From: Rhynchopus sp. YZ270_cl-10
Taxonomy: Eukaryota
DNA: 64,000 nt
NCBI GenBank assembly: GCA_964035575.1
Contig: OZ037836.1
Location: 1,364,001-1,428,000, forward strand
Reading direction: 5' to 3'
This document shows positions 1 through 64,000 of this stretch, piece after piece. The position numbers were made by a program, and so were the translations under genes. How positions within the stretch are numbered: position 1 is the stretch's first letter; each line of letters begins with the position of its first letter. The notes beneath the pieces are model-generated. The model saw only the letters and a list, made by a program, of their open reading frames with translations. It ran no database searches and was not told the DNA's origin.

Positions 1-5
1 AGTTT

Positions 6-2389
6 GGGGAATAGTCAGTTATGCCCTACCCTTTTTTTGAAATGGTCAGAGATACCCGAAAATAAGTTCAGATATACCCGAAAACCAGAAATAGGGCATA
101 ACTGACTATATCTGAACTTATTTTCGGGTATTTGAACTTATTTTCGGGTATATCTGAACTTTTTCCGGGTATCTCTGAACTTATTTGGGGTACCCACTTA
201 TTTGGGGGTACCCCCTTTGATTTTTTGCCCAGTGGGTGAGTGACCCACCATGAGGGAATGCGACAGCAGAGACAGTATTGAAGCAGCATGGTATGATTTT
301 CACCCCTCTACCCCACACACAGTTACTTTTAGTGGGGGTAAATACCCGCAAACCCGCAAACCCTTATACATGGTCCCTCGCTTCGCTTGGGAACCATTAG
401 TGCAGCAGGAAACTCTCTGTAGCGTGAAAAAAGGCTACCTTATTTCGCGGAAATACATAGTTATTACCACTTTTTTCATTAACCTCACCCTTCCCGACTA
501 CTGCGTTTGTACACCATACTTAATCACACCCCACATTTACACTCATCACAGGATCGTGAAATCTGAACTGCATCCGTGATTGCGATGAGCGCCGCTCTCC
601 GACATTCAACAACTCAAAATACAAGGCTTCACCCAAATCAATCTATTCTAGATTTGTTTGTGGACGAAGACCTGGGGGTGGGAACACTTTGTCAGTCACT
701 GCTATTGCCATTAACCCAGGGAGCATAGCTAGTGCAAGAAATTCGACTTTGGAAACCTTCCGGAAAGTCTGTCCTCTGCTTACGGAGGACGAGGCACAAG
801 AAAATATTGCGTTCCCCCAGAAAACCAGTGCACATTTCACACTCCTTGTGGGTGGTCTTGTTGCCTTTTTTGTCAAGTAATTTTGGCCCAGGCATGCTCT
901 CGAAGCATGACAATTTAGTGTGTATGGGGCAGGGTGTTGTTTTGTTCTGAATTCTCTTTGTTATAACATCTAAGTCAATCGCGGGTGGTGGTTTGTGTAG
1001 CGTGAGGCACTCTTTTTAGCAAACTTCCTGCGGCTGCTAAAGTGTTATTTCTTCGGATTTAACAACGTACAGCGTAACATAGTGGTTTAGCCTGGTCGAC
1101 ACAACCTTTGATAGATATGGGATAACCAACCCCCTTCGACCCCTCGTGGGTTCACTGAACAAGCCCTCGTGGTAGTTAAACGCGATTGACATTTACATTT
1201 CTTAGAGATGAAAGAACAAGATAACACTTCTGTACCCGCGCATCAAAATTGTGGAAAACTTTGCACCCCAAACACCCTCAACAACGCCCGCCAAAAGGCG
1301 CCCCTTGTTGCTGGGAGTTGGTTCTCATGATACCTGCACAGCGGGCATTCCTCTGAGTCCAACGCATGTTTGGCCTGTCTGCGGCGTTGTACTTCAGGTG
1401 CACGAAGACAGGGTCTGGTGGTAAATTTTGCGTAGTACTGCGACGTAGTGCTGCGTGGGTCTGGAAACCTGGGTACCTGGGTACAGGAAATTTGTTGTGG
1501 AAGACATCAACCACCATGCATTGAGGAGGGTAAGACAGTGTTCGCAGTTTCTACCTGATAGCATTACAACATTTAACTTCTCCACGGGGGTCTTGGGCCG
1601 TTCACTCGGTTCTACCTTGACTACCGGAAGATATTCTTGAGGCCTTTTTGGTCTCTAGAATATCCGGTCTTCCCGAACGGAGGCACACTTTGTGTGTTAC
1701 TACGACCTGGCAATTTCCAGCAGTAGGTTAAGTAATCTTTCTTGTAAATTGTTGGAACATTATCTCCTCAGTGCATGAATGCCCCACGTGACTGGACACT
1801 TTTGTGTTTGTCATGTGGAGCTGTGGTTGCTCTTTCACGACTTTTTTCCTGTTCCTGGGTACCTGTTCCTGGACCTGGGTACCTGGGTACCTGGGTACCT
1901 GGGTACCTGGGTACCTGGGTACCTGGGTACCTGGGTACCTGGGTACCTGGGTACCTGGGTACCTGGGTACCTGGGTACCTGGGTACCTGGGTACCTGGGT
2001 ACCTGGGTACCTGGGTACCTGGGTACCTGGGTACCTGGGTACCTGGGTACCTGGGTACCTGGGTACCTGGGTATCTGGGTATCTGGGTATCTGGGTATCT
2101 GGGTATCTGGGTATCTGGGTATACCCGAAAACCAACTTTTTTGGGGTACCCGAAAAAAGTTGGCGATATGGTCAGACATGCCCGAAAATAAGTTGAGAAA
2201 TGGTCAGAGATACCCGAAATACCCGAAAATAAGTTCAGATATTGGTCAGTTATGCCCTATTTTTGAAAATGGGGCATCTCTGACCAATATCTGAACTTAT
2301 TTTCGGGTATCTCTGACCAATATCTGAACTTATTTTCGGGTATCTCTGACCATTTCAAAAAAAGGGTAGGGCATAACTGACTATTCCCC
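6..2389. mobile_element. Non-autonomous TIR DNA transposon, probably Mutator-like
   Basis: ~70-bp terminal inverted repeats (GGGGAATAGTCAGTTATGCCCTACCC... at 6; reverse complement ends at 2389) with subterminal repeats. Right flank is AAAAAGTTT and the visible left flank is ...AGTTT, consistent with a 9-bp TSD cut by the window edge. No intact transposase. Confidence 0.75.
1874..2122 (+). repeat. 8-bp tandem repeat (CCTGGGTA)n, ~31 copies, last ~6 units TCTGGGTA
   Basis: Directly visible; source of the spurious GYLGTWVP/PRYPGTQV ORFs. Confidence 0.95.
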
Positions 2390-2907
2390 AAAAAGTTTTT
2401 TTCTTCTTTTTTCTTATTCCTTTCTCTGTCCTTACTGGATGTAATGTCTGATCACCAGGAGGAAGAGTAACCTCTAGAGTCTTGGTCTTGATGGCTGCCG
2501 TGTATACGTAAATCGAAAATGTGAAAAAATGCGAAAACCAAACCACAAGGTAATAAAAACAGGTAAATTTGTCTACTTAGGTTAGGAAATTCTGGAAAAT
2601 AGGTACTATTTAGCCGCATGCGTGCCCAAATGTCCCCTTTTTTCTGCCTTGTATAATACAAGGGTGTATTCGTTCTCCGGTGCTCAAACCTCGCCCCAGA
2701 AGGAGCAGAACTTATTTTTTGCCTCATTTCACGTTGTCGTGTATCGCGTCCACCTTGGTCTTTGTGAAGTACTTCTCCTCGCAGGTGTTGAAGGCGTCGA
2801 GGACACAAAAAATTCAACTTTGACTGAGAATCATATCAATCAAACCAAACAACACAACCACTGCTTGCAGCAGGCCTTCTTGACTTGCAGCAGGTTGCAT
2901 CAATACG

Positions 2908-4155
2908 TCAGACACTTCGCTGGGAACGGTACTTCTTCGACACAGCATGTGTCGCAGTCGCGAAGGCCTCCTTGTGGGGAAGGCCAGACTTCATGGCAGC
3001 CGTGTACTCAGCGGGGAAGTGCTTCTTCGTGAAGAGCGCGTACTTGGTAGCAGGCTTCTTCAGGCTCTGGCGGATGTCGGTCCTCTTGGCCTTGTTCTTT
3101 GCTGCCTCAGCCTCGAGCACTCCACGCTGCTGGGCGGAGAGTGCTGCCCACTTCGTGTTCACATCCTTCAGGGTCAGCTTCGTTCCCTTCATCGTCTTCT
3201 GGAAGAACAGGGCGCGTGCGGTGACAGGTCCGCTCGATGCGATCTTGCCCTTCTTGGCCTTCTCCTCGTTGACACGATCCTTGAGGGCAGCCTTCTTGTC
3301 CTTGGCAGCCTGTCTCTTCTTCGCCAGACGAGCCTTGAGGGCAGCCTTCTTGGCCTTGACAGCCTGCTTTCTCTTCGCAACACGAGCCCTGAGAGCAGCC
3401 TTCTTTGCCTTCTGAACCTGCTTTGCCTCCTTAACACGAGCCTTCAGGGCAGCCTTCTGAACCTGCTTTGCCTCGTCAACACGAGCCTTCAGGGCAGCCT
3501 TCTCTGTTTTCTTGACCTGCTTTGCCTCGTCAACACGAGCCTTCTTTGCCTTTTTAGTCTGGACCTTCTTGAGGGCGGCTTTCATGGCCTTGTAAGCAGC
3601 CTTCTTGTCCTTCTTGACCTGTGCCTTCTTCGCAGCCTTCTTGGCAGCGCGAGCCTTCAGGGCAGCCTTCTTGGCCTTGACAGCCTGTGCCTTCTTCGCA
3701 GCCTTCTTGGCAGCGCGAGCGTTCAGGGCAGCCTTCTTGGCCTTGACAGCCTGTGCCTTCTTCGCAGCCTTCTTGGCAGCGCGAGCGTTCAGGGCAGCCT
3801 TAAGAGCAGCCTTCTTCACCTTGACAGCCTGTGCCTTCTTCGCAGCCTTCTTGTCAGCGCGAGCCTTCTTGGCAGCGCGAGCCTTCAGGGCAGCCTTAAG
3901 AGCAGCCTTCTTCACCTTGACAGCCTGTGCCTTCTTCGCAGCCTTCTTGTCAGCGCGAGCCTTCAGGGCAGCCTTAAGAGCAGCCTTCACCTTCTTGGCA
4001 GACACCTTCTTCGACGCAGACTTCTTCGCCACAGGCTTCTTTGCTGCCTTGGTCACCTTGCTGTGCATCTGCACGGCACCCACCTGCACAGCACCCACCT
4101 GCACAGCAGGGAGCACGAACTTCGCCTGGCGCACAATGGAACGAAGAGACATCAT
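2908..4155 (-). CDS. Lys/Ala-rich histone-H1-like, KAP-like mitochondrial DNA-binding protein with C-terminal HMG-box-like pair (415 aa)
   Basis: Arg-containing, acid-free N-terminus (MMSLRSIVRQAKFVLP) resembling a presequence; KKAALKARAAKK repeats; C-terminal GPVTARALFFQK...VNTKWAALSAQQR and KKPATKYALFTKKHF segments resemble the degenerate HMG boxes of kinetoplast-associated proteins. Confidence 0.75.
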   Translation of the reverse strand: MMSLRSIVRQAKFVLPAVQVGAVQVGAVQMHSKVTKAAKKPVAKKSASKKVSAKKVKAALKAALKARADKKAAKKAQAVKVKKAALKAALKARAAKKARADKKAAKKAQAVKVKKAALKAALNARAAKKAAKKAQAVKAKKAALNARAAKKAAKKAQAVKAKKAALKARAAKKAAKKAQVKKDKKAAYKAMKAALKKVQTKKAKKARVDEAKQVKKTEKAALKARVDEAKQVQKAALKARVKEAKQVQKAKKAALRARVAKRKQAVKAKKAALKARLAKKRQAAKDKKAALKDRVNEEKAKKGKIASSGPVTARALFFQKTMKGTKLTLKDVNTKWAALSAQQRGVLEAEAAKNKAKRTDIRQSLKKPATKYALFTKKHFPAEYTAAMKSGLPHKEAFATATHAVSKKYRSQRSV

Positions 4156-4263
4156 TTTGAAGTGTGAAGGGTGTGACGGGCATATAATGTGGTGGAACTG
4201 TGGTGGTGGGGGTGGGTTGTGCTATTCAAAAAGCTGTGAGGGAGCAGAACTTATTTTTTTGCC

Positions 4264-4431
4264 TCATTTCACGTTGTCGTGTATCGCGTCCACCTTGGTC
4301 TTTGTGAAGTACTTCTCCTCGCAGGTGTTGAAGGCGTCGAGGATGGGCTGGCATTTGCTTGCAAGACGCTGTTTTATGCAACGCTGCACTGCTTCCCGTT
4401 CGCGTAGGCACGGGTGTGACCCTCTGGCTGG
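4264..4431 (-). pseudogene. Orphan terminal exon of a twin-CX9C (CHCH) protein
   Basis: PARGSHPCLREREAVQRCIKQRLASKCQPILDAFNTCEEK contains two exact CX9C motifs and follows a C-rich tract + CACAG acceptor. No upstream exon recognised. A 3' fragment recurs at ~2702-2803. Confidence 0.65.
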
Positions 4432-4458
4432 CTGTGGGGAGGGGGGATGGGTGATCAT

Positions 4459-5886
4459 CAAGGATATCTCTAAATCCGTCCCTTTTTGGCCAAATTCCGA
4501 AATCCCAATCCAAAAAATTCCCTGTTTTTTTGGTGTAGTTTTTGGGCTGTTTTTTGACTTTTTTGTGGGGGGGAAAAAAATTTTCCCGCTATGTCGTCAG
4601 GGCTCTCGCCGGGGGTGATTTGGGGTCCCGAGCTTTCCCCCCGTAAAAGCGGTCGCTGCGTGCGCTTCGCGCGCGCGACTCCCTGCCAGTGCAGGGAGGC
4701 GTGGCGCTTTCTCCCCTCTGATGCACAAAAGGCAGGTGGGGAGGGGTGAACCACAATACGTAGTGTGTGTCAGCCTTATCAGTAACCTCGGTACATTTAT
4801 GAAAGAAACGGCGGTCATGGCACCCAAAGGTTCCTGGCGAAGCCACGGTACGCAACATGTGAGATCTCCTCCGTCTTTCAACCCTCATAATTGAATGCGA
4901 TTGACACGTCTTTTTGTGTACCACCTCAAATGTCTCTGATGCTGGACGTTTGCCTGCAACTGACGCGAACATCCGCACCCACAACTACAGCAACCGCCTG
5001 CAGAGCCAATTTTTTCCTCAAAAACCCGGAACTTTTTTTTTTTTCTTTTTCCCCTTTTTCGCTTTATTTGATCGCGTTGATCGATCGCATCCCACAGGCG
5101 AAACTCTCTGGGGGTGGGGTGGGGTAGAATGTACCTGAAATTGCTGTAGGGAAAAACAGGGAATTTTTTTCAGGGAATTTTTTTATTTTCCCGAAATCCC
5201 AATCAGAGATGGAGATAGATTTGGGATTTTCAAAAAAGACCCGGTTTGACCCGGTCTGAGCTTTTTGGGGTCAAAAAAAAAAAAATTTCGCGCTGCGCGC
5301 GAAAATGACACTGCACGTGCGACCTGGTTGTTACACTTCTTTGGCGGGGAACTTGCGCAACAGCGTTTGTGCCTTGATGAAGGGGAGTAGGGTCCATGTT
5401 CCCCCGTTGTGCAGCACACCGAACTTCACGCACTCGGCAAAAGTGGATTTCTCGGCGGTCATGGCCCCAAAGGTTCCTGGCGAAGCCACGGTACGCAACA
5501 TTTCAAAAAAAAATGCGCTTAAAATTGTACATTTTGGGGTGGGTTGCAAGCTTGCGCCGCAGGCGCACGGTACGCTACTTTTATTATTTCGCCATGCTGC
5601 ATGCTTCCTTTTGCTTCGGCGTTTGACTAATTGAGTCGCGTTCTGGCTGTGACGGGGTCACTTTGTTCATGAGGCCATTTCTGGTCACTCTCAGAGGCTC
5701 GTGTGAGGTACCAAAAAAAATCGATTTTCTCCCAAAATTGCAAATACCATTTTTTTTTTTTTTTTCCAGACCGGGTTTTTCGCCAAAATCCCATTTTTTT
5801 TTTTTTTGACCCGGTTTTGAAACCGGGTCAATAGACGCACCTCCACCCCTGATCCCAATCCCAATCCAGAATTAGAAAAATCCCTG
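4459..5886. mobile_element. Non-autonomous hAT-type element carrying nested hairpin repeats
   Basis: 8-bp direct repeat GTGATCAT at 4451-4458 and 5887-5894; imperfect TIR CAAGGATATCTCTAAATCCG / CAGGGATTTTTCTAATTCTG (15/20). Confidence 0.65.
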
Positions 5887-5914
5887 GTGATCATTTGAAA
5901 AAAAATAGCTTATG

Positions 5915-6061
5915 ATTACCGTTAAATTATATCCCCACAATTTAACGCAGTGAGTTGTGGGTCACGAGTGTACTAATCCCACGAGCGCAGCGAGTGGGAT
6001 TCGTGAACGAGTGACCCACAACTCACTAAGTTAAATTGCCGGGATATAATTTAACAATAAT
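5915..6061. repeat. ~147-bp imperfect palindrome
   Basis: Arms GTTAAATTATATCCC...AGTGAGTTGTGGGTCAC...AATCCCAC and their reverse complements around GAGCGCAGCGA. Confidence 0.85.
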
Positions 6062-6072
6062 TAGTAGTTTTC

Positions 6073-6827
6073 ATTAACGTGCAATTATAAACGAGTCACA
6101 AAATCCTATTACAGCCGTGAAATCTGAAATCCTCTATGAACAACCTGTGTGGTGGCGGCAGGTACGTACCCAGGTACACAGGTACACAAGTAAGTCGTGA
6201 AAGGGCAACCACAGGTGACCAGGCAGTCCACTTGACAAACACAAAAGTGTCCAGTCACGTGGGGCATTCATGCACTGAGGAAATAATGATCAACAATTTA
6301 CAAGAAAGTATTACTTGACCTACTGCTGGAAATTGCCAGGTAAGTAACAGGGTGCTCTACCCCCGCTCGGGAATCTCGAATTACAGCGTCCAAAAGGCCT
6401 CATTCACTAGTCATGGCATAACAGTTCGCCAGGTGAAAGGCCCATGACCCCCGCGGAGAAATTAAATGTTGTAAGGCTTTCAAGTAAACTGCGAGACTGT
6501 CTTACTCTCCTCAATGCATGGTGAAAGATGTCTTTGACAAATTTGCGATCACTTTTTGGGCTATTTTTCCCAAAGTAACCTCGTGCCTCACTTTTGCCTC
6601 ACTTGTCCCAAAATGGCATATTTTTTGTGATTTTTCTGGGTGGATTCTCCTGTTTCTGTGAGCGTGTAATTATAATTTTACAATTTCACGGTCACTTTTT
6701 CCACGCATTTTTACAGGTAAACATAGTTTCACGGTAAAAATAACTTCACGGTAACCGTTAAATTGTGGTTTTCGAATTTCACGGCTTGTAATAGGATTTT
6801 GTGAAGAGTTTATAATTGCACGTTAAT
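6073..6827. mobile_element. ~755-bp segment bounded by ~51-bp inverted repeats
   Basis: ATTAACGTGCAATTATAAAC...CCGTGAAAT (6073-6123) vs its reverse complement at 6776-6827. Interior ~6225-6545 is an inverted, diverged homologue of ~1492-1815. Confidence 0.6.
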
Positions 6828-7106
6828 AAAAATAATAAAACCTACATCCTCGAAACTTTTCTACACAAATGATTTCATTGAACGCATCCCCCCTTTTTTT
6901 TTTTTTTCTAATTATTTATTTGAAACGCAGAGTTTGTTTTGGCCCCGTCTGTGAGTGTTGGTTGAATTGGAGTCGGGGAGCAGAGGTTGGGGAGAAAAGA
7001 GAGAGAGGAAACAAATGCAAGACTATCGAATTATACACACGAATTCATCCTTCGATTCCAAAAAGGTCCGATCCTTACAGTTTGTATTATTTCCTAACAA
7101 CCACTC

Positions 7107-7160
7107 CGTTACACTGCGTTACGCTGCGTTACGCTGCGTTACGCTGCGTTACACTGCGTT
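7107..7160 (+). repeat. (ACGCTGCGTT)n minisatellite, ~5 units
   Basis: Directly visible. Confidence 0.9.
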
Positions 7161-8131
7161 GTTGTCTGCAAAAAAAAAAACTAGACGATATCATCCGCCA
7201 ACTGATCTTGATAACAATAAAAATATAACAGTGTTTTTCGTTGAACGCAGCCAAATAGGGGTAAAAATCTGTTTGGCGCAAGGTGAAAGGAATCAAGGGG
7301 AAATACTGTTATACAAGATCTGAACGTTGGCTTTCTTTTTGTCTAGTTTCTTAATACACTACGTGTTTGGAAAAAAAAAAAAAAAAAAAAAAAATGCAGA
7401 ATTTTAATTTCTGGTATTGTTCAGGCACTACTATGTCACAAAAAACGCTGGAAAAGAAAAATAAATAGTTGTTTCGGCCCCCCTGCCCCTGAAAGGTCAT
7501 TTGAACAATAAGTACACGAAGCAGGTTCACGCGAACCAAGACGGGGCTCTCTGCAGATTGTGCTTACAGCGTTACCCCCAGAGTAAATGACACAATGCTC
7601 AACACAAGATACAGCTCGCCACGTCACATCGTGGACCGCATGAAGCGACACAAAAAACTCTTCCTGTACAAAAACCTCCAAACGACAGACGAAGATGTGC
7701 TGAAGCACGAAGCACCGAGGTGCGAATGAGGGGATGGATAATAGCAAGAGAGATGAAGGGATAGATCCTGCACCCCAAAAGACTATGTGCAGCATCTACC
7801 CAACGATCGAGGACAATCACGCAGTATACTAAAGGAGATACCGAACCCAGACAAATGGGGGACAGGGCAAAAAGTTATTTCATTTACTTTCTTTCCAAAC
7901 GAAAAGAAGGCAAAGCGGGTGCAAAGGAGGGCAAAAAGAAAAGGTTATAAGATGACCCTAAGCCTCTCTTAATGTATTGAACATTGGCTATTCACCTCGT
8001 GTGCGTAGTCACCTTGATCACATTCGTTATCGCGGAGCAACAGCTGCGCTGGTTTCCGCAAGCTTTGAAAATAAAACTCTTCCTTTTTTAGATAGATATT
8101 CAGTAAAAAGAAACGAAAACAAGGAAAAAAA

Positions 8132-8465
8132 AGAGAGAAAGTTTTTTCGTTGACCGCTCGAATTAGTGTCCCTGAGTGAATGAATCTGGGGAGTAATTCG
8201 GCAAGCACTATCTAAACGGTGTATTCGAGCGATTCGAGTGGTTCGCGGTGTATTCGTGTCGGCTTAGTTAGTGTCGCCACTCGTTTTGTGCCAATGAATT
8301 ACAAAAAGGTTGTTGATCCCTCGTTAGTTGCCCGTGTGCGTTTGTTTTTCGTGATTATTCCATTGTGTATGTGTAGTGAGGGAGAGAAAGTTTTTTCGTT
8401 GATCGCTCGAATTAGTGTCCCTGAGTGAATGAATCTGGGGAGTAATTCGGCAAGCACTATCTAAA
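8132..8465 (+). repeat. Pair of ~84-bp direct repeats
   Basis: GAGAGAAAGTTTTTTCGTTGA...GCAAGCACTATCTAAA at ~8132-8216 and ~8382-8465. Confidence 0.85.
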
Positions 8466-9908
8466 AACAGAGTTTTATTTTTATATGACGATTCTCGTAT
8501 ATTCAAAAAAAAAATGTATGTTTGTGGCAAAGCTTGTATCCCGCTGTGTCATACCAGATGCGATGCATCACGGCGGAACTGGTCCGGCAGCTCATCCTCA
8601 CCCATGACACGTCCTCCCTCCACTATAAACGTCGACGTGGAACTGCTTTCCTGCATCTGTTGCTTCCATGTGTCCATCTTACACCACCCTCTTCACCCTC
8701 TTTTCTTCCTTTTCTGATTCTGAATCTGCTCCAAGCACCAACGGGAAACACGCCTTCGCAAAAAATGGTGTATCAATTCTCCCTCTCAGCAGAACACCGT
8801 CTATGAGAAAAGAAGCGTGACGGGAGGGGGTGAGAAAAGGCGGAGGTGGGGGACAGCCTTTTGTTGGAAACCGTCATCACACCTCTTCGTGCAAGCTACC
8901 AAGAAGACAGTGAAAGACCACGTGGTGTTAACGAGTTCAGTGATAATAAATTGCAGAAAAAGGGGGGGTTGGGACGGGAGGTACATTGTAATGAATAAGA
9001 CATGGGTTTTTGTGGGGATTCTTTTGCAGCACAGAGTAAAATAACACAATGTGTGGAACGTCTTGCTCAGCACAGCTCTCCTCTCGCACCAAGTAGTAGT
9101 CTGTGCCACGGTGAGCAAGACTGTGCCCCTCTTCTTCTCCGAACCAGAGGACGCAAGCAGACATACTGCCAGAGACCCTCCACCTCGGGGAGGTGCTGCC
9201 CTCCTGCAGTTCGCAGCAAAATACGAACATCTAGAACCGCAACTAAAATGCGTCGCATTCCTGAGTGGTGATAAACCCAAGGTCGTTAAGCTGCTGCAGT
9301 TCGAAAGGAACCACCCACCAACCTGCCTCACGTTGTTGAGTGCAGATAAATCGATGTTGGTTAAGCTCGTACAGCCGGTAAGAAAGTGGTTATCAATCTG
9401 CGTCACGTTGTTGAATGGTGATAAATCCAGGGTTGTTAAGCTGCTGCAGTTATGAAGGAACTCTGTGCCAACGTGCGTAACGTTGCTGAGTGGTGATAAA
9501 TCAACTGCAGTTAATCTCACGCATCCATAAAGAAAGCTGTTACCAACCTGCGTCACATTGCTGAGTGGCGACAAATCCAGGGTCGTTAAGCTGAAGCAGT
9601 TCTGAAGGAAGCACTCACTCACCTGCGTCACATTGCTCAGCCCAGAGAGATCAATACTTGTCAACGAGCGGCAGCAAGCCAGGAAGCTGTGACCAATGTG
9701 AGTCACAGTGGACACAGCACTGAGATCAAGTCTCGTCAACGAAGTGCGCGACAAGAAGTAATTCGGAATGACAGTCGCAACCTCCGCCTGCAGAAGCAAA
9801 CACGCCACCTCAGGATCCTCCACACTCTTCAACTTCTCGGCTGTGATGTCGGTCACACCCAACGCATGAAGCTCTGCAATGGCTTCGTACTTCTGCGTCT
9901 TCGTGAGG

Positions 9909-11560
9909 TAGGGGTCCGTTTTAGGTCTCTGGCAGGCCGGGCCTTCTTTCTGTGGCCTTCCCAACCAAAAGACCCCCAAAAAACACAGGTACCTGCTGCG
10001 TTTAATGGCACTTTACCCCAGTCCCTGGAACAGATCGGCAAGCCGACCAGCCCAGGTATGCATGCCAACACTACTGGGGGTGCACTGTTCGATAGCATAA
10101 AAGAAAAGTCAAAAAGTCAAAAAGACAAGAAGGTCAAACAAAATAGGTACTTCGAACAGGGCTGACAGGAGGGGATTCTCACCCGAGGTTCGGTGCCTGT
10201 CAGGCTGCGATTAGTGGTTCTGGGTGATTCCCTTCTTCCTAGCCACCGTTACCGCGTTGCCCGCACCGTAAGAGAGTGGGGACGGTTCACGACCGTTCGT
10301 ACGCGTCAGCAAAAGTAGGGGTCGGAGTCCAGGCCCGAACCGGAAACATTAACCTCCGTTTTTCGAAACATTAAAAAGTAAAAATGAAAAAGAAAAATCA
10401 ACAGCAAGAGCAGTGTTGCTGTAAAAGAAACAGCAGCACCGTCAGCTAACATGTCCACACAATATGGCAGACGGCCACACAAAATTCCCCTGATTTGTAC
10501 AGAGAAAGTTGTAACTTCTTCCTTACAAGTAAGGGAGTGCCGGCAGGGAAGGAGTTACAACAAACAGTGAACAAACTCAAGTACCAGCCTTTCCGCGTAG
10601 CACGGACCCTACATTTGGTAGTTGGTCTGCCCTACTGCCTCATCTGCACCGTAGCTGGACGCCACGGCGACAACTCCTTCATCTTCAACGTACCAAAGCA
10701 CGTGAAAATAGAACAAAAACAAACACATTGGAAAACAACAGAGCATGTACCTGCAGATCCACAGTTGTTTCACGTACAGTGCATACACCCTGAAAGCTTA
10801 ACCTCTTCCTTCTAGCACAGACGTTGGTCTGCCCTACTACTTCTTCTGCACCGTAGCTGAATGCCACGGCGACAACTTGTACCCACCTGCGAATGAATGT
10901 TCGCAGATCCCTTCTTCTACTAACGTATAAAAAACGTAAAAACAGACCAAAAACTACAACATGCCACACTGAATTAACGACAGAGCACGCACCTGCAGAT
11001 CCACAGATGTTTCACTACGGTGTACACAGCCTGAGGTTAAACACATAACACAAGAATTCTACTACGGCAAAAAGATGAAAACTGAACTGAACTGAACAAA
11101 ACTACAACACACCACACTGAATACACAAGAGCACGTACCTGCTGATCCACAGTTGTTTCACATACAGTGTACGCACCAACAAAGCAACACAACGTTCCCA
11201 TGCGGTCAAACGACAACACAGGAACAGCAACAATATTCCGTCACCAGTAGAGACACCGGCAACGCTTCCTTCTTGTACCTGGGATCCCCTCATCGGCATC
11301 AACACACTCCCAGTCACCGCACAGGTAACAGATCCTTGAAACCCCTCCGAAGGGGTTTGCGTAGCCTACATAAGCTGGTGATCTGCCCGAAATTGACTGT
11401 GATGTTGTATTAATAACCAGGGTTCCCACATCGGCTTGTTCCTCCTCCGGTCCCGAGCGAATCCATCATTGGAGAGGCGGCCGCCCACGCTGACTCAGTA
11501 CCATGCGAACACGGCGTCCAGGGGACCCACTTGGCGGTTGGTCAGACGTTAATTGCCCCC
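9909..11560 (-). mobile_element. 1652-bp non-coding retroposon-like insertion, family 1 copy 1
   Basis: Flanked by 18-bp TTCTGCGTCTTCGTGAGG (9891-9908, 11561-11578); no TIR or LTR, no long ORF; ~200-bp internal repeats. Confidence 0.85.
11488..11560 (-). ncRNA. Putative HDV-like self-cleaving ribozyme
   Basis: Same fold as 13544-13616, with one substitution (G36U) weakening P1. Confidence 0.55.
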
Positions 11561-11578
11561 TTCTGCGTCTTCGTGAGG

Positions 11579-13617
11579 TAGGGGTCCGTTTTAGGTCTCT
11601 GGCAGGCCGGGCCTTCTTTCTGTGACCTTCCCAACCAAAAGACCCCCAAAAAACACAGGTACCTGCTGCGTTTAATGGCACTTTACCCCAGTCCCTGGAA
11701 CAGATCGGCAAGCCGACCAGCCCAGGTATGCATGCCAACACTACTGGGGGTGCACTGTTCGATAGCATAAAAGAAAAGTCAAAAAGTCAAAAAGACAAGA
11801 AGGTCAAACAAAATAGGTACTTCGAACAGGGCTGACAGGAGGGGATTCTCACCCGAGGTTCGGTGCCTGTCAGGCTGCGATTAGTGGTTCTGGGTGATTC
11901 CCTTCTTCCTAGCCACCGTTACCGCGGTGCCCGCACCGTAAGAGAGTGGGGACGGTTCACGACCGTTCGTACGCGTCAGCAAAAGTAGGGGTCGGAGTCC
12001 AGGCCCGAACCGGAAACATTAACCTCCGTTTTTCGAAACATTAAAAAGTAAAAATGAAAAAGAAAAATCAACAGCAAGAGCAGTGTTGCTGTAAAAGAAA
12101 CAGCAGCACCGTCAGCTAACATGCCACACATTATGGCAGACGGCCACACAAAATTCCCCTGATTTGTACAGAGAAAGTTGTAACTTCTTCCTTACAAGTA
12201 AGGGAGTGCCGGCAGGGAAGGAGTTACAACAAACAGTGAACAAACTCAAGTACCAGCCTTTCCGCGTAGCACAGACCCTACATTTGGTAGTTGGTCTGCC
12301 CTACTGCCTCATCTGCACCGTAGCTGGACGCCACGACGACAACTCCTTCATCTATCAACGTACCAAAGCACGTGAAAATAGAACAAAAACAAACACATTG
12401 GAAAAACAACAGAGCATGTACCTGCAGATCCACAGTTGTTTCACGTACAGTGCATACACCCTGAAAGTTTAACCTCTTCCTTCTAGCACAGACGTTGGTC
12501 TGCCCTACTGCCTCTTCTGCACCGTAGCTGGACGCCACGACGACAACTCCTTCATCTTCAACGTACCAAAGCACGTGAAAATGGAACAAAAACAAACACA
12601 TTGGAAAACAACAGAGCATGTACCTGCAGAGTGCATACACCCTGAAAGTTTAACCTCTTCCTTCTAGCACAGACGTTGGTCTGCCCTACTGCCTCTTCTG
12701 CACCGTAGCTGAATGCCACGGCGACAACTCCTTCATCTATCAACGTACCAAAGCACGTGAAAATAGAACAAAAATAAACACATTGGAAAAACAGCAGAGC
12801 ATGTACCTGCAGATCCACAGTTGTTTCACGTACAGTGCATACACCCTGAAAGTTTAACCTCTTCCTTCTAGCACAGACGTTGGTCTGCCCTACTGCCTCT
12901 TCTGCACCGTAGCTGAATGCCACGGCGACAACTTGTACCCACCTGCGAATGAATGTTCGCAGATCCCTTCTTCTACTAACGTAAAAAAAAACGTAAAAAC
13001 AGACCAAAAACTACAACATGCCACACTGAATTAACGACAGAGCACGCACCTGCAGATCCACAGATGTTTCACTACGGTGTACACAGCCTGAGGTTAAACA
13101 CATAACACAAGAATTCTACTACGGCAAAAAGATGAAAACTGAACTGAACTGAACAAAACTACAACACACCACACTGAATACACAAGAGCACGTACCTGCT
13201 GATCCACAGTTGTTTCACATACAGTGTACGCACCAACAAAGCAACAAAACGTTCCCATGCGGTCAAACGACAACACAGGAACAGCAACAATATTCCGTCA
13301 CCAGTAGAGACACCGGCAACGCTTCCTTCTTGTACCTGGGATCCCCTCATCGGCATCAACACACTCCCAGTCACCGCACAGGTAACAGATCCTTGAAACC
13401 CCTCGAAGGGGTTTGCGTAGCCTACATAAGCTGGTGATCTGCCCGAAATTGACTGTGATGTTGTGTTAATAACCAGGGTTCCCACATCGGCTTGTTCCTC
13501 CTCCGGTCCCGAGCGAATCCATCATTGGAGAGGCGGCCGCCCACGCTGACTCAGTACCATGCGAACACGGCGTCCAGGGGCCCCACTTGGCGGTTGGTCA
13601 GACGTTAATTGCCCCCA
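11579..13617 (-). mobile_element. ~2039-bp non-coding retroposon-like insertion, family 1 copy 2
   Basis: Near-identical to 9909-11560 but with about two extra internal repeat units. Third TSD copy at 13618-13635. One extra base (13617) at the 5' junction. Confidence 0.85.
13544..13616 (-). ncRNA. Putative HDV-like self-cleaving ribozyme
   Basis: Hand fold: P1 GGGGGC/GCCCCU (G1-U wobble); P2 CUGA/UCAG; P3 CCA/UGG with L3 ACCGCCAAG; P1.1 CC/GG; P4 GCCGUG-UUCG-CAUGGU; J4/2 ACUGAG with the candidate catalytic C. Confidence 0.7.
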
Positions 13618-14918
13618 TTCTGCGTCTTCGTGAGGATGATTGTGTCACCAGCACTCAGCTGCGTCATGTCCGCTCCTTCTCCCATCGCTTCGCCTCCGAA
13701 ACTCATGCAAAAGCCGTCTTCAGGCAACCCCATTGCAGTCGCCACCTTCCGCCGCAAGCCCTCCACTGTGTCATCTTCACCCACCTCGACCGCATGCTTC
13801 ACTCCGTTCAACCCCTTGATGGTCAAATCCATATTTGATCTTTGGTTCGATGTTTTCCCTTGTTGTTGTACTGAGGTGATGTTGATGTGGAGAAAGTGTG
13901 GAAAAGAAACAACACAGCACCTCTGCTCTCTATTTGTAACATGGAAGTGTGCGTAAACCCCCAGGGTGAACACAGTCAGATTGCTTCTGTATGTTTTCCT
14001 GCAGTGCCCCACCCCCGGAAAATCGGGTTCAATAGGTGATTAGGACAATGCGAACTGGCGGCAGTGTGGGGTATTTACCAGGCACATAATAACACTTCAC
14101 CCGACCAAAGAGAAGGCGAAGGAACATTCTTTTGGAAAAATAATAGGGGACTGGGGGGAAGCAGAACACTTTTGAAAGATGAACCTGAGCCTCTCGTACT
14201 CAGTCACCTTTAGTCACAACCTTGAAGTCCAAAACAAAATAGGGGAGTCCTGAGGTAAAGGGGGAAAGACGTTTTGAATCATCGACAAAAAAATAAAGAA
14301 AGAAAAGCCCGCGTGCACGGCCCTCCCCCTTCCGCCCTTCAACAAGGTTAGATTCGTTGCCTTCGTTTCAAATAAGAACAGTTTGTCAGGTGAGCCTAAG
14401 CCTCTCGTGCTTAGTCACCTTGAGCACAAACGTTGTCGTATGAAAACAAAGTGTGCACGGACAAGACAAGAAAGGCACCAGTGGGAGGGCAGGGGGGCAT
14501 GAGCTATAGCTACTTGAATGTCGACAACAATTGCCACCTCCCCAAAAAAGGGGTTAGATTTGGGTAAAGAAAGAGCAGTTGAAACTAAAACACAGCTCGG
14601 TCGTGCTCAAGCAAAGGGTGGGTGTGAGTGGTCCGTACCGTAAAAGAACGGAGGCGGTTCACAACCACTCGGAAAAAGGCTAGATTTGTCTCAAAGAAAG
14701 GTTTACAAGATGAACCTGAGCTACGGACTTAGGCATCCATGAAGGTGCGAACCCTGATTGCCTAACACAGGCAGACAGCGCTGAAGAGACATCAGCGACA
14801 TGCAACTCACGAGAGAGAAGACAACAATAACTTTGCACTAGGTAGATAGTGTAAAGTGGTTCTACGTTTTCCTCACTTTTCCAACTTGATAGGTTCGTCT
14901 AGCCGGATAGTTTGTTGT

Positions 14919-14960
<42 letters not shown>

Positions 14961-15504
14961 CTTCTTCGACTTGATTTACGATATGGTTGTGTTTGCCTGA
15001 AGTACAGAAAGTGTCGTGGAGCACAGGGGGGAAAAGAGGGGGAAACAAGCGGGGAGCGGGATACGCAGACGCGCGACTTTTCACGAGGGTCTCGAGCATT
15101 TTGTCAAATACTACGTGTTTACTAAAAAAAAAAGAGCGTTTCTCGCACAACCTGAAGAACGACATACTCTGGAGACTGTTCACTTCGTTTCATTGGGGGT
15201 AAAACATAAGAAAAATATGAGTTCTTTGAAAACAAAGACAGGGCTCCCCATTAGCTTTGTCTTAAACAGAGGACAACAGAAATTTGAAAAATAGTGTGAA
15301 GCATGGAAACAACACTTTTATTTTTGAGACAAAAGACACCCGACATTGGGTTAGAAGACATGGGGGTGCATTGAGGTTTATTCATCACCATTCCTTTGGT
15401 ATTTTCTCTTTTTTTCCCTTTTCTTTTCTTTCTTCAACTTTTTGTAATCAAAAGTTGACTTAAATAGAAATACAAAAAAGAAGCCCTCTACAGTCTGTCT
15501 TGGC

Positions 15505-18500
15505 TTACTCACCTTTGCCAAAGTAGGTAACGTTGATCACATATACAACACACACCACAGCGACAAGGCAACGAAACAACACTTCTGCCTTGCCGTGCGT
15601 TGATTGGGTGACATGATGCGCGCACCTTGCCACACACAGGATGGGGTTGTTCGAGAGTGCCGGCCCTGCATAACGCACCGCACCCAGATCTGCGCAGATG
15701 GCAGTGAACACCATGAAGAAGCTGTCCCTCAACTCCGGCACCGCCATCTGCAGGTACATCCCGTTGTGTGCCACACATCGCCGCATGAAGGCTGCGTTCG
15801 CGCAAAGTGCGGAGGGCACCCCCTTCAACAGCCCCTTATGCAAGACAACAGCTTCGTACACGAAATCTGCGTCATGTTGCCACCACTTCCCGACGTGCTG
15901 CAAATTCCCCGCACAACGCATCCCAAGCAACGCAATCTCTCTCTCCGCACGCAATGGGAGCGACGCATACTCAAAGTTCTTCGGGTTCGCTGTCACCGCA
16001 CACCGCACCACGTCTCCGTCGTTGCAGAGGTCCCTTCCCAGGCGCGACAGAATCAGACCCTCAACACTGCACATCGCAAGCACCCGCAGCACCACAGAAC
16101 GATCCTTCCACAGCGCCGCCCCGATGTGTTCCGCATCACACCCTGCGTGCTCCAGGCAGGACAACACAAACTGTTTGTTCTGCCTCAGCTTTTCGCCAGC
16201 AAAGGCAAACGCCCTTGGATCATCCGCAACCGCAGCTAGAACAAGGTGTGCATCCCCCCTCAGCTTTGCGTGCGCCTTCTGCAACGCGAAGTGCCCACCA
16301 TAGACGTGCAGGAGCTTTCGCAACACAGCTCGGTTCTTCCAGAGGTTGGCCTCCATGCGGAAACAGTCTTTTGGAACTGTTGTCATGACGGCTTCAACAA
16401 AGTCTTTCTTTGACAGCAACGATGGGTCCACATGAGCCATGGCCTCGGGGGATATGCCCACCATCTTCAGTGCGAAGGCAGACTCCTGCTTCAGCGCCCT
16501 GCTGGCAAATGCGAAGTTTGCACCGTTTGCTGTGCACGCTGCTGTGACGACGTCAGTATTGCGCCGAAGACGACGCGAAGCGTACTGCAAATTCGCCTTC
16601 GCACTCTTCTCTGTAAACGCAGCGGCAACGATGCTCCGATCATCTGCCAAGGTGGGGGTCACAAACTGCAGGGCATCCGCATTGTTCTTCAACGCTGCCA
16701 GCACCACAGCACGGTTGCCTCTCACCGCGACTCCACCATGCGCCAGAGAGAGCCCACACAGCCCCACAACCTCAAGCATCACATCCACAGACCCCAACAC
16801 CCGACTCCCAGCGTGCTGCAGAACCGACATATCCTTGTTCACAGCCGCCAACACAACCTCGCGGTCGTTCTGTACAACGCCACCAGCGTGCTGCAACCAC
16901 GTGGCCTCCTTGGCAACAGCTTCGAGCATGAACACTCTGTTGTTACGAAGGGATGTGACAGATGGAAATGCCTTCGTCAATGTATGTCTTAATGCGGTCG
17001 TCGCAACTTCTAGATCTGCCTTCAGGGCGTCCGAGGCATGGTCAAAGGTGCTAGGGTGGATTTCAATCGCAGAAAGAACCAAACCTCTGTCAGATCTGGC
17101 ACGAAGCCCTGCATGCGGGAGGGCCGCATGGTTCTGCGTTACCGCAGCCTTCACAACCTCAATGTCGTCTTGGAGCGCCAGACTCACGTTGCGGAGCGCA
17201 TGGCCGTTCTTTGTAACCGCCTTGAGCGCGCATGCTCTGTCCGCTCGTACAGTCTCTCCTGCATACGCAAAACACGACGCATCCGTCTTCAGTGCGCACA
17301 ATGCAATGTCGACGTCATCCTGCAACGCCTCTGAAGCAAACTGCAGAGCCTTCCCCTTCGACTTCACTGCAGCACGCACCACGTCAATATCGTTCCGGAG
17401 ATCGCTGTGTGCATACACCAAGGCAGCTCCACTGCTTGCAACCGCCTCGAGAACAAGGCTCTTCTCCTGACGCAGGCCTGGTGATGCGAACTTCAGCATC
17501 ATCCCGTCATCCTGCACGCAGCGGAGCACCACTTCACGGTCGTCGCGCATTTCATGTGAAAGCTCCTGAAGGAGCGCCCCCTTCCAGGTTCCCTTTGGCT
17601 GTGCGAGGAGGAATGAGCGGTTGTGCAAAATGTCCTTTCCGATGTGCGTGAATCCGTTCTTGCCTGCAGCACGGACGACCTTGGCAGCGATGGTGGGGTT
17701 GTTCTGGAGCCGTGTGCTCGCGTAGGTGATGGCGATGTAGTTGCTCTGCACTGCCGCCAACACAACCTCGTAACAGTCCTGCAACCCACTGTCCGCGTAC
17801 TGCAGGTTCTTCCCATCCAACTTCACAGCCTTCAGCACAATGTCCTCATCCCCCTTCACCGAGGCCGGCGCTGCCTCCAAATTCCCCATTCCTTTTTCGA
17901 GTGCGAGACGATACACCTCTGGGTCCCCTTGCAGCTGTTTTGAGACGTGCACGAGAGCACCACCATGCCTCAATGCCTCGAGGACAAATGGTTTCGATGC
18001 ACGAAGCGCGGAACCACAGTGTTCAAAATTCACGCCATGCCGTTTTATGGCGGCAGCACAGACGTCTTTGTCCTTCCTGAGCGAGGCGGCGACGTGTTCA
18101 AAGCTGTAGTAGGAGTTTGCAACGACTGCGAGCACAAAGGCTTTGTCCCCCCTGAGGCGTGGGGAGACGTGCTTCATCATGACACCATGGCGGCATACTG
18201 CTCTGTACGCAAGGTCGTAGTCGTCGCGTATGGCACTGCTGCAGTATTCCAAAGCAGACGCCTGCGACGATAAGGCTGCACGCGCCACGTCCCAGTCCCC
18301 CTGCAGCGTCGTGTCCACGTAGCGCATGTTGTCCCCCGAAAACGTCACAACCTTCATCACCAAATCCTTGTTCCGTCTCAGCTCTGCAGACGCATACCCC
18401 AAGGTGTACCACCCCTTCGACAGCGCAGCGAGCACCACCTCAGGGTCGTTTTTGAAGCGCTGGTCAACGTGGTCGAGGGCAACCGTGTGGCGGCGGACAG

Positions 18501-19278
18501 CTTCAAGCACGAAGGTGCGGTCTGACCTCAGCGCGTCCGACCCGTACTGCAGATGCGACCCATAGCCCTTTACCGCCTCGAGAACGACTTCGCGGTCGTC
18601 ACGCAGGGCAGGCGAGGCATGGCGCAGGGCCTCCCCGTGTTTCCGGACTGCAGCGAGGACGATGCTGCGGGTGTCGCGCAGTGCTGCGGAAGCGTGCTCC
18701 AGCATGCGTCCGTTGTGATCAACGCAACGCAGCACAGCGCACGCATCGTTCCGCAACACCCCTGCGTTGCCAAACGACAGCGCATTCCCCTGGCTCGCAT
18801 CGACCATCACCTCCGCAAAGTCTCTGTTCCGCCATGCCTCAGGGCTTGCAGCACTCCCCGCGCTTGTGTCCGCCTCCACCGCAGCCCGCATCACAGCTGA
18901 GTCAGTCTGCATCGCAAGCGGCAACTCAGCGTACCGCCTCCACCCAGACGCAACCAACGACAGCGCGCATTCTCTGTTGTGCTGCAGAGCCTCCGGCAGA
19001 GTGCCGTACGCCGCCCCGTCACGCACCTTCTGCACAAAAACCTTTGCAGTTGGGTGAAGCGAGATCATCGACCCGCACACAATCGCGTCAGAGCTCCCCA
19101 ACGGCGCCTCGCTGTCGAAGTCCATCAAGGGTGCCCCATCCAGCTCAAAGTCGACGTGAGCAGGGAGGTACCCGAAGGCAGCAGCTGCACGTGTGCAGAA
19201 GGATTCCACGGTGTCGTACTCATCTATCTCGAGCACCTCTTCGTCGTTGCTGAGGGAGTCGCGGATGAAGACCTCCAT
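15505..19278 (-). CDS. Ubiquitin-like N-terminus + long DUF4116-type repeat array, hydrophobic C-terminal helix (~1257 aa)
   Basis: Likely start MEVFIRDSLSNDEEVLEIDEYDTVESF (Ubl-like); dozens of ~25-aa LRDDREVVLEAVKGYGSHLQYGSDA-type repeats; C-terminal VLFRCLVAVVCVVYVINVTYF. Confidence 0.85.
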   Translation of the reverse strand: MEVFIRDSLSNDEEVLEIDEYDTVESFCTRAAAAFGYLPAHVDFELDGAPLMDFDSEAPLGSSDAIVCGSMISLHPTAKVFVQKVRDGAAYGTLPEALQHNRECALSLVASGWRRYAELPLAMQTDSAVMRAAVEADTSAGSAASPEAWRNRDFAEVMVDASQGNALSFGNAGVLRNDACAVLRCVDHNGRMLEHASAALRDTRSIVLAAVRKHGEALRHASPALRDDREVVLEAVKGYGSHLQYGSDALRSDRTFVLEAVRRHTVALDHVDQRFKNDPEVVLAALSKGWYTLGYASAELRRNKDLVMKVVTFSGDNMRYVDTTLQGDWDVARAALSSQASALEYCSSAIRDDYDLAYRAVCRHGVMMKHVSPRLRGDKAFVLAVVANSYYSFEHVAASLRKDKDVCAAAIKRHGVNFEHCGSALRASKPFVLEALRHGGALVHVSKQLQGDPEVYRLALEKGMGNLEAAPASVKGDEDIVLKAVKLDGKNLQYADSGLQDCYEVVLAAVQSNYIAITYASTRLQNNPTIAAKVVRAAGKNGFTHIGKDILHNRSFLLAQPKGTWKGALLQELSHEMRDDREVVLRCVQDDGMMLKFASPGLRQEKSLVLEAVASSGAALVYAHSDLRNDIDVVRAAVKSKGKALQFASEALQDDVDIALCALKTDASCFAYAGETVRADRACALKAVTKNGHALRNVSLALQDDIEVVKAAVTQNHAALPHAGLRARSDRGLVLSAIEIHPSTFDHASDALKADLEVATTALRHTLTKAFPSVTSLRNNRVFMLEAVAKEATWLQHAGGVVQNDREVVLAAVNKDMSVLQHAGSRVLGSVDVMLEVVGLCGLSLAHGGVAVRGNRAVVLAALKNNADALQFVTPTLADDRSIVAAAFTEKSAKANLQYASRRLRRNTDVVTAACTANGANFAFASRALKQESAFALKMVGISPEAMAHVDPSLLSKKDFVEAVMTTVPKDCFRMEANLWKNRAVLRKLLHVYGGHFALQKAHAKLRGDAHLVLAAVADDPRAFAFAGEKLRQNKQFVLSCLEHAGCDAEHIGAALWKDRSVVLRVLAMCSVEGLILSRLGRDLCNDGDVVRCAVTANPKNFEYASLPLRAEREIALLGMRCAGNLQHVGKWWQHDADFVYEAVVLHKGLLKGVPSALCANAAFMRRCVAHNGMYLQMAVPELRDSFFMVFTAICADLGAVRYAGPALSNNPILCVARCAHHVTQSTHGKAEVLFRCLVAVVCVVYVINVTYFGKGE

Positions 19279-20455
19279 CGTGAAGAGGGTGAGGGTGGGG
19301 TAGGGAGAAGGAGAAGGGTGGTGGTGGAGAGAGGTTCTGTGTTGCCGTGTGGTCAGGTCGTGTTCAAACGTAAAGTAACAAAAATTGTGCATTTGTGTGC
19401 GCTGTCTCGTGCAGGCCAAAAACAGCTCATGACCAAGCATGCTGGAAGGAAGTGAGCCATGGTTGTGACTTGCCCACAACTGCTGGCACTGACAGCGACC
19501 ACACAGTGCTGCCACAACACTGTACTAGCTCCCATGAGAGACACTGCGCTGTCTCCACCCACCCCACGCAAGGAAGAACGCCAAAGGTGCTCTCGTGCTG
19601 CAACCACAGACAAGCTGAGGTGCCAGACAAATGCACGAAAGCACCCCACCGCCAGACACAGCTTCCCCTCCCATCATCACCACAAACGATCGAGGGAAGC
19701 GCCACACCCAAACCCCCCCACACTCACAACACTGCGCACCATCCGTACAACACCTGAGACAGGCCAAACAGCGTAGGGCTTACTGTGGCTTTGCCAGGAA
19801 CTTTCGTTTGAGCAAAATATAGAAGTAAAACTTAAGGAACTGGACGATAAATACCAACGAAAGTTCCATTTTATTTCAACATTTTTCAGAAATGTAGCGT
19901 ACCGTGGCTTCGCCATGAACCTTTGGGTGCCATGACCCCGCTCATCTCCCGTATGTTTCAGTTCTTTCGAAATTGCACAGCGATCTGCGTACTCCCTGGC
20001 GTGGCGCACGTTTTTCACTCTGGGTAGGTGGGAAAAGGGTCCAACACATCGGAGACAAAAACAGATTTCTGTATTGGGGTGGTGCGGGGGTTGGTCTTGT
20101 TCACTAACAGTCGGGAAGAACGGTAAAAAAAAAAGTGATGTGCAACATCGAGCAGTGGGAAACATCCACCGGACGTAAAAATATCTTTCAAAAAAAAAAA
20201 GAGCGAACTGAGGAAACAGTAAAATGTAACACAGCAACTGCAGCGGAGTTCACAGTAATCTCGTGAACTCAAGATGGCTGATGGCACTGCAGGGTTGCAT
20301 GCATCCAGTTCTTCCAGGCAGCCACAGGACTGGAAGATAGATGCAACTAAAATAGTAATATAAAAACGTACTTTCTTTCAAGGAGAAACCGAAGAAATGT
20401 AGGGTGAAGACGAAAAGTAAAAATTGAATGAAACAGGCGAGACTGTCAAAACACA

Positions 20456-21652
20456 TCAAGTTTGATCTCCCAAGGCCTCAACTGCAGTCCTCATGACTTG
20501 CACGGCCGCATCAAGAGTGACAAGCTCTTCCTTATCGTTCGGGGCTTGTTCTTCTTGTTCCTCATCATCAGCGTCGGGTTCTTCGACTGCCGGAAATCCG
20601 TGTCTCAGCTTGCATTCAACAGCATATCTGCGTTCGATATCCTGATTCAGTGACAGCAGTGCGAGACGACCATGGCACTCAAGGGAGAGGGCACCTCTGT
20701 TAGCGGATAGCGCACTCTGAAAGGTAGGCGTGTCTCCGTCGTCATTGTGCGTGTCTCCGTCACTTCTGGCTTTCCTCGGGGATTCGTCTCTGCTTCGTTT
20801 CGGACGTGCTTCAACCACAAGCTTACTCAGCTCGCCGTTCCTCACTTCGTTGGACACAACACTGCTGCAGCCGGAAAGGTAAATGCTCGTCAACGAAGTG
20901 CAGTTCGCAGCAAAGTTCGTAGTATTATTCCAAGTCAAACCAATCGACGTCACGTTCCTGAGTGGTGACAAATCCAGGGTGGTTAAGCTGCTGCAGTTCT
21001 GAAGGAACCGCGCACCAACCTGTGTCACGTTGCTGAGTGAAGTTAAATCGACGTTGGTTAAGCTCGCGCAGCCGTAAAGAAAGCTGTCACCCACCTGCCT
21101 CACATTGCTGAAGGGTGATAAATCCAGGGTCGTTAACCTCTTGCAGTTCCAAAGGAAGTCCTCACCAACCCGCGTCACATTGCTCAACCCAGAGAGGTCG
21201 ACACTTGTCAACGAGTCGCAGCCTTCCAGGAACCTGACTCCAATGTGAGTCACAATGGACTCAGCACTGAGATCAAGTCTCGTCAACGAAGTGCGTGCCA
21301 AGAAGTAATTCGGAATGACCGTCGCAACCTCCGCCTGCAGAAGCAAACACGCCACCTCAGGGTCCTCCACACTCTTCAACTTCTTGGCTGTGATGTCGGT
21401 CACACCCAACGCATGAAGCTCTGCAATGGCTTCTTGCTTCTTCGTCTTCGTGAGGATGATTGTGTCACCAGCACTCAACTGCGTCATGTCCGCTCCTTCT
21501 CCCATCGCTTCGTCTCCGAAACTCATGCAAAAGCTGTCTTCAGGCAACCCCATTGCAGACGCCACCTTCCGCCGCAAGTCCTCCACTGTGTCATCCTCAC
21601 CCACCTCGACTGTGTGCTGATTCGTGTCGAAACCCTTGATGTTCACGTCCAT
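20456..21652 (-). CDS. Ubl-LRR paralogue B (398 aa, 5 LRRs, frameshifted and extended C-terminus)
   Basis: MDVNIKGFDTNQHTVEVGEDDTVEDLRRKVA Ubl fold; SLTxLDLSxLSNVTQVGxxFLxxC repeats (BspA/LRR_5-like). Confidence 0.85.
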   Translation of the reverse strand: MDVNIKGFDTNQHTVEVGEDDTVEDLRRKVASAMGLPEDSFCMSFGDEAMGEGADMTQLSAGDTIILTKTKKQEAIAELHALGVTDITAKKLKSVEDPEVACLLLQAEVATVIPNYFLARTSLTRLDLSAESIVTHIGVRFLEGCDSLTSVDLSGLSNVTRVGEDFLWNCKRLTTLDLSPFSNVRQVGDSFLYGCASLTNVDLTSLSNVTQVGARFLQNCSSLTTLDLSPLRNVTSIGLTWNNTTNFAANCTSLTSIYLSGCSSVVSNEVRNGELSKLVVEARPKRSRDESPRKARSDGDTHNDDGDTPTFQSALSANRGALSLECHGRLALLSLNQDIERRYAVECKLRHGFPAVEEPDADDEEQEEQAPNDKEELVTLDAAVQVMRTAVEALGDQT

Positions 21653-23498
21653 GTCTTTGTTGTGGTTTGTGTTCTGATTTCTGTGTGTGGTGGTGGGGTG
21701 GAGGACAAGACAAGAAACACCCTATTTTGCAGGGTTGTTTCAACCCTGGGCGCTACGGCAGGACAGACAGCAGACCTGCAACAGCTCATCAGACCGCCCC
21801 ACACAGCATGCCACAGTTGGCATGGTGCTGGCAAAGGTGAATGCTGCAAGACACCTGTTCAGCGTCAGGGGACTGCCCTGGTGCGCAGCTCTGCAGAGGA
21901 CACTACGCAAGCTGCGGACATCGTGCATGCGTTTGAACGCACTGCGAACACAGTGAAGGTGACGTCAGAAGCATGCACCCTGGAGAAGAAGATGTGCTGG
22001 TCCTATGCACGCATACAGCCTTGTGGTGAGTAGGTTCGAAGAAGCCCCCCGCAAAAGGTGAAGCAGATTCTTGGCTGGGATGTTGAAAACACAGTTGTGT
22101 TGCTGCTGTTGAATACGACGTAAAAAACTGAAGAACATTTCCCACATGCACTTCAATGTCGATTGCGCCTGTGCAAGGAATCATCCATTTGTGAATGCCA
22201 ACGAATGAAAACAGCCTCTCGTACGTCCCAACAGGCGGCAGTGTCAAGTACTCAGCTGATATGTACCCCACTGCACGCAGGACAGGTGTCCCCTCGTCAC
22301 ACTCCCATTCAACTGTGAAGTTAACTGCAAGAGGGTTCCCAGCAGGAGGATGCACTCTGCGAATGTTAATGTCCTGTCCTACTCACTTCACAGCGTGCTG
22401 CAACCACAGACGAAGCTGAGGTGCCAGACAAATGCACGAAAGCACGACTCAGGGGGGAGGACACGCTTTGCTGTGCTTGGGGTGCTTGGGGTGCGGAAGC
22501 AACTCTTGTGCTGTGCTGGAGGAAGGGGTGTGGGAGGTGGAGGTGCACAGTGTTGTGAGTGTGGGGGGTTTGGGTGTGGCGCTTCCCGCGATCGTTTGTG
22601 GTGATGATGGGAGGGGAAGCTGTGTACCCCCAGTCACACTATCAAGTGAAAGCACGCCATCAGTGCATCAGAGCACACAACGGAAGCCACTCGCCTCCGT
22701 CATCACACCTCACACCTCTTCGTGCAAGCTACCAAGAAGACAGTGAAAGACCACGTGGTGTTAACGAGTTCAGAGTGAAATAAATTGCAGAAAAAAGGGG
22801 GGTTCGGCGGGGAGGTACGTTGTAATGAATAAGACATGGGTTTTTGTGGGGATTCTTTTGCAGCACAGAGTAACATAATTGTGTTTCATTATAGACTACT
22901 ACCACCTGATGTTTACCTCGCGAAAAGTCGCGAAAAGCCAAACACCACCCGTTTGTCCCAGCCGTTACACGCCTTTACGTGCCAATACGCGCCTATGCGA
23001 GGGGTAAAAATCAGGTGGTACTATCAGTACTATCATTAGATAGCAGCAACGATGTTTTCTTCACAGGATCCTTAAAAGAGAGCAAATAGAAGGAGTACGC
23101 TTTGCAGGAGGTGTCAGAATGCTTTGTTTCTATTTTGAAAACTAGGTTGCATTAGTGTAGCCACACTGCTACAGTACTTTGTTTTGTTTTCTTTTGTTTT
23201 GGGGGAATTATTTGCATTTGTACCTGTGCACAAATATGTCCGCGTATACAAAAAGATTTCCAACAATATGTCACAAGTGTCATCAATAAAAAGGGGTAAA
23301 GCCTAAAAGGCAGAGGAGTGAAAAGAAAGCTTCGCAATGGGGACACAACGTAACATAACACAACGTGTGGAACGTCTTGCTCAGCACAGCTCTCCTCTCG
23401 CACCAAGTAGTAGTCTGTGCCACGGTGAGCAAGACTGTGCCCCTCTTCTTCTCCGAACCAGAGGACGCAAGCAGACATACTGCCAGAGACCCTCCACC

Positions 23499-26400
23499 CA
23501 GAGCCCGCGGACCTCCCCCGAAAATTAATTATGCACCCCCTTCCAACCCCCGTCCCGCCCAAAAAACACAAAAAAAAAAACAAAAAAAAACCTCTCCCGA
23601 GCTTTCCCCGAGGACAAGCCAGAAATACGAAAGGGAGGCTTTTTCTCCTGCTGAAAGTGAAAAAATGACGGGGGGAGGGGGGTCATATGTTCTTTGATGA
23701 TTTTACATTCGGTATACGGGGGGGGTGGTGGTGGGGTTGGGGTTGGGGTAAAAAACTTAGAAAGGCGGATACACTGACGTGACAACATGGTCAGGGATAC
23801 GCAGTGCGCGATTAATTTGGCACCCTGACGCATTCGTGTAAGCGGTATAAAATCGCTTCACTGCTCGCAGACACTGGTTGTGGGACAGACGTTTATCGAA
23901 TCTCTTGACCTCCTTCCCAGGCGCAGAAAACACTCTGCCCTTCCCACGGGCATGCAGAGCAATACGCATGTTCCCGTTCAGGTTGTCGGATGAAAGCAAT
24001 TTCCGCTGATTAGTTTTTATTTGATTCATAGCTGATATGACTCTCTCACATTCAGCGTTGCTCACGGGGAAAACAAGAAAAATTTCAATAATTTCTCTCA
24101 AATGAGGGAAGAGTTTTTTTTTTTTCATTATTTTATAAATGTCAGGCACTGTCGTGTCAGACAAAGTAGAAAACGTGTCTTTGTAAACAATGAACTCCGC
24201 CTTGATACGGGCGAGATCGAAGTCGTAACCTCCATGTGTGCCTGACACCTTTCGGTCCTCAGTGCAGGGGTCGGAGGAGGTGCCACTGTAAAAAAAATCT
24301 GTCACGCCGCTAGTGTACCACGACAACAGGTCGTCTAGCTCTTTTGCCCCAAAAAGTAGTAATTGTGATGTGTCCCTGGGGAAATGTCTAGGGGAAAAAA
24401 TTTTAAATTTAGACAAAAAGGGCACATCACAAATCACGCCCTCAGTCTCTTCAATGAGGCGGGTGAGGTAGGGGGAGGCGACGATTTCGTGGAATGGGTT
24501 AAATTCCAGGTCTTCGTCCAATGCCTCCGCATTTACGTCGGCCAGCACCTCTGGCCACGTGGGGTACACCTGTCCTGATATCGCAGGATTATCACGCAGT
24601 TCGCGGATAGTGTGCAGGTACTGGTCGAACACGTCGACCAGATCAAACACGCTCAGGCTGCGGTCCTGTGGAATGAAATAAAATAAACGATAAAGGGAAT
24701 TGATTTGGGCCATACCTGGAGTGTTGAGACCAACGAGCTGTTGGCATCCTCGACATCTGCAAGCAGATGCACGCTCTTTACCATGGCGGGTTCCATGAGC
24801 TTCGCTGACAGATCAGCGGTCTTTGCTCTAAGGAACCGCACCAGAGGGCGGTACACTGCCGTGATGTTATCCAAACATCTGGCATTCTGGATCCACCGAA
24901 TCTCATGGGGTTCCAGTACCTTGCGTGGCTTGTCGATTCCAACTCCTTTCTGGAACTTCATCCAGTCCGTCACACGAACGCTGCTGGCGTTGAACCAGGA
25001 GTACAGCTTCGACTCCATGGCGATCGCCGCATCCAGGCACGGCACGGCCTTCGTCGCCCCCTTTGGCTTCAGCACAAACTGGTGGCACGTACACCAGAAG
25101 TACTTCGCGTGCAGGTTCATTCTCACGCGTAGCCTCTTCTGCAGCCCCCTCTTTTTCCCAGACATCGACGCTGTCCCATCCAATCCGATAGCAATCATCC
25201 TTTTCGGATTTAAACCAAGGTCGCGTACCGCCCCCAAGAGTACCCTCTCATACTCCTCTGATGTGCCGTTGTTCATGGGGAGCAAGGACAGGAAGCACTC
25301 GCGAACCTCCCCCTCCTCTACGTCGATGTAGCGAACACAAAGAGCACACTCTGCACACTGGGCGATGTCCTTGCTCTCATCGCACATCAAAGACCACCAG
25401 GGAGACTGCTGGATGCACAGTAGCAAGTCCTCCGTCGTAACCATCGACACTGACTCCAGTAATTGGCGAGACTCTGCCGTGCCGAGGTAAGTCGGCGGCT
25501 CAGCTAAATGCCGCTGCAAACTGGCGCACCCCTGCTCCTCAGCCACGTAGATCACGTGCTCTTGCAACTCCTCAATGGCGTGCATACGTCGAGCGTTGTA
25601 GTGCACACACTTGATCAGGCTAATGAGCCCTTCCAGGTTCTTCTCCTTCGTGTTTTCACTCGCCATGTCAAGCTGTGCAGCGATGGAGGAGGTGGGCGCG
25701 GCGGGCTTCTTACTGTTAACCAGGAACTTCGCATGCTCACGTTCAGCAGTAACATGATACTCCGCCTTATGATGCGATTTTATTGCATCAAGTGCAGTGT
25801 TCCAGTTGTTCAGTGGTCTTTTGGAAGTGAACGCGTGCTGAACATTTGTAGGCATCGTTCCCTTCTTCTCCTTCACGAAGAACCACTCGCAGTGCTTGCA
25901 CGTCATCCCAAGTTCGTCCTTGCAGAGCCACTTGAACTGGCTCTCCCACGATTCCTGGTACGTCCGTACTTTTCGCTTCTTCGCTGCACGATTGGAGCTT
26001 GACACATCAGACGCAAGACGAGTACGATCACCTGAACCTGTCGCAGAAGCCGCATCTGGGACGTCGGTCGTAGCATCAACATCTATCTGCATGGCGGTAG
26101 CAACAGGCGCAGTCTCCTCTGTAGTAGCAGCAGGCGCAGTCTCCTCTGTAGTAGCAACAGGCGCAGTCTCCTCTGTAATAGCAACAGGCGCAGTCTCCGT
26201 AGATGTGACGGCAACGGAAGGGGGCTGCAACACAAAGTCGCTCACGGAGGCTTTAACACCTGTAGCTGGCACTTCATCTTCATCTTCGTCATCGTCATCG
26301 CCATCGCCACCGACCTGCATTGCCACGCTGGCGTCAAGTTGTGACATGGCTTCTGTCGCTGATGCAGCCTTCATCTGATCGGCCTTCCTCTTCGCCTGCT

Positions 26401-26812
26401 GCAACATGGCCGGCAGTGACCCCTTCTCCCTCTTTCCCAGCCTTGCCAAAGCTTGCATCCGCTTTGTCGGCCGGCCGGACATTATTATTCTTATTCTTTT
26501 TTGATTTTTCTGTTAAGTATTGTACATGGGAAAGGGATGTCGATGTACAGGCGATTGTCGAAACTACAAAAAACCCCTGCGGGGCTGAGGCTCCCAAACC
26601 CTTTTTCCTTTTTTTTTTTGTATCGACAATCACCTACTGAGGCAGGAAAAATAAAATTTCCCCCTCCCAAACCCCCCTCCCCCCAAAAAAAACACCCAAA
26701 AAAAAAACCCAAAACCCCCGTCCCTGGACGGGGGTCGGGACGGGGGTCGGTTTTTGGAAAATAATTGACCCCCGTCCGGGACGGGGTGAACGGGGGTGTT
26801 CCGCGGACTCTG
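23499..26812 (-). mobile_element. Full-length hAT DNA transposon (3314 bp)
   Basis: 8-bp TSD CCTCCACC (23491-23498, 26813-26820); TIR CAGAGCCCGCGGACCTCCCCCG / CAGAGTCCGCGGAACACCCCCG (19/22). The empty site GAGACCCTCCACCTCGGGG is present in paralogous flanks at ~9172, ~29788 and ~37339. Confidence 0.95.
23757..26482 (-). CDS. hAT transposase (ZNF862/DUF4371-like), 2 exons 26482-24716 and 24665-23757, ~891 aa
   Basis: WESQFKWL...CKHC...H zinc finger, SLMCDES, GLDGT, CTCH, EIRW, and PVSNAECERVISAMNQIKT dimerisation motif. A 50-nt GTATGG...CACAG phase-0 intron joins STLQ|DRSLS in frame. Confidence 0.9.
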
Positions 26813-26876
26813 CCTCCACCTCGGGGAGGTGCTGCCCTCCCACCAACACACCACGCCGTCATTGTGCGTGTCTCCG

Positions 26877-27617
26877 TCACTTCTGGCTTTGCTCGGGGGA
26901 TTCGTCTCTGCTTCGTTTCGGACGTGCTTCAACCACAAGCTTACTCAGCTTGCCGTTCCTCACTTCGTTGGACACAACACTGCTGCAGCCGGAAAGGTAA
27001 ATGCTCGTCAACGAAGTGCAGTTCCCAGCAAAATGCGCACTTCCAAAGAACAAACGAATATGCATCACATTGCTGAGTGGTGATAAATCCAAGGTCCTTA
27101 AACTGCTGCAGTTGTAAATGAAGCCTGCGCCAACCTGCGTCACATTGCTCAACCCAGAGAGGTCCAGACTTGTTAACGAGGTGCAGTCTCTCAGGAAGTA
27201 GTCTTCAATGTGAGTCACAATGGACTCAGCACTGAGATCAAGTCTCGTCAACGAAGTGCGCGACAAGAAGTAATTCGGAATGACAGTCGCAACCTCCGCC
27301 TGCAGAAGCAAACACGCCACCTCAGGATCCATCACGCGCTTCAGCCTCTTGGCTGTGATGTCGGTCACACCCAACGCATGAAGCTCTGCAATGGCTTTTT
27401 GCTTCTTCGTCTTCGTGAGGATGATCGTGTCACCAGCACTCAACTGCGTTATGTCCGCTCCTTCTCCCATCGCTTCGTCTCCGAAACTCATGCAAAAGCT
27501 GTCTTCAGGCAACCCCATTGCAGACGCCACCTTCCGCCGCAAGCCCTCCACTCTGTCATCCTCACCCACCTCGACTGTGTGCTGATTCGTGTCGAAACCC
27601 TTGATGTTCAGGTCCAT
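26877..27617 (-). CDS. Ubl-LRR paralogue C (246 aa, 3 LRRs)
   Basis: Start at MDLNIKGFDTNQ by homology to the paralogues; ends RPKRSRDESPEQSQK. Confidence 0.85.
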   Translation of the reverse strand: MDLNIKGFDTNQHTVEVGEDDRVEGLRRKVASAMGLPEDSFCMSFGDEAMGEGADITQLSAGDTIILTKTKKQKAIAELHALGVTDITAKRLKRVMDPEVACLLLQAEVATVIPNYFLSRTSLTRLDLSAESIVTHIEDYFLRDCTSLTSLDLSGLSNVTQVGAGFIYNCSSLRTLDLSPLSNVMHIRLFFGSAHFAGNCTSLTSIYLSGCSSVVSNEVRNGKLSKLVVEARPKRSRDESPEQSQK

Positions 27618-28221
27618 GTCTTTGTTGTGGTTTTGTGTTCTGATCTCTGTGTGTGGTGGTGGGGTGTGGAGGACAACAAAAATAGCTGCGGAGAGGCCCC
27701 CTCTCCCGACCCACAACCCCCGACTCCGCACCACGCCGTATTTAAGGTGCTCTATTTGGGTGACGCGATATTCAGAGGACAGCCTCCTCACCTGCAGACG
27801 ATATACGACTTCCCGTGGTTTCAGCCTCACACAGAATACTTAGGTCGACTGTTCTCCAGAAAGCTGGTGCATGAGCTGTCCTGGGTGCCACCCTTCTTCT
27901 TGAACAGCGACACGTGTTCCAGGGGTGAGAGAGTGGTCAGTGTTGACAGGCTGGTTAGTACTGCTCGACATTGTGTTGTTTTCTACGCTGTGAGATGTTA
28001 ACGTACGTACTCTTTTTGATTCAAAACCCCAATTGAAGACTTTAGGTAAAAATTGGTGGAAAAAGGAAAAGTTGGGGGGATTGCAATTTTTTTTTGGGCG
28101 TTTCCTCCACCCCCAACTCACAATGTTTGCAAATGAAACACATCCCCTCCTCCATCTATTCGTCGTCGGGGAGGTGCTGCCCTGCCACCAACGCACCACG
28201 TCGTCATTGTGCGTGTCTCTG

Positions 28222-29028
28222 TCACTTCTGGCTTTGCTCGGGGGATTCGTCTCTGCTTCGTTTCGGACGTGCTTCAACCACAAGCTTACTCAGCTCGCCC
28301 TTCCTCACTTCGTTGGACACAACGCTGCTGCAGCCGGAAAGGTAAATGCTCGTCAACGAAGTGCAGTTCTCAGCAAAATACGTAGTACCTGCAAAACCGG
28401 TACTAATGTGCGTCACATTGCTGAGTGGAGATAAATTGAGTGTGGTTAAGCTCTTGCAGCCGAAAAGAAAACTGTCGCCAACCTTCGTCACATTGTTGAG
28501 TACTGACAAATCTAGGATAGCTAGTCTCCAGCAGTTCTGAAGGAAGTCCGCACCAACCCGCGTCACATTGCTCAACCCAGAGAGGTCGACACTTGCCAAC
28601 GAGTCGCAGTCTGCCAGGAAGCAGTCTCCAATGTGAGTCACGATGGACTCAGCACTGAGATCAAGTCTCGTCAACGAAGTGCGTGCCAAGAAGTCATTCG
28701 GAATGACAGTCGCAACCTCCGCCTGCAGAAGCAAACACGCCACCTCAGGGTCCTGCACACTCTCCAACTTCTCGGCTGTGATGTCGGTCACACCCAACGC
28801 ATGAAGCTCTACAATGGCTTGTTGCTTCTTCGTCTTCGTGAGGATGATTGTGTCACCAGCACTCAGCTGCTCAGCTGCTTCGTCCTTCCCTCCGAAGCCC
28901 ATGCGGAAGCTGCCCTCAGCCAACCCCACTGCAGTCGCCACCTTCTGCCGCATCGTCTCCGTTGTGTCATCCACACCCACCTCGATCACGTGCGAGTTGT
29001 CGGCAAAATCCTTAATAGTTACGTCCAT
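28222..29028 (-). CDS. Ubl-LRR paralogue D (268 aa, 4 LRRs, divergent Ubl)
   Basis: MDVTIKDFADNSHVIEVGVDDTTETMRQKVA followed by the shared linker and LRRs. Confidence 0.85.
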   Translation of the reverse strand: MDVTIKDFADNSHVIEVGVDDTTETMRQKVATAVGLAEGSFRMGFGGKDEAAEQLSAGDTIILTKTKKQQAIVELHALGVTDITAEKLESVQDPEVACLLLQAEVATVIPNDFLARTSLTRLDLSAESIVTHIGDCFLADCDSLASVDLSGLSNVTRVGADFLQNCWRLAILDLSVLNNVTKVGDSFLFGCKSLTTLNLSPLSNVTHISTGFAGTTYFAENCTSLTSIYLSGCSSVVSNEVRKGELSKLVVEARPKRSRDESPEQSQK

Positions 29029-30235
29029 TTGTCTGCTTTTGTGTCGCTCTGTTGTGTGGGGTTGTAGTTGGGGCTGGAGTGGGTCAACATGGTGAAGGAA
29101 AAACAACACCTCACCAAAGCCCTTCCTTTGCAGGCAGACGTACAAATTGAATCATGCAGACAACCCTTGAAGGACGTCATATTGATGTTGCTTTTAAGAC
29201 TTTACGTCTTTTCCTTCTGCAGCATGAAAAGGATTCTGCCAACATTGAGTACAGACCTCTTCTGGGTACTCAGGCCATTGTCGAAGCATCCACAGTCCGC
29301 GAGGTTACTACGACATGCAAGACCAAGACACATTGCAGATGCTCCAAGCACCAACGGGAAACACGCCTTCGCACAAAATTGCGTATCAATTCTCCCTCTC
29401 AGCAGAACACCGTCTATGAGAAAAGAAGCGTGACGGGAGGGGGTGAGAAAAGGTGGAGGTGGGGTACAGCCTTTTGTTGGAAACCGTCATCACACCTCAC
29501 ACCTCTTCGTGCAAGCTACCAAGAAGACAGTGAAAGACCACGTGGTGTCGACGAGTTCAGTGATAATAAATTGCAGAAAAAATGGGGGTTGGGCGGGGAG
29601 GTACGTTGTAATGAATCAGACATGGGTTTTTGTGGGGATTCTTTTCCAGCAGTGAAATAACACAATGTGTGGAACGTCTTGCTCAGCACAGCTCTCCTCT
29701 CGCACCAAGTAGTAGTCTGTGCCACGGTGAGCAAGACTGTGCCCCTCTTCTTCTCCGAACCAGAGGACGCAAGCAGACATACTGCCAGAGACCCTCCACC
29801 TCGGGGAGGTGCTGTCCTGCCACCAACACACCACGTCGTCATTGTGCGTGTCTCCGTCACTTCTGGCTTTGCTCGGGGGATTCGTCTCTGCTTCGTTTCG
29901 GACGTGCTTCAACCACAAGCTTACTCAGCTCGCTGTTCCTCACTTCGTTGGACACAACACTGCTGCAGCCGGAAAGGTAAATGCTCGTCAACGAAGTGCA
30001 GTTCATAGCAAAATGCGCACTTCCAAAGAACAAACGAATTTGCGTCACATTGCTGAATGGCGACAAATCGAGGGTGGTTAAACTGCTGCAGGCCTTCAGG
30101 AAGCCCGCACCCACCTGCGTCACGTTGCTAAATGGTGACAAATCCAGGGTCGTTAAGCTCTCGCAGTACGCAAGGAAGCCCTCACCAACTTGCGTCACAT
30201 TGCTCAACCCAGAGAGGTCGACACTTGTCAACGAG

Positions 30236-30849
30236 ATATTAAACTTGAAAAACGTGATCCACCCCCGCAAAAAGAAAAACCAGCAAAAGGGAAGGATGGC
30301 ACCACGGTGTGCCAGAGAGTGGCTTGATCCCATTTGCTGACTTATACCCAACAAAGAAGCGACACCTAAGTGAACAGGGGCCGTATACCACCGCTGGTGG
30401 CCTAGGTTAGTATATAAGCCAGTTCAAGGTCCGCACTCTGGCAGCGTCAAAAGAAATAAACAACAATAAAACCACCTGTCATTCCAATGGGAGGAACGAA
30501 TGACTGGCATCTCCTAATTCTCTAAACTGCGGTGAGTGGAACACCCAACTGATGCAAACCACTGCCGCAGGTTAGCACCTACAAAAAGCAAAGAAAAGCA
30601 AAGAAAAGAAAAGCAAAAGCTGTGCATGGTCGTAAAGTAGGCGCAGGGTCGCTTAAATCCCTGAGGGCACAAAAAGCCCAGCATACACCTCCTCCAGTTG
30701 CTTTGGACCCTCCAATATCATGTGCCCGGGTTTGCAAAAGTGCAATGCAACCATCCCACGCGTGGCCTTCGTTCACTCAAAAAAGAGATTATATCCGGGG
30801 ACGCCAGGGCAAAAATGCCGGGGGGCTGCCACCTCACGTTTTTGTCCCC
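30236..30849 (-). mobile_element. 614-bp non-coding retroposon-like insertion, family 2
   Basis: Exact 18-bp TSD TCGACACTTGTCAACGAG (30218-30235, 30850-30867); no TIR, no ORF of note. Confidence 0.85.
30762..30849 (-). ncRNA. Putative HDV-like self-cleaving ribozyme
   Basis: Hand fold: P1 GGGGAC/GUCCCC; P2 GUGGC/GCCAC; P3 GCC/GGC directly abutting P1'; L3 CCCC[GGCA-UUUU-UGCC]CU; P1.1 CC/GG; short P4 CUC-U6-GAG; J4/2 CGAA as in genomic HDV. Confidence 0.72.
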
Positions 30850-31817
30850 TCGACACTTGTCAACGAGGTGCAGTGGGCCAGGAAGAAGTCTCCAATGTGA
30901 GTCACAATGGACTCAGCACTGAGATCAAGTCTCGTCAACGAAGTGTGTGACAAGAACCAATCCGGAATGATAGTCGCAACCTCCGCCTGCAGAAACAAAC
31001 ACGCCACCTCAGGATCCTCCACACTCTCCAACTTCTCGGCTGTGATGTCGGTCACACCCAACGCATGAAGCTCTGCAATGGCTTCTTGCTTCTTCGTCTT
31101 CGTGAGGATGATTGTGTCACCAGCACTCAGCTGCGTCATGTCCGCTCCTTCTCCCATCGCTTCGTCTCCGAAACTCATGCAAAAGCTGTCTTCAGGCAAC
31201 CCCATTGCAGACGCCACCTTCCGCCGCAAGCCCTCCACTGTGTCATCTGCACCCACCTCGACTGTGTGCTGATCCAATGGAACGAAGAGACATCATTTTG
31301 AAGTGTGAAGGGTGTGACGGGTATATAATGAGGTGGAACTGTGGTGGTGGGGGTGGGTTGTGCTGTGTCGGGTTGTGCTATTCAAAAAGTTGTGAAATGC
31401 AGGGGGGTTGTTTTCTTGTATTTGAAGTATCGAAGATACTCCGCACTGTGCGGCCTTTGAGACTAACGAACCAATGAAGCGCCCTGCCTCGAAAATGTAA
31501 AAAATGTGAAAAATGCGAAAACCACACCACAAGGTAATAAAAACAGGTAAATTTGTCTACTTAGGTTAGGAAATTCTGGAAAATAGGTACTATTTAGCCG
31601 CATGCGTGCCCAAATGTCCCCTTTTTTCTGCCTTGTATAATACAAGGGTGTATTCGTTCTCCGGTACTCAAACCTCGCCCCAGAAGGAGCAGAACTTATT
31701 TTTTGCCTCATTTCACGTTGTCGTGTATCGCGTCCACCTTGGTCTTTGTGAAGTACTTCTCCTCGCAGGTGTTGAAGGCGTCGAGGACACAAAATTCAAT
31801 TTTGACTGAGAATCATA

Positions 31818-32897
31818 TCAATCAAACCAAAGAACACAACCACTGCTTGCAGCAGGCCTCCTTGACCTGGCACCGGGTTGCATCAATAGGTACTTCTTCG
31901 ACACAGCATGTGTCGCAGTCGCGAAGGCCTCCTTGCGGGGAAGGCCGGACTTCATGGCAGCCGTGAACTCAGCGGGGAAGTGCGTCTTCACGAAGAGCGC
32001 GTATTTGGTAGCAGGCTTCTTCAGGCTCTGGCGAATGTCGGTCCTCTTGGCCTTGTTCTTTGCTGCCTCAGCCTCGAGCACTCCACGCTGCTGGGCGGAG
32101 AGTGCTGCCCACTTCGTGTTCACATCCTTCAGGGTCAGCTTCGTTCCCTTCATCGTCTTCTGGATGAACAGGGTGCGTGCGGTGATAGGTCCGCTCGATG
32201 CGATCTTGGCCTTCTTGGCCTTCTCCTCGTTGACACGATCCTTGAGGGCAGCCTTCTTGTCCTTGGCAGCCTGTCTCTTCTTCGCCAGACGAGCCTTGAG
32301 GGCAGCCTTCTTGGCCTTGACAGCCTGCTTTCTCTTCGTAACACGAGCCCTGAGAGCAGCCTTCTTTGCCTTCTGAACCTGCTTTGCCTCGTCAACACGA
32401 GCCTTCAGGGCAGCCTTCTCTGTTTTCTTGACCTGCTTTGCCTCGTCAACACGAGCCTTCTTTGCCTTTTTAGTCTGGACCTTCTTGAGGGCGGCTTTCA
32501 TGACCTTGTAAGCAGCCTTCTTGTCCTTCTTGACCTGTGCCTTCTTCGCAGCACGAGCCTTCAGTGCAGCCTTCTTGGCCTTGACAGCCTGTGCCTTCTT
32601 CGTAGCCTTCTTGGCAGCGCGAGCCTTCAGGGCAGCCTTAAGAGCAGCCTTCCTCACCTTGACAGCCTGTGCCTTCTTCGCAGCCTTCTTGGCAGCGCGA
32701 GCCTTCAGGGCAGCCTTAAGAGCAGCCTTCACCTTCTTGGCAGACACCTTCTTCGACGCAGACTTCTTCGCCACAGGCTTCTTTGCTGCCTTGGTCACCT
32801 TGCTGTGCATCTGCACCGCACCCACCTGCACAGCACCCACCTGCACAGCAGGGAGCACGAACTTCGCCTGGCGCACAATGGAACGAAGAGACATCAT
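31818..32897 (-). CDS. Second KAP-like gene copy (359 aa), fewer Lys/Ala repeats, altered C-terminus
   Basis: Near-identical to 2908-4155. A 22-bp deletion (CGTCAGACACTTCGCTGGGAAC) removes the stop codon and gives a new tail YLLMQPGARSRR... Confidence 0.7.
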   Translation of the reverse strand: MMSLRSIVRQAKFVLPAVQVGAVQVGAVQMHSKVTKAAKKPVAKKSASKKVSAKKVKAALKAALKARAAKKAAKKAQAVKVRKAALKAALKARAAKKATKKAQAVKAKKAALKARAAKKAQVKKDKKAAYKVMKAALKKVQTKKAKKARVDEAKQVKKTEKAALKARVDEAKQVQKAKKAALRARVTKRKQAVKAKKAALKARLAKKRQAAKDKKAALKDRVNEEKAKKAKIASSGPITARTLFIQKTMKGTKLTLKDVNTKWAALSAQQRGVLEAEAAKNKAKRTDIRQSLKKPATKYALFVKTHFPAEFTAAMKSGLPRKEAFATATHAVSKKYLLMQPGARSRRPAASSGCVLWFD

Positions 32898-33020
32898 TTT
32901 GAAGTGTGAAGGGTGTGACGGGTATATAATGTGGTGAAACTGTGGTGGTGGGGGTGGGTTGTGCTGTGTCGGGTTGTGCTATTCAAAAAGTTGTGAGGGA
33001 GCAGAACTTATTTTTTTGCC

Positions 33021-33188
33021 TCATTTCACGTTGTCGTGTATCGCGTCCACCTTGGTCTTTGTGAAGTACTTCTCCTCGCAGGTGTTGAAGGCGTCGAGGA
33101 TGGGCTGGCATTTGCTTGCAAGACGCTGTTTTATGCAACGCTGCACTGCTTCCCGTTCGCGTAGGCACGGGTGTGACCCTCTGGCTGG
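33021..33188 (-). pseudogene. Second copy of the orphan twin-CX9C exon
   Basis: Same peptide as 4264-4431; homology ends just past the acceptor tract. Confidence 0.6.
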
Positions 33189-34789
33189 CTGTGGGGAGGG
33201 GGGGAGCACTCAATCCACTAAGAGACTACAAGAGCACTATGTAAGAGAAAGAAAAACACACTAACATTCATGGAGCCAGGGGAGCGAAGGGTGCACACGG
33301 CATCGAGAAAGAAACACGAAGGACAGAGCATCCCGCACTCTGTCCTACGAGAGACCACCAGCTCTCTTCCACAGACAGGCGATCCCACAAGTGCTCTGTC
33401 CAATCCATGAGATCAACCAGGATCTTAACATAAGTCCCGGTACAGACTCATTTGACTTTCATGCAACGAAAAAGAATGGCAAAAACAGAGTGCAGACAGC
33501 ACAGAAAAAACACGCGAAACCATTGAGCAAAATACTCAAGTCAAGCAAGAGACCACGAGAACTCATCACCAGGCTCAACCAAGAAACTCTACCCAAGCAA
33601 GTGCGCGTCATGCTACAGTGTCATACGTGCCAGGTTCACCTACAGCAACCTTGTTACGACTTTTGCTTCCTCTAGCTGAAAAACATTCCTTGGATTTGGA
33701 ACGTCTAAACCGGAATCCGGGGGGGTAGGGGGAATTAATAAAATAAGCTGGTTTACGTTAGTGTACACTCGCAGCTTCGGTCCAGAGAGCGGAGACGTCT
33801 GTCTCCCACTGAACGGGAATGTGCAAGAACGCCGCACATTCCACATTACCACGTTCGCATATGTGTCATATCTGTGTGATTATTATTCCGAAAAGGTGTC
33901 CGGCAGACTTTCCGCGCTGAAGAATCCGATGAAGAATTCAGTGTTTCCGCTATGAAGATATGACCGGACGGGGGCGAAATAATGGCTTTTTTCGATTTTG
34001 AAATAATGCATAAGAAAATTTTATTTTTTCGCGCGCGCTTCGCGCGCGCCTCCCTGCCGGAACTAGGGGTGAGAGGCTCTTGCTCCTGCGAATGTTCGAA
34101 TTCGAGGGGCAACATCCGAGACTGATCAGGGATATTGCTAACTTTCGGGATTTTGGGATTTCGTGGGGCGATGGTCGAAAAAAGGGGGGGGAGTGCTGAC
34201 GCTAAGGCCGGCTGGCCGGTCATATAAAAAAACTTTTTTTGACCTTTTTTTTTTTCCAGTCGAGCTCGGGCGCGCTTCGCGCGCCCGGGTCCCCACCTGA
34301 GCTCAAGTTGGGGGTCTCCGGCGGAATGTAAGAATTCCGTGGTTGTCCAACTGCGGAGTTCGGCACTTCACTGATCTTTACACCAGGCAGACGGGGCACA
34401 CGAAATATCAGTAACTCCAGTACATGTACAAAAGAAACGGCGGTCATGGCACCCAGGTTCCTGGCGAAGCCACGGTACGCAACATTTCAAAAATTTGCGC
34501 TTAAAATTTCTCATTTTTACTGCCAAACTATGTCATGGGAAGGGTGGGTTGCAATCTTGCGCCGCAGGCGCACGGTACGCTACTTTTCTTATTTCGCCAT
34601 GATGCATGCCTCCTTTTCCTTCGGCGCTTGACCAATTGAGTCGCGTTCTGGCTGTGACGGGGTCACTTTATTCACGAGGCCAGAGACTCGTGTGAAGTAC
34701 CAACGGTACGGGACTTTTTTTTTTTTGGACTTTCGCCCCCCCTTTTTCCCCCCTTATTTGGACTTTCCGAGCCAATTGCGGGACATGGT

Positions 34790-35790
34790 GGGGTCGACTC
34801 TGCCAAGTACTCTGGACCATGCGAGGGTGTCTGCCCAGGAGCGGAGAAGCGACGTCACGCCGGTGAATCCGTTTACGTGTCTGCCAAAGTGGCGGGATGC
34901 GTCGACGTGTCTACCAAGAAGATGATGTCCTAATAGGGCATTCCCCGTACGCCGCGTTTGTGTTCTCGATTGGCGAGGTGGTTGTGACCCAGTAGCAGAC
35001 GGGGTCCGCACGGCAGTCGCATTCCTCCAGGTCATTGCAGTTCTTCGCGACGCCCGTCTGCGAGGTGTTCAATTCGCATTGCGTGTCGTCACGCAGGCAG
35101 TAGCGAGGTCTTCTGGCAGTACTGCACGCTGCACAACAGGGGTCTGGGAAATATCCCAGGTGCCGTTCTCAAAGCTGGTACAGCATTTTTCAATGGTGAA
35201 CTCCGTGCAGGCGAGACGCTCGAAGGAAGACTGCACACTCCATTGGCACACCGGGTCCGCGTCACACCCTTGCGCCGTGCTGTGGACAGCTGCGACACAT
35301 GGTGTCACCTTGCATGGATGATCAACCGGGTCGGGGCAGACGTTGTCCCATTCACACACAACCTCGGATATGCAGTTGTCTGTATCATGGTAGCACGGTG
35401 TGACGATGCAGGTGTCGCATCGCAGGCACCCTGCACCCAGTACGATGCAGTCGGCCTCAGTGGAGGCCGAGCATGGGGCAGGGAAGCAAGCAGTCGCGGC
35501 CATGTAGTAGGTGCACACAGGGTTGCTCGTGCACGCAGTTGGTGTCGCAATGTCTTCACAGATGGTCTTCTGGCAGGTGTGCGTCGTCGTGTCCCAGACG
35601 CAGCTGTTCGGGGGTTCCGCGAGGAGGGCACCTCTCTGCAGTGCGGGAAGCATGGGTGGTCCTCGCACGACACAGCTGCGCTGGACCACTGGCAGGTGGT
35701 CGTTTCATTGCAGAAGGTACACCCAGTCACTCTTCGGTGGGCAAGTCTGGTCGCTGTCGAAGCAGCCCTCGTCGTCTCCTCTGCAGTGAT
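34790..35790 (-). pseudogene. Frameshifted fragment of a cysteine-rich repeat (surface/secreted-type) protein
   Basis: Repeated C-x-W/Y...C...PC units (SCVWDTTTHTCQKTICEDIATPTACTSNPVCTYY; GCDADPVCQWS) spread over several frames. Confidence 0.6.
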
Positions 35791-37389
35791 GCCATGCGCA
35801 AGACTTTCATTGTGTAGCCCCAGGCATACACAAAAGTATTGAGAACGTATCTGCCCCTCTCACGCACCGTTACCTGCCGCGTTCTGCACAAGAAACCCGC
35901 ACAGCCTCCACGCTGTCTCCACCCACCCCACGCAAGGAAGAACGTCAAAGGTGCTCTCGTGCTGCAACCACAGACAAGCTGAGGTGCCAGACAAATGCAC
36001 GAAAGCACCCCACCGCCAGACACAGCTTCCCCTCCCATCATCACCACAAACAATGGGTGCACCTCCCACAGCCAAGGACAGTCACCCACCATCCAAGACT
36101 TCCGCACAAGCACCCCAAGCACAGCAAAGCGTGTCCTCCCCCCTGAGTCCCCCCAGTCACACCATCAAGTGAAAGCACGCCATCAGTGCATCACAGCACA
36201 CAATGGAAGCCACTCGCTTCCGTCATCACACCTCACACCTCTTCGTGCAAGCTACCAAGAAGACAGTGAAAGACCACGTGGTGTCAACGAGTTCAGAGTG
36301 ATGAATTACAGAAAAAAAGGGGGTTGGGCGGGGAGGTACGTTGTAATGAATAAGACATGGGTTTTTGCGGGATTCTTTTGCAGCACAGAGTAACATAATT
36401 TTGTTTGCCTCTAGACTACTATCACTAGATAGCAGGCACAATGCTTTCTTCACAGGATCCTTAAAAGAGAGCAAATAGAAGGAGTACGCTTTGCAGGAGG
36501 TGTCAGAATCCTTTTTTCCTATTTTGAAAACTTGGTTGTATTAGTGTAGCTATATTTCGATATGTTTTGTTTTGGGGGAATTATTTGCATTTGTACCTTT
36601 GCACAAACATGTCTGCAGTCAACTCATTTAGAGTCACCCACGTGAACGTCCTTTAGCAGACCCTGCAGAAGCTCTCGTGTTGACCTTCGGGACAAAAGAG
36701 TAAACAACTTCATGCATATTGGAGTGGCCAATCCTCCTGTAGCATGCAAAAAGGCAAGATCTTAACGTACACACTCTGTTGATTCTAAAAACGGGGGTGG
36801 GGGAAAAAATTACGAATAGAAAAATGGGGGGAGACATTGAAAAATTAAAACAATTCCTTACCCCCAGATCACACTAAAATACAAAGGTTTGGGTTTGAAT
36901 TGTCATAGAAAAAGTACAATAACTCCTCTCGAAATAGTTCAACATTGAACTGAGAGAAATAAGAGGAAAACTCCAAACCCTCCCAGACCAAACGGTCTAA
37001 CCTGTTGTATTGACATAGTGTGGGGAGAATGAGGAGCACGAGAATCGTCTTCGCGTATACTAAAAGATTTCCTACAATATGTCACAAGTGTCATGTCCCC
37101 GAAAAATAGAAATAGAGTCATTGAGTAAGAAAACATCAATAAAAAGGGGTAAAGCCTAAAAGGCAGAGGAGTGAAAAGAAAGCTTCACAATGGGGACACA
37201 GCGTAACATAACACAATGTGTGGAACGTCTTGCTCAGCACAGCTCTCCTCTCGCACCAAGTAGTAGTCTGTGCCACGGTGAGCAAGACTGTGCCCCTCTT
37301 CTTCTCCGAACCAGAGGACGCAAGCAGACATACTGCCAGAGACCCTCCACCTCGGGGAGGTGCTGTCCTGCCACCAACACACCACGTCG

Positions 37390-38151
37390 TCATTGTGCGT
37401 GTCTCTGTCGCTTCTGGCTTTGCTCGGGGGATTCGTCTCTGCTTCGTTTCGGACGTGCTTCAACCACAAGCTTCCTCAGCTCCTCGCTATTCCTAACTTC
37501 GTTGGACACAACACTGCTGCAGCCGGAAAGGTAAATGCTCGTCAACGAAGTGCAGTTCGCAGCAAAATACGTACCTACAAAACAGCTACGAATATGCGTC
37601 ACATTGTTGAGTGGTGATAAATCCAGGGTCGTTAAGCTGATGCAGTTCACAAGGAAGCACGCGCCAACCTGCGTCACATTGCTCAACCCAGAGAGATTGA
37701 CACTTGTCAACGAGGTGCAGTGGGCCAGGAAGTAGTCTCCAATGTGAGTCACAATGGACTCAGCACTGAGATCAAGTCTCGTCAACGAAGTGTGTGACAA
37801 GAACCGATTCGGAATGACAGTCGCAACCTCCGCCTGCAGAAGCAAACACGCCACCTCAGGATCCTCCACACTCTCCAACTTCTCGGCTGTGATGTCGGTC
37901 ACACCCAACGCATGAAGCTCTGCAATGGCTTCTTGCTTCTTCGTCTTCGTGAGGATGATTGTGTCACCAGCACTCAGCTGCGTCATGTCCGCTCCTTCTC
38001 CCATCACTTCGTCTCCGAAACTCATGCAAAAGCTGTCTTCAGGCAACCCCATTGCAGACGCCACCTTCCGCCGCAAGCCCTCCACTGTGTCCTCTTCACC
38101 CACCTCGACTGTGTGCTGATTCGTGTCGAAACCCTTGATGTTCACGTCCAT
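37390..38151 (-). CDS. Ubl-LRR paralogue F (253 aa, 3 LRRs)
   Basis: Intact ORF from MDVNIKGFDTNQ to RPKRSRDESPEQSQKRQRHAQ. Confidence 0.87.
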   Translation of the reverse strand: MDVNIKGFDTNQHTVEVGEEDTVEGLRRKVASAMGLPEDSFCMSFGDEVMGEGADMTQLSAGDTIILTKTKKQEAIAELHALGVTDITAEKLESVEDPEVACLLLQAEVATVIPNRFLSHTSLTRLDLSAESIVTHIGDYFLAHCTSLTSVNLSGLSNVTQVGACFLVNCISLTTLDLSPLNNVTHIRSCFVGTYFAANCTSLTSIYLSGCSSVVSNEVRNSEELRKLVVEARPKRSRDESPEQSQKRQRHAQ

Positions 38152-38284
38152 GTCTTTGTTGTGGTTTGTGTTCTGATCTCTGTGTGTGGTGGTGGGGTGT
38201 GGAGGACAACAAGCCTGCAGTAGTTTTCAATGAAGGGTTGAAGGGTTGAAGGGGAGGGGTTACCCAGACCCACGCAGCGGCACA

Positions 38285-39230
38285 CTACCTCAAGTATAAG
38301 TTACCCACACATGAGGGAATGCGACACCCTGAAAATATCCACCAGATCCTGTCTTTGTGCACCTTCGGGTGCACGAAGGCAGCAGACAGGCCAAACAGCG
38401 TTGGACTAAGAGGAATGCCTGTGCGGGTATCAAACATGAGAACCAACTCACAGGAACAAGAGGTGCCTTTTGGCGGGCGTTGTTGACGAAGTCTCCGCTC
38501 CGTGTCTGGCTTGGGTGCATAGCAGGAGTCGGGCGCAACGTCTGCTGTGGTGTGTGGGCACGGTGTGTGCAGTGTCGTGGTGCACAGCGGGTGCGGGCTG
38601 CTGTCGGGGAGGGTGCTCTCTGTGTAGGTGGTGCTGGCATTGCCTGTCTGTGTGTTGGTGCTGTTCATGGCATCTGTGGCGGTGTTCGTATGGTACGGTG
38701 TGTCCATGTGTGCGTACATGCTGGTGTGTGCCGCTGTGGTGCTCGCATCGGAGGAGGTGGAGTGCACTGCGGGGGTGGTGGCGTGAGTTGTGCACAGCCC
38801 TGCCACGTCATCATGTATGGCGAAGGTGCAGTGCTTCATTTAGAGCGCAGCATGGTGTGCTGTGAAAGGTCATCCAGTCTTGTGTAATTCTCATTCATGA
38901 TGCACTGTGTACAGAGGGCAGACGTCAGTTAGAAAGGGGATGGTTCTTGAAGCAGGCACCTCCGACTGACCACGTACAATGAGAGCCATCTGCATCAACC
39001 ATAAGTACCCTGCGGCCAACGGAAGGCGTCAATAAGAAACGTAATGTGTTACCCGTATTGCAGTGTGAACGGCGGTACACAACCACTCGTCAGCCGACGG
39101 CAAAGAAGGTTGACGAGGAAGTGGTTTCCTATGTGCGTCACACTGTTCCACTCAGATACATCAGCAGACATTGTGCCAAGCAGAGTGACATCCAAATGCA
39201 TGTTACTCAGTGTGGTGCGCAGCGTATAGC
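38285..39230 (-). pseudogene. Degenerate coding remnant: one LRR-like unit plus a Thr/His-rich low-complexity ORF
   Basis: DVSEWNSVTHIGNHFL near 39110-39160 and the Thr-rich ORF 38285-38839, separated by stops. Confidence 0.3.
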
Positions 39231-39249
39231 CCTAGGCATAGAGTGTACA

Positions 39250-40030
39250 TGAACCGTTACCTGTCCCGTTCTGCACAAGAAACCCGCACAGCCTCCACGC
39301 TGTCTTCACCCACCCCACGTAAGGAAGAACGCCAAAGGTGCTCTCGTGCTGCAACCACAGACAAGCTGAGGTGCCAGACAAATGCACGAAAGCACCCCAC
39401 CGCCAGACACAACTTCCGCTCCCATCATCACCACAAACGATCGAGGAAAACGCCACACCCAAACCCCCCACACTCACAACACTGTGCACCTCCACCTCCC
39501 ACACTCAAGGACAGCCATCCAAGACTTCTGCACAAGCACCCCAAGCACAGCAAAGCGTGTCCTCCCCCCTGAGTCCCCCCAGTCACACCATCAAGTAAAA
39601 GCACGTCAAGTGCATCAGAGCACACAACGGAAGCCACTCACCTCCGTCATCACACCTCACACCTCTTCGTGCAAGCTACCAAGAAGACAGTGAAAGACCA
39701 CGTGGTGTCAACGAGTTCAGAGTAATGAATGCAGAAAAAAGGGGGGTTGGGCGGGGAGGTACGTTTTAATGAATAAGACATCGGTTTTTGTGTGGATTCT
39801 TTTCCAGCACAGAGTAACATAAATTTGTTTTATGATGGACTACAACCACCTGATTTCGCCTCCCGAAAAGACGCCAAAAGGCAAACACCACCCATTATTC
39901 CCAGCCTTTACGTGCCAATACGCGCCTGTGCGAGGGGTAAACATCACGTGGTACAATCAGTGTAGTGTCACTAGATAGCATCAACTATGTCTTCTTCACA
40001 TCCTTAAAAGAGCATAAATATAAGGAGTAC
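39250..40030 (+). repeat. Dispersed non-coding unit shared with the Ubl-LRR 3' flanks
   Basis: Full or partial copies at ~8870-9040, 19548-19740, 22395-23110, 29485-29650 and 35865-36500 (e.g. CACCTCTTCGTGCAAGCTACCAAGAAGACAGTGAAAGACCACGTGGTG). Confidence 0.85.
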
Positions 40031-40204
40031 GTTATCACACTCCAGGAGCATGAGCAACCCAAAGGTCATATATGTCCACATGTTGAGTTAACGCGCATAT
40101 ACGACGCTGAATAATCAATAAAAGAGCCATTTTCACGCACCACAACAGAGAAAAATTGCGCAACGTCGCCTCTTTACTAAACATTGATACCCAGGGCACG
40201 AATG

Positions 40205-43200
40205 CCTGCTTTCCAGAGAAACGCCGCGTTTCGATCGAAAGCGTGGGTTTTCAGAGAAACGGCGCGTTTGGATCGAAAGCGTCGCTTTTCAGAGAAACAG
40301 CGCGTTTGGATCGAGAGTGTCGCTTTTCAGAGAAACAGCGCGTTTGGATCGAAAGCGTCGCTTTTCAGAGAAACAGCGCGTTTGGACCGAAAGCGTCGCT
40401 TTTCAGAGAAACAGCGCGTTTGGATCGAAAGAGTCACTTTTCAGAGAAACGGCGCTTTTGGATCTAACGCGTCGCTTTTCAGAGAAACAGCGCGTTTGGA
40501 TGGAAAGCGTCGCTTTTTAGAGAAACACCGCGTTTGGATCGAGAGCGTCGCTTTTCAGAGAAACAGCGCGTTTGGATCGAAAGCGTCGCTTTTCAGAGAA
40601 ACGGCGAGTTTGGATCGAAAGCGTCGCTTTTCAGAGAAACAGCGCGTTTGGATGGAAAGCGTCGCTTTTTAGAGAAACACCGCGTTTGGATCGAGAGCGT
40701 CGCTTTTCAGAGAAACAGCGCGTTTGGATCGAAAGCGTCGCTTTTCAGAGAAACAGCGCGTTTGGATCGAAAGCGTCGCTTTTCAGAGAAACAGCGCGTT
40801 TGGATCGAAAGCGTCGCTTTTTAGAGAAACACCGCGTTTGGATCGAAAGCGTCGCTTTTCAGAGAAACAGCGCGTTTGGATCGAAAGCGTCGCTTTTCAG
40901 AGAAACAGCGCGTTTGGATCGAGAGTGTCGCTTTTCAGAGAAACAGCGCGTTTGGATCGAGAGCGTCGCTTTTCAGAGAAACAGCGCGTTTGGATCGAGA
41001 GTGTCGCTTTTCAGAGAAACAGCGCGTTTGGATCGAAAGCGTCGCTTTTCAGAGAAACAGCGCGTTTGGATCGAGAGTGTCGCTTTTCAGAGAAACAGCG
41101 CGTTTGGATCGAGAGTGTCGCTTTTCAGAGAAACAGCGCGTTTGGATCGAAAGCGTTGCTTTTCAGAGAAACAGCGCGTTTGGATCGAACGCGTCGCTTT
41201 TCAGAGAAACGGCGCTTTTGGATCGAAAGCGTCGCTTTTTAGAGAAACAGCGCGTTTGGATCGAAAGCGTCGCTTTTCAGAGAAACAGCGCGTTTGGATC
41301 GAAAGCGTCGCTTTTCAGAGAAACAGCGCGTTTGGATCGAAAGCGTTGCTTTTCAGAGAAACAGCGCGTTTGGATCGAAAGCGTTGCTTTTCAGAGAAAC
41401 AGCGCGTTTGGATCGAAAGCGTTGCTTTTCAGAGAAACAGCGCGTTTGGATCGAAAGCGTCGCTTTTTAGAGAAACAGCGCGTTTGGATCGAGAGCGTCG
41501 CTTTTCAGAGAAACAGCGCGTTTGGATCGAAAGCGTCGCTTTTCAGAGAAACGGCGCGTTTGGATGTAAAGCGTCGCTTTTTAGAGAAACACGCGTTTGG
41601 ATCGAAAGCGTCGCTTTTTAGAGAAACAGCGCGTTTGGATCGAGAGCGTCGCTTTTCAGAGAAACAGCGCGTTTGGATCGAAAGCGTCGCTTTTCAGAGA
41701 AACGGCGCGTTTGGATCGAAAGCGTCGCTTTTCAGAGAAACAGCGCGTTTGGATCGAAAGCGTCGCTTTTCAGAGAAACAGCGCGTTTGGATCGAAAGCG
41801 TCGCTTTTCAGAGAAACAGCGCGTTTGGATGGAAAGCGTCGCTTTTCAGAGAAACAGCGCGTTTGGATCGAAAGCGTTGCTTTTCAGAGAAACAGCGCGT
41901 TTGGATCGAAAGCGTCGCTTTTCAGAGAAACGGCGCGTTTGGATCGAAAGCGTTGCTTTTCAGAGAAACAGCGCGTTTGGATCGAAAGCGTTGCTTTTCA
42001 GAGAAACAGCGCGTTTGGATCGAAAGCGTCGCTTTTCAGAGAAACAGCGCGTTTGGATCGAAAGCGTTGCTTTTCAGAGAAACAGCGCGTTTGGATCGAA
42101 AGCGTCGCTTTTCAGAGAAACGGCGCGTTTGGATCGAAAGCGTCGCTTTTCAGAGAAACGGCGCGTTTGGATCGAAAGCGTCGCTTTTCAGAGAAACAGC
42201 GCGTTTGGATCGAAAGCGTCGCTTTTCAGAGAAACGGCGCTTTTGTTTCCCTAGGGAGGGTCAAAAAGACCCTCCCTAGGGAAACAAAAGCGCCGCCTCC
42301 CGCCAGCTACTTTACACGCGCAAACAGCGCGTTTGGATCGGGAGCGTCGCTTTTTAGAGAAACAGCGCGTTTGGATCGAAAGCGTCGCTTTTCAGAGAAA
42401 CAGCGCGTTTGGATCGAAAGCGTTGCTTTTCAGAGAAACAGCGCGTTTGGATCGAAAGCGTCGCTTTTCAGAGAAATAGCGCGTTTGGATCGAACGCGTC
42501 GCTTTTCAGAGAAACAGCGCGTTTGGATCGAAAGCGTCGCTTTTCAGAGAAACAGCGCGTTTGGATCGAGAGCGTCGCTTTTTAGAGAAACAGCGCGTTT
42601 GGCTCGAGAGCGTCGCTTTTCAGAGAAACAGCGCGTTTGGCTCGAGAGCGTCGCTTTTTAGAGAAACAGCGCGTTTGGATCGAGAGCGTCGCTTTTTAGA
42701 GAAACAGCGCGTTTGGATCGAGAGCGTTGCTTTTTAGAGAAACAGCGCGTTTGGATCGAAAGCGTCGCTTTTCAGAGAAACAGCGCGTTTGGATGGAAAG
42801 CGTCGCTTTTCAGAGAAACAGCGCGTTTGGATCGAAAGCGTCGCTTTTCAGAGAAACAGCGCGTTTGGATGGAAAGCGTCGCTTTTCAGAGAAACAGCGC
42901 GTTTGGATGGAAAGCGTCGCTTTTCAGAGAAACAGCGCGTTTGGATGGAAAGCGTCGCTTTTCAGAGAAACAGCGCGTTTGGATGGAAAGCGTCGCTTTT
43001 CAGAGAAACAGCGCGTTTGGATCGAGAGCGTCGCTTTTCAGAGAAACAGCGCGTTTGGATCGAAAGCGTCGCTTTTCAGAGAAACAGCGCGTTTGGATGG
43101 AAAGCGTCGCTTTTCAGAGAAACAGCGCGTTTGGATCGAGAGCGTCGCTTTTCAGAGAAACAGCGCGTTTGGATCGAAAGCGTCGCTTTTCAGAGAAACA

Positions 43201-46200
43201 GCGCGTTTGGATCGAAAGCGTTGCTTTTCAGAGAAACAGCGCGTTTGGATCGAAAGCGTTGCTTTTCAGAGAAACAGCGCGTTTGGATCGAAAGCGTTGC
43301 TTTTCAGAGAAACAGCGCGTTTGGATCGAAAGCGTCGCTTTTCAGAGAAACAGCGCGTTTGGATGGAAAGCGTCGCTTTTCAGAGAAACAGCGCGTTTGG
43401 ATCGAGAGCGTCGCTTTTCAGAGAAACAGCGCGATTGGATGGAAAGCGTCGCTTTTCAGAGAAACAGCGCGTTTGGCTCGAGAGCGTCGCTTTTCAGAGA
43501 AACAGCGCGTTTGGATCGAAAGCGTCGCTTTTCAGAGAAACAGCGCGATTGGATGGAAAGCGTCGCTTTTCAGAGAAACAGCGCGTTTGGCTCGAGAGCG
43601 TCGCTTTTCAGAGAAACAGCGCGTTTGGATCGAGAGCGTCGCTTTTTAGAGAAACAGCGCGTTTGGATCGAGAGCGTTGCTTTTTAGAGAAACAGCGCGT
43701 TTGGATCGAAAGCGTTGCTTTTCAGAGAAACAGCGCGTTTGGATCGAAAGCCTTGCTTTTCATAGAAACAGCGCGTTTGGATCGAAAGCGTTGCTTTTCA
43801 GAGAAACAGCGCGTTTGGATCGAAAGCGTCGCTTTTCAGAGAAACGACGCGTTTGGATGGAAAGCGTCGCTTTTTAGAGAAACAGCGCGTTTGGATGGAA
43901 CGCGTCGCTTTTCAGAGAAACGGCGAGTTTGGATGGAAAGCGTCGCTTTTTAGAGAAACACCGCGTTTGGATCGAAAGCGTCGCTTTTTAGAGAAACAGC
44001 GCGTTTGGATCGAGAGCGTCGCTTTTCAGAGAAACAGCGCGTTTGGATCGAAAGCGTTGCTTTTCAGAGAAACAGCGCGTTTGGATCGAAAGCGTCGCTT
44101 TTCAGAGAAACGGCGCTTTTGGATCGAAAGCGTCGCTTTTTAGAGAAACAGCGCGTTTGGATCGAAAGCGTCGCTTTTCAGAGAAACAGCGCGTTTGGAT
44201 CGAAAGCGTTGCTTTTCAGAGAAACAGCGCGTTTGGATCGAAAGCGTCGCTTTTCAGAGAAACGGCGAGTTTGGATGGAAAGCGTCGCTTTTTAGAGAAA
44301 CACCGCGTTTGGATCGAAAGCGTCGCTTTTTAGAGAAACAGCGCGTTTGGATCGAGAGCGTCGCTTTTCAGAGAAACAGCGCGTTTGGATCGAAAGCGTT
44401 GCTTTTCAGAGAAACAGCGCGTTTGGATCGAAAGCGTCGCTTTTCAGAGAAACGGCGCTTTTGGATCGAAAGCGTCGCTTTTTAGAGAAACAGCGCGTTT
44501 GGATCGAAAGCGTCGCTTTTCAGAGAAACAGCGCGTTTGGATCGAAAGCGTTGCTTTTCAGAGAAACAGCGCGTTTGGATCGAAAGCGTCGCTTTTCAGA
44601 GAAACAGCGCGTTTGGATCGAAAGCGTCGCTTTTCACAGAAACAGCGCGTTTGGATCGAAAGCGTTGCTTTTCAGAGAAACAGCGCGTTTGGATCGAAAG
44701 CGTCGCTTTTCAGAGAAATAGCGCGTTTGGATCGAACGCGTCGCTTTTCAGAGAAACAGCGCGTTTGGATCGAAAGCGTCGCTTTTCAGAGAAACAGCGC
44801 GTTTGGATCGAGAGCGTCGCTTTTTAGAGAAACAGCGCGTTTGGCTCGAGAGCGTCGCTTTTCAGAGAAACAGCGCGTTTGGCTCGAGAGCGTCGCTTTT
44901 TAGAGAAACAGCGCGTTTGGATCGAGAGCGTCGCTTTTTAGAGAAACAGCGCGTTTGGATCGAGAGCGTTGCTTTTTAGAGAAACAGCGCGTTTGGATCG
45001 AAAGCGTCGCTTTTCAGAGAAACAGCGCGTTTGGATCGAAAGCGTCGCTTTTCAGAGAAACAGCGCGTTTGGATCGAAAGCGTCGCTTTTCAGAGAAACA
45101 GCGCGTTTGGATGGAAAGCGTCGCTTTTCAGAGAAACAGCGCGTTTGGATGGAAAGCGTCGCTTTTCAGAGAAACAGCGCGTTTGGATGGAAAGCGTCGC
45201 TTTTCAGAGAAACAGCGCGTTTGGATCGAAAGCGTCGCTTTTCAGAGAAACAGCGCGTTTGGATCGAAAGCGTCGCTTTTCAGAGAAACAGCGCGTTTGG
45301 ATGGAAAGCGTCGCTTTTCAGAGAAACAGCGCGTTTGGATGGAAAGCGTCGCTTTTCAGAGAAACAGCGCGTTTGGATGGAAAGCGTCGCTTTTCAGAGA
45401 AACAGCGCGTTTGGATCGAGAGCGTCGCTTTTCAGAGAAACAGCGCGTTTGGATCGAAAGCGTCGCTTTTCAGAGAAACAGCGCGTTTGGATCGAAAGCG
45501 TTGCTTTTCAGAGAAACAGCGCGTTTGGATCGAAAGCGTCGCTTTTCAGAGAAACGGCGCTTTTGGATCGAAAGCGTTGCTTTTCAGAGAAACAGCGCGT
45601 TTGGATCGAAAGCGTTGCTTTTCAGAGAAACAGCGCGTTTGGATCGAAAGCGTTGCTTTTCAGAGAAACAGCGCGTTTGGATCGAAAGCGTCGCTTTTCA
45701 GAGAAACGGCGCTTTTGGATCGAAAGCGTTGCTTTTCAGAGAAACAGCGCGTTTGGATCGAAAGCGTCGCTTTTCAGAGAAACGGCGCTTTTGGATCGAA
45801 AGCGTTGCTTTTCAGAGAAACAGCGCGTTTGGATCGAAAGCGTTGCTTTTCAGAGAAACAGCGCGTTTGGATCGAGAGCGTTGCTTTTTAGAGAAACAGC
45901 GCGTTTGGCTCGAGAGCGTCGCTTTTCAGAGAAACAGCGCGTTTGGATCGAAAGCGTCGCTTTTCAGAGAAACAGCGCGTTTGGATCGAACGCGTCGCTT
46001 TTCAGAGAAACAGCGCGTTTGGATCGAACGCGTCGCTTTTCAGAGAAACAGCGCGTTTGGATCGAAAGAGTTGCTTTTCAGAGAAACAGCGCGTTTGGAT
46101 CGAAAGCGTCGCTTTTCAGAGAAACAGCGCGTTTGGATCGAGAGCGTCGCTTTTTAGAGAAACAGCGCGTTTGGCTCGAGAGCGTCGCTTTTCAGAGAAA

Positions 46201-49200
46201 CAGCGCGTTTGGCTCGAGAGCGTCGCTTTTTAGAGAAACAGCGCGTTTGGATCGAGAGCGTTGCTTTTTAGAGAAACAGCGCGTTTGGCTCGAGAGCGTC
46301 GCTTTTCAGAGAAACAGCGCGTTTGGATCGAGAGCGTCGCTTTTTAGAGAAACAGCGCGTTTGGATCGAGAGCGTCGCTTTTCAGAGAAACAGCGCGTTT
46401 GGATCGAGAGCGTCGCTTTTTAGAGAAACAGCGCGTTTGGCTCGAGAGCGTCGCTTTTCAGAGAAACAGCGCGTTTGGCTCGAGAGCGTCGCTTTTCAGA
46501 GAAACAGCGCGTTTGGCTCGAGAGCGTCGCTTTTTAGAGAAACAGCGCGTTTGGATCGAGAGCGTTGCTTTTTAGAGAAACAGCGCGTTTGGCTCGAGAG
46601 CGTCGCTTTTCAGAGAAACAGCGCGTTTGGCTCGAGAGCGTCGCTTTTTAGAGAAACAGCGCGTTTGGATCGAGAGCGTTGCTTTTCAGAGAAACAGCGC
46701 GTTTTGCTCGAAAGCGTCGCTTTTTAGAGAAACAGCGCGTTTGGCTCGAGAGCGTCGCTTTTTAGAGAAACAGCGCGTTTGGATCGAAAGCGTTGCTTTT
46801 CAGAGAAACGGCGCGTTTGGATCGAGAGCGTCGCTTTTCAGAGAAACAGCGCGTTTGGATCGAACGCGTCGCTTTTCAGAGAAACAGCGCGTTTGGATGG
46901 AAAGCGTCGCTTTTCAGAGAAACAGCGCGTTTGGATCGAAAGCGTCGCTTTTCAGAGAAACAGCGCGTTTGGATCGAACGCGTCGCTTTTCAGAGAAACA
47001 GCGCGTTTGGATCGAACGCGTCGCTTTTCAGAGAAACAGCGCGTTTGGATCGAAAGCGTCGCTTTTCAGAGAAACAGCGCGTTTGGATCGAACGCGTCGC
47101 TTTTCAGAGAAACAGCACGTTTGGATCGAACGCGTCGCTTTTCAGAGAAACAGCGCGTTTGGATGGAAAGCGTCGCTTTTCAGAGAAACAGCGCGTTTGG
47201 ATCGAACGCGTCGCTTTTCAGAGAAACAGCGCGTTTGGATCGAAAGCGTCGCTTTTCAGAGAAACAGCGCGTTTGGATCGAACGCGTCGCTTTTCAGAGA
47301 AACAGCGCTTTTGGATCGAAAGCGTCGCTTTTCAGAGAAACAGCGCGTTTGGATCGAAAGCGTCGCTTTTTAGAGAAACAGCACGTTTGGATCGAACGCG
47401 TCGCTTTTCAGAGAAACAGCGCGTTTGGATCGAAAGCGTCGCTTTTTAGAGAAACAGCACGTTTGGATCGAACGCGTCGCTTTTTAGAGAAACAGCGCGT
47501 TTGGATAGAACGCGTCGCTTTTTAGAGAAACAGCGCGTTTGGATAGAAAGCGTCGCTTTTCAGAGAAACAGCGCGTTTGGATCGAAAGCGTCGCTTTTTA
47601 GAGAAACAGCGCGTTTGGATAGAACGCGTCGCTTTTTAGAGAAACAGCGCGTTTGGATCGAGAGCGCCGCTTTTCAGAGAAACAGCGCGTTTGGATCGAA
47701 AGCGTCGCTTTTCAGAGAAACAGCGCGTTTGGATCGAACGCGTCGCTTTTCAGAGAAACAGCGCGTTTGGATCGAAAGCGTCGCTTTTCAGAGAAACAGC
47801 GCGTTTGGATCGAAAGCGTCGCTTTTCAGAGAAACAGCGCGTTTGGATCGAACGCGTCGCTTTTCAGAGAAACAGCGCGTTTGGATCGAGAGCGTCGCTT
47901 TTCAGAGAAACAGCGCGTTTGGATCGAAAGCGTCGCTTTTCAGAGAAACAGCGCGTTTGGATCGAACGCGTCGCTTTTCAGAGAAACAGCGCGTTTGGAT
48001 CGAGAGCGTCGCTTTTCAGAGAAACAGCACGTTTGGATCGAACGCGTCGTTTTTCAGAGAAACAGCGCGTTTGGATCGAGAGCGTCGCTTTTCAGAGAAA
48101 CAGCGCGTTTGGATCGAAAGCGTCGCTTTTCAGAGAAACAGCGCGTTTGGATCGAAAGCGTCGCTTTTCAGAGAAACAGCACGTTTGGATCGAACGCGTC
48201 GCTTTTCAGAGAAACAGCACGTTTGGATCGAACGCGTCGCTTTTCAGAGAAACAGCGCGTTTGGATCGAGAGCGTCGCTTTTCAGAGAAACAGCGCGTTT
48301 GGATCGAAAGCGTCGCTTTTCAGAGAAACAGCGCGTTTGGATCGAGAGCGTCGCTTTTCAGAGAAACAGCGCGTTTGGATAGAGAGCGTCGCTTTTCAGA
48401 GAAACAGCGCGTTTGGATCGAAAGCGTCGCTTTTCAGAGAAACAGCGCGTTTGGATGGAAAGCGTCGCTTTTTAGAGAAACAGCGCGTTTGGATCGAGAG
48501 CGTCGCTTTTCAGAGAAACAGCGCTTTTGGATCGAAAGCGTCCCTTTTCAGAGAAACAGCGCGTTTGGATCGAAAGCGTTGCTTTTCAGAGAAACAGCGC
48601 GTTTGGATGGAAAGCGTCGCTTTTTAGAGAAACAGCGCGTTTGGATCGAAAGCGTTGCTTTTCAGAGAAACAGCGCGTTTGGATGGAAAGCGTCGCTTTT
48701 TAGAGAAACAGCGCGTTTGGATCGAAAGCGTTGCTTTTCAGAGAAACAGCGCTTTTGGATCGAAAGCGTCGCTTTTCAGAGAAACAGCGCGTTTGGATGG
48801 AAAGCGTCGCTTTTTAGAGAAACAGCGCTTTTGGATCGAAAGCGTCGCTTTTCAGAGAAACAGCGCGTTTGGATCGAAAGCGTTGCTTTTCAGAGAAACA
48901 GCGCTTTTGGATCGAAAGCGTTGCTTTTCAGAGAAACAGCGCGTTTGGATCGAAAGCGTCGCTTTTCAGAGAAACAGCGCGTTTGGATCGAAAGCGTTGC
49001 TTTTCAGAGAAACAGCGCGTTTGGATCGAAAGCGTTGCTTTTCAGAGAAACAGCGCGTTTGGATCGAAAGCGTTGCTTTTCAGAGAAACAGCGCGTTTGG
49101 ATCGAAAGCGTCGCTTTTCAGAGAAACAGCGCGTTTGGATCGAAAGCGTCGCTTTTTAGAGAAACAGCGCGTTTGGATCGAAAGCGTCGCTTTTCAGAGA

Positions 49201-49920
49201 AACAGCGCGTTTGGATCGAAAGCGTTGCTTTTCAGAGAAACAGCGCGTTTGGATCGAAAGCGTTGCTTTTCAGAGAAACAGCGCGTTTGGATCGAAAGCG
49301 TCGCTTTTCAGAGAAACAGCGCGTTTGGATGGAACGCGTCGCTTTTCAGAGAAAGAGCGCGTTTGGATCGAAAGCGTCGCTTTTCAGAGAAACGGCGAGT
49401 TTGGATGGAAAGCGTCGCTTTTTAGAGAAACACCGCGTTTGGATCGAAAGCGTCGCTTTTTAGAGAAACAGCGCGTTTGGATCGAGAGCGTCGCTTTTCA
49501 GAGAAACAGCGCGTTTGGATCGAAAGCGTCGCTTTTCAGAGAAACGGCGCGTTTGGATGTAAAGCGTCGCTTTTTAGAGAAACACGCGTTTGGATCGAAA
49601 GCGTCGCTTTTTAGAGAAACAGCGCGTTTGGATCGAGAGCGTCGCTTTTCAGAGAAACAGCGCGTTTGGATCGAAAGCGTCGCTTTTTAGAGAAACACCG
49701 CGTTTGGATCGAAAGCGTCGCTTTTCAGAGAAACAGCGCGTTTGGATCGAAAGCGTCGCTTTTTAGAGAAACACCGCGTTTGGATCGAAAGCGTCGCTTT
49801 TCAGAGAAACAGCGCGTTTGGATCGAAAGCGTTGCTTTTCAGAGAAACGGCGCGTTTGGATCGAAAGCGTCGCTTTTCAGAGAAACAGGGCGTTTGGATC
49901 GAGAGCGTCGCTTTTCAGAG
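40205..49920 (+). repeat. 38-bp tandem satellite, ~255 copies
   Basis: Consensus TTTTCAGAGAAACAGCGCGTTTGGATCGAAAGCGTCGC; degenerate at both edges; one interruption at ~42245-42320. Confidence 0.98.
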
Positions 49921-50640
49921 ATGAGTCGTGTTTGGATTGATAGTGTGGCTTTTGCCAGAATTGTGGAGAATGGTACCGGGGGACTGAGTGTTTGTTGTTT
50001 TTGCAGCAGTAAAGTACCCGTGTTTGGATTCGTAGGTGGCTTGGGCTCTGATTTGATTTGTTATTGTCATGGACAAAGTTTATGTTCGTGTGCGATGTGA
50101 GAGTATTTGTTTTAATTTCCGTTTCATTAATAATTGTTTATTTGGGTTTTGTTCGATTACTGGGACTGTTGACGTAGGTGGCGTGTTTGGTGTACTACCC
50201 TATCAATTTTCGTTTTGCCAGGAGCCTATGGTTTGTTGGCTTTGTTGTGCAGTTGTGCGGGAGTGTGAGAAATGTTTGTACACTCAGTAATTTCACCAAC
50301 GTATCGCTTCGACACTTCACGGGAGACCGCAGTAATGATACATGTACAGTATGGAACTACGAAGACTCACCGGATGTGGACACTGGAGGGACTACTCAGT
50401 ATTTGTTCTGCTGATTCAAGAGTAGTTTGTCGTGACCGATACAGTGCGCGACTCCTTTTGATACTATCCCAACAGCCCCAACACGACATTGTGCCTGAAA
50501 TTCTAGGGTTTATTGTCTCTTTTATCAAAACACACCCCCACCCGGCACCACCCCTCCCTGCACCACCCCACCTCCTCCTCACCCCCCTCCGCATGTCTGC
50601 ACCGTCACTCCCACACACCCCTATAGGGTAAGAGAACACG

Positions 50641-52677
50641 ATGGACGAGGGAGCCGGGTCGCGCCGGCGGTTGCCTGTTTTAGGTTGCAACCCAACTGCG
50701 GCACTTGCGTATTTGGACTACCGTTCTCTTGGGGTGCGTGCGCAGGCGGCTCTGCGGGCAGCATGCGACGGAGGAGGTATTGCCGAGGGGTGTTTGCCGG
50801 TGGTCCACTTTTGCGGCAGGTGCACACAGGTGTCTGGCAGTCTTCTGCCTAATGACATCACGCTCATCGTCACGAACACTGCGATTCTTCGCCTGAACAA
50901 GGAAGGCAGCATTTCACGCTGCATTCCCATCTCGGACATATCAGAGCTCATTATATCCGACGACTACTGGGTAGGCCTCAAGGTACCGGCACACTACGAC
51001 ATGCTCATACGCCCCGCCGCACCAAAGGACGCCAGAGACCTCACCGACGTTGTCTGTAAGGTGCGATCCACCCTCGGGGTAGATGCCCTCGCTGTCCGCT
51101 CCGTCAAACACCAGCAGACCCACATCAAATCCTTGCTCAACATGAAGAAGCCACGCCGCTATAAAAGCCCGGTTTCGGTCATCGCTACTGAAGAAATCTC
51201 TTTTTTGACGAAGGTGGTTGACTCTGGGTTGAACCCTATCTCGCCGCTCTCTCCTTTATCACCAATGTCGCCGGGATTTCGTCGGGCGTCAAGCCCTGCG
51301 TCACCAGCCTTGAGTAGGACAGTCTCGAGTGGTGGGGATTCAAGCCGTGCGCAGGAAAGTCTCTCAGAGGCCAGCAGTGGTGTTGCCGTAACGATGGTGC
51401 TTTCCCCGCGCGACCAGGTTGCAAGCAGGAGAGAGAAGGGTGCCAGCCCTGCGTATGGCACTGCGAACAGCAGTGCCCCGCTGCCCAGCATGCCCGGCAG
51501 CAATACTGTGCATGACAGCAACAACAACAGCGCCCCCCTTCACAGCGTGCCCCTTCACGACAGCACACCGCTTAGCAACGACAGCACTTCCAACACACCC
51601 CTCGCTAACAACGCCCCCCTTCACAACGCACACAGCAGCAGCAACAGCGCACACGACAACAACACCAGCACACCTCTCAGCAACAACAGCGGCCCCCTTC
51701 ACAACGCACACAGCAGCACCACCAGCACACCTCTCCACAGCACGACACCCGCCATCCCCGAGGCAGCAGTGCGTGTCCCCCACACACCAACACACCCCAC
51801 GGACACTGCACTCGAGCGCTGCTTCTACAGTATGCCACACACACCCTCTGGCTGCGTCACGCAGGCAGCGCTGCTGAAGGGTCTCAACGGTGCGCATGGT
51901 GTGCCTGCCCTCTCGCAGGTGACACACCTCTCTGCCGAGACGCTGCAGAAGCACTGCAACGCACTGCAGGTCGGCGAGGAGGCAAGCTATGCACAGTTCT
52001 GTTCTCTGGTCGGATGCCTTGCTGGGACGGCGACGTCGTTGCTGGGGTCGCCACAGAGACAGAGCGCCTTTGAGGTGGCGTTGCTGCAGAAGGTGGAGGG
52101 GCTGGAGTCGGCGCTGTCCGCATCGCGTACGGATCTTGCGGCGCTGTCGTCGCAGGTACGTCTGCGGGAGGTGGCAGGAGGGGACGCAGATGCGGTGCAA
52201 GAGAAGCCTACCGAGGAGGCGGCCCGCATGCACGCATTCCTGACAAAGGTTGCCTGCCCGCCCACGGAGTGCCCCCCGATACCACCCCCGGCCCGGCTCA
52301 GCGCTCTCCAGGTCGTTCTCGTTGACACCCAGTTTGCCCGCCACCGCCACCTCCAGCGTCTTCTCGCTGCCCGCGGTGTCACCCAGGTGCGTTCCTGTGT
52401 TACGCTTGCAGACGCGTTGCGTTCCCTCGCAGGAGTGCATGTGGTTCTTCTTGCCCAGACTGTGTTGACCACCCAAGGGGTGCCAAGTGTCTGCCGCCAG
52501 GTCCGTTCCCAGCCGGCCCGGCCACTGCTAGTAGGGGTGGAGAACACCTTTGGTGGGGAGGTGGGTGCGGGAGCTGGGGACGTGGAGGGGGGTGTGACGA
52601 TGCAGTGCTTCCCGTTTTTGGACCATGTCTGCTCGGCAGTGACGCTGCCGGCATTGGTGGAATCGTTATGTGTGTAG
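50641..52677 (+). CDS. 678-aa protein: PH/myosin-TH1-like domain, Ser/Asn/His low-complexity linker, coiled coil, C-terminal receiver-like domain
   Basis: LIVTNTAILRLNKEGSISRCIPISDISELIISDDYWVGLKVPAHYDMLIR resembles a TH1/PH fold; LQKVEGLESALSASRTDLAALSSQV coiled coil; LQVVLVDTQ...LQRLLAARGVTQV...ALRSL...VVLLA CheY-like pattern. Confidence 0.75.
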   Translation: MDEGAGSRRRLPVLGCNPTAALAYLDYRSLGVRAQAALRAACDGGGIAEGCLPVVHFCGRCTQVSGSLLPNDITLIVTNTAILRLNKEGSISRCIPISDISELIISDDYWVGLKVPAHYDMLIRPAAPKDARDLTDVVCKVRSTLGVDALAVRSVKHQQTHIKSLLNMKKPRRYKSPVSVIATEEISFLTKVVDSGLNPISPLSPLSPMSPGFRRASSPASPALSRTVSSGGDSSRAQESLSEASSGVAVTMVLSPRDQVASRREKGASPAYGTANSSAPLPSMPGSNTVHDSNNNSAPLHSVPLHDSTPLSNDSTSNTPLANNAPLHNAHSSSNSAHDNNTSTPLSNNSGPLHNAHSSTTSTPLHSTTPAIPEAAVRVPHTPTHPTDTALERCFYSMPHTPSGCVTQAALLKGLNGAHGVPALSQVTHLSAETLQKHCNALQVGEEASYAQFCSLVGCLAGTATSLLGSPQRQSAFEVALLQKVEGLESALSASRTDLAALSSQVRLREVAGGDADAVQEKPTEEAARMHAFLTKVACPPTECPPIPPPARLSALQVVLVDTQFARHRHLQRLLAARGVTQVRSCVTLADALRSLAGVHVVLLAQTVLTTQGVPSVCRQVRSQPARPLLVGVENTFGGEVGAGAGDVEGGVTMQCFPFLDHVCSAVTLPALVESLCV

Positions 52678-53522
52678 GGGAGAGAGAGAGGAGGGAGGGG
52701 AGGGAGGGGAGGGAGGGGAGGGGTAATTTTGTTGCATTAGTTGGTGATGAAGTATGAGATTCATCCCAGAAACCTTTTTTTTTTTTAAATCAGATGTAAA
52801 CCACGAAATGGATGTAAGACCACATGGTTGGGAGTACACCCCACGGTGCACCGGTCATGTACCAAGGTACACTGTCACGAAATGTTTTTTTTTTTTGCGC
52901 ACACTACTTTGTGCGGAAAGTGTCACGTCGTTCACTCACCCAACCGTGCTCCGCAACACCACCACCCAACAGGTGATTTTTAGTGTGTGTGGAAGCGTCA
53001 ACGCATCAAACAACTACAAGAAGGGGGGTGAGGGAACGACAAGTGACACTTTTTGAGATATATGGGGGTGAGGAAGCGTTTCAAGTTTTCAATCTCTCTC
53101 CCCCATTTTTCTATTCGTGATTTTTCCTCCCCCCCCCCCCGTTTTTAGAATCAACAGAGTGTGTACGTTAAGATTTTTTTTTTTTTTTTTTTTTTTGTAT
53201 TGCAAGTCAAATTATTTTTATTGGACGCAAGAAAGAGAGAGAGAGAGAGAGAAAGAGGGAGGTCTATAGAATATGATCTGTGGTGTGATGTGTGTGTGTA
53301 GGACGACCTTCAAATTTGTTCAAAACTAATCCATAAAAAAGGAAGGGAGTGGGAGGGGTACCGTTTTGTTGTATTACGTACGGGGGAAGAGAGAGGTAGG
53401 GAAACCAAAAAATGCAAAAATTTCCTGAAAATTTGTGTGTTTTTGTTGTTGTGAGTTTCCGTGCCGTCTTTCCCCTTCCATCCTTGTCGAAGCAAGTGGA
53501 GAAAAGTGAATCTATTGATATA

Positions 53523-54026
53523 CCGTCTTTTGAAAAATTATGGACCAGAAAAATAGGTCCATAAAAAAAAAAAATCCCAAAAAGTCCATAATTGTTCTGG
53601 TCCATCATTGTTCTGGTCCATGTTATTTCTGGTCCATCTGTGTTAGGCTTTTTTTTTTTGAACTTGTCCATTTTCAGACCCATTCCGAGCTTTCGGTACC
53701 GCACGTTGGCGGGGCATCTCGGCTCATATGTGGCCCGGTAGACCCATTCCGAGCTTTCGGTACCGCACGTTGGCGGGGCATCTCGGCTTATCTGTGGGCC
53801 CGGTAGACCCATTCCGAGCTTTCTCCCCACACAAGCGGTCGTCGCACGCGCTTCGCGCGCGCGACTCCCTGTCAAAATTCTGGACAAGTACAAAAAAACC
53901 CCACACATATGTCGGACCAGAAAAATAGGTCCATAAAAAAAAAAAATCCCAAAAGGTCCATAATTGTTCTGGTCCATCATTATTCTGGTCCATGTTATTT
54001 CTGGTCCATATTTTTTCAAAAGACGG
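53523..54026. mobile_element. Tc1/mariner/pogo-type MITE
   Basis: TA|CCGTCTTTTGAAAAAWTATGGACCAGAAA TIRs with TA on both sides; internal ~95-bp and ~65-bp direct repeats. Confidence 0.8.
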
Positions 54027-54922
54027 TATTGCAAAGAGGTTCAAGCCCTAATCATTTTATCAAACCATTGATCATGTAATCATTCTCCTAGACCTCCCAA
54101 GACGCAGCAAAGCTGCTTAGCTAGCTACTAAAAGAGAGAGAGAGAGAGAGAGAGCGATGTGTTGTACTATCGTGCATCAAGCGTTGGGTACCGAATAGGG
54201 GTACTGTAATGTAATATCACAGCCCTTCAGCAGAAGGTGGGTTGCCGGCTGACGAGCGGTTGCCCTCGTTTACGTGGCTCATCCATTCTTTTCATTCTTT
54301 ATTTTTTTAAATTGTTATTTGTATCAGGGCATTATATAGGTTTTGGGGGTTTTCGCTGAAACTCGGTCAAACTCGGTCCCCACCTTAACTCAAGTTGGGG
54401 GCCTCCGGCGGAATGTGAGAATTCCTCGGAGTTCGGCACTTCATTTATATTTGTGCCAGGCACACGTGGTACACGAATTATCAGTACATTCACAAAAGAA
54501 ACGGCGGTCATGATGGCACCCAAGCGAAGCCACGGTACGCAACATTTCTAAAAAATGTTGACATAAATGTCACTGTCGTTGGTAATTATCGTCAGTTTCC
54601 GTAAATTTTACTTCCATATTTTGCTGAAACAAAAGTTTCTGGCGAAGCCACGGTACGCAACATTTCAAAAATTGCGTAGAAGGGTGGCTTCAAGCTTGCG
54701 CCGCAGGCGCACGGTACGCTACTTTTTTATTTTCGTCGTGCTGCATGCTTCGTTTTCCTTCGGCGTTTGACCAATCGAGTCGCGTTCTGGCTGTGACGGG
54801 GTCACTTTGTTCATGAGGCCATTTCTGGTCACTCTCAGAGGCTCGTGTGAGGTACCAAAGAAACCGATTTTTTCCCCCAAGATTTATCATTTTTTTTTTT
54901 TTTTTTTTTATTTGGCCTGACC

Positions 54923-55647
54923 CAGGGCAGGAGCTTGGAATATGGGTTTGGGGTAAAATCGGGTCAAATTCTGTTAAATCGGGTCAGGTCCCGAGCTTTT
55001 CCGCCTTCGGCGGAAAAGCTCTTGTGAAGACAAACACATGCAGAATGAGAAGGCGCGTTTCACAAAATGGTACACGTTGATGATACACAAGTGTTGCACC
55101 ATCCCCGCGGAATGCATGTTGCCCTTGACACTGGCGATGATGTCATCAAGGTAGGGTTGCGCAATGGAGGTGTGGAATGTGTGTGTAGGCCCTCGCCAGT
55201 TCAGGTACTCTCTCTGGGCAGGTGTCCCCTTCGAGCAAACGTCGGAGGGCGTTCCGTACCCCCGGCAACACTTGTCACTGTCTGAGCCCCTCTTTTGGTG
55301 TGTCACCCAGCGAGTTGATCCAATATCTGGATCGTCAGCTCGCGCCAGTAACCAACGGCTAGGTCGAGTTCGGCATCCCTCTTGGGTTCGGGTTTGATCG
55401 GGGTGGAACGCGCGTTTGAGGGCATTCTGGCTTCATTGAGCTTCGTGCTCGTCGCGGTGGGGTCACATAGTAGTTCCCCATCCTTCTCAGACCCCCTCAT
55501 GCGACAAGTAGAGTACCCTATTTTTTGGATTTTTCCCCTCAAAAATCTATAGTTTTTTTTTTTTTTTTGCCCTGACCCGTTTTTTTCCATGGGGCCGAAG
55601 GAAATCGGGTCAATCTGACCCGATTTAACCCCCAAGCTCCTCCCCTG
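54923..55647. mobile_element. Non-autonomous hAT-type element (725 bp)
   Basis: 8-bp TSD GCCTGACC (54915-54922, 55648-55655); TIR CAGGGCAGGAGCTTGG / CAGGGGAGGAGCTTGG. Confidence 0.85.
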
Positions 55648-56258
55648 GCCTGACCGAGTTTTAGTTAAGGCTTGCTGTAAACTCGGTCAGGCTGACCGAG
55701 TTTTACCCCACTATATAATCCCCTGATTTGTATCATTCCTTTAAAATGAACTCTGTTGCGTGCGTGTTGCATCCCTGCAGGGTAAGAAGCGAATCCACAC
55801 TTTCATGAAGCAAATATTGTTTTGTTTGTTTGTTTGTTTGTTTGTTTGTTTGTTTGTTTGTTGTTGTTGTTTTTTTTTTTTTTTTTTTGAAAACTTGGTT
55901 GTATTAGTGTAGCCACCCTAGAGTGTGCTCCACTATTTTTTTTTTTTTTTTTGGCACAAAAAAAAAAATTGGTGGCTGAGAGAGAACAGCTCCCACTCAC
56001 CACAGAGGTGCGCCCCTGACTGATTCCCCCCCTTCCCCCCCTTCCCTTTTCTTTCCCCCAAATTTCCCCCATCATAAATACCCATTCAAAACCCCCCATT
56101 TTTTTTAGGTGACTAGACACGTGAAACTTAAGTTATTGTGGTGTTCGTGATTCTATCCCAAAAGAAAGCGCTGAATGTGCTACGAAATAACGTGAGGGGG
56201 TCACAAAATACCACAGTCTTCTGGTGACTTTTTTTTTGTCGAACAACAACAACTGGAA

Positions 56259-56294
<36 letters not shown>

Positions 56295-56504
56295 GATTGG
56301 AGTTCATCTTCGGGTGTCTACACTAAAACAACTAAATTTTCAAAAATAGGCTATCCATTGAATTGGTTATGCTATTCGCGAGCTGCCTTCTCTCAAGAAT
56401 AATGGGGTGGAGAGGTGGCCAAGCAGCAAAGAGGCTTGGATCATCTTGGGGGAAAAAAAAAAGGCATTTCTCCCCCCCCATCCAGCTGCGTCGTTTGCGT
56501 GAAA

Positions 56505-56564
<60 letters not shown>

Positions 56565-56832
56565 CATTTATTTGTGCGATGCATCTGAGGAAAAAAAAGT
56601 GTTCTCCCAGATGTGTTCTCCCTCCCCCCGCTATGAGAGCTCTTATCGCGGATGCTAGTAAATAGGGGAAATGTACACCACCGCCCCACTTCATAACAAC
56701 CCATTCGAACACCCCACCCCAGGGTCCCACCATAAAAACCCACCTTGCATCACTGCCCCTTCCTCCACTCGTTTCGATGCAAAGTCAAATTTTTCCACGA
56801 TTCTGTATTTCCCCCCCCCCCCCCCCCCCATA

Positions 56833-58020
56833 GGGGATACGACTCCAGCCATTTTGGCTGGGACCAAACGCACGGAAAATTCATTTGGCATTATCTGGTC
56901 ATCTCCAAGGCAACTGCGGGTGAAAAACACCCTCAGAGTGGGTCACAGGGGGCCTGTGGGTCGAAAAACGACCCAGAAGCCACCCCAGAATACAAAAAAA
57001 TGGAAAAAAATAGTGAAAAAACGGCTTTTTTCACGTTTTGGCCACTTTGGGCAAAATAGCGATTTTTCGAGAAAAAAATCAAAAACCGGGATATTTTTTG
57101 ACATCACAAAGCCTCCTTTGGCACAAATATACCCCAAAAGTGGCCTGTGAGTCCATTCCAACCTGTTTTGGACATATTTGACACTTTTGGAAGTGTTTTT
57201 TTGGTGTTTTTAGGTCAAAAAAATGCCCAAGACGTCCCCAAGACATCCCCAAGACACTTTGCACACCCCCTGTTACGGTCATATTTTTTTCGTTTTTTTG
57301 CCTGAAACCCCCAAAATACCCCTCCCGGACCCCACATAGTCCCGAATATCCATCACACACCCACTCAGAGTGAGTAGAAGCACCCCAAAAAAAATATTTT
57401 TTAAAGCCCTTCAACTTCAACATGGATGCTGCCGAAACTGAAGCACAATTTTAGGGCTTTAAAAAATATTTTTTTTGGGGTGCTTCTACTCACTCTGAGT
57501 GGGTGTGTGATGGATATTCGGGACTATGTGGGGTCCGGGAGGGGTATTTTGGGGGTTTCAGGCAAAAAAACGAAAAAAATATGACCGTAACAGGGGGTGT
57601 GCAAAGTGTCTTGGGGATGTCTTGGGGACGTCTTGGGCATTTTTTTGACCTAAAAACACCAAAAAAACACTTCCAAAAGTGTCAAATATGTCCAAAACAG
57701 GTTGGAATGGACTCACAGGCCACTTTTGGGGTATATTTGTGCCAAAGGAGGCTTTGTGATGTCAAAAAATATCCCGGTTTTTGATTTTTTTCTCGAAAAA
57801 TCGCTATTTTGCCCAAAGTGGCCAAAACGTGAAAAAAGCCGTTTTTTCACTATTTTTTTCCATTTTTTTGTATTCTGGGGTGGCTTCTGGGTCGTTTTTC
57901 GACCCACAGGCCCCCTGTGACCCACTCTGAGGGTGTTTTTCACCCGCAGTTGCCTTGGAGATGACCAGATAATGCCAAATGAATTTTCCGTGCGCAAAAA
58001 ATGGCTGGAGTCGTACCCCC
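56833..58020. mobile_element. Foldback-like element / large palindrome
   Basis: ~542-bp inverted arms 56869-57410 and 57453-57994, 42-bp spacer, outer imperfect TIR GGGG(A)TACGACTCCAGCCATTTT. Confidence 0.8.
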
Positions 58021-58991
58021 TTCCCCCCCCCCAGGCTTATTTGTGTATCTATCTTAGAAAAAAGATCTTTTTGTATACGCGAAGACGATTGATTCTTGTG
58101 CTCCGGGGTGGGGTGTGATCTGGGGGTGGGAGGAAGCGTTCAATAATTCAAAATCTTCCCCCGCTTTTCCCCTTTTTCACGATTTACTCCGCCCCCCCGT
58201 TTTAGAATCAACAGAGCGTGTAAATTTACGTTCAGATTTTCCGTGTTTTTTTTTTTTTTTTTTGCCGTGCACCACAGGGTGTTTCCTAATTTGCTTCCGC
58301 TTCCGGGGATTTGGAAAAAATTGGCCAGGGAAAAAATTTTCGGGAAAAAATTGGGGACGTGTTTAAAGTGCTTATGTTTTGGTATTTTCCCGAAAAAAGT
58401 TTGTTCGCTGTTCTGGATCGCTCCAATCATTCAAATAAAGCAGTTTTCGGGAATTTTTATTTTCACCGATGTTGGGTACCGTGCGCCTGCGGCGCTGCCT
58501 GTTTCTACAGGCAAACACTTGGCCCCCTTTACCTTACACTGACGGGTTTTGACCAAAACCAAGGACTTGTCCATTTCGTCAAATTGACCCCACCACAGCG
58601 CGGACGGATTCCGGAAATGCAAATGCCGGTGTTTTCGGGCATTTTCATGTTTTCAGGATCAGGGAGAGAAAATCTGGGTTGTGGGATTTACCTGGTCCCC
58701 TTTACCTTACACTCATTTTGACCAACACCAAGAACTTGGCCATTTCGGCAAATTGACCCCACCACAGCGCGGACGGATTCCGGAAATGCCATTCGCGGTG
58801 TGTTTTGGGCCTGAAAACCTACCGTTTCTTCAGGGAAAAAATTTGCTTCCGGATGTCGAAATTTTCCGGAAAAGTTCCGAAATTAGGAAACACCCTGGTG
58901 CACCACCAGGCCCCAGCCTAACCATCGACCCATCAACCCATGTTTTTGGCCTGTTTTTTTTTTTTTTTTCCATCGACCCATCCAGGGATTT

Positions 58992-59918
58992 ATATCATCC
59001 AAAATCTCGCTAGCCGTATACTTTTTCATATTTTTCACTCAGAAATGTGAGATGCATATTTTTTATCGTCTGACACCGGAATTGAACGTTTCGAAACCGC
59101 GCTTTCAAAAGAAATAAAAATCTCAAAAAAATAAAAAAAATATTTTTTCTGAAATGGCCGTGTCAGTTTTTTCTCGTTTTCTTATCGGTGACTCAAGAAA
59201 TAAAGTGTCAACAAACGCCCAAAAAAATTAGCTTGTATGCATTTCCGGACTCCGCCCAAAAAAATAAAAAAAAAATCGAAAACTTTAGTGGAGTTAAAGT
59301 TACATAAAAACCAGACCATGGCTTTAGGTACTAATACAAGGCAAATTCCTTAGCAAAACAGGCCGAGTTCCACACAAAATACTAGTGACAGTCAAAAAAT
59401 TTTCGCGAGACGAAACCGGCGTTGTTTGAATGATATTATGAACCCTCGTTCCAAAGAAAAAAAAATCGAAAACTTTCTTGAAGTTGCGTCAAGGTGAAAC
59501 ATCTTGGTCATTAGAAGGAAAACCCGGGAAATTCCTTAAGGAAATGGGTGTGGTAAGGGAAACCTTAAGGAACCTACTGAAAACCACCCCCCTCACGATT
59601 TTTCTTCAGAATACCACAGGTGCGTAAAAAAAATCGTCCGACCCCGGAATTGAACGCTTTTACACCCGATCTTTCAAAATAAATAAAAATCGAAAAAAAA
59701 TATTGGGCTAATAATTTCCAGGATGTTTGCGGGCACGCCCGCAAGCGTTTGCGACACCGAGGGTGTAATTTTTCCCCCCGAAAATGCGCTTGTATGAATT
59801 TCCGGAGCGATCTGAAAAAATTCCGGGGTCGGACAATTTTTTTAGCGAAAAATGGATAACCTAAAAACCAGACCAAAATCGGGCTTTTCTATACGGCTGG
59901 GCAGATTTTGGATGATAT
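58992..59918. mobile_element. Degenerate TIR element
   Basis: ATATCATCCAAAATCTCGCTAGCCGTATA vs TATACGGCTGGGCAGATTTTGGATGATAT; internal diverged direct repeats. Confidence 0.5.
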
Positions 59919-61909
59919 ACGATTTTTTTCCTTACCAAAAGTGCAAAAAAAGTGAGGTTGCTATTCCTGAGGGGGCTGCAGGCACGGAGGGGCTTTTTTG
60001 AAGAAATGGACTTCAGATTGAAGTATCATCATTGTACTAGCCCAGGGGGCTTCACTGGCTAGGGCTCCAGCAGGTCCCACATGCACTATGCCTGACTCCA
60101 GCACGCAAGGTAGCATTCACAGCACCTTTCACCCCTTCAGGAGGAGTGCACAAAAGGGCACCCGGATGCAATTTTTCACCCATATCAGGACTCACGACTC
60201 AATTTTTTTTGCGAAGCAAAAAAAAAAATAATATAATATGGCGCCGCAGGCGAAAAAAAATTGGGGTACGGTGTAAAAATGTAGCCTTTTACACCCCAGA
60301 GCCACTCAACGAACCCTTTTTTGCGGAGCAAAAAAAGGAAAAATGGCGCCGCAGGCAAAAAAATTTTGGGTACAGCCTGTATGGTACGGGATTTCATGGT
60401 GCGGTCAGCAACCCAGTTCCCCGTGGCTTCGCCTGGAACCTTTGGGTGACATGTCGCCATTTCTTTTGTAAAAAAACTGAGGTTACTGATAATTCGTGCA
60501 CCATGTGTGCCTGGTGCAAATATCAATGAAGTGCCGAACTCCGCCGTTGGATCACCGAGGAACTCTCACATTCCGCCGGAGGCCCCCAACTTGAGCTGGG
60601 GTGGGCTCGATTGAGTTTTCTTCTTGTGACTAGCTTGTCAGCGGAGAAAGCTCGGGAAGCACTAGTAAAAATCACTTTTCTCTCTCTTTTTTTTTTTTTT
60701 TTCAAATGGGTCGATGGTTTTGGCTGAGGCCCGGGAGTTAGGCTGAGGCCTGTTTTCAAAAAGTTCTGTTGACAATCAACAGAACTTTAGTACCTAGCGG
60801 AGTCACTGGTTTTGGTTTTACGTTTCTCTCTTTTTCATACTTCCACTCCTCTCTGTCCTTCTTTTAATGTGCTATGTGTTATAGCCTCTCTGAAAGGCCA
60901 TCCTTGACTACACCGTACCAAATTTGGAAGCAGTTCCGCAAATACAGGAATTCGTCAGGCCCCGGTGTTTTTAGTCAGTGTATTTAGTTATTTAGTTCTT
61001 TCGTTCGTTTTTTTTCTTCTTTCACCATGGCATAGACTGTGTTGTGAAGCGTTGAGAACTTTCAGGAAAACTTGTGAAGAGTTGTGAAGTCCGATACCCT
61101 GGAACACCAATGGGAACATTTTTGCTGATCCCTATACCTTATCCCTGCACTCTATTTTTGTTAGGGTACAGTCCAAGTTTCTATTATGTCGTTTTTACTT
61201 ATGTCGGTTTACCCCCCTTTAGACACCCAAAAAACGACATTATTAAAACCGCCAAAATCAAGAGCGCCATTAATCGCTCCATCGTACCGTGGCTCGCTTC
61301 GCGAGTCACAACCACACACAAACAGATACATTGCTCCCACAAAAGAATACCCAGTTTCATAACCTAAACATGCACTAATGGAGGCTCACCTGGTTTCGCA
61401 CGAGGTTGCAAGTGCAACGGCGGAGGCCAACATTACCCCTTAAACCGCCGTGAAGGCATCCCTGTCCAATGAGGACATTCGTACGCTCACCGACATGGCG
61501 AGAACGACTTCGGCTGCCAGAGCTACGAGGACTTGGAACACCAAGACGGAAAACAAGGAGAAACAAGTAAATGAGCGTCGTTCCATGCAGCGAGCATACC
61601 AAACCTAGTGAAAAGAATGTGGGGTAGTATTTTTTCCACACCCACTCCGCGCCCACTCCCACCCACTCACTCACACTCACTCACACTTACACCCACTCCC
61701 ACTCCAAATGTAGCGTACCGTTTGGCCGGGGGCTCCGCCCCTGGCCAAACTGAAAATAAATAAATAAATAAAGCCCAAAAATCGAAAATCGGCATTTTTT
61801 TCGATTCCGACACACAATAAACGACATAATTAAAACCGACCTAAATAAAGGCGACATAATTACCGCGTGGACTGTAGAACAAGTTTTTTTTTTTTTTTTT
61901 GGTTCCTTA

Positions 61910-62164
61910 CTGGGGGGGGGTCGAATAGTAGATCCCCCCTAAATAGTAGATCCCCCCTGTATAATTTTTTTTCCACATATTACCACAACTACTCAAAACA
62001 TGAAATTTGTTGCTTTATTGGACTCATCGGGCATTTTTGTGACCTGGACATGGGGGTCAGACTCCACTTTCGAGCACCTAAAATAGGGTCAAAAAAATTG
62101 GAGTCTAAAATTTAGGGGGGGATCTACTATTCAAAGGGGGGATCTACTATTCGACCCCCCCCAG
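61910..62164. mobile_element. Tc1/mariner-type MITE (255 bp)
   Basis: TA|CTGGGGGGGG(G)TCGAATAGTAGATCCCCCC TIRs with a duplicated subterminal unit; TA on both sides. Confidence 0.8.
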
Positions 62165-64000
62165 TAATCAGCCCCGCCGCCAGGATTTTGGGTTTTGAAA
62201 AAGTTCTGTTGATGGTCCAAAAAAAAATTTTCGCGCTTCGCGCGAAAATCCCTGCAAAGCTCCTTCTCGTGGCCTCCGGCGGAGAGATGCATGTTCCCCA
62301 AGCCCGGTCAGAGTTCCTCCGAATCAGCGACATTTGCTCTTTCCTCTCACCAGGCTGTACATTGTACTCTTCGGTGGCCGTCCACAAGCCGTAGTGGGTG
62401 TCAGCCTTCTTATCAGTAAGCAGCGGTCATGGTACCCAAAGGTTCCTGGCGAAGCCACGGTACGCAACATTTTTAAAAAATGTTCCCATAAAATGGAACT
62501 GCGCTGGTGGGATACATACTTGCGCCGCAGGCGCACGGTACGCAACTTTTTTTTTTTTCCAACACCCGATTTTCAGGGCCTTCAACGTGTCGAAGTTAAG
62601 CCTTAACTTCGACAACTTTTTTTTTTTGATTTTTTTTTTTGTCGAAGTTCGACAAATCTAAAAAAAATATGGGATTTTGGCAAAATCCTTGTATCTCTGA
62701 CGAAGTTGCAGGGTAGTCCACGGGAGAAACTCGGTTCAGGGTTTTAACTTTAACATTCTCCTGTGATCCACTGTGACCATTTGGACAGAGCTCGTAGAAC
62801 CCAATGAGGAGTGAGCCAGGCAAAAGTAGCGTACCGTGCGCCTGCGGCGCAAGCAGGCATCCCACCCTTCCCATGACATAGTTTGGCTGAAAATAAAGCG
62901 CCATGGTATGCGCAATATTTGAAATGTTGCGTACCGTGGCTTCGCCAGGGACCTTTGTTGTTATAAATGTACTGAGCTTACTGATAAGACTGGTGTGATA
63001 CCCACTACGGCTTGTGGGTCACCAGTGGCTACAAAGCACACGTGTGTGGGACAGGCGGAGTTTTTTGGTTGACCGAGTTTTCAAAAACGACCAAAGCCTG
63101 TATAAACCCCTGATAGCTTCTCCCTGTGATTTGCTGCACCCGCGCGCGCGAAGCGCGCGCGGGCTCGGGGAGGTCAACTTTTTTTTTTTTTTTTTTAAAC
63201 TTCGACAAAACTGTGGACAGACTTTGTCGATGGTTGAAGGCCCTGCCGATTTTGACTTTTTTGGGACGTTTGAGCACTCACCTCTCCATATCTTCTTCTC
63301 CTGAGATTTTTTGACAAGTAGAACGGGTCTGAACCACTCAACAGAACTTTTTTTTTGAAAACTTGGAAAAATCACGTGTCGCAACAGCATATATCCACGC
63401 CACGCCCACCCTCCGCCTAACTTACTTCCATTTCGCGGTCTACGTTGAGATGTCCTACTCCCGCTACCGCTCGTCAGTCAACGAAACGGGTATAATTGGA
63501 ACACAAGGGAGCAAATCCTTGTGCGAAGTAAGTGGGCTCGGTTTTTTTTTTTTTTTTTTTTCCCATTTTCAAAAAGTTCTGTTGACCATCAACAGAACTT
63601 TGCTAGGTGGCGGCCCCCCTGTCCTTAATACTCATTTGTTATATCCTGAAGTCAGATTTTCATTTTTTTTTTTTTAAACTTTTTTCACCACTGGTGCTAT
63701 GGGAAATCTGTCAACGACCTGACAGCGACATGTCAATATCGACCCCTCCCGGAGCACCAACCACCATTTACTCCCCAACTGTTTCTCTCTCTGTGATGTC
63801 GTGTTGACAATCTATGAGAGTCCCCCCTCCCCGTTGCAATGCAAAAAAGGGATCTTGCACACCGTGGCAGCCACAGTATCTATTTGCGTCAAAAATAACG
63901 AGTTTTTAACCACTCGACGGTGTGCACTGTATGTTAGTGGTTTGATCTCTCAAAGTACTTTGGGGGGTGGTGCTCTCCGCCTGATTTTGCCAGAAATTTC

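Follow-up and report, generated by a model that had tools for sequence, protein, structure and literature searches.

Predicted HDV-like ribozyme heads on probable tail-less retroposons between 18-bp duplications in Rhynchopus Ubl-LRR genes

Two Ubl-LRR genes in a 64,000-nucleotide stretch of the Rhynchopus sp. YZ270_cl-10 genome (contig OZ037836.1, positions 1,364,001 to 1,428,000; hereafter the window) are interrupted by non-coding DNA, raising the question of what these inserts are and how they came to lie there. The initial annotation read them as non-autonomous parasites of a non-LTR retrotransposon that are headed by HDV-like ribozymes and inserted with an 18-nt staggered cut. Our analysis makes it likely that the inserts, which form two families (A and B), are non-autonomous non-LTR retroposons lying between 18-bp duplications in Ubl-LRR genes, that a predicted 5' HDV-like ribozyme would free their RNA from the host transcript, and that family A is probably placed at one site by a sequence-specific partner.

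Three insertions in Ubl-LRR genes

Family A is represented in the window by two tandem elements on the minus strand, A1 (9909-11560; 1652 bp, non-coding, with its 5' end at 11560) and A2 (11579-13617; 2039 bp), which show 26 differences over ~1860 aligned positions and contain degenerate ~200-bp internal repeats, also on the minus strand, with two marker copies in A1 (10621-11034) and four in A2 (12290-13091). The 18-bp target-site duplication (TSD) of this family, TTCTGCGTCTTCGTGAGG, is present in three exact copies, on the 3' side of A1 (9891-9908), between A1 and A2 (11561-11578) and on the 5' side of A2 (13618-13635); the A1 repeat can also be read as 19 bp, with a C common to 9890 and 11560. 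Element B (30236-30849, minus strand; 614 bp, non-coding) lies within the LRR part of another Ubl-LRR copy, between exact 18-bp copies of TCGACACTTGTCAACGAG at 30218-30235 (3' side) and 30850-30867 (5' side). The positions of these repeats bear out the exact 18-bp TSDs and the coordinates that the initial annotation had given for all three insertions, and its statement that all three lie in sense orientation relative to the Ubl-LRR genes also holds.

The two A elements split their host gene into a 5' (ubiquitin-like) half at 13618-14039 and a 3' (LRR) half at 8801-9908, both on the minus strand, and simple arithmetic places the halves in frame once the element and one TSD are subtracted. An uninterrupted paralog contains both an empty A-type site (21438-21455) and an exact empty B-type site (21198-21215), further empty A-type sites occur at 27403, 28826, 31090 and 37937, and family A is missing from five of the six Ubl-LRR loci listed. 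Because these paralogous sites stand empty, A and B are proven insertions. The very large host family, with 958 homologs, is rearranged and includes mosaic copies; the gene that hosts B lacks its N-terminus, and the one that hosts A is divergent at its 3' end. The genes of the window are intron-less and lie on the same strand, and a hAT transposase is present among them. A homology search with the 681-aa ORF of the window returned only itself, and searches with its hAT and DUF4116 proteins returned distant relatives at best, or unnamed ones.

The inserts combine TSDs with a lack of LTRs and of coding capacity, as non-autonomous non-LTR retroposons do. Consistent with the earlier description, they hold no recognizable ORF: stop-to-stop frames reach at most 150 aa, and no element frame of at least 75 aa attains a Pfam cut-off. 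Their 3' ends, ...GGACCCCTA and ...TTTAATAT, were rightly described as free of poly(A) in all three insertions; such a tail characterizes the ingi/L1Tc clade (NARTc, RIME, SIDER), and ingi-clade TSDs are ~12 bp. Also as first noted, A and B have unrelated bodies (best blastn E 0.15), and a search for a 3' signal common to both found none (p=0.12). The earlier denial of any terminal inverted repeat (TIR) is correct for family A, in which the longest exact inverted repeat is 4 bp (p ~0.85), but not for B, in which a perfect 10-bp inverted repeat, AAAAACGTGA (p=0.0006, 5000 shuffles), had been overlooked. One arm lies at 30248-30257 (plus strand), 12 nt from the 3' end, and its partner lies at 30834-30843; with no TIR in A and a subterminal, unequally placed repeat in B, neither family has the architecture of a MITE-like TIR DNA transposon.

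Predicted HDV-like heads at the 5' junctions

An HDV nested double pseudoknot can be drawn for all three 5' ends with G1 at the junction, as the initial annotation had proposed. The predicted heads, all on the minus strand, occupy 11487-11560 in A1 (predicted catalytic C at 11498), 13543-13616 in A2 (13554, in J4/2 CUGAG) and 30758-30849 in B (30771, in J4/2 CGAAG). In the A2 head, P1 is GGGGGC/GCCCCU (with a G1.U pair), P2 is ACG-CUGA/UCAG-CGU and P3 is CCA/UGG, with a 9-nt L3, P1.1 of CC/GG and a P4 capped by a UUCG loop; in the B head, P1 is GGGGAC/GUCCCC, P2 is ACGU..GUGGC/GCCAC-GCGU and P3 is GCC/GGC, with P1.1 again CC/GG and an 18-nt L3 that includes a GGCA/UGCC hairpin. The P1 3' strand quoted earlier for family A is that of A2, but A1 reads GUCCCCU; the A1 letter at 11525 is absent from all four sequencing runs examined, and A2's letter is present in all four. 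In other family A copies the extra base that precedes G1 in A2 (13617) is lacking. P1 starts at the predicted cleavage site and is 6 bp long in both A2 (G.U) and B (G-C), which lies within the HDV-like range of 6-7 bp given in the consulted parts of PMC3774820 and PMC6326823 and equals the length described as usual in R2 (PMC3774820).

Two motifs common to the A and B heads pair together and extend P2. All five helices, the CC/GG of P1.1 and the CNRAG junction are retained in both heads, although these otherwise align no better than chance (p=0.66). The claim of covarying stems was an overstatement, made from a hand alignment of two sequences that cannot be aligned above chance; because the independent sequences number two, a formal covariation count is unsupportable. 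Also overlooked was that L3 departs from the HDV form in both families. In place of a short L3 with conserved U, C and G and a U.G reverse wobble, family A (ACCGCCAAG) has A and C at the wobble positions, and B has C and G there plus a 12-nt hairpin. The catalytic motif of J4/2 takes the form CNRA, which is all that A (CUGA) matches, and a control descriptor that demands G instead of the catalytic C still picks up both A copies; B (CGAA) matches the narrower CRRA. That narrower form is the one given in the available text of PMC6326823, which terms the U.G reverse wobble crucial. An active R2 ribozyme with deviant L3 spacing is on record in the sources consulted, and some SIDER heads are described as inactive despite adequate folding (PMC4035085, in part).

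A relaxed HDV descriptor (P1, P1.1, P2 and P3, with P4 optional) matched all three heads and, on both strands of the 64 kb, gave only these three matches, each at most 1 nt from an element 5' junction; block shuffles gave a mean of 0.6 matches per 2x54 kb (40 shuffles). Shuffles of the heads themselves matched at the junction in 1 of 5000 cases for A2 and 0 of 5000 for B, p-values that are optimistic since the descriptor had been loosened after inspection of these heads. A strict descriptor (P1 of 7 bp, L3 of 7-8 nt) returned no match, and the covariance-model check envisaged in the initial annotation was negative, with no Rfam HDV-type model matching the heads at E up to 5. Single-strand folding energy fails to distinguish the heads from shuffled sequence, which is unsurprising for a pseudoknot: no head beats its shuffles (z -0.76, 0.30 and 0.93), and the minimum-energy fold of the B head is a competing hairpin (-26.4 kcal/mol). 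A search of public sequences for the shared-head pattern returned seven viral and 109 metagenome matches, which we take as chance; none of the 116 has a P1 partner followed by GG, and none is similar to A, B or the host by blastn, with flanks that may be short at 29 metagenome loci.

Family A at one site of the Ubl-LRR family

Family A was traced in Logan contigs of five sequencing runs (labelled X1, X2, X4 and X6 among them), and family B is represented by its one copy, in the window. The main feature, overlooked in the initial annotation, is the recurrence of family A at one site in the Ubl-LRR family: in all five runs it lies at the same position of Ubl-LRR paralogs, in roughly 20-30 copies by depth, and it looks site-specific. 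Seven of the 17 contig loose ends listed (the best 17 of 21) fall at the TSD border, and all seven are Ubl-LRR flanks, in three upstream variants; family A as a whole is found next to at least three variants of the upstream flank, and its TSD occurs in two forms. Contigs at whole-family depth extend unbranched into the TSD by 4 nt (X1) and 3 nt (X4), and X6 contigs at element depth cover 41 and ~97 nt of host flank and show the site as it is in paralogs (13622 G>T). Internal loose ends at 11706 (X4) and at 11460 and 11493 (X2) were each seen in a single run. The family is young and uniform, with 1.4% divergence between copies and one listed variant of the head across four runs.

One contig, found in X1, X2 and X4 and read from two 30-letter consensus strings, contains ~67 nt of the family A 3' end between two copies of TTCTTTGTCCTCAGGTAG, 18-bp repeats that are identical to the paralog target at 12 of 18 positions (counted by hand; binomial p=2e-4). 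Among the matches listed, off-site copies of this kind may be under-reported because their contigs share only ~30 nt with the element and because X2 and X4 contigs stop exactly at 11560. Family A therefore has a fixed 3' end and a variable or truncated 5' end, as seen in the extra base of A2 and in this 67-nt 3' fragment with its own repeats. Because a 5'-truncated copy has 18-bp repeats of its own and the 5' junctions vary, the orientation of the elements is fixed and target-primed reverse transcription is indicated. These observations strengthen the core of the initial reading, but a single partner for both A and B is doubtful because their targets are unlike (5 of 18 positions identical, by hand).

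Alternative origins, partner and related systems

The elements could be products of target-primed reverse transcription whose head does not cut, either as an HDV-like relic that has decayed or misfolds or as an internal promoter, with the 5' end set by the start of transcription. The non-canonical L3 of both families, the lack of matches to Rfam models and the strict descriptor, and the competing hairpin in B would fit such a head, and Pr77 also acts as a promoter in L1Tc (PMC4035085, in the part consulted); we nevertheless consider it improbable, given the five helices, P1.1 and CNRAG junction kept in two otherwise non-aligning heads, the position of G1 on the junction in three of three cases, and the youth and uniformity of family A. 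There is also a small chance that the spread of family A was passive, through duplication and gene conversion of Ubl-LRR genes interrupted by one or a few insertions, with a partner only loosely selective, as for ingi/RIME in RHS genes. The size and mosaic nature of the host family would favor passive spread, as would the merely relative site specificity described for L1Tc and NARTc in the accessible text of PMC5814959, but the several flank variants, the two TSD forms, the A1-A2 tandem with a TSD in between and the off-site copy at a 12/18 look-alike with the same 18-bp stagger all speak against it; more off-site copies with the TTCTTYGTCYTC motif would do so as well. Duplication of already interrupted genes could account for part of the same-site copies.

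We regard it as very unlikely that the inserts are non-autonomous DNA transposons, or elements moved by a recombinase, with weak subterminal inverted repeats, an unusually long TSD and a fold that arose by chance. The inverted repeat of B, the absence of poly(A) and the hAT transposase in the window agree with that origin, but hAT TSDs are 8 bp, family A has no significant inverted repeat, the fold lies at the junction in three of three insertions, and cut-and-paste would not be expected to leave a one-ended, 5'-truncated copy flanked by a full TSD. Hardly credible is an intron-like nature, in which the inserts would be taken out of mRNA and so be tolerated within coding sequence. The sense orientation, the in-frame TSD length (18 being a multiple of 3) and the ability of B's ends to pair would suit it; against it, neither 5' junction has GT and neither 3' junction has AG, the mRNA would be destroyed by a head that cuts itself, and the host copies are damaged in other ways.

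For ribozyme-headed retroposons, the following course may be envisaged. Host transcription would pass through the element, as the sense orientation suggests, and the head would form P1, P1.1, P2, P3 and P4 and, as the modelled fold predicts, cut 5' of G1. The tail-less 3' end would run into the downstream copy of the target, whose sequence complements that of the nicked primer strand. The TSDs and the truncated copy point to a partner RT-endonuclease that would nick the plus strand after ...GTGAGG, prime cDNA at the element 3' end and cut the other strand 18 nt away, and sloppy joining of the second strand would then yield the extra base of A2 and 5'-truncated copies, both of which are seen. 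A scan of 172 frames in the window revealed no RT, and no autonomous RT element sharing the 3' end was found there. Going only by general traits of each family, we lean slightly toward a partner from a restriction-like-endonuclease (RLE) clade (R2/R4/CRE-like) over one from an APE clade, which we hold to be a reasonable but lesser candidate.

Families A and B resemble R2 SIDEs or NARTc/RIME and are distinguished by a protein-coding target family, 18-bp TSDs and the lack of a tail. In the portion of PMC3414825 consulted, R2 SIDEs and R2/R1 hybrid SIDEs of Drosophila are likewise non-coding, carry a 5' ribozyme, are site-specific in a multicopy gene and have variable 5' junctions, and the hybrids have an R2 ribozyme and TSDs of 14 bp generated by R1. 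R2 SIDEs have R2-derived ends and insert into 28S rDNA, whereas A and B lie in Ubl-LRR coding sequence, with 18-bp TSDs, a non-canonical L3 and no known parent LINE. NARTc, RIME and SIDER, with L1Tc and ingi, share a short 5' HDV-like head that cuts at +1 (predicted here) and non-coding derivatives (PMC4035085), and copies lie in tandem and in sense at a single hot spot in the protein-coding RHS multigene family (PMC7563717, PMC5814959); according to the same partial sources, ingi-clade elements differ from the tail-less A and B, with their 18-bp TSDs, in having a poly(A) tail and only relative specificity (PMC12278014, PMC5814959), and one set of L1Tc copies is described with TSDs of 9 nt. 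CRE, SLACS and CZAR are similar in their strict specificity for a multicopy gene, their TSDs and their internal repeat regions (compare the ~200-bp repeats of A), but their targets are spliced-leader RNA genes, they code for RT-RLE and they usually terminate in poly(A), features that A and B lack, and no ribozyme is mentioned in the part of PMC12278014 consulted. TcTREZO of T. cruzi, compared by description only, is classed as a non-LTR element with site specificity, found mostly in MASP pseudogenes of a protein-coding multigene family, but it is a composite of genomic pieces with no ribozyme mentioned in the available text (PMC5814959). Utopia shows RLE-type sequence specificity, 20-bp TSDs (reptile families) and off-site copies at look-alikes, but it is autonomous and targets the U2 snRNA gene, and the word ribozyme is absent from PMC4640811 as consulted. 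The literature examined, mostly outside subscription journals, figures and supplements, held no recognized description of the present system, and the drawings of PMC4035085 and PMC3774820 could hold such L3 variants.

A bolder and more tentative reading, which we think rather unlikely, is that of a tail-less, truly sequence-specific system with a protein-coding multigene family as its safe haven, in which two passenger RNAs of unrelated sequence, both carrying an active HDV ribozyme that lacks a canonical L3 (one with an L3 hairpin), are put into two fixed Ubl-LRR sites with an 18-nt stagger. In tandem arrays, the ribozyme of the next copy would trim the 3' end so that 18 nt of target remain after the element, and this tail would pair with the nicked primer strand and aid the choice of site.

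The two heads, of 74-92 nt, offer a cheap assay of whether the U.G pair in L3 is essential to HDV-like ribozymes and whether a hairpin can be accommodated there. If our reading is correct, the partner would add a new sequence-specific RT-endonuclease, one that staggers its cuts by 18 nt, to the class of enzymes employed in RNA-templated gene insertion. In the parts of the literature examined, strictly site-specific non-LTR elements are reported in rRNA, snRNA and spliced-leader genes, and the known protein-coding hot spots of trypanosomes, RHS and MASP, involve looser specificity. LRR-family members are knocked out by the insertions described here, and the known target range of these elements would broaden if a tail-less, ribozyme-headed family proves to be site-specific for a coding multigene family.

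Insertions in the Ubl-LRR genes and their surroundings

Genes in the window are intron-less and, across 3-38 kb, lie mostly on the minus strand. Six loci belong to the Ubl-LRR (ubiquitin-like plus leucine-rich-repeat) family; of the sequences scored as candidates for this family, 958 are homologs at E<=0.001. One of the six loci is interrupted, in the arrangement TSD-A1-TSD-A2-TSD, by tandem copies of family A (A1, 9909..11560; A2, 11579..13617; both minus strand), and a second, as TSD-B-TSD, by the 614-bp element B (30236..30849, minus strand), the one copy from which family B is known. As the initial annotation had claimed, the TSDs are exact 18-mers in all five repeats. The A site is empty in five of the six Ubl-LRR loci and the B site has an exact empty form in one, and these empty sites in paralogous loci identify A and B as true insertions; for both, subtracting the element and one TSD leaves the host halves in frame. 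A Lys/Ala-rich repetitive ORF, which we take to be histone-H1-like, occurs in two minus-strand copies (2516-4446 and 31275-33203) without a match in a Pfam search; the latter copy adjoins B's host gene and truncates the 5' end of that gene.

Over about 1860 aligned positions, A1 and A2 show 26 differences, and they contain two and four internal ~200-bp repeats, respectively; given these differences in letters and repeat number, the pair is not a perfect assembly duplicate, although the two may be alleles placed in tandem. Loose ends internal to family A appear in runs X4 and X2 (public sequencing runs, compared as assembled contigs) at 11706, 11460 and 11493, in one run each. A and B have neither body sequence nor 3' signal in common, both lack poly(A), and none of their reading frames attains a Pfam cut-off, in agreement with the earlier description of unrelated bodies with no tail and no ORF. 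The further claim that terminal inverted repeats are absent holds for A and needs correcting for B, in which a perfect 10-bp subterminal inverted repeat links junction J1/2 of the predicted 5' ribozyme fold to a stretch 12 nt from the 3' end (p=0.0006) and could pair both ends of the B RNA. This repeat is absent from the window's A copies; family A also has a variant 3' terminus in two contigs of run X1 (row at 11594); this variant carries a B-like repeat motif at the same offset, as judged by eye only, and suggests a second A subfamily. Since the B target resembles that of A at just 5/18 positions (compared by hand), B may use a different partner.

Elsewhere, the window holds a 38-bp satellite (40208-49921) whose two blocks total about 254 copies at 94-95% matches, a perfect inverted repeat of 542 bp spaced by 42 nt (56869-57994) that reflects either a fold-back element or faulty assembly, and 34 copies of CCTGGGTA (1854-2121) within a region (3-2392) flanked by 73-bp perfect inverted repeats (3-75 and 2320-2392). 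Dispersed over the window, in either orientation, are members of a non-coding repeat family (4776-5765, 19778-19937, 34288-34682, 54375-54905, 60421-60605 and 62382-63017), possibly transposon ends. The hAT-type transposase (23757-26512, minus strand) spans two overlapping frames, the second with the dimerisation domain, and has one relative at 42% identity and others at <=32% among the matches listed. An intron-less DUF4116 protein of 17 repeats and about 1260-1300 aa (15505-19524, minus strand) has a 91% identical relative on another contig, and an orphan 678-aa protein (50632-52677, plus strand) has a weak myosin-TH1 match below cut-off, its homolog search returning only itself.

Recurrence of family A at one site

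Family A recurs at one site of Ubl-LRR genes. Parts of window 9400-14200 are present in ten runs of six studies, none recorded as RNA, and six runs were compared: X1, X4, X6 and X9 in one set, with results from the listed rows (388 further rows exist), and X1, X4, X2 and X7 for the tandem junction. In X1, element contigs have depths of 2300-2750 versus 97-118 in apparently unique contigs, or roughly 20-30 copies, depth being no strict copy number. At the tandem junction, 7 of the 17 loose-end rows examined (of 21) lie at TSD borders; all seven lead into Ubl-LRR flanks, of which three upstream variants occur. None of these 17 rows exits from an A terminus into unrelated DNA, a count in which off-site copies may be under-represented, as their contigs would have just about 30 nt in common with the element. 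Contigs at whole-family depth enter the TSD unbranched for 4 nt (X1, and X7 at low depth) or 3 nt (X4), and contigs of X2 and X4 stop exactly at 11560. In X6, A occupies the paralog form of the site, and the element there lacks A2's extra base.

One 485-nt contig (depth 97; six rows in X1, X2 and X4) matches 11591-11646 only, and in it the 18-mer TTCTTTGTCCTCAGGTAG flanks a stretch of A's 3' end, about 67 nt long, on either side, with microhomology at both junctions permitting a repeat length of 15-19 bp. By hand comparison, TTCTTTGTCCTCAGGTAG is identical to the usual empty site at 12/18 positions (binomial p=2e-4) and to the window's TSD at 11/18. Judged from its sequence, this copy, with its 3' end kept, 5' end lost, full TSD and look-alike site, is what a sequence-specific enzyme working by target-primed reverse transcription would be expected to leave behind. 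The same copy shows, without recourse to the fold, which way A is oriented: the head is the 5' end.

The predicted HDV-like heads

The initial annotation had folded both heads as HDV ribozymes and proposed a covariance-model check; an Rfam search gave no match at the A and B heads, and a strict descriptor likewise gave 0 matches. A relaxed descriptor, loosened to admit these heads (P1 6-7 bp, P3 3 bp, L3 6-20 nt with CC, 0-1 nt before P1', GG, CNRA and P2 >=4 bp), matched three times on both window strands, at 30849, 13616 and 11561. In all three matches, G1, the first base 3' of the predicted cut, falls on the element/TSD junction or one base outside, as had been predicted. Dinucleotide shuffles in 1-kb blocks (n=40, 2x54 kb each) averaged 0.6 matches, and shuffled heads gave a junction match in 1/5000 (A2) and 0/5000 (B). 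The AACGT and GCGTGGG motifs noted earlier in both heads pair with each other, extending P2, and this helix is present in A's minimum-energy fold; J4/2 is CNRAG in both families. Position 11525 is C in 4/4 runs, making the common P1 GGGGGC/GCCCCU, with a G1.U pair.

Several features of these models count against activity. Both families lack the L3 U.G reverse wobble, which PMC6326823 terms crucial; one R2 that had lost it no longer cleaved (PMC3774820). B's 18-nt L3 contains a hairpin, the lowest-energy structure computed for B is a competing hairpin, and a control descriptor with G for the catalytic C still matches A. On the side of activity, R2 ribozymes with a 6-bp P1 and deviant L3 spacing are known (PMC3774820), and earlier screening rules have been described as too restrictive (PMC4035085).

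Proposed mechanism and relation to known elements

In the most likely mechanism, transcription would read through the host gene and the element RNA would cut itself at G1, its tail-less 3' end continuing into the downstream target copy, with a presumed role for this tail. A putative partner protein would nick the plus strand after ...GTGAGG, cDNA would be made starting at the element 3' end, the second cut would fall 18 nt from the first, and 5' joining would be imprecise. Of this scheme, the TSDs, the empty sites, the element's orientation, its return to one site and its truncation are established, while transcription, cleavage, the partner and the part played by the tail are inferred. Cuts at both heads of the A1-A2 tandem would free an element plus 18 nt of target, much as L1TcRz has been proposed to split tandem copies (PMC5814959). 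A scan of 172 frames from the window yielded no reverse transcriptase, and 0/116 matches to the head pattern in public collections were relatives.

A and B appear to work like R2 SIDE (PMC3414825) or like RIME/NARTc in RHS genes (PMC7563717, PMC4035085), but fall outside both because their target is not rDNA, where R2 SIDE sits, and because, unlike RIME/NARTc, they have no poly(A). CRE-clade elements, as described in PMC12278014, resemble them in strict specificity and in having internal repeats, but insert into spliced-leader genes. Among RLE elements, long TSDs are known, those of reptile Utopia measuring 20 bp (PMC4640811). In a literature search we recognised no description of the same combination of features. 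A and B are likely to be genuine and young retroposons without coding capacity, a variation on an already known type. Ribozyme-headed passengers are already well known, and here cleavage is predicted and the partner putative; what is noteworthy is the evidence of site specificity within a coding gene family, together with two non-canonical ribozyme cores that are easily testable.

What the first reader, a model, noticed from the sequence alone, without database searches (positions are those of the whole stretch)
9891..13635. Same 18-bp site occupied twice in tandem (TSD-element-TSD-element-TSD)
Seen: the 18-mer occurs three times around two head-to-tail copies. The copies differ by SNPs, by ~386 bp of internal repeats, and by one extra 5'-junction base in copy 2. 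Paralogues carry TTCTTCGTCTTCGTGAGG (one difference) and are empty. Inference: either sequential site-preferring insertion, as in R2/CRE-type elements with untemplated 5' addition typical of TPRT, or unequal exchange between TSDs.
Basis: partly seen in the sequence, partly recalled or inferred. Interest (0 to 1): 0.7.

Follow-up and report, generated by a model that had tools for sequence, protein, structure and literature searches.

The report
Retroelement targeting one protein-coding gene family
Two copies of a non-coding mobile element sit head to tail at one exact spot in a ubiquitin-like/leucine-rich-repeat gene, and the same element ends sit at that same spot in at least ten other, separately related copies of the gene family, so it is likely a copy-and-paste RNA element, with a predicted self-cutting RNA at its front end, that homes in on a protein-coding gene family.

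Summary
Confirmed and larger than reported. The 18-mer flanks and separates two non-coding copies (1652 and 2038 nt) that split a ubiquitin-like + LRR gene; five paralogues in the window are empty. The tandem junction is in a read-derived contig. Genome-wide, the element's 5' end follows the same codon in 11 paralogues that do not form one clade (AU p 3e-32; each is nearest to an empty gene). Read contigs show only gene-family flanks at the listed ends. Two other element types share the 3' terminus and site, one as a 57-nt copy with the 18-bp duplication. Each copy starts with an HDV-like ribozyme fold (untested, atypical loop). Best reading: a target-specific, non-autonomous non-LTR retroelement inserted twice by TPRT, like R2/R1 hybrid SIDEs in R1 tandem arrays. 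The autonomous partner was not found. Trypanosome RHS and TcTREZO/MASP are precedents for protein-gene targets. New variant of a known kind.

The parts
13605..13832 (-). 5' half of the host gene: ubiquitin-like domain, read into the element to a stop (75 aa)
   Evidence: Pfam ubiquitin E 7e-8; predicted protein P0137
13618..13635 (-). 18-bp target duplication, upstream copy
   Evidence: exact match
13617..13617 (-). one extra base between the duplication and the first G of copy 2; likely untemplated
   Evidence: alignment; a different +1 base is implied in paralogue P0162; not seen in listed read contigs
11579..13616 (-). element copy 2, 2038 nt, no long ORF, four internal repeat units; close to the family majority
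   Evidence: alleles versus read contigs
13545..13616 (-). predicted HDV-like ribozyme at the exact 5' end of copy 2 (P1 6 bp with first G-U, P2, P3, P1.1, P4, J4/2 with candidate catalytic C)
   Evidence: descriptor scan; P1 and P4 appear in the minimum-energy fold; no Rfam match
12290..13242 (-). internal imperfect repeat region of copy 2
11561..11578 (-). 18-bp target duplication between the copies
   Evidence: exact match; junction contig 11539-11589 in run X1, no differences
9909..11560 (-). element copy 1, 1652 nt, two internal repeat units; carries alleles rare in the family, one breaking a P1 pair
11489..11560 (-). predicted HDV-like ribozyme of copy 1, with a P1 mismatch at 11525
10621..11185 (-). 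internal imperfect repeat region of copy 1
9891..9908 (-). 18-bp target duplication, downstream copy
   Evidence: exact match; left junction also in contigs of runs X6 and X9
8801..9908 (-). 3' half of the host gene: LRR_5 repeats; the family's C-terminal cap is missing (about 180 bp lost near 9203)
   Evidence: Pfam LRR_5 E 4e-22; alignment break against the 37-kb paralogue; translation
21438..21455 (-). empty target site in a paralogue (also 27403, 28826, 31090, 37937)

Best explanation
This is a non-coding element that sits at one fixed position in many members of a ubiquitin-like/LRR gene family, and it is likely a non-autonomous non-LTR retroelement that an as yet unseen partner enzyme inserted twice, one copy after the other, by target-primed reverse transcription. 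Shown: fixed site, 18-bp duplication, many unrelated carrier paralogues, variable 5' junction, fixed 3' register. Inferred steps: (1) the element is co-transcribed with the host gene and cut free at its first G by the predicted HDV-like ribozyme; (2) a partner reverse transcriptase/endonuclease recognises its 3' end, whose last ~17 nt are shared by two other element types at this site; (3) it nicks the target at the start of the 18-mer and the other strand 18 bp on, which duplicates the 18-mer and sometimes adds one base at the 5' junction; (4) the upstream duplicate keeps the upstream context, is cut again, and receives a second copy, so copy 2 is likely the younger one. The partner is most likely a CRE/SLACS-like restriction-endonuclease element (about 55%), otherwise an APE-type one (R1-, Tx1- or ingi-like).
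For: Site: 10 of 29 short ubiquitin-like proteins end in the element's 5' peptide right after the target codons, plus one cluster member; they lie on at least four contigs, are 57-96% identical in the ubiquitin-like part (median 76%), each is closer to an empty paralogue than to another carrier, and one clade is rejected (11 against 28 rows, 68 columns, p-AU 3e-32). 3' side: 3 further proteins begin with this element's 3' peptide and 6 with two related 3' peptides, all in the same register; P0124 holds 20 foreign residues between two LTKTK, i.e. a 57-nt insert plus the 18-bp duplication, the form of a 5'-truncated copy. Reads: in run X1 the high-depth 5'-end contig runs unbranched into the first 4 bases of the 18-mer and stops where the paralogues differ; all 5 loose-end rows at the duplication edges read as gene-family flanks, with three different upstream variants. 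Junctions: 9 without and 2 with one extra base, the two extras different. Independent sources: at 11409 and 11190 both copies' alleles are common in runs X2 and X5, and copy 2's allele at 9955 recurs in P0122. Ribozyme: the only hits of a strict descriptor on both strands of the window are the two 5' ends; 0 of 3000 shuffled heads, 0 of 100 shuffled elements. Precedent: R2/R1 hybrid SIDEs have a 5' HDV-like ribozyme and sit in tandem arrays separated by the 14-bp duplication (PMC3414825, passages).
Against: No autonomous partner, reverse transcriptase or endonuclease was found; the genome is not held. No poly(A) tail, which CRE and ingi elements generally have (PMC12278014, passages). The ribozyme descriptor was tuned on the candidate after a looser one missed it, Rfam has no match, folding z-scores are positive, the L3 loop is 9 nt and begins with A where the family has U (recalled numbering; L3 G-U pair in PMC3774820 section 12), and there is no covariation evidence. 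The protein searches could only find insertions in this gene family. On the downstream side the four type-A carriers are not rejected as one clade (p-AU 0.31). The X1 junction contig has only 22 and 11 element bases beside the 18-mer, below the tool's 31-base rule for bridging, X1 may be the source sample, and 17 of 34 laid records were not shown. No contig listed an inserted base at the 5' junction.
Confidence: 0.76

Rival explanations
1. The family is target-specific, but this tandem arose by recombination: unequal exchange or conversion between two carrier paralogues or chromatids, paired through the 18-mer.
For: Would also join two copies of different lineage around one 18-mer. Array changes by recombination are documented for MoTeR arrays (PMC7367193, passages). 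The gene family is large (423 hits).
Against: Needs pairing on 18 bp while 1.6 kb of in-register homology is on offer. All three 18-mers carry the same allele at the position where the family is split about evenly. The 5' junctions of the two copies differ by one base, which a sister exchange would not give.
Confidence: 0.11
2. The element has only a loose target preference, like ingi/RIME or L1Tc/NARTc, inserts widely, and this site is just its best hot spot, as in RHS genes.
For: RHS genes carry one or more retroelements at one site (PMC7563717, passages). Carriers tolerate changes inside the 18-mer (K, Q or M codon). The protein searches are blind to other sites.
Against: In X1 the 5'-end contig at depth 2744 does not branch before the fifth base of the 18-mer, and no listed loose end at the duplication edges is foreign. 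No other copy in the 64-kb window.
Confidence: 0.07
3. One old insertion was spread with the gene by duplication and conversion; no repeated targeting.
For: Low-depth runs X6 and X9 assemble the element with a flank like the window's; type-A downstream halves are not rejected as a clade.
Against: Carrier ubiquitin-like halves differ by up to 43% of residues and reject one clade while the two element copies differ at 13 positions; three element types and a truncated copy share the site.
Confidence: 0.03
4. The tandem is an assembly artefact that joins two alleles or two paralogous insertions.
For: Run X6 shows the 5' end joined straight to the gene flank and no cover past the middle duplication; no listed piece spans a whole copy.
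Against: Run X1 holds the tandem junction with no difference at depth 181, against 97 for a low-copy contig; X6 is low in depth and its contigs may merge many loci.
Confidence: 0.03

Closest known systems
R2/R1 hybrid SIDEs and R1 tandem arrays of Drosophila (PMC3414825, passages)
   Same: Non-coding, 5' HDV-like ribozyme, fixed site, fixed duplication, copies in tandem separated by the duplication, release from a host co-transcript.
   Different: Their target is 28S rDNA with a 14-bp duplication; here a protein-coding family with 18 bp. Their partners are known; here none is found. No sequence likeness was tested.
RIME/ingi in the RHS hot spot of Trypanosoma (PMC7563717, passages; the 2002 primary paper was not held)
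   Same: A single site in the 5' coding part of a large gene family holds one or more retroelements and makes pseudogenes.
   Different: ingi/RIME carry the Pr77 head and a poly(A) tail and show only relative site preference (PMC12278014, PMC5814959, passages); here no poly(A), an 18-bp duplication, and listed ends only at this site.
TcTREZO of Trypanosoma cruzi (PMC5814959 and PMC3155523, passages; primary paper not held)
   Same: About 1.6 kb, site-specific, tandem, mostly in a protein-coding family (MASP pseudogenes).
   Different: Described as a mosaic of other genomic sequences; a ribozyme or duplication length was not given in the passages seen. Other target.
MoTeR2 of Magnaporthe (PMC7367193, passages)
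   Same: About 1.7 kb non-coding partner of a CRE/SLACS-related element, sharing only its ends, in head-to-tail arrays separated by target sequence.
   Different: Target is the telomere repeat, with variable spacer length; here a unique 18-bp coding stretch.
CRE clade: SLACS, CZAR, CRE1/2 (PMC12278014, passages)
   Same: Strict site, target duplication, internal repeat regions. SLACS-like reverse transcriptases are much expanded in Diplonema papillatum (745 members of one orthogroup, supplement of PMC10161547).
   Different: CRE elements target spliced-leader genes, encode RT and RLE and generally end in poly(A); none of these holds here.

Membership tests
Non-autonomous non-LTR retroelement (SINE/SIDE-like) | Target-site duplication flanking each copy | tested here: met
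   18 bp, three copies; same length implied in P0124
Non-autonomous non-LTR retroelement (SINE/SIDE-like) | No coding capacity, no long terminal or inverted repeats | tested here: met
   longest ATG ORF 65 aa in copy 1, 113 aa in copy 2; no terminal repeat in self-comparison
Non-autonomous non-LTR retroelement (SINE/SIDE-like) | Fixed 3' junction, variable 5' junction, 5'-truncated copies | tested here: met
   read from predicted proteins, not DNA: fixed 3' register in 10 proteins, 9 plain and 2 +1 5' junctions, one 57-nt copy of a related type
Non-autonomous non-LTR retroelement (SINE/SIDE-like) | 3' end shared with an autonomous element | not testable with these tools
   no genome held; three element types share the terminal peptide-level motif, which only hints at a common partner
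SIDE (R2-type short internally deleted element) | Ends derived from R2 or R1 and insertion in 28S rDNA | tested here: not met
   target is a ubiquitin-like/LRR gene; works like a SIDE, not a member
HDV-like ribozyme | Nested double pseudoknot P1, P1.1, P2, P3, P4 starting at a G, with catalytic C in J4/2 | tested here: met
   all helices can form in copy 2; one P1 mismatch in copy 1; descriptor tuned after seeing the candidate
HDV-like ribozyme | Conserved L3 loop with a U-G reverse wobble | tested here: not met
   L3 is 9 nt and starts with A; a U-to-A change in the catalytic region occurs in hybrid SIDEs, one of which cleaves (PMC3414825, passage; the position is in a figure I could not see)
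HDV-like ribozyme | Covariation and self-cleavage | not testable with these tools
   only two near-identical DNA copies held; no Rfam match
CRE clade (SLACS/CZAR/CRE) | Insertion in spliced-leader genes | tested here: not met
   target is coding sequence
CRE clade (SLACS/CZAR/CRE) | RT and restriction-like endonuclease of the CRE clade in the partner | not testable with these tools
   partner not found
ingi clade (RIME, NARTc, SIDER) | Poly(A) tail | tested here: not met
   3' end abuts the duplication with no A run
ingi clade (RIME, NARTc, SIDER) | Pr77 head | tested here: inconclusive
   no Rfam family matched; no direct alignment to Pr77 was made
Spliceosomal intron | GT-AG (or GC-AG) ends that restore the frame | tested here: not met
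   none of 19 possible registers gives such ends

The most novel reading that the evidence does not exclude
An undescribed lineage of strictly target-specific non-LTR retrotransposons has moved from RNA-gene or telomere targets to one codon boundary in the linker of a several-hundred-member ubiquitin-like/LRR protein family, feeds at least three non-autonomous parasites there, and leaves 1-2-codon in-frame scars or escape variants in the intact genes: an element-versus-gene-family arms race at a single protein-coding site, run by an endonuclease of new specificity.
Probability: 0.4. Interest if true: 0.78.

Novelty: new variant of a known kind. Interest (0 to 1): 0.6.

Why it matters
Listed targets of sequence-specific non-LTR elements are rRNA, spliced-leader, tRNA and snRNA genes, transposons, microsatellites and telomeres (PMC4640811, passages); protein-coding families are known as targets mainly from trypanosomes (RHS, MASP). 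A second, base-precise case with a fixed 18-bp duplication points to a reverse transcriptase/endonuclease with a new target, which is easy to hunt in the assembly and relevant to work on site-specific gene insertion. It also gives a natural record of target tolerance: dozens of occupied and empty paralogues with small differences at the site. For the host, roughly a tenth of a large gene family may be knocked out at one position.

Tried and rejected
Whole genome: none held. Exact scans of metagenome contigs for the 3' and 5' ends: 0 and 0. Viral contigs for the host gene: none confirmed. Rfam on the window and on the locus at E up to 10: no match. First, loose ribozyme descriptor: 39 start positions at other places, missed the candidate, discarded as unspecific. 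3'-terminal hairpin: forms, but z only -1.1 and -1.7, not used as evidence. Intron reading rejected. DNA-transposon reading rejected: no terminal inverted repeat beyond a G run, 18-bp duplication. Idea that the site is a recombination hot spot that shuffles ubiquitin-like and LRR halves: linkage across the site (0.053) is no lower than within the downstream part (0.044), so unsupported. Seven foreign peptide tails at the 5' junction did not map to this element. Protein atlas gave only 'eukaryote' for one gene and a weak HMG-box lead for another, so the host group is not established; euglenozoan is my inference from one-strand, intron-poor gene clusters. No RNA holder listed. Run X8 covers only 35 bases of the junction stretch. 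Earlier findings of the scan: none returned. Literature searches listed no element targeting ubiquitin-like/LRR genes; subscription journals and Repbase are outside that library, and the primary RHS and TcTREZO papers were not held.
Full report
Observation. The 18-mer lies at 9891, 11561 and 13618, and five one-difference copies lie in uninterrupted paralogues; shuffles give none. Between the three lie copy 1 (1652 nt) and copy 2 (2038 nt plus one extra base at 13617). They differ by 13 substitutions, a 386-nt block of internal repeats, four 1-nt indels and that extra base. Neither has an ATG ORF over 113 aa. The interrupted gene runs on the minus strand: a ubiquitin-like domain before the site, LRR_5 repeats after it. 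Its paralogues in the window are 84-96% identical around the site. The host copy has also lost its C-terminal cap, so it is probably a pseudogene. The window is eukaryotic; euglenozoan is my inference, not a tool result.

Anatomy. Read in the gene's direction, each copy begins with five G. The first 72 nt can form all helices of an HDV-like ribozyme, with the first G at the exact boundary set independently by the duplication. A strict descriptor hits only these two 5' ends on both strands of the window, and 0 of 3000 shuffled heads and 0 of 100 shuffled elements. Limits: I tuned the descriptor after a looser one missed the candidate; Rfam finds nothing; nested-fold z-scores are +1.7 and +1.1; L3 is 9 nt and starts with A. 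R2 work shows that the L3 G-U pair and an intact P1 matter for cleavage (PMC3774820, sections 12 and 15 read), while hybrid SIDEs carry a U-to-A change in the catalytic region and one of them cleaves (PMC3414825, passages). Copy 1 has a P1 mismatch at 11525; all depth shown at that place in runs X2, X5 and X6 has the pairing allele of copy 2. The 3' end has no poly(A).

Is the tandem real? Eleven of 24 listed runs hold part of the stretch, from seven studies. In X1 a 51-nt contig covers 11539-11589 with no difference at depth 181, against 96.6 for a 485-nt low-copy contig. It has 22 and 11 element bases beside the 18-mer, short of the tool's 31-base bridging rule, and X1 may be the source sample; it still shows junction words in reads. 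In X5 the junction is not among the 8 records shown of 13; 17 of 34 records in that call were hidden. In low-depth X6 the 5' end joins the gene flank directly, and X6 and X9 hold the left junction.

Is the site a target? In X1 the 5'-end contig (depth 2744.5) runs unbranched through the first four bases of the 18-mer and stops where the paralogues differ. In X5 the 3'-end contigs extend 3, 7 and 13 bases into the 18-mer at depths 4406, 1400 (one difference) and 1796. All five loose-end rows at the duplication edges read as gene-family sequence, with three upstream variants; the other three rows are diverged element ends, two of them beside a target-like stretch by my reading. Depth ratios suggest about 28-37 copies, a rough figure: the tool warns that depth is no copy number, and it rests on one reference contig per run.

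Genome-wide view through proteins. A paralogue finds 423 relatives, the 120 listed all unnamed and apparently from the window's own assembly. Because the element's ends are in frame with the gene halves, junctions can be read as peptides. Of 29 short ubiquitin-like proteins, 8 end in the plain 5' peptide of this element and 2 in the +1 form (the window's and P0162, with different extra bases); one more plain one came from cluster members. These 11 lie on at least four contigs and share 57-96% identity (median 76%) in the ubiquitin-like part. Each is closer to an empty paralogue than to another carrier. On a tree of 39 rows (11 carriers, their nearest empties and 8 random ones, out of 133 empties; 17 other rows left out; 68 columns) one clade is rejected at p-AU 3e-32. 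Choosing nearest empties inflates the change count, and conversion among paralogues may distort the tree. On the 3' side, 10 of 69 hits carry element-like peptides in one register: 3 of this type, 2 and 4 of two types sharing only the last few residues, and P0124 with 20 foreign residues between two LTKTK, i.e. 57 nt plus the 18-bp duplication. On downstream sequence, one clade is rejected for the third type (p 0.004) and for all carriers (p 0.0009) but not for the four of this type (p 0.31). These searches cannot see insertions outside the family.

Two insertions or one duplicated? Alleles that separate the copies segregate among other copies: at 11409 copy 2's allele has 71% and 68% of summed depth in X2 and X5, at 11190 47% and 63%; copy 2's allele at 9955 recurs in P0122. 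Copy 1 holds alleles absent from the depth shown in those runs (11525, 11347, 10604), so it is the more diverged. With the different 5' junctions, this fits two source templates, copy 2 later and upstream, where the target context is kept (inferred from TPRT geometry). Recombination between two carriers could give the same picture and is not excluded.

Mechanism and comparison. Most likely: co-transcription, ribozyme release, recognition of the 3' end by a partner RT-endonuclease, staggered nicks 18 bp apart, repeat attack on the regenerated site. It works like the R2/R1 hybrid SIDEs, which sit in R1 arrays separated by the 14-bp duplication; Utopia also inserts in tandem in U2 genes (PMC4640811, passages). 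So tandem occupation as such is known. Protein-gene targets are known from RHS and TcTREZO/MASP; MoTeR2 is a similar-sized non-coding partner of a CRE-related element. It fails membership of SIDE, CRE and ingi groups on target or tail. The Diplonema genome paper (passages and a search of 7 supplement files) reports many SLACS-like RTs and leaves element identification for later. The searches named under Tried and rejected listed no element with this target.

Loose thread. Among 127 intact family proteins, 18 have small insertions at the target codons against 8 insertion rows at all other places in about 140 columns; deletions cluster elsewhere, 17 at one inherited spot. Fifteen of 86 parsed linkers are 1-2 codons longer, in 13 forms. 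Scars of aborted insertion, escape variants, slippage on the local repeat or mere linker tolerance could each explain it; protein data cannot tell.

Verdict. Real, not an artefact; a target-specific non-autonomous retroelement family with a new, protein-coding target; partner unknown. New variant of a known kind, interest 0.6.

Noticed in passing
proteins P0149, P0150, P0151, P0163, P0164, P0166, P0172: Seven more family genes leave the family sequence right at the end of the target codons into peptides that do not match this element; likely 5' ends or truncated copies of other elements at the same site, possibly the autonomous one.
   Followed up: partly
target codons in intact paralogues: In-frame 1-2-codon insertions are concentrated at the target site, in many forms.
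   Followed up: partly
runs X1 and X5, 485-nt contig joining at window 11591: A diverged 3' end of the element beside a target-like stretch, seen in two studies.
   Followed up: no
window 11986-11994 (copy 2) and the matching place in copy 1: An internal look-alike of the last 9 nt of the element, about 400 nt before the 3' end.
   Followed up: no
window 56832-58021: A 1.19-kb self-complementary block at 95.9% identity; smaller palindromic blocks at 40-178, 2165-2356, 5915-6061 and 62382-63017 look MITE-like.
   Followed up: no
window 23757-26512, minus strand: hAT-like transposase in two ORFs; the second has the hAT dimerisation domain.
   Followed up: no
window 40208-49921: 38-bp satellite, about 250 copies in two arrays.
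   Followed up: no
window 15505-19524, minus strand: Long protein with 16 DUF4116 repeats.
   Followed up: no
window 2908-4155 and 31818-32897, minus strand: Two lysine/alanine-rich genes, 88% alike, with a weak HMG-box lead at the C-terminus; resemble mitochondrial DNA-packing proteins of euglenozoans (recalled).
   Followed up: partly
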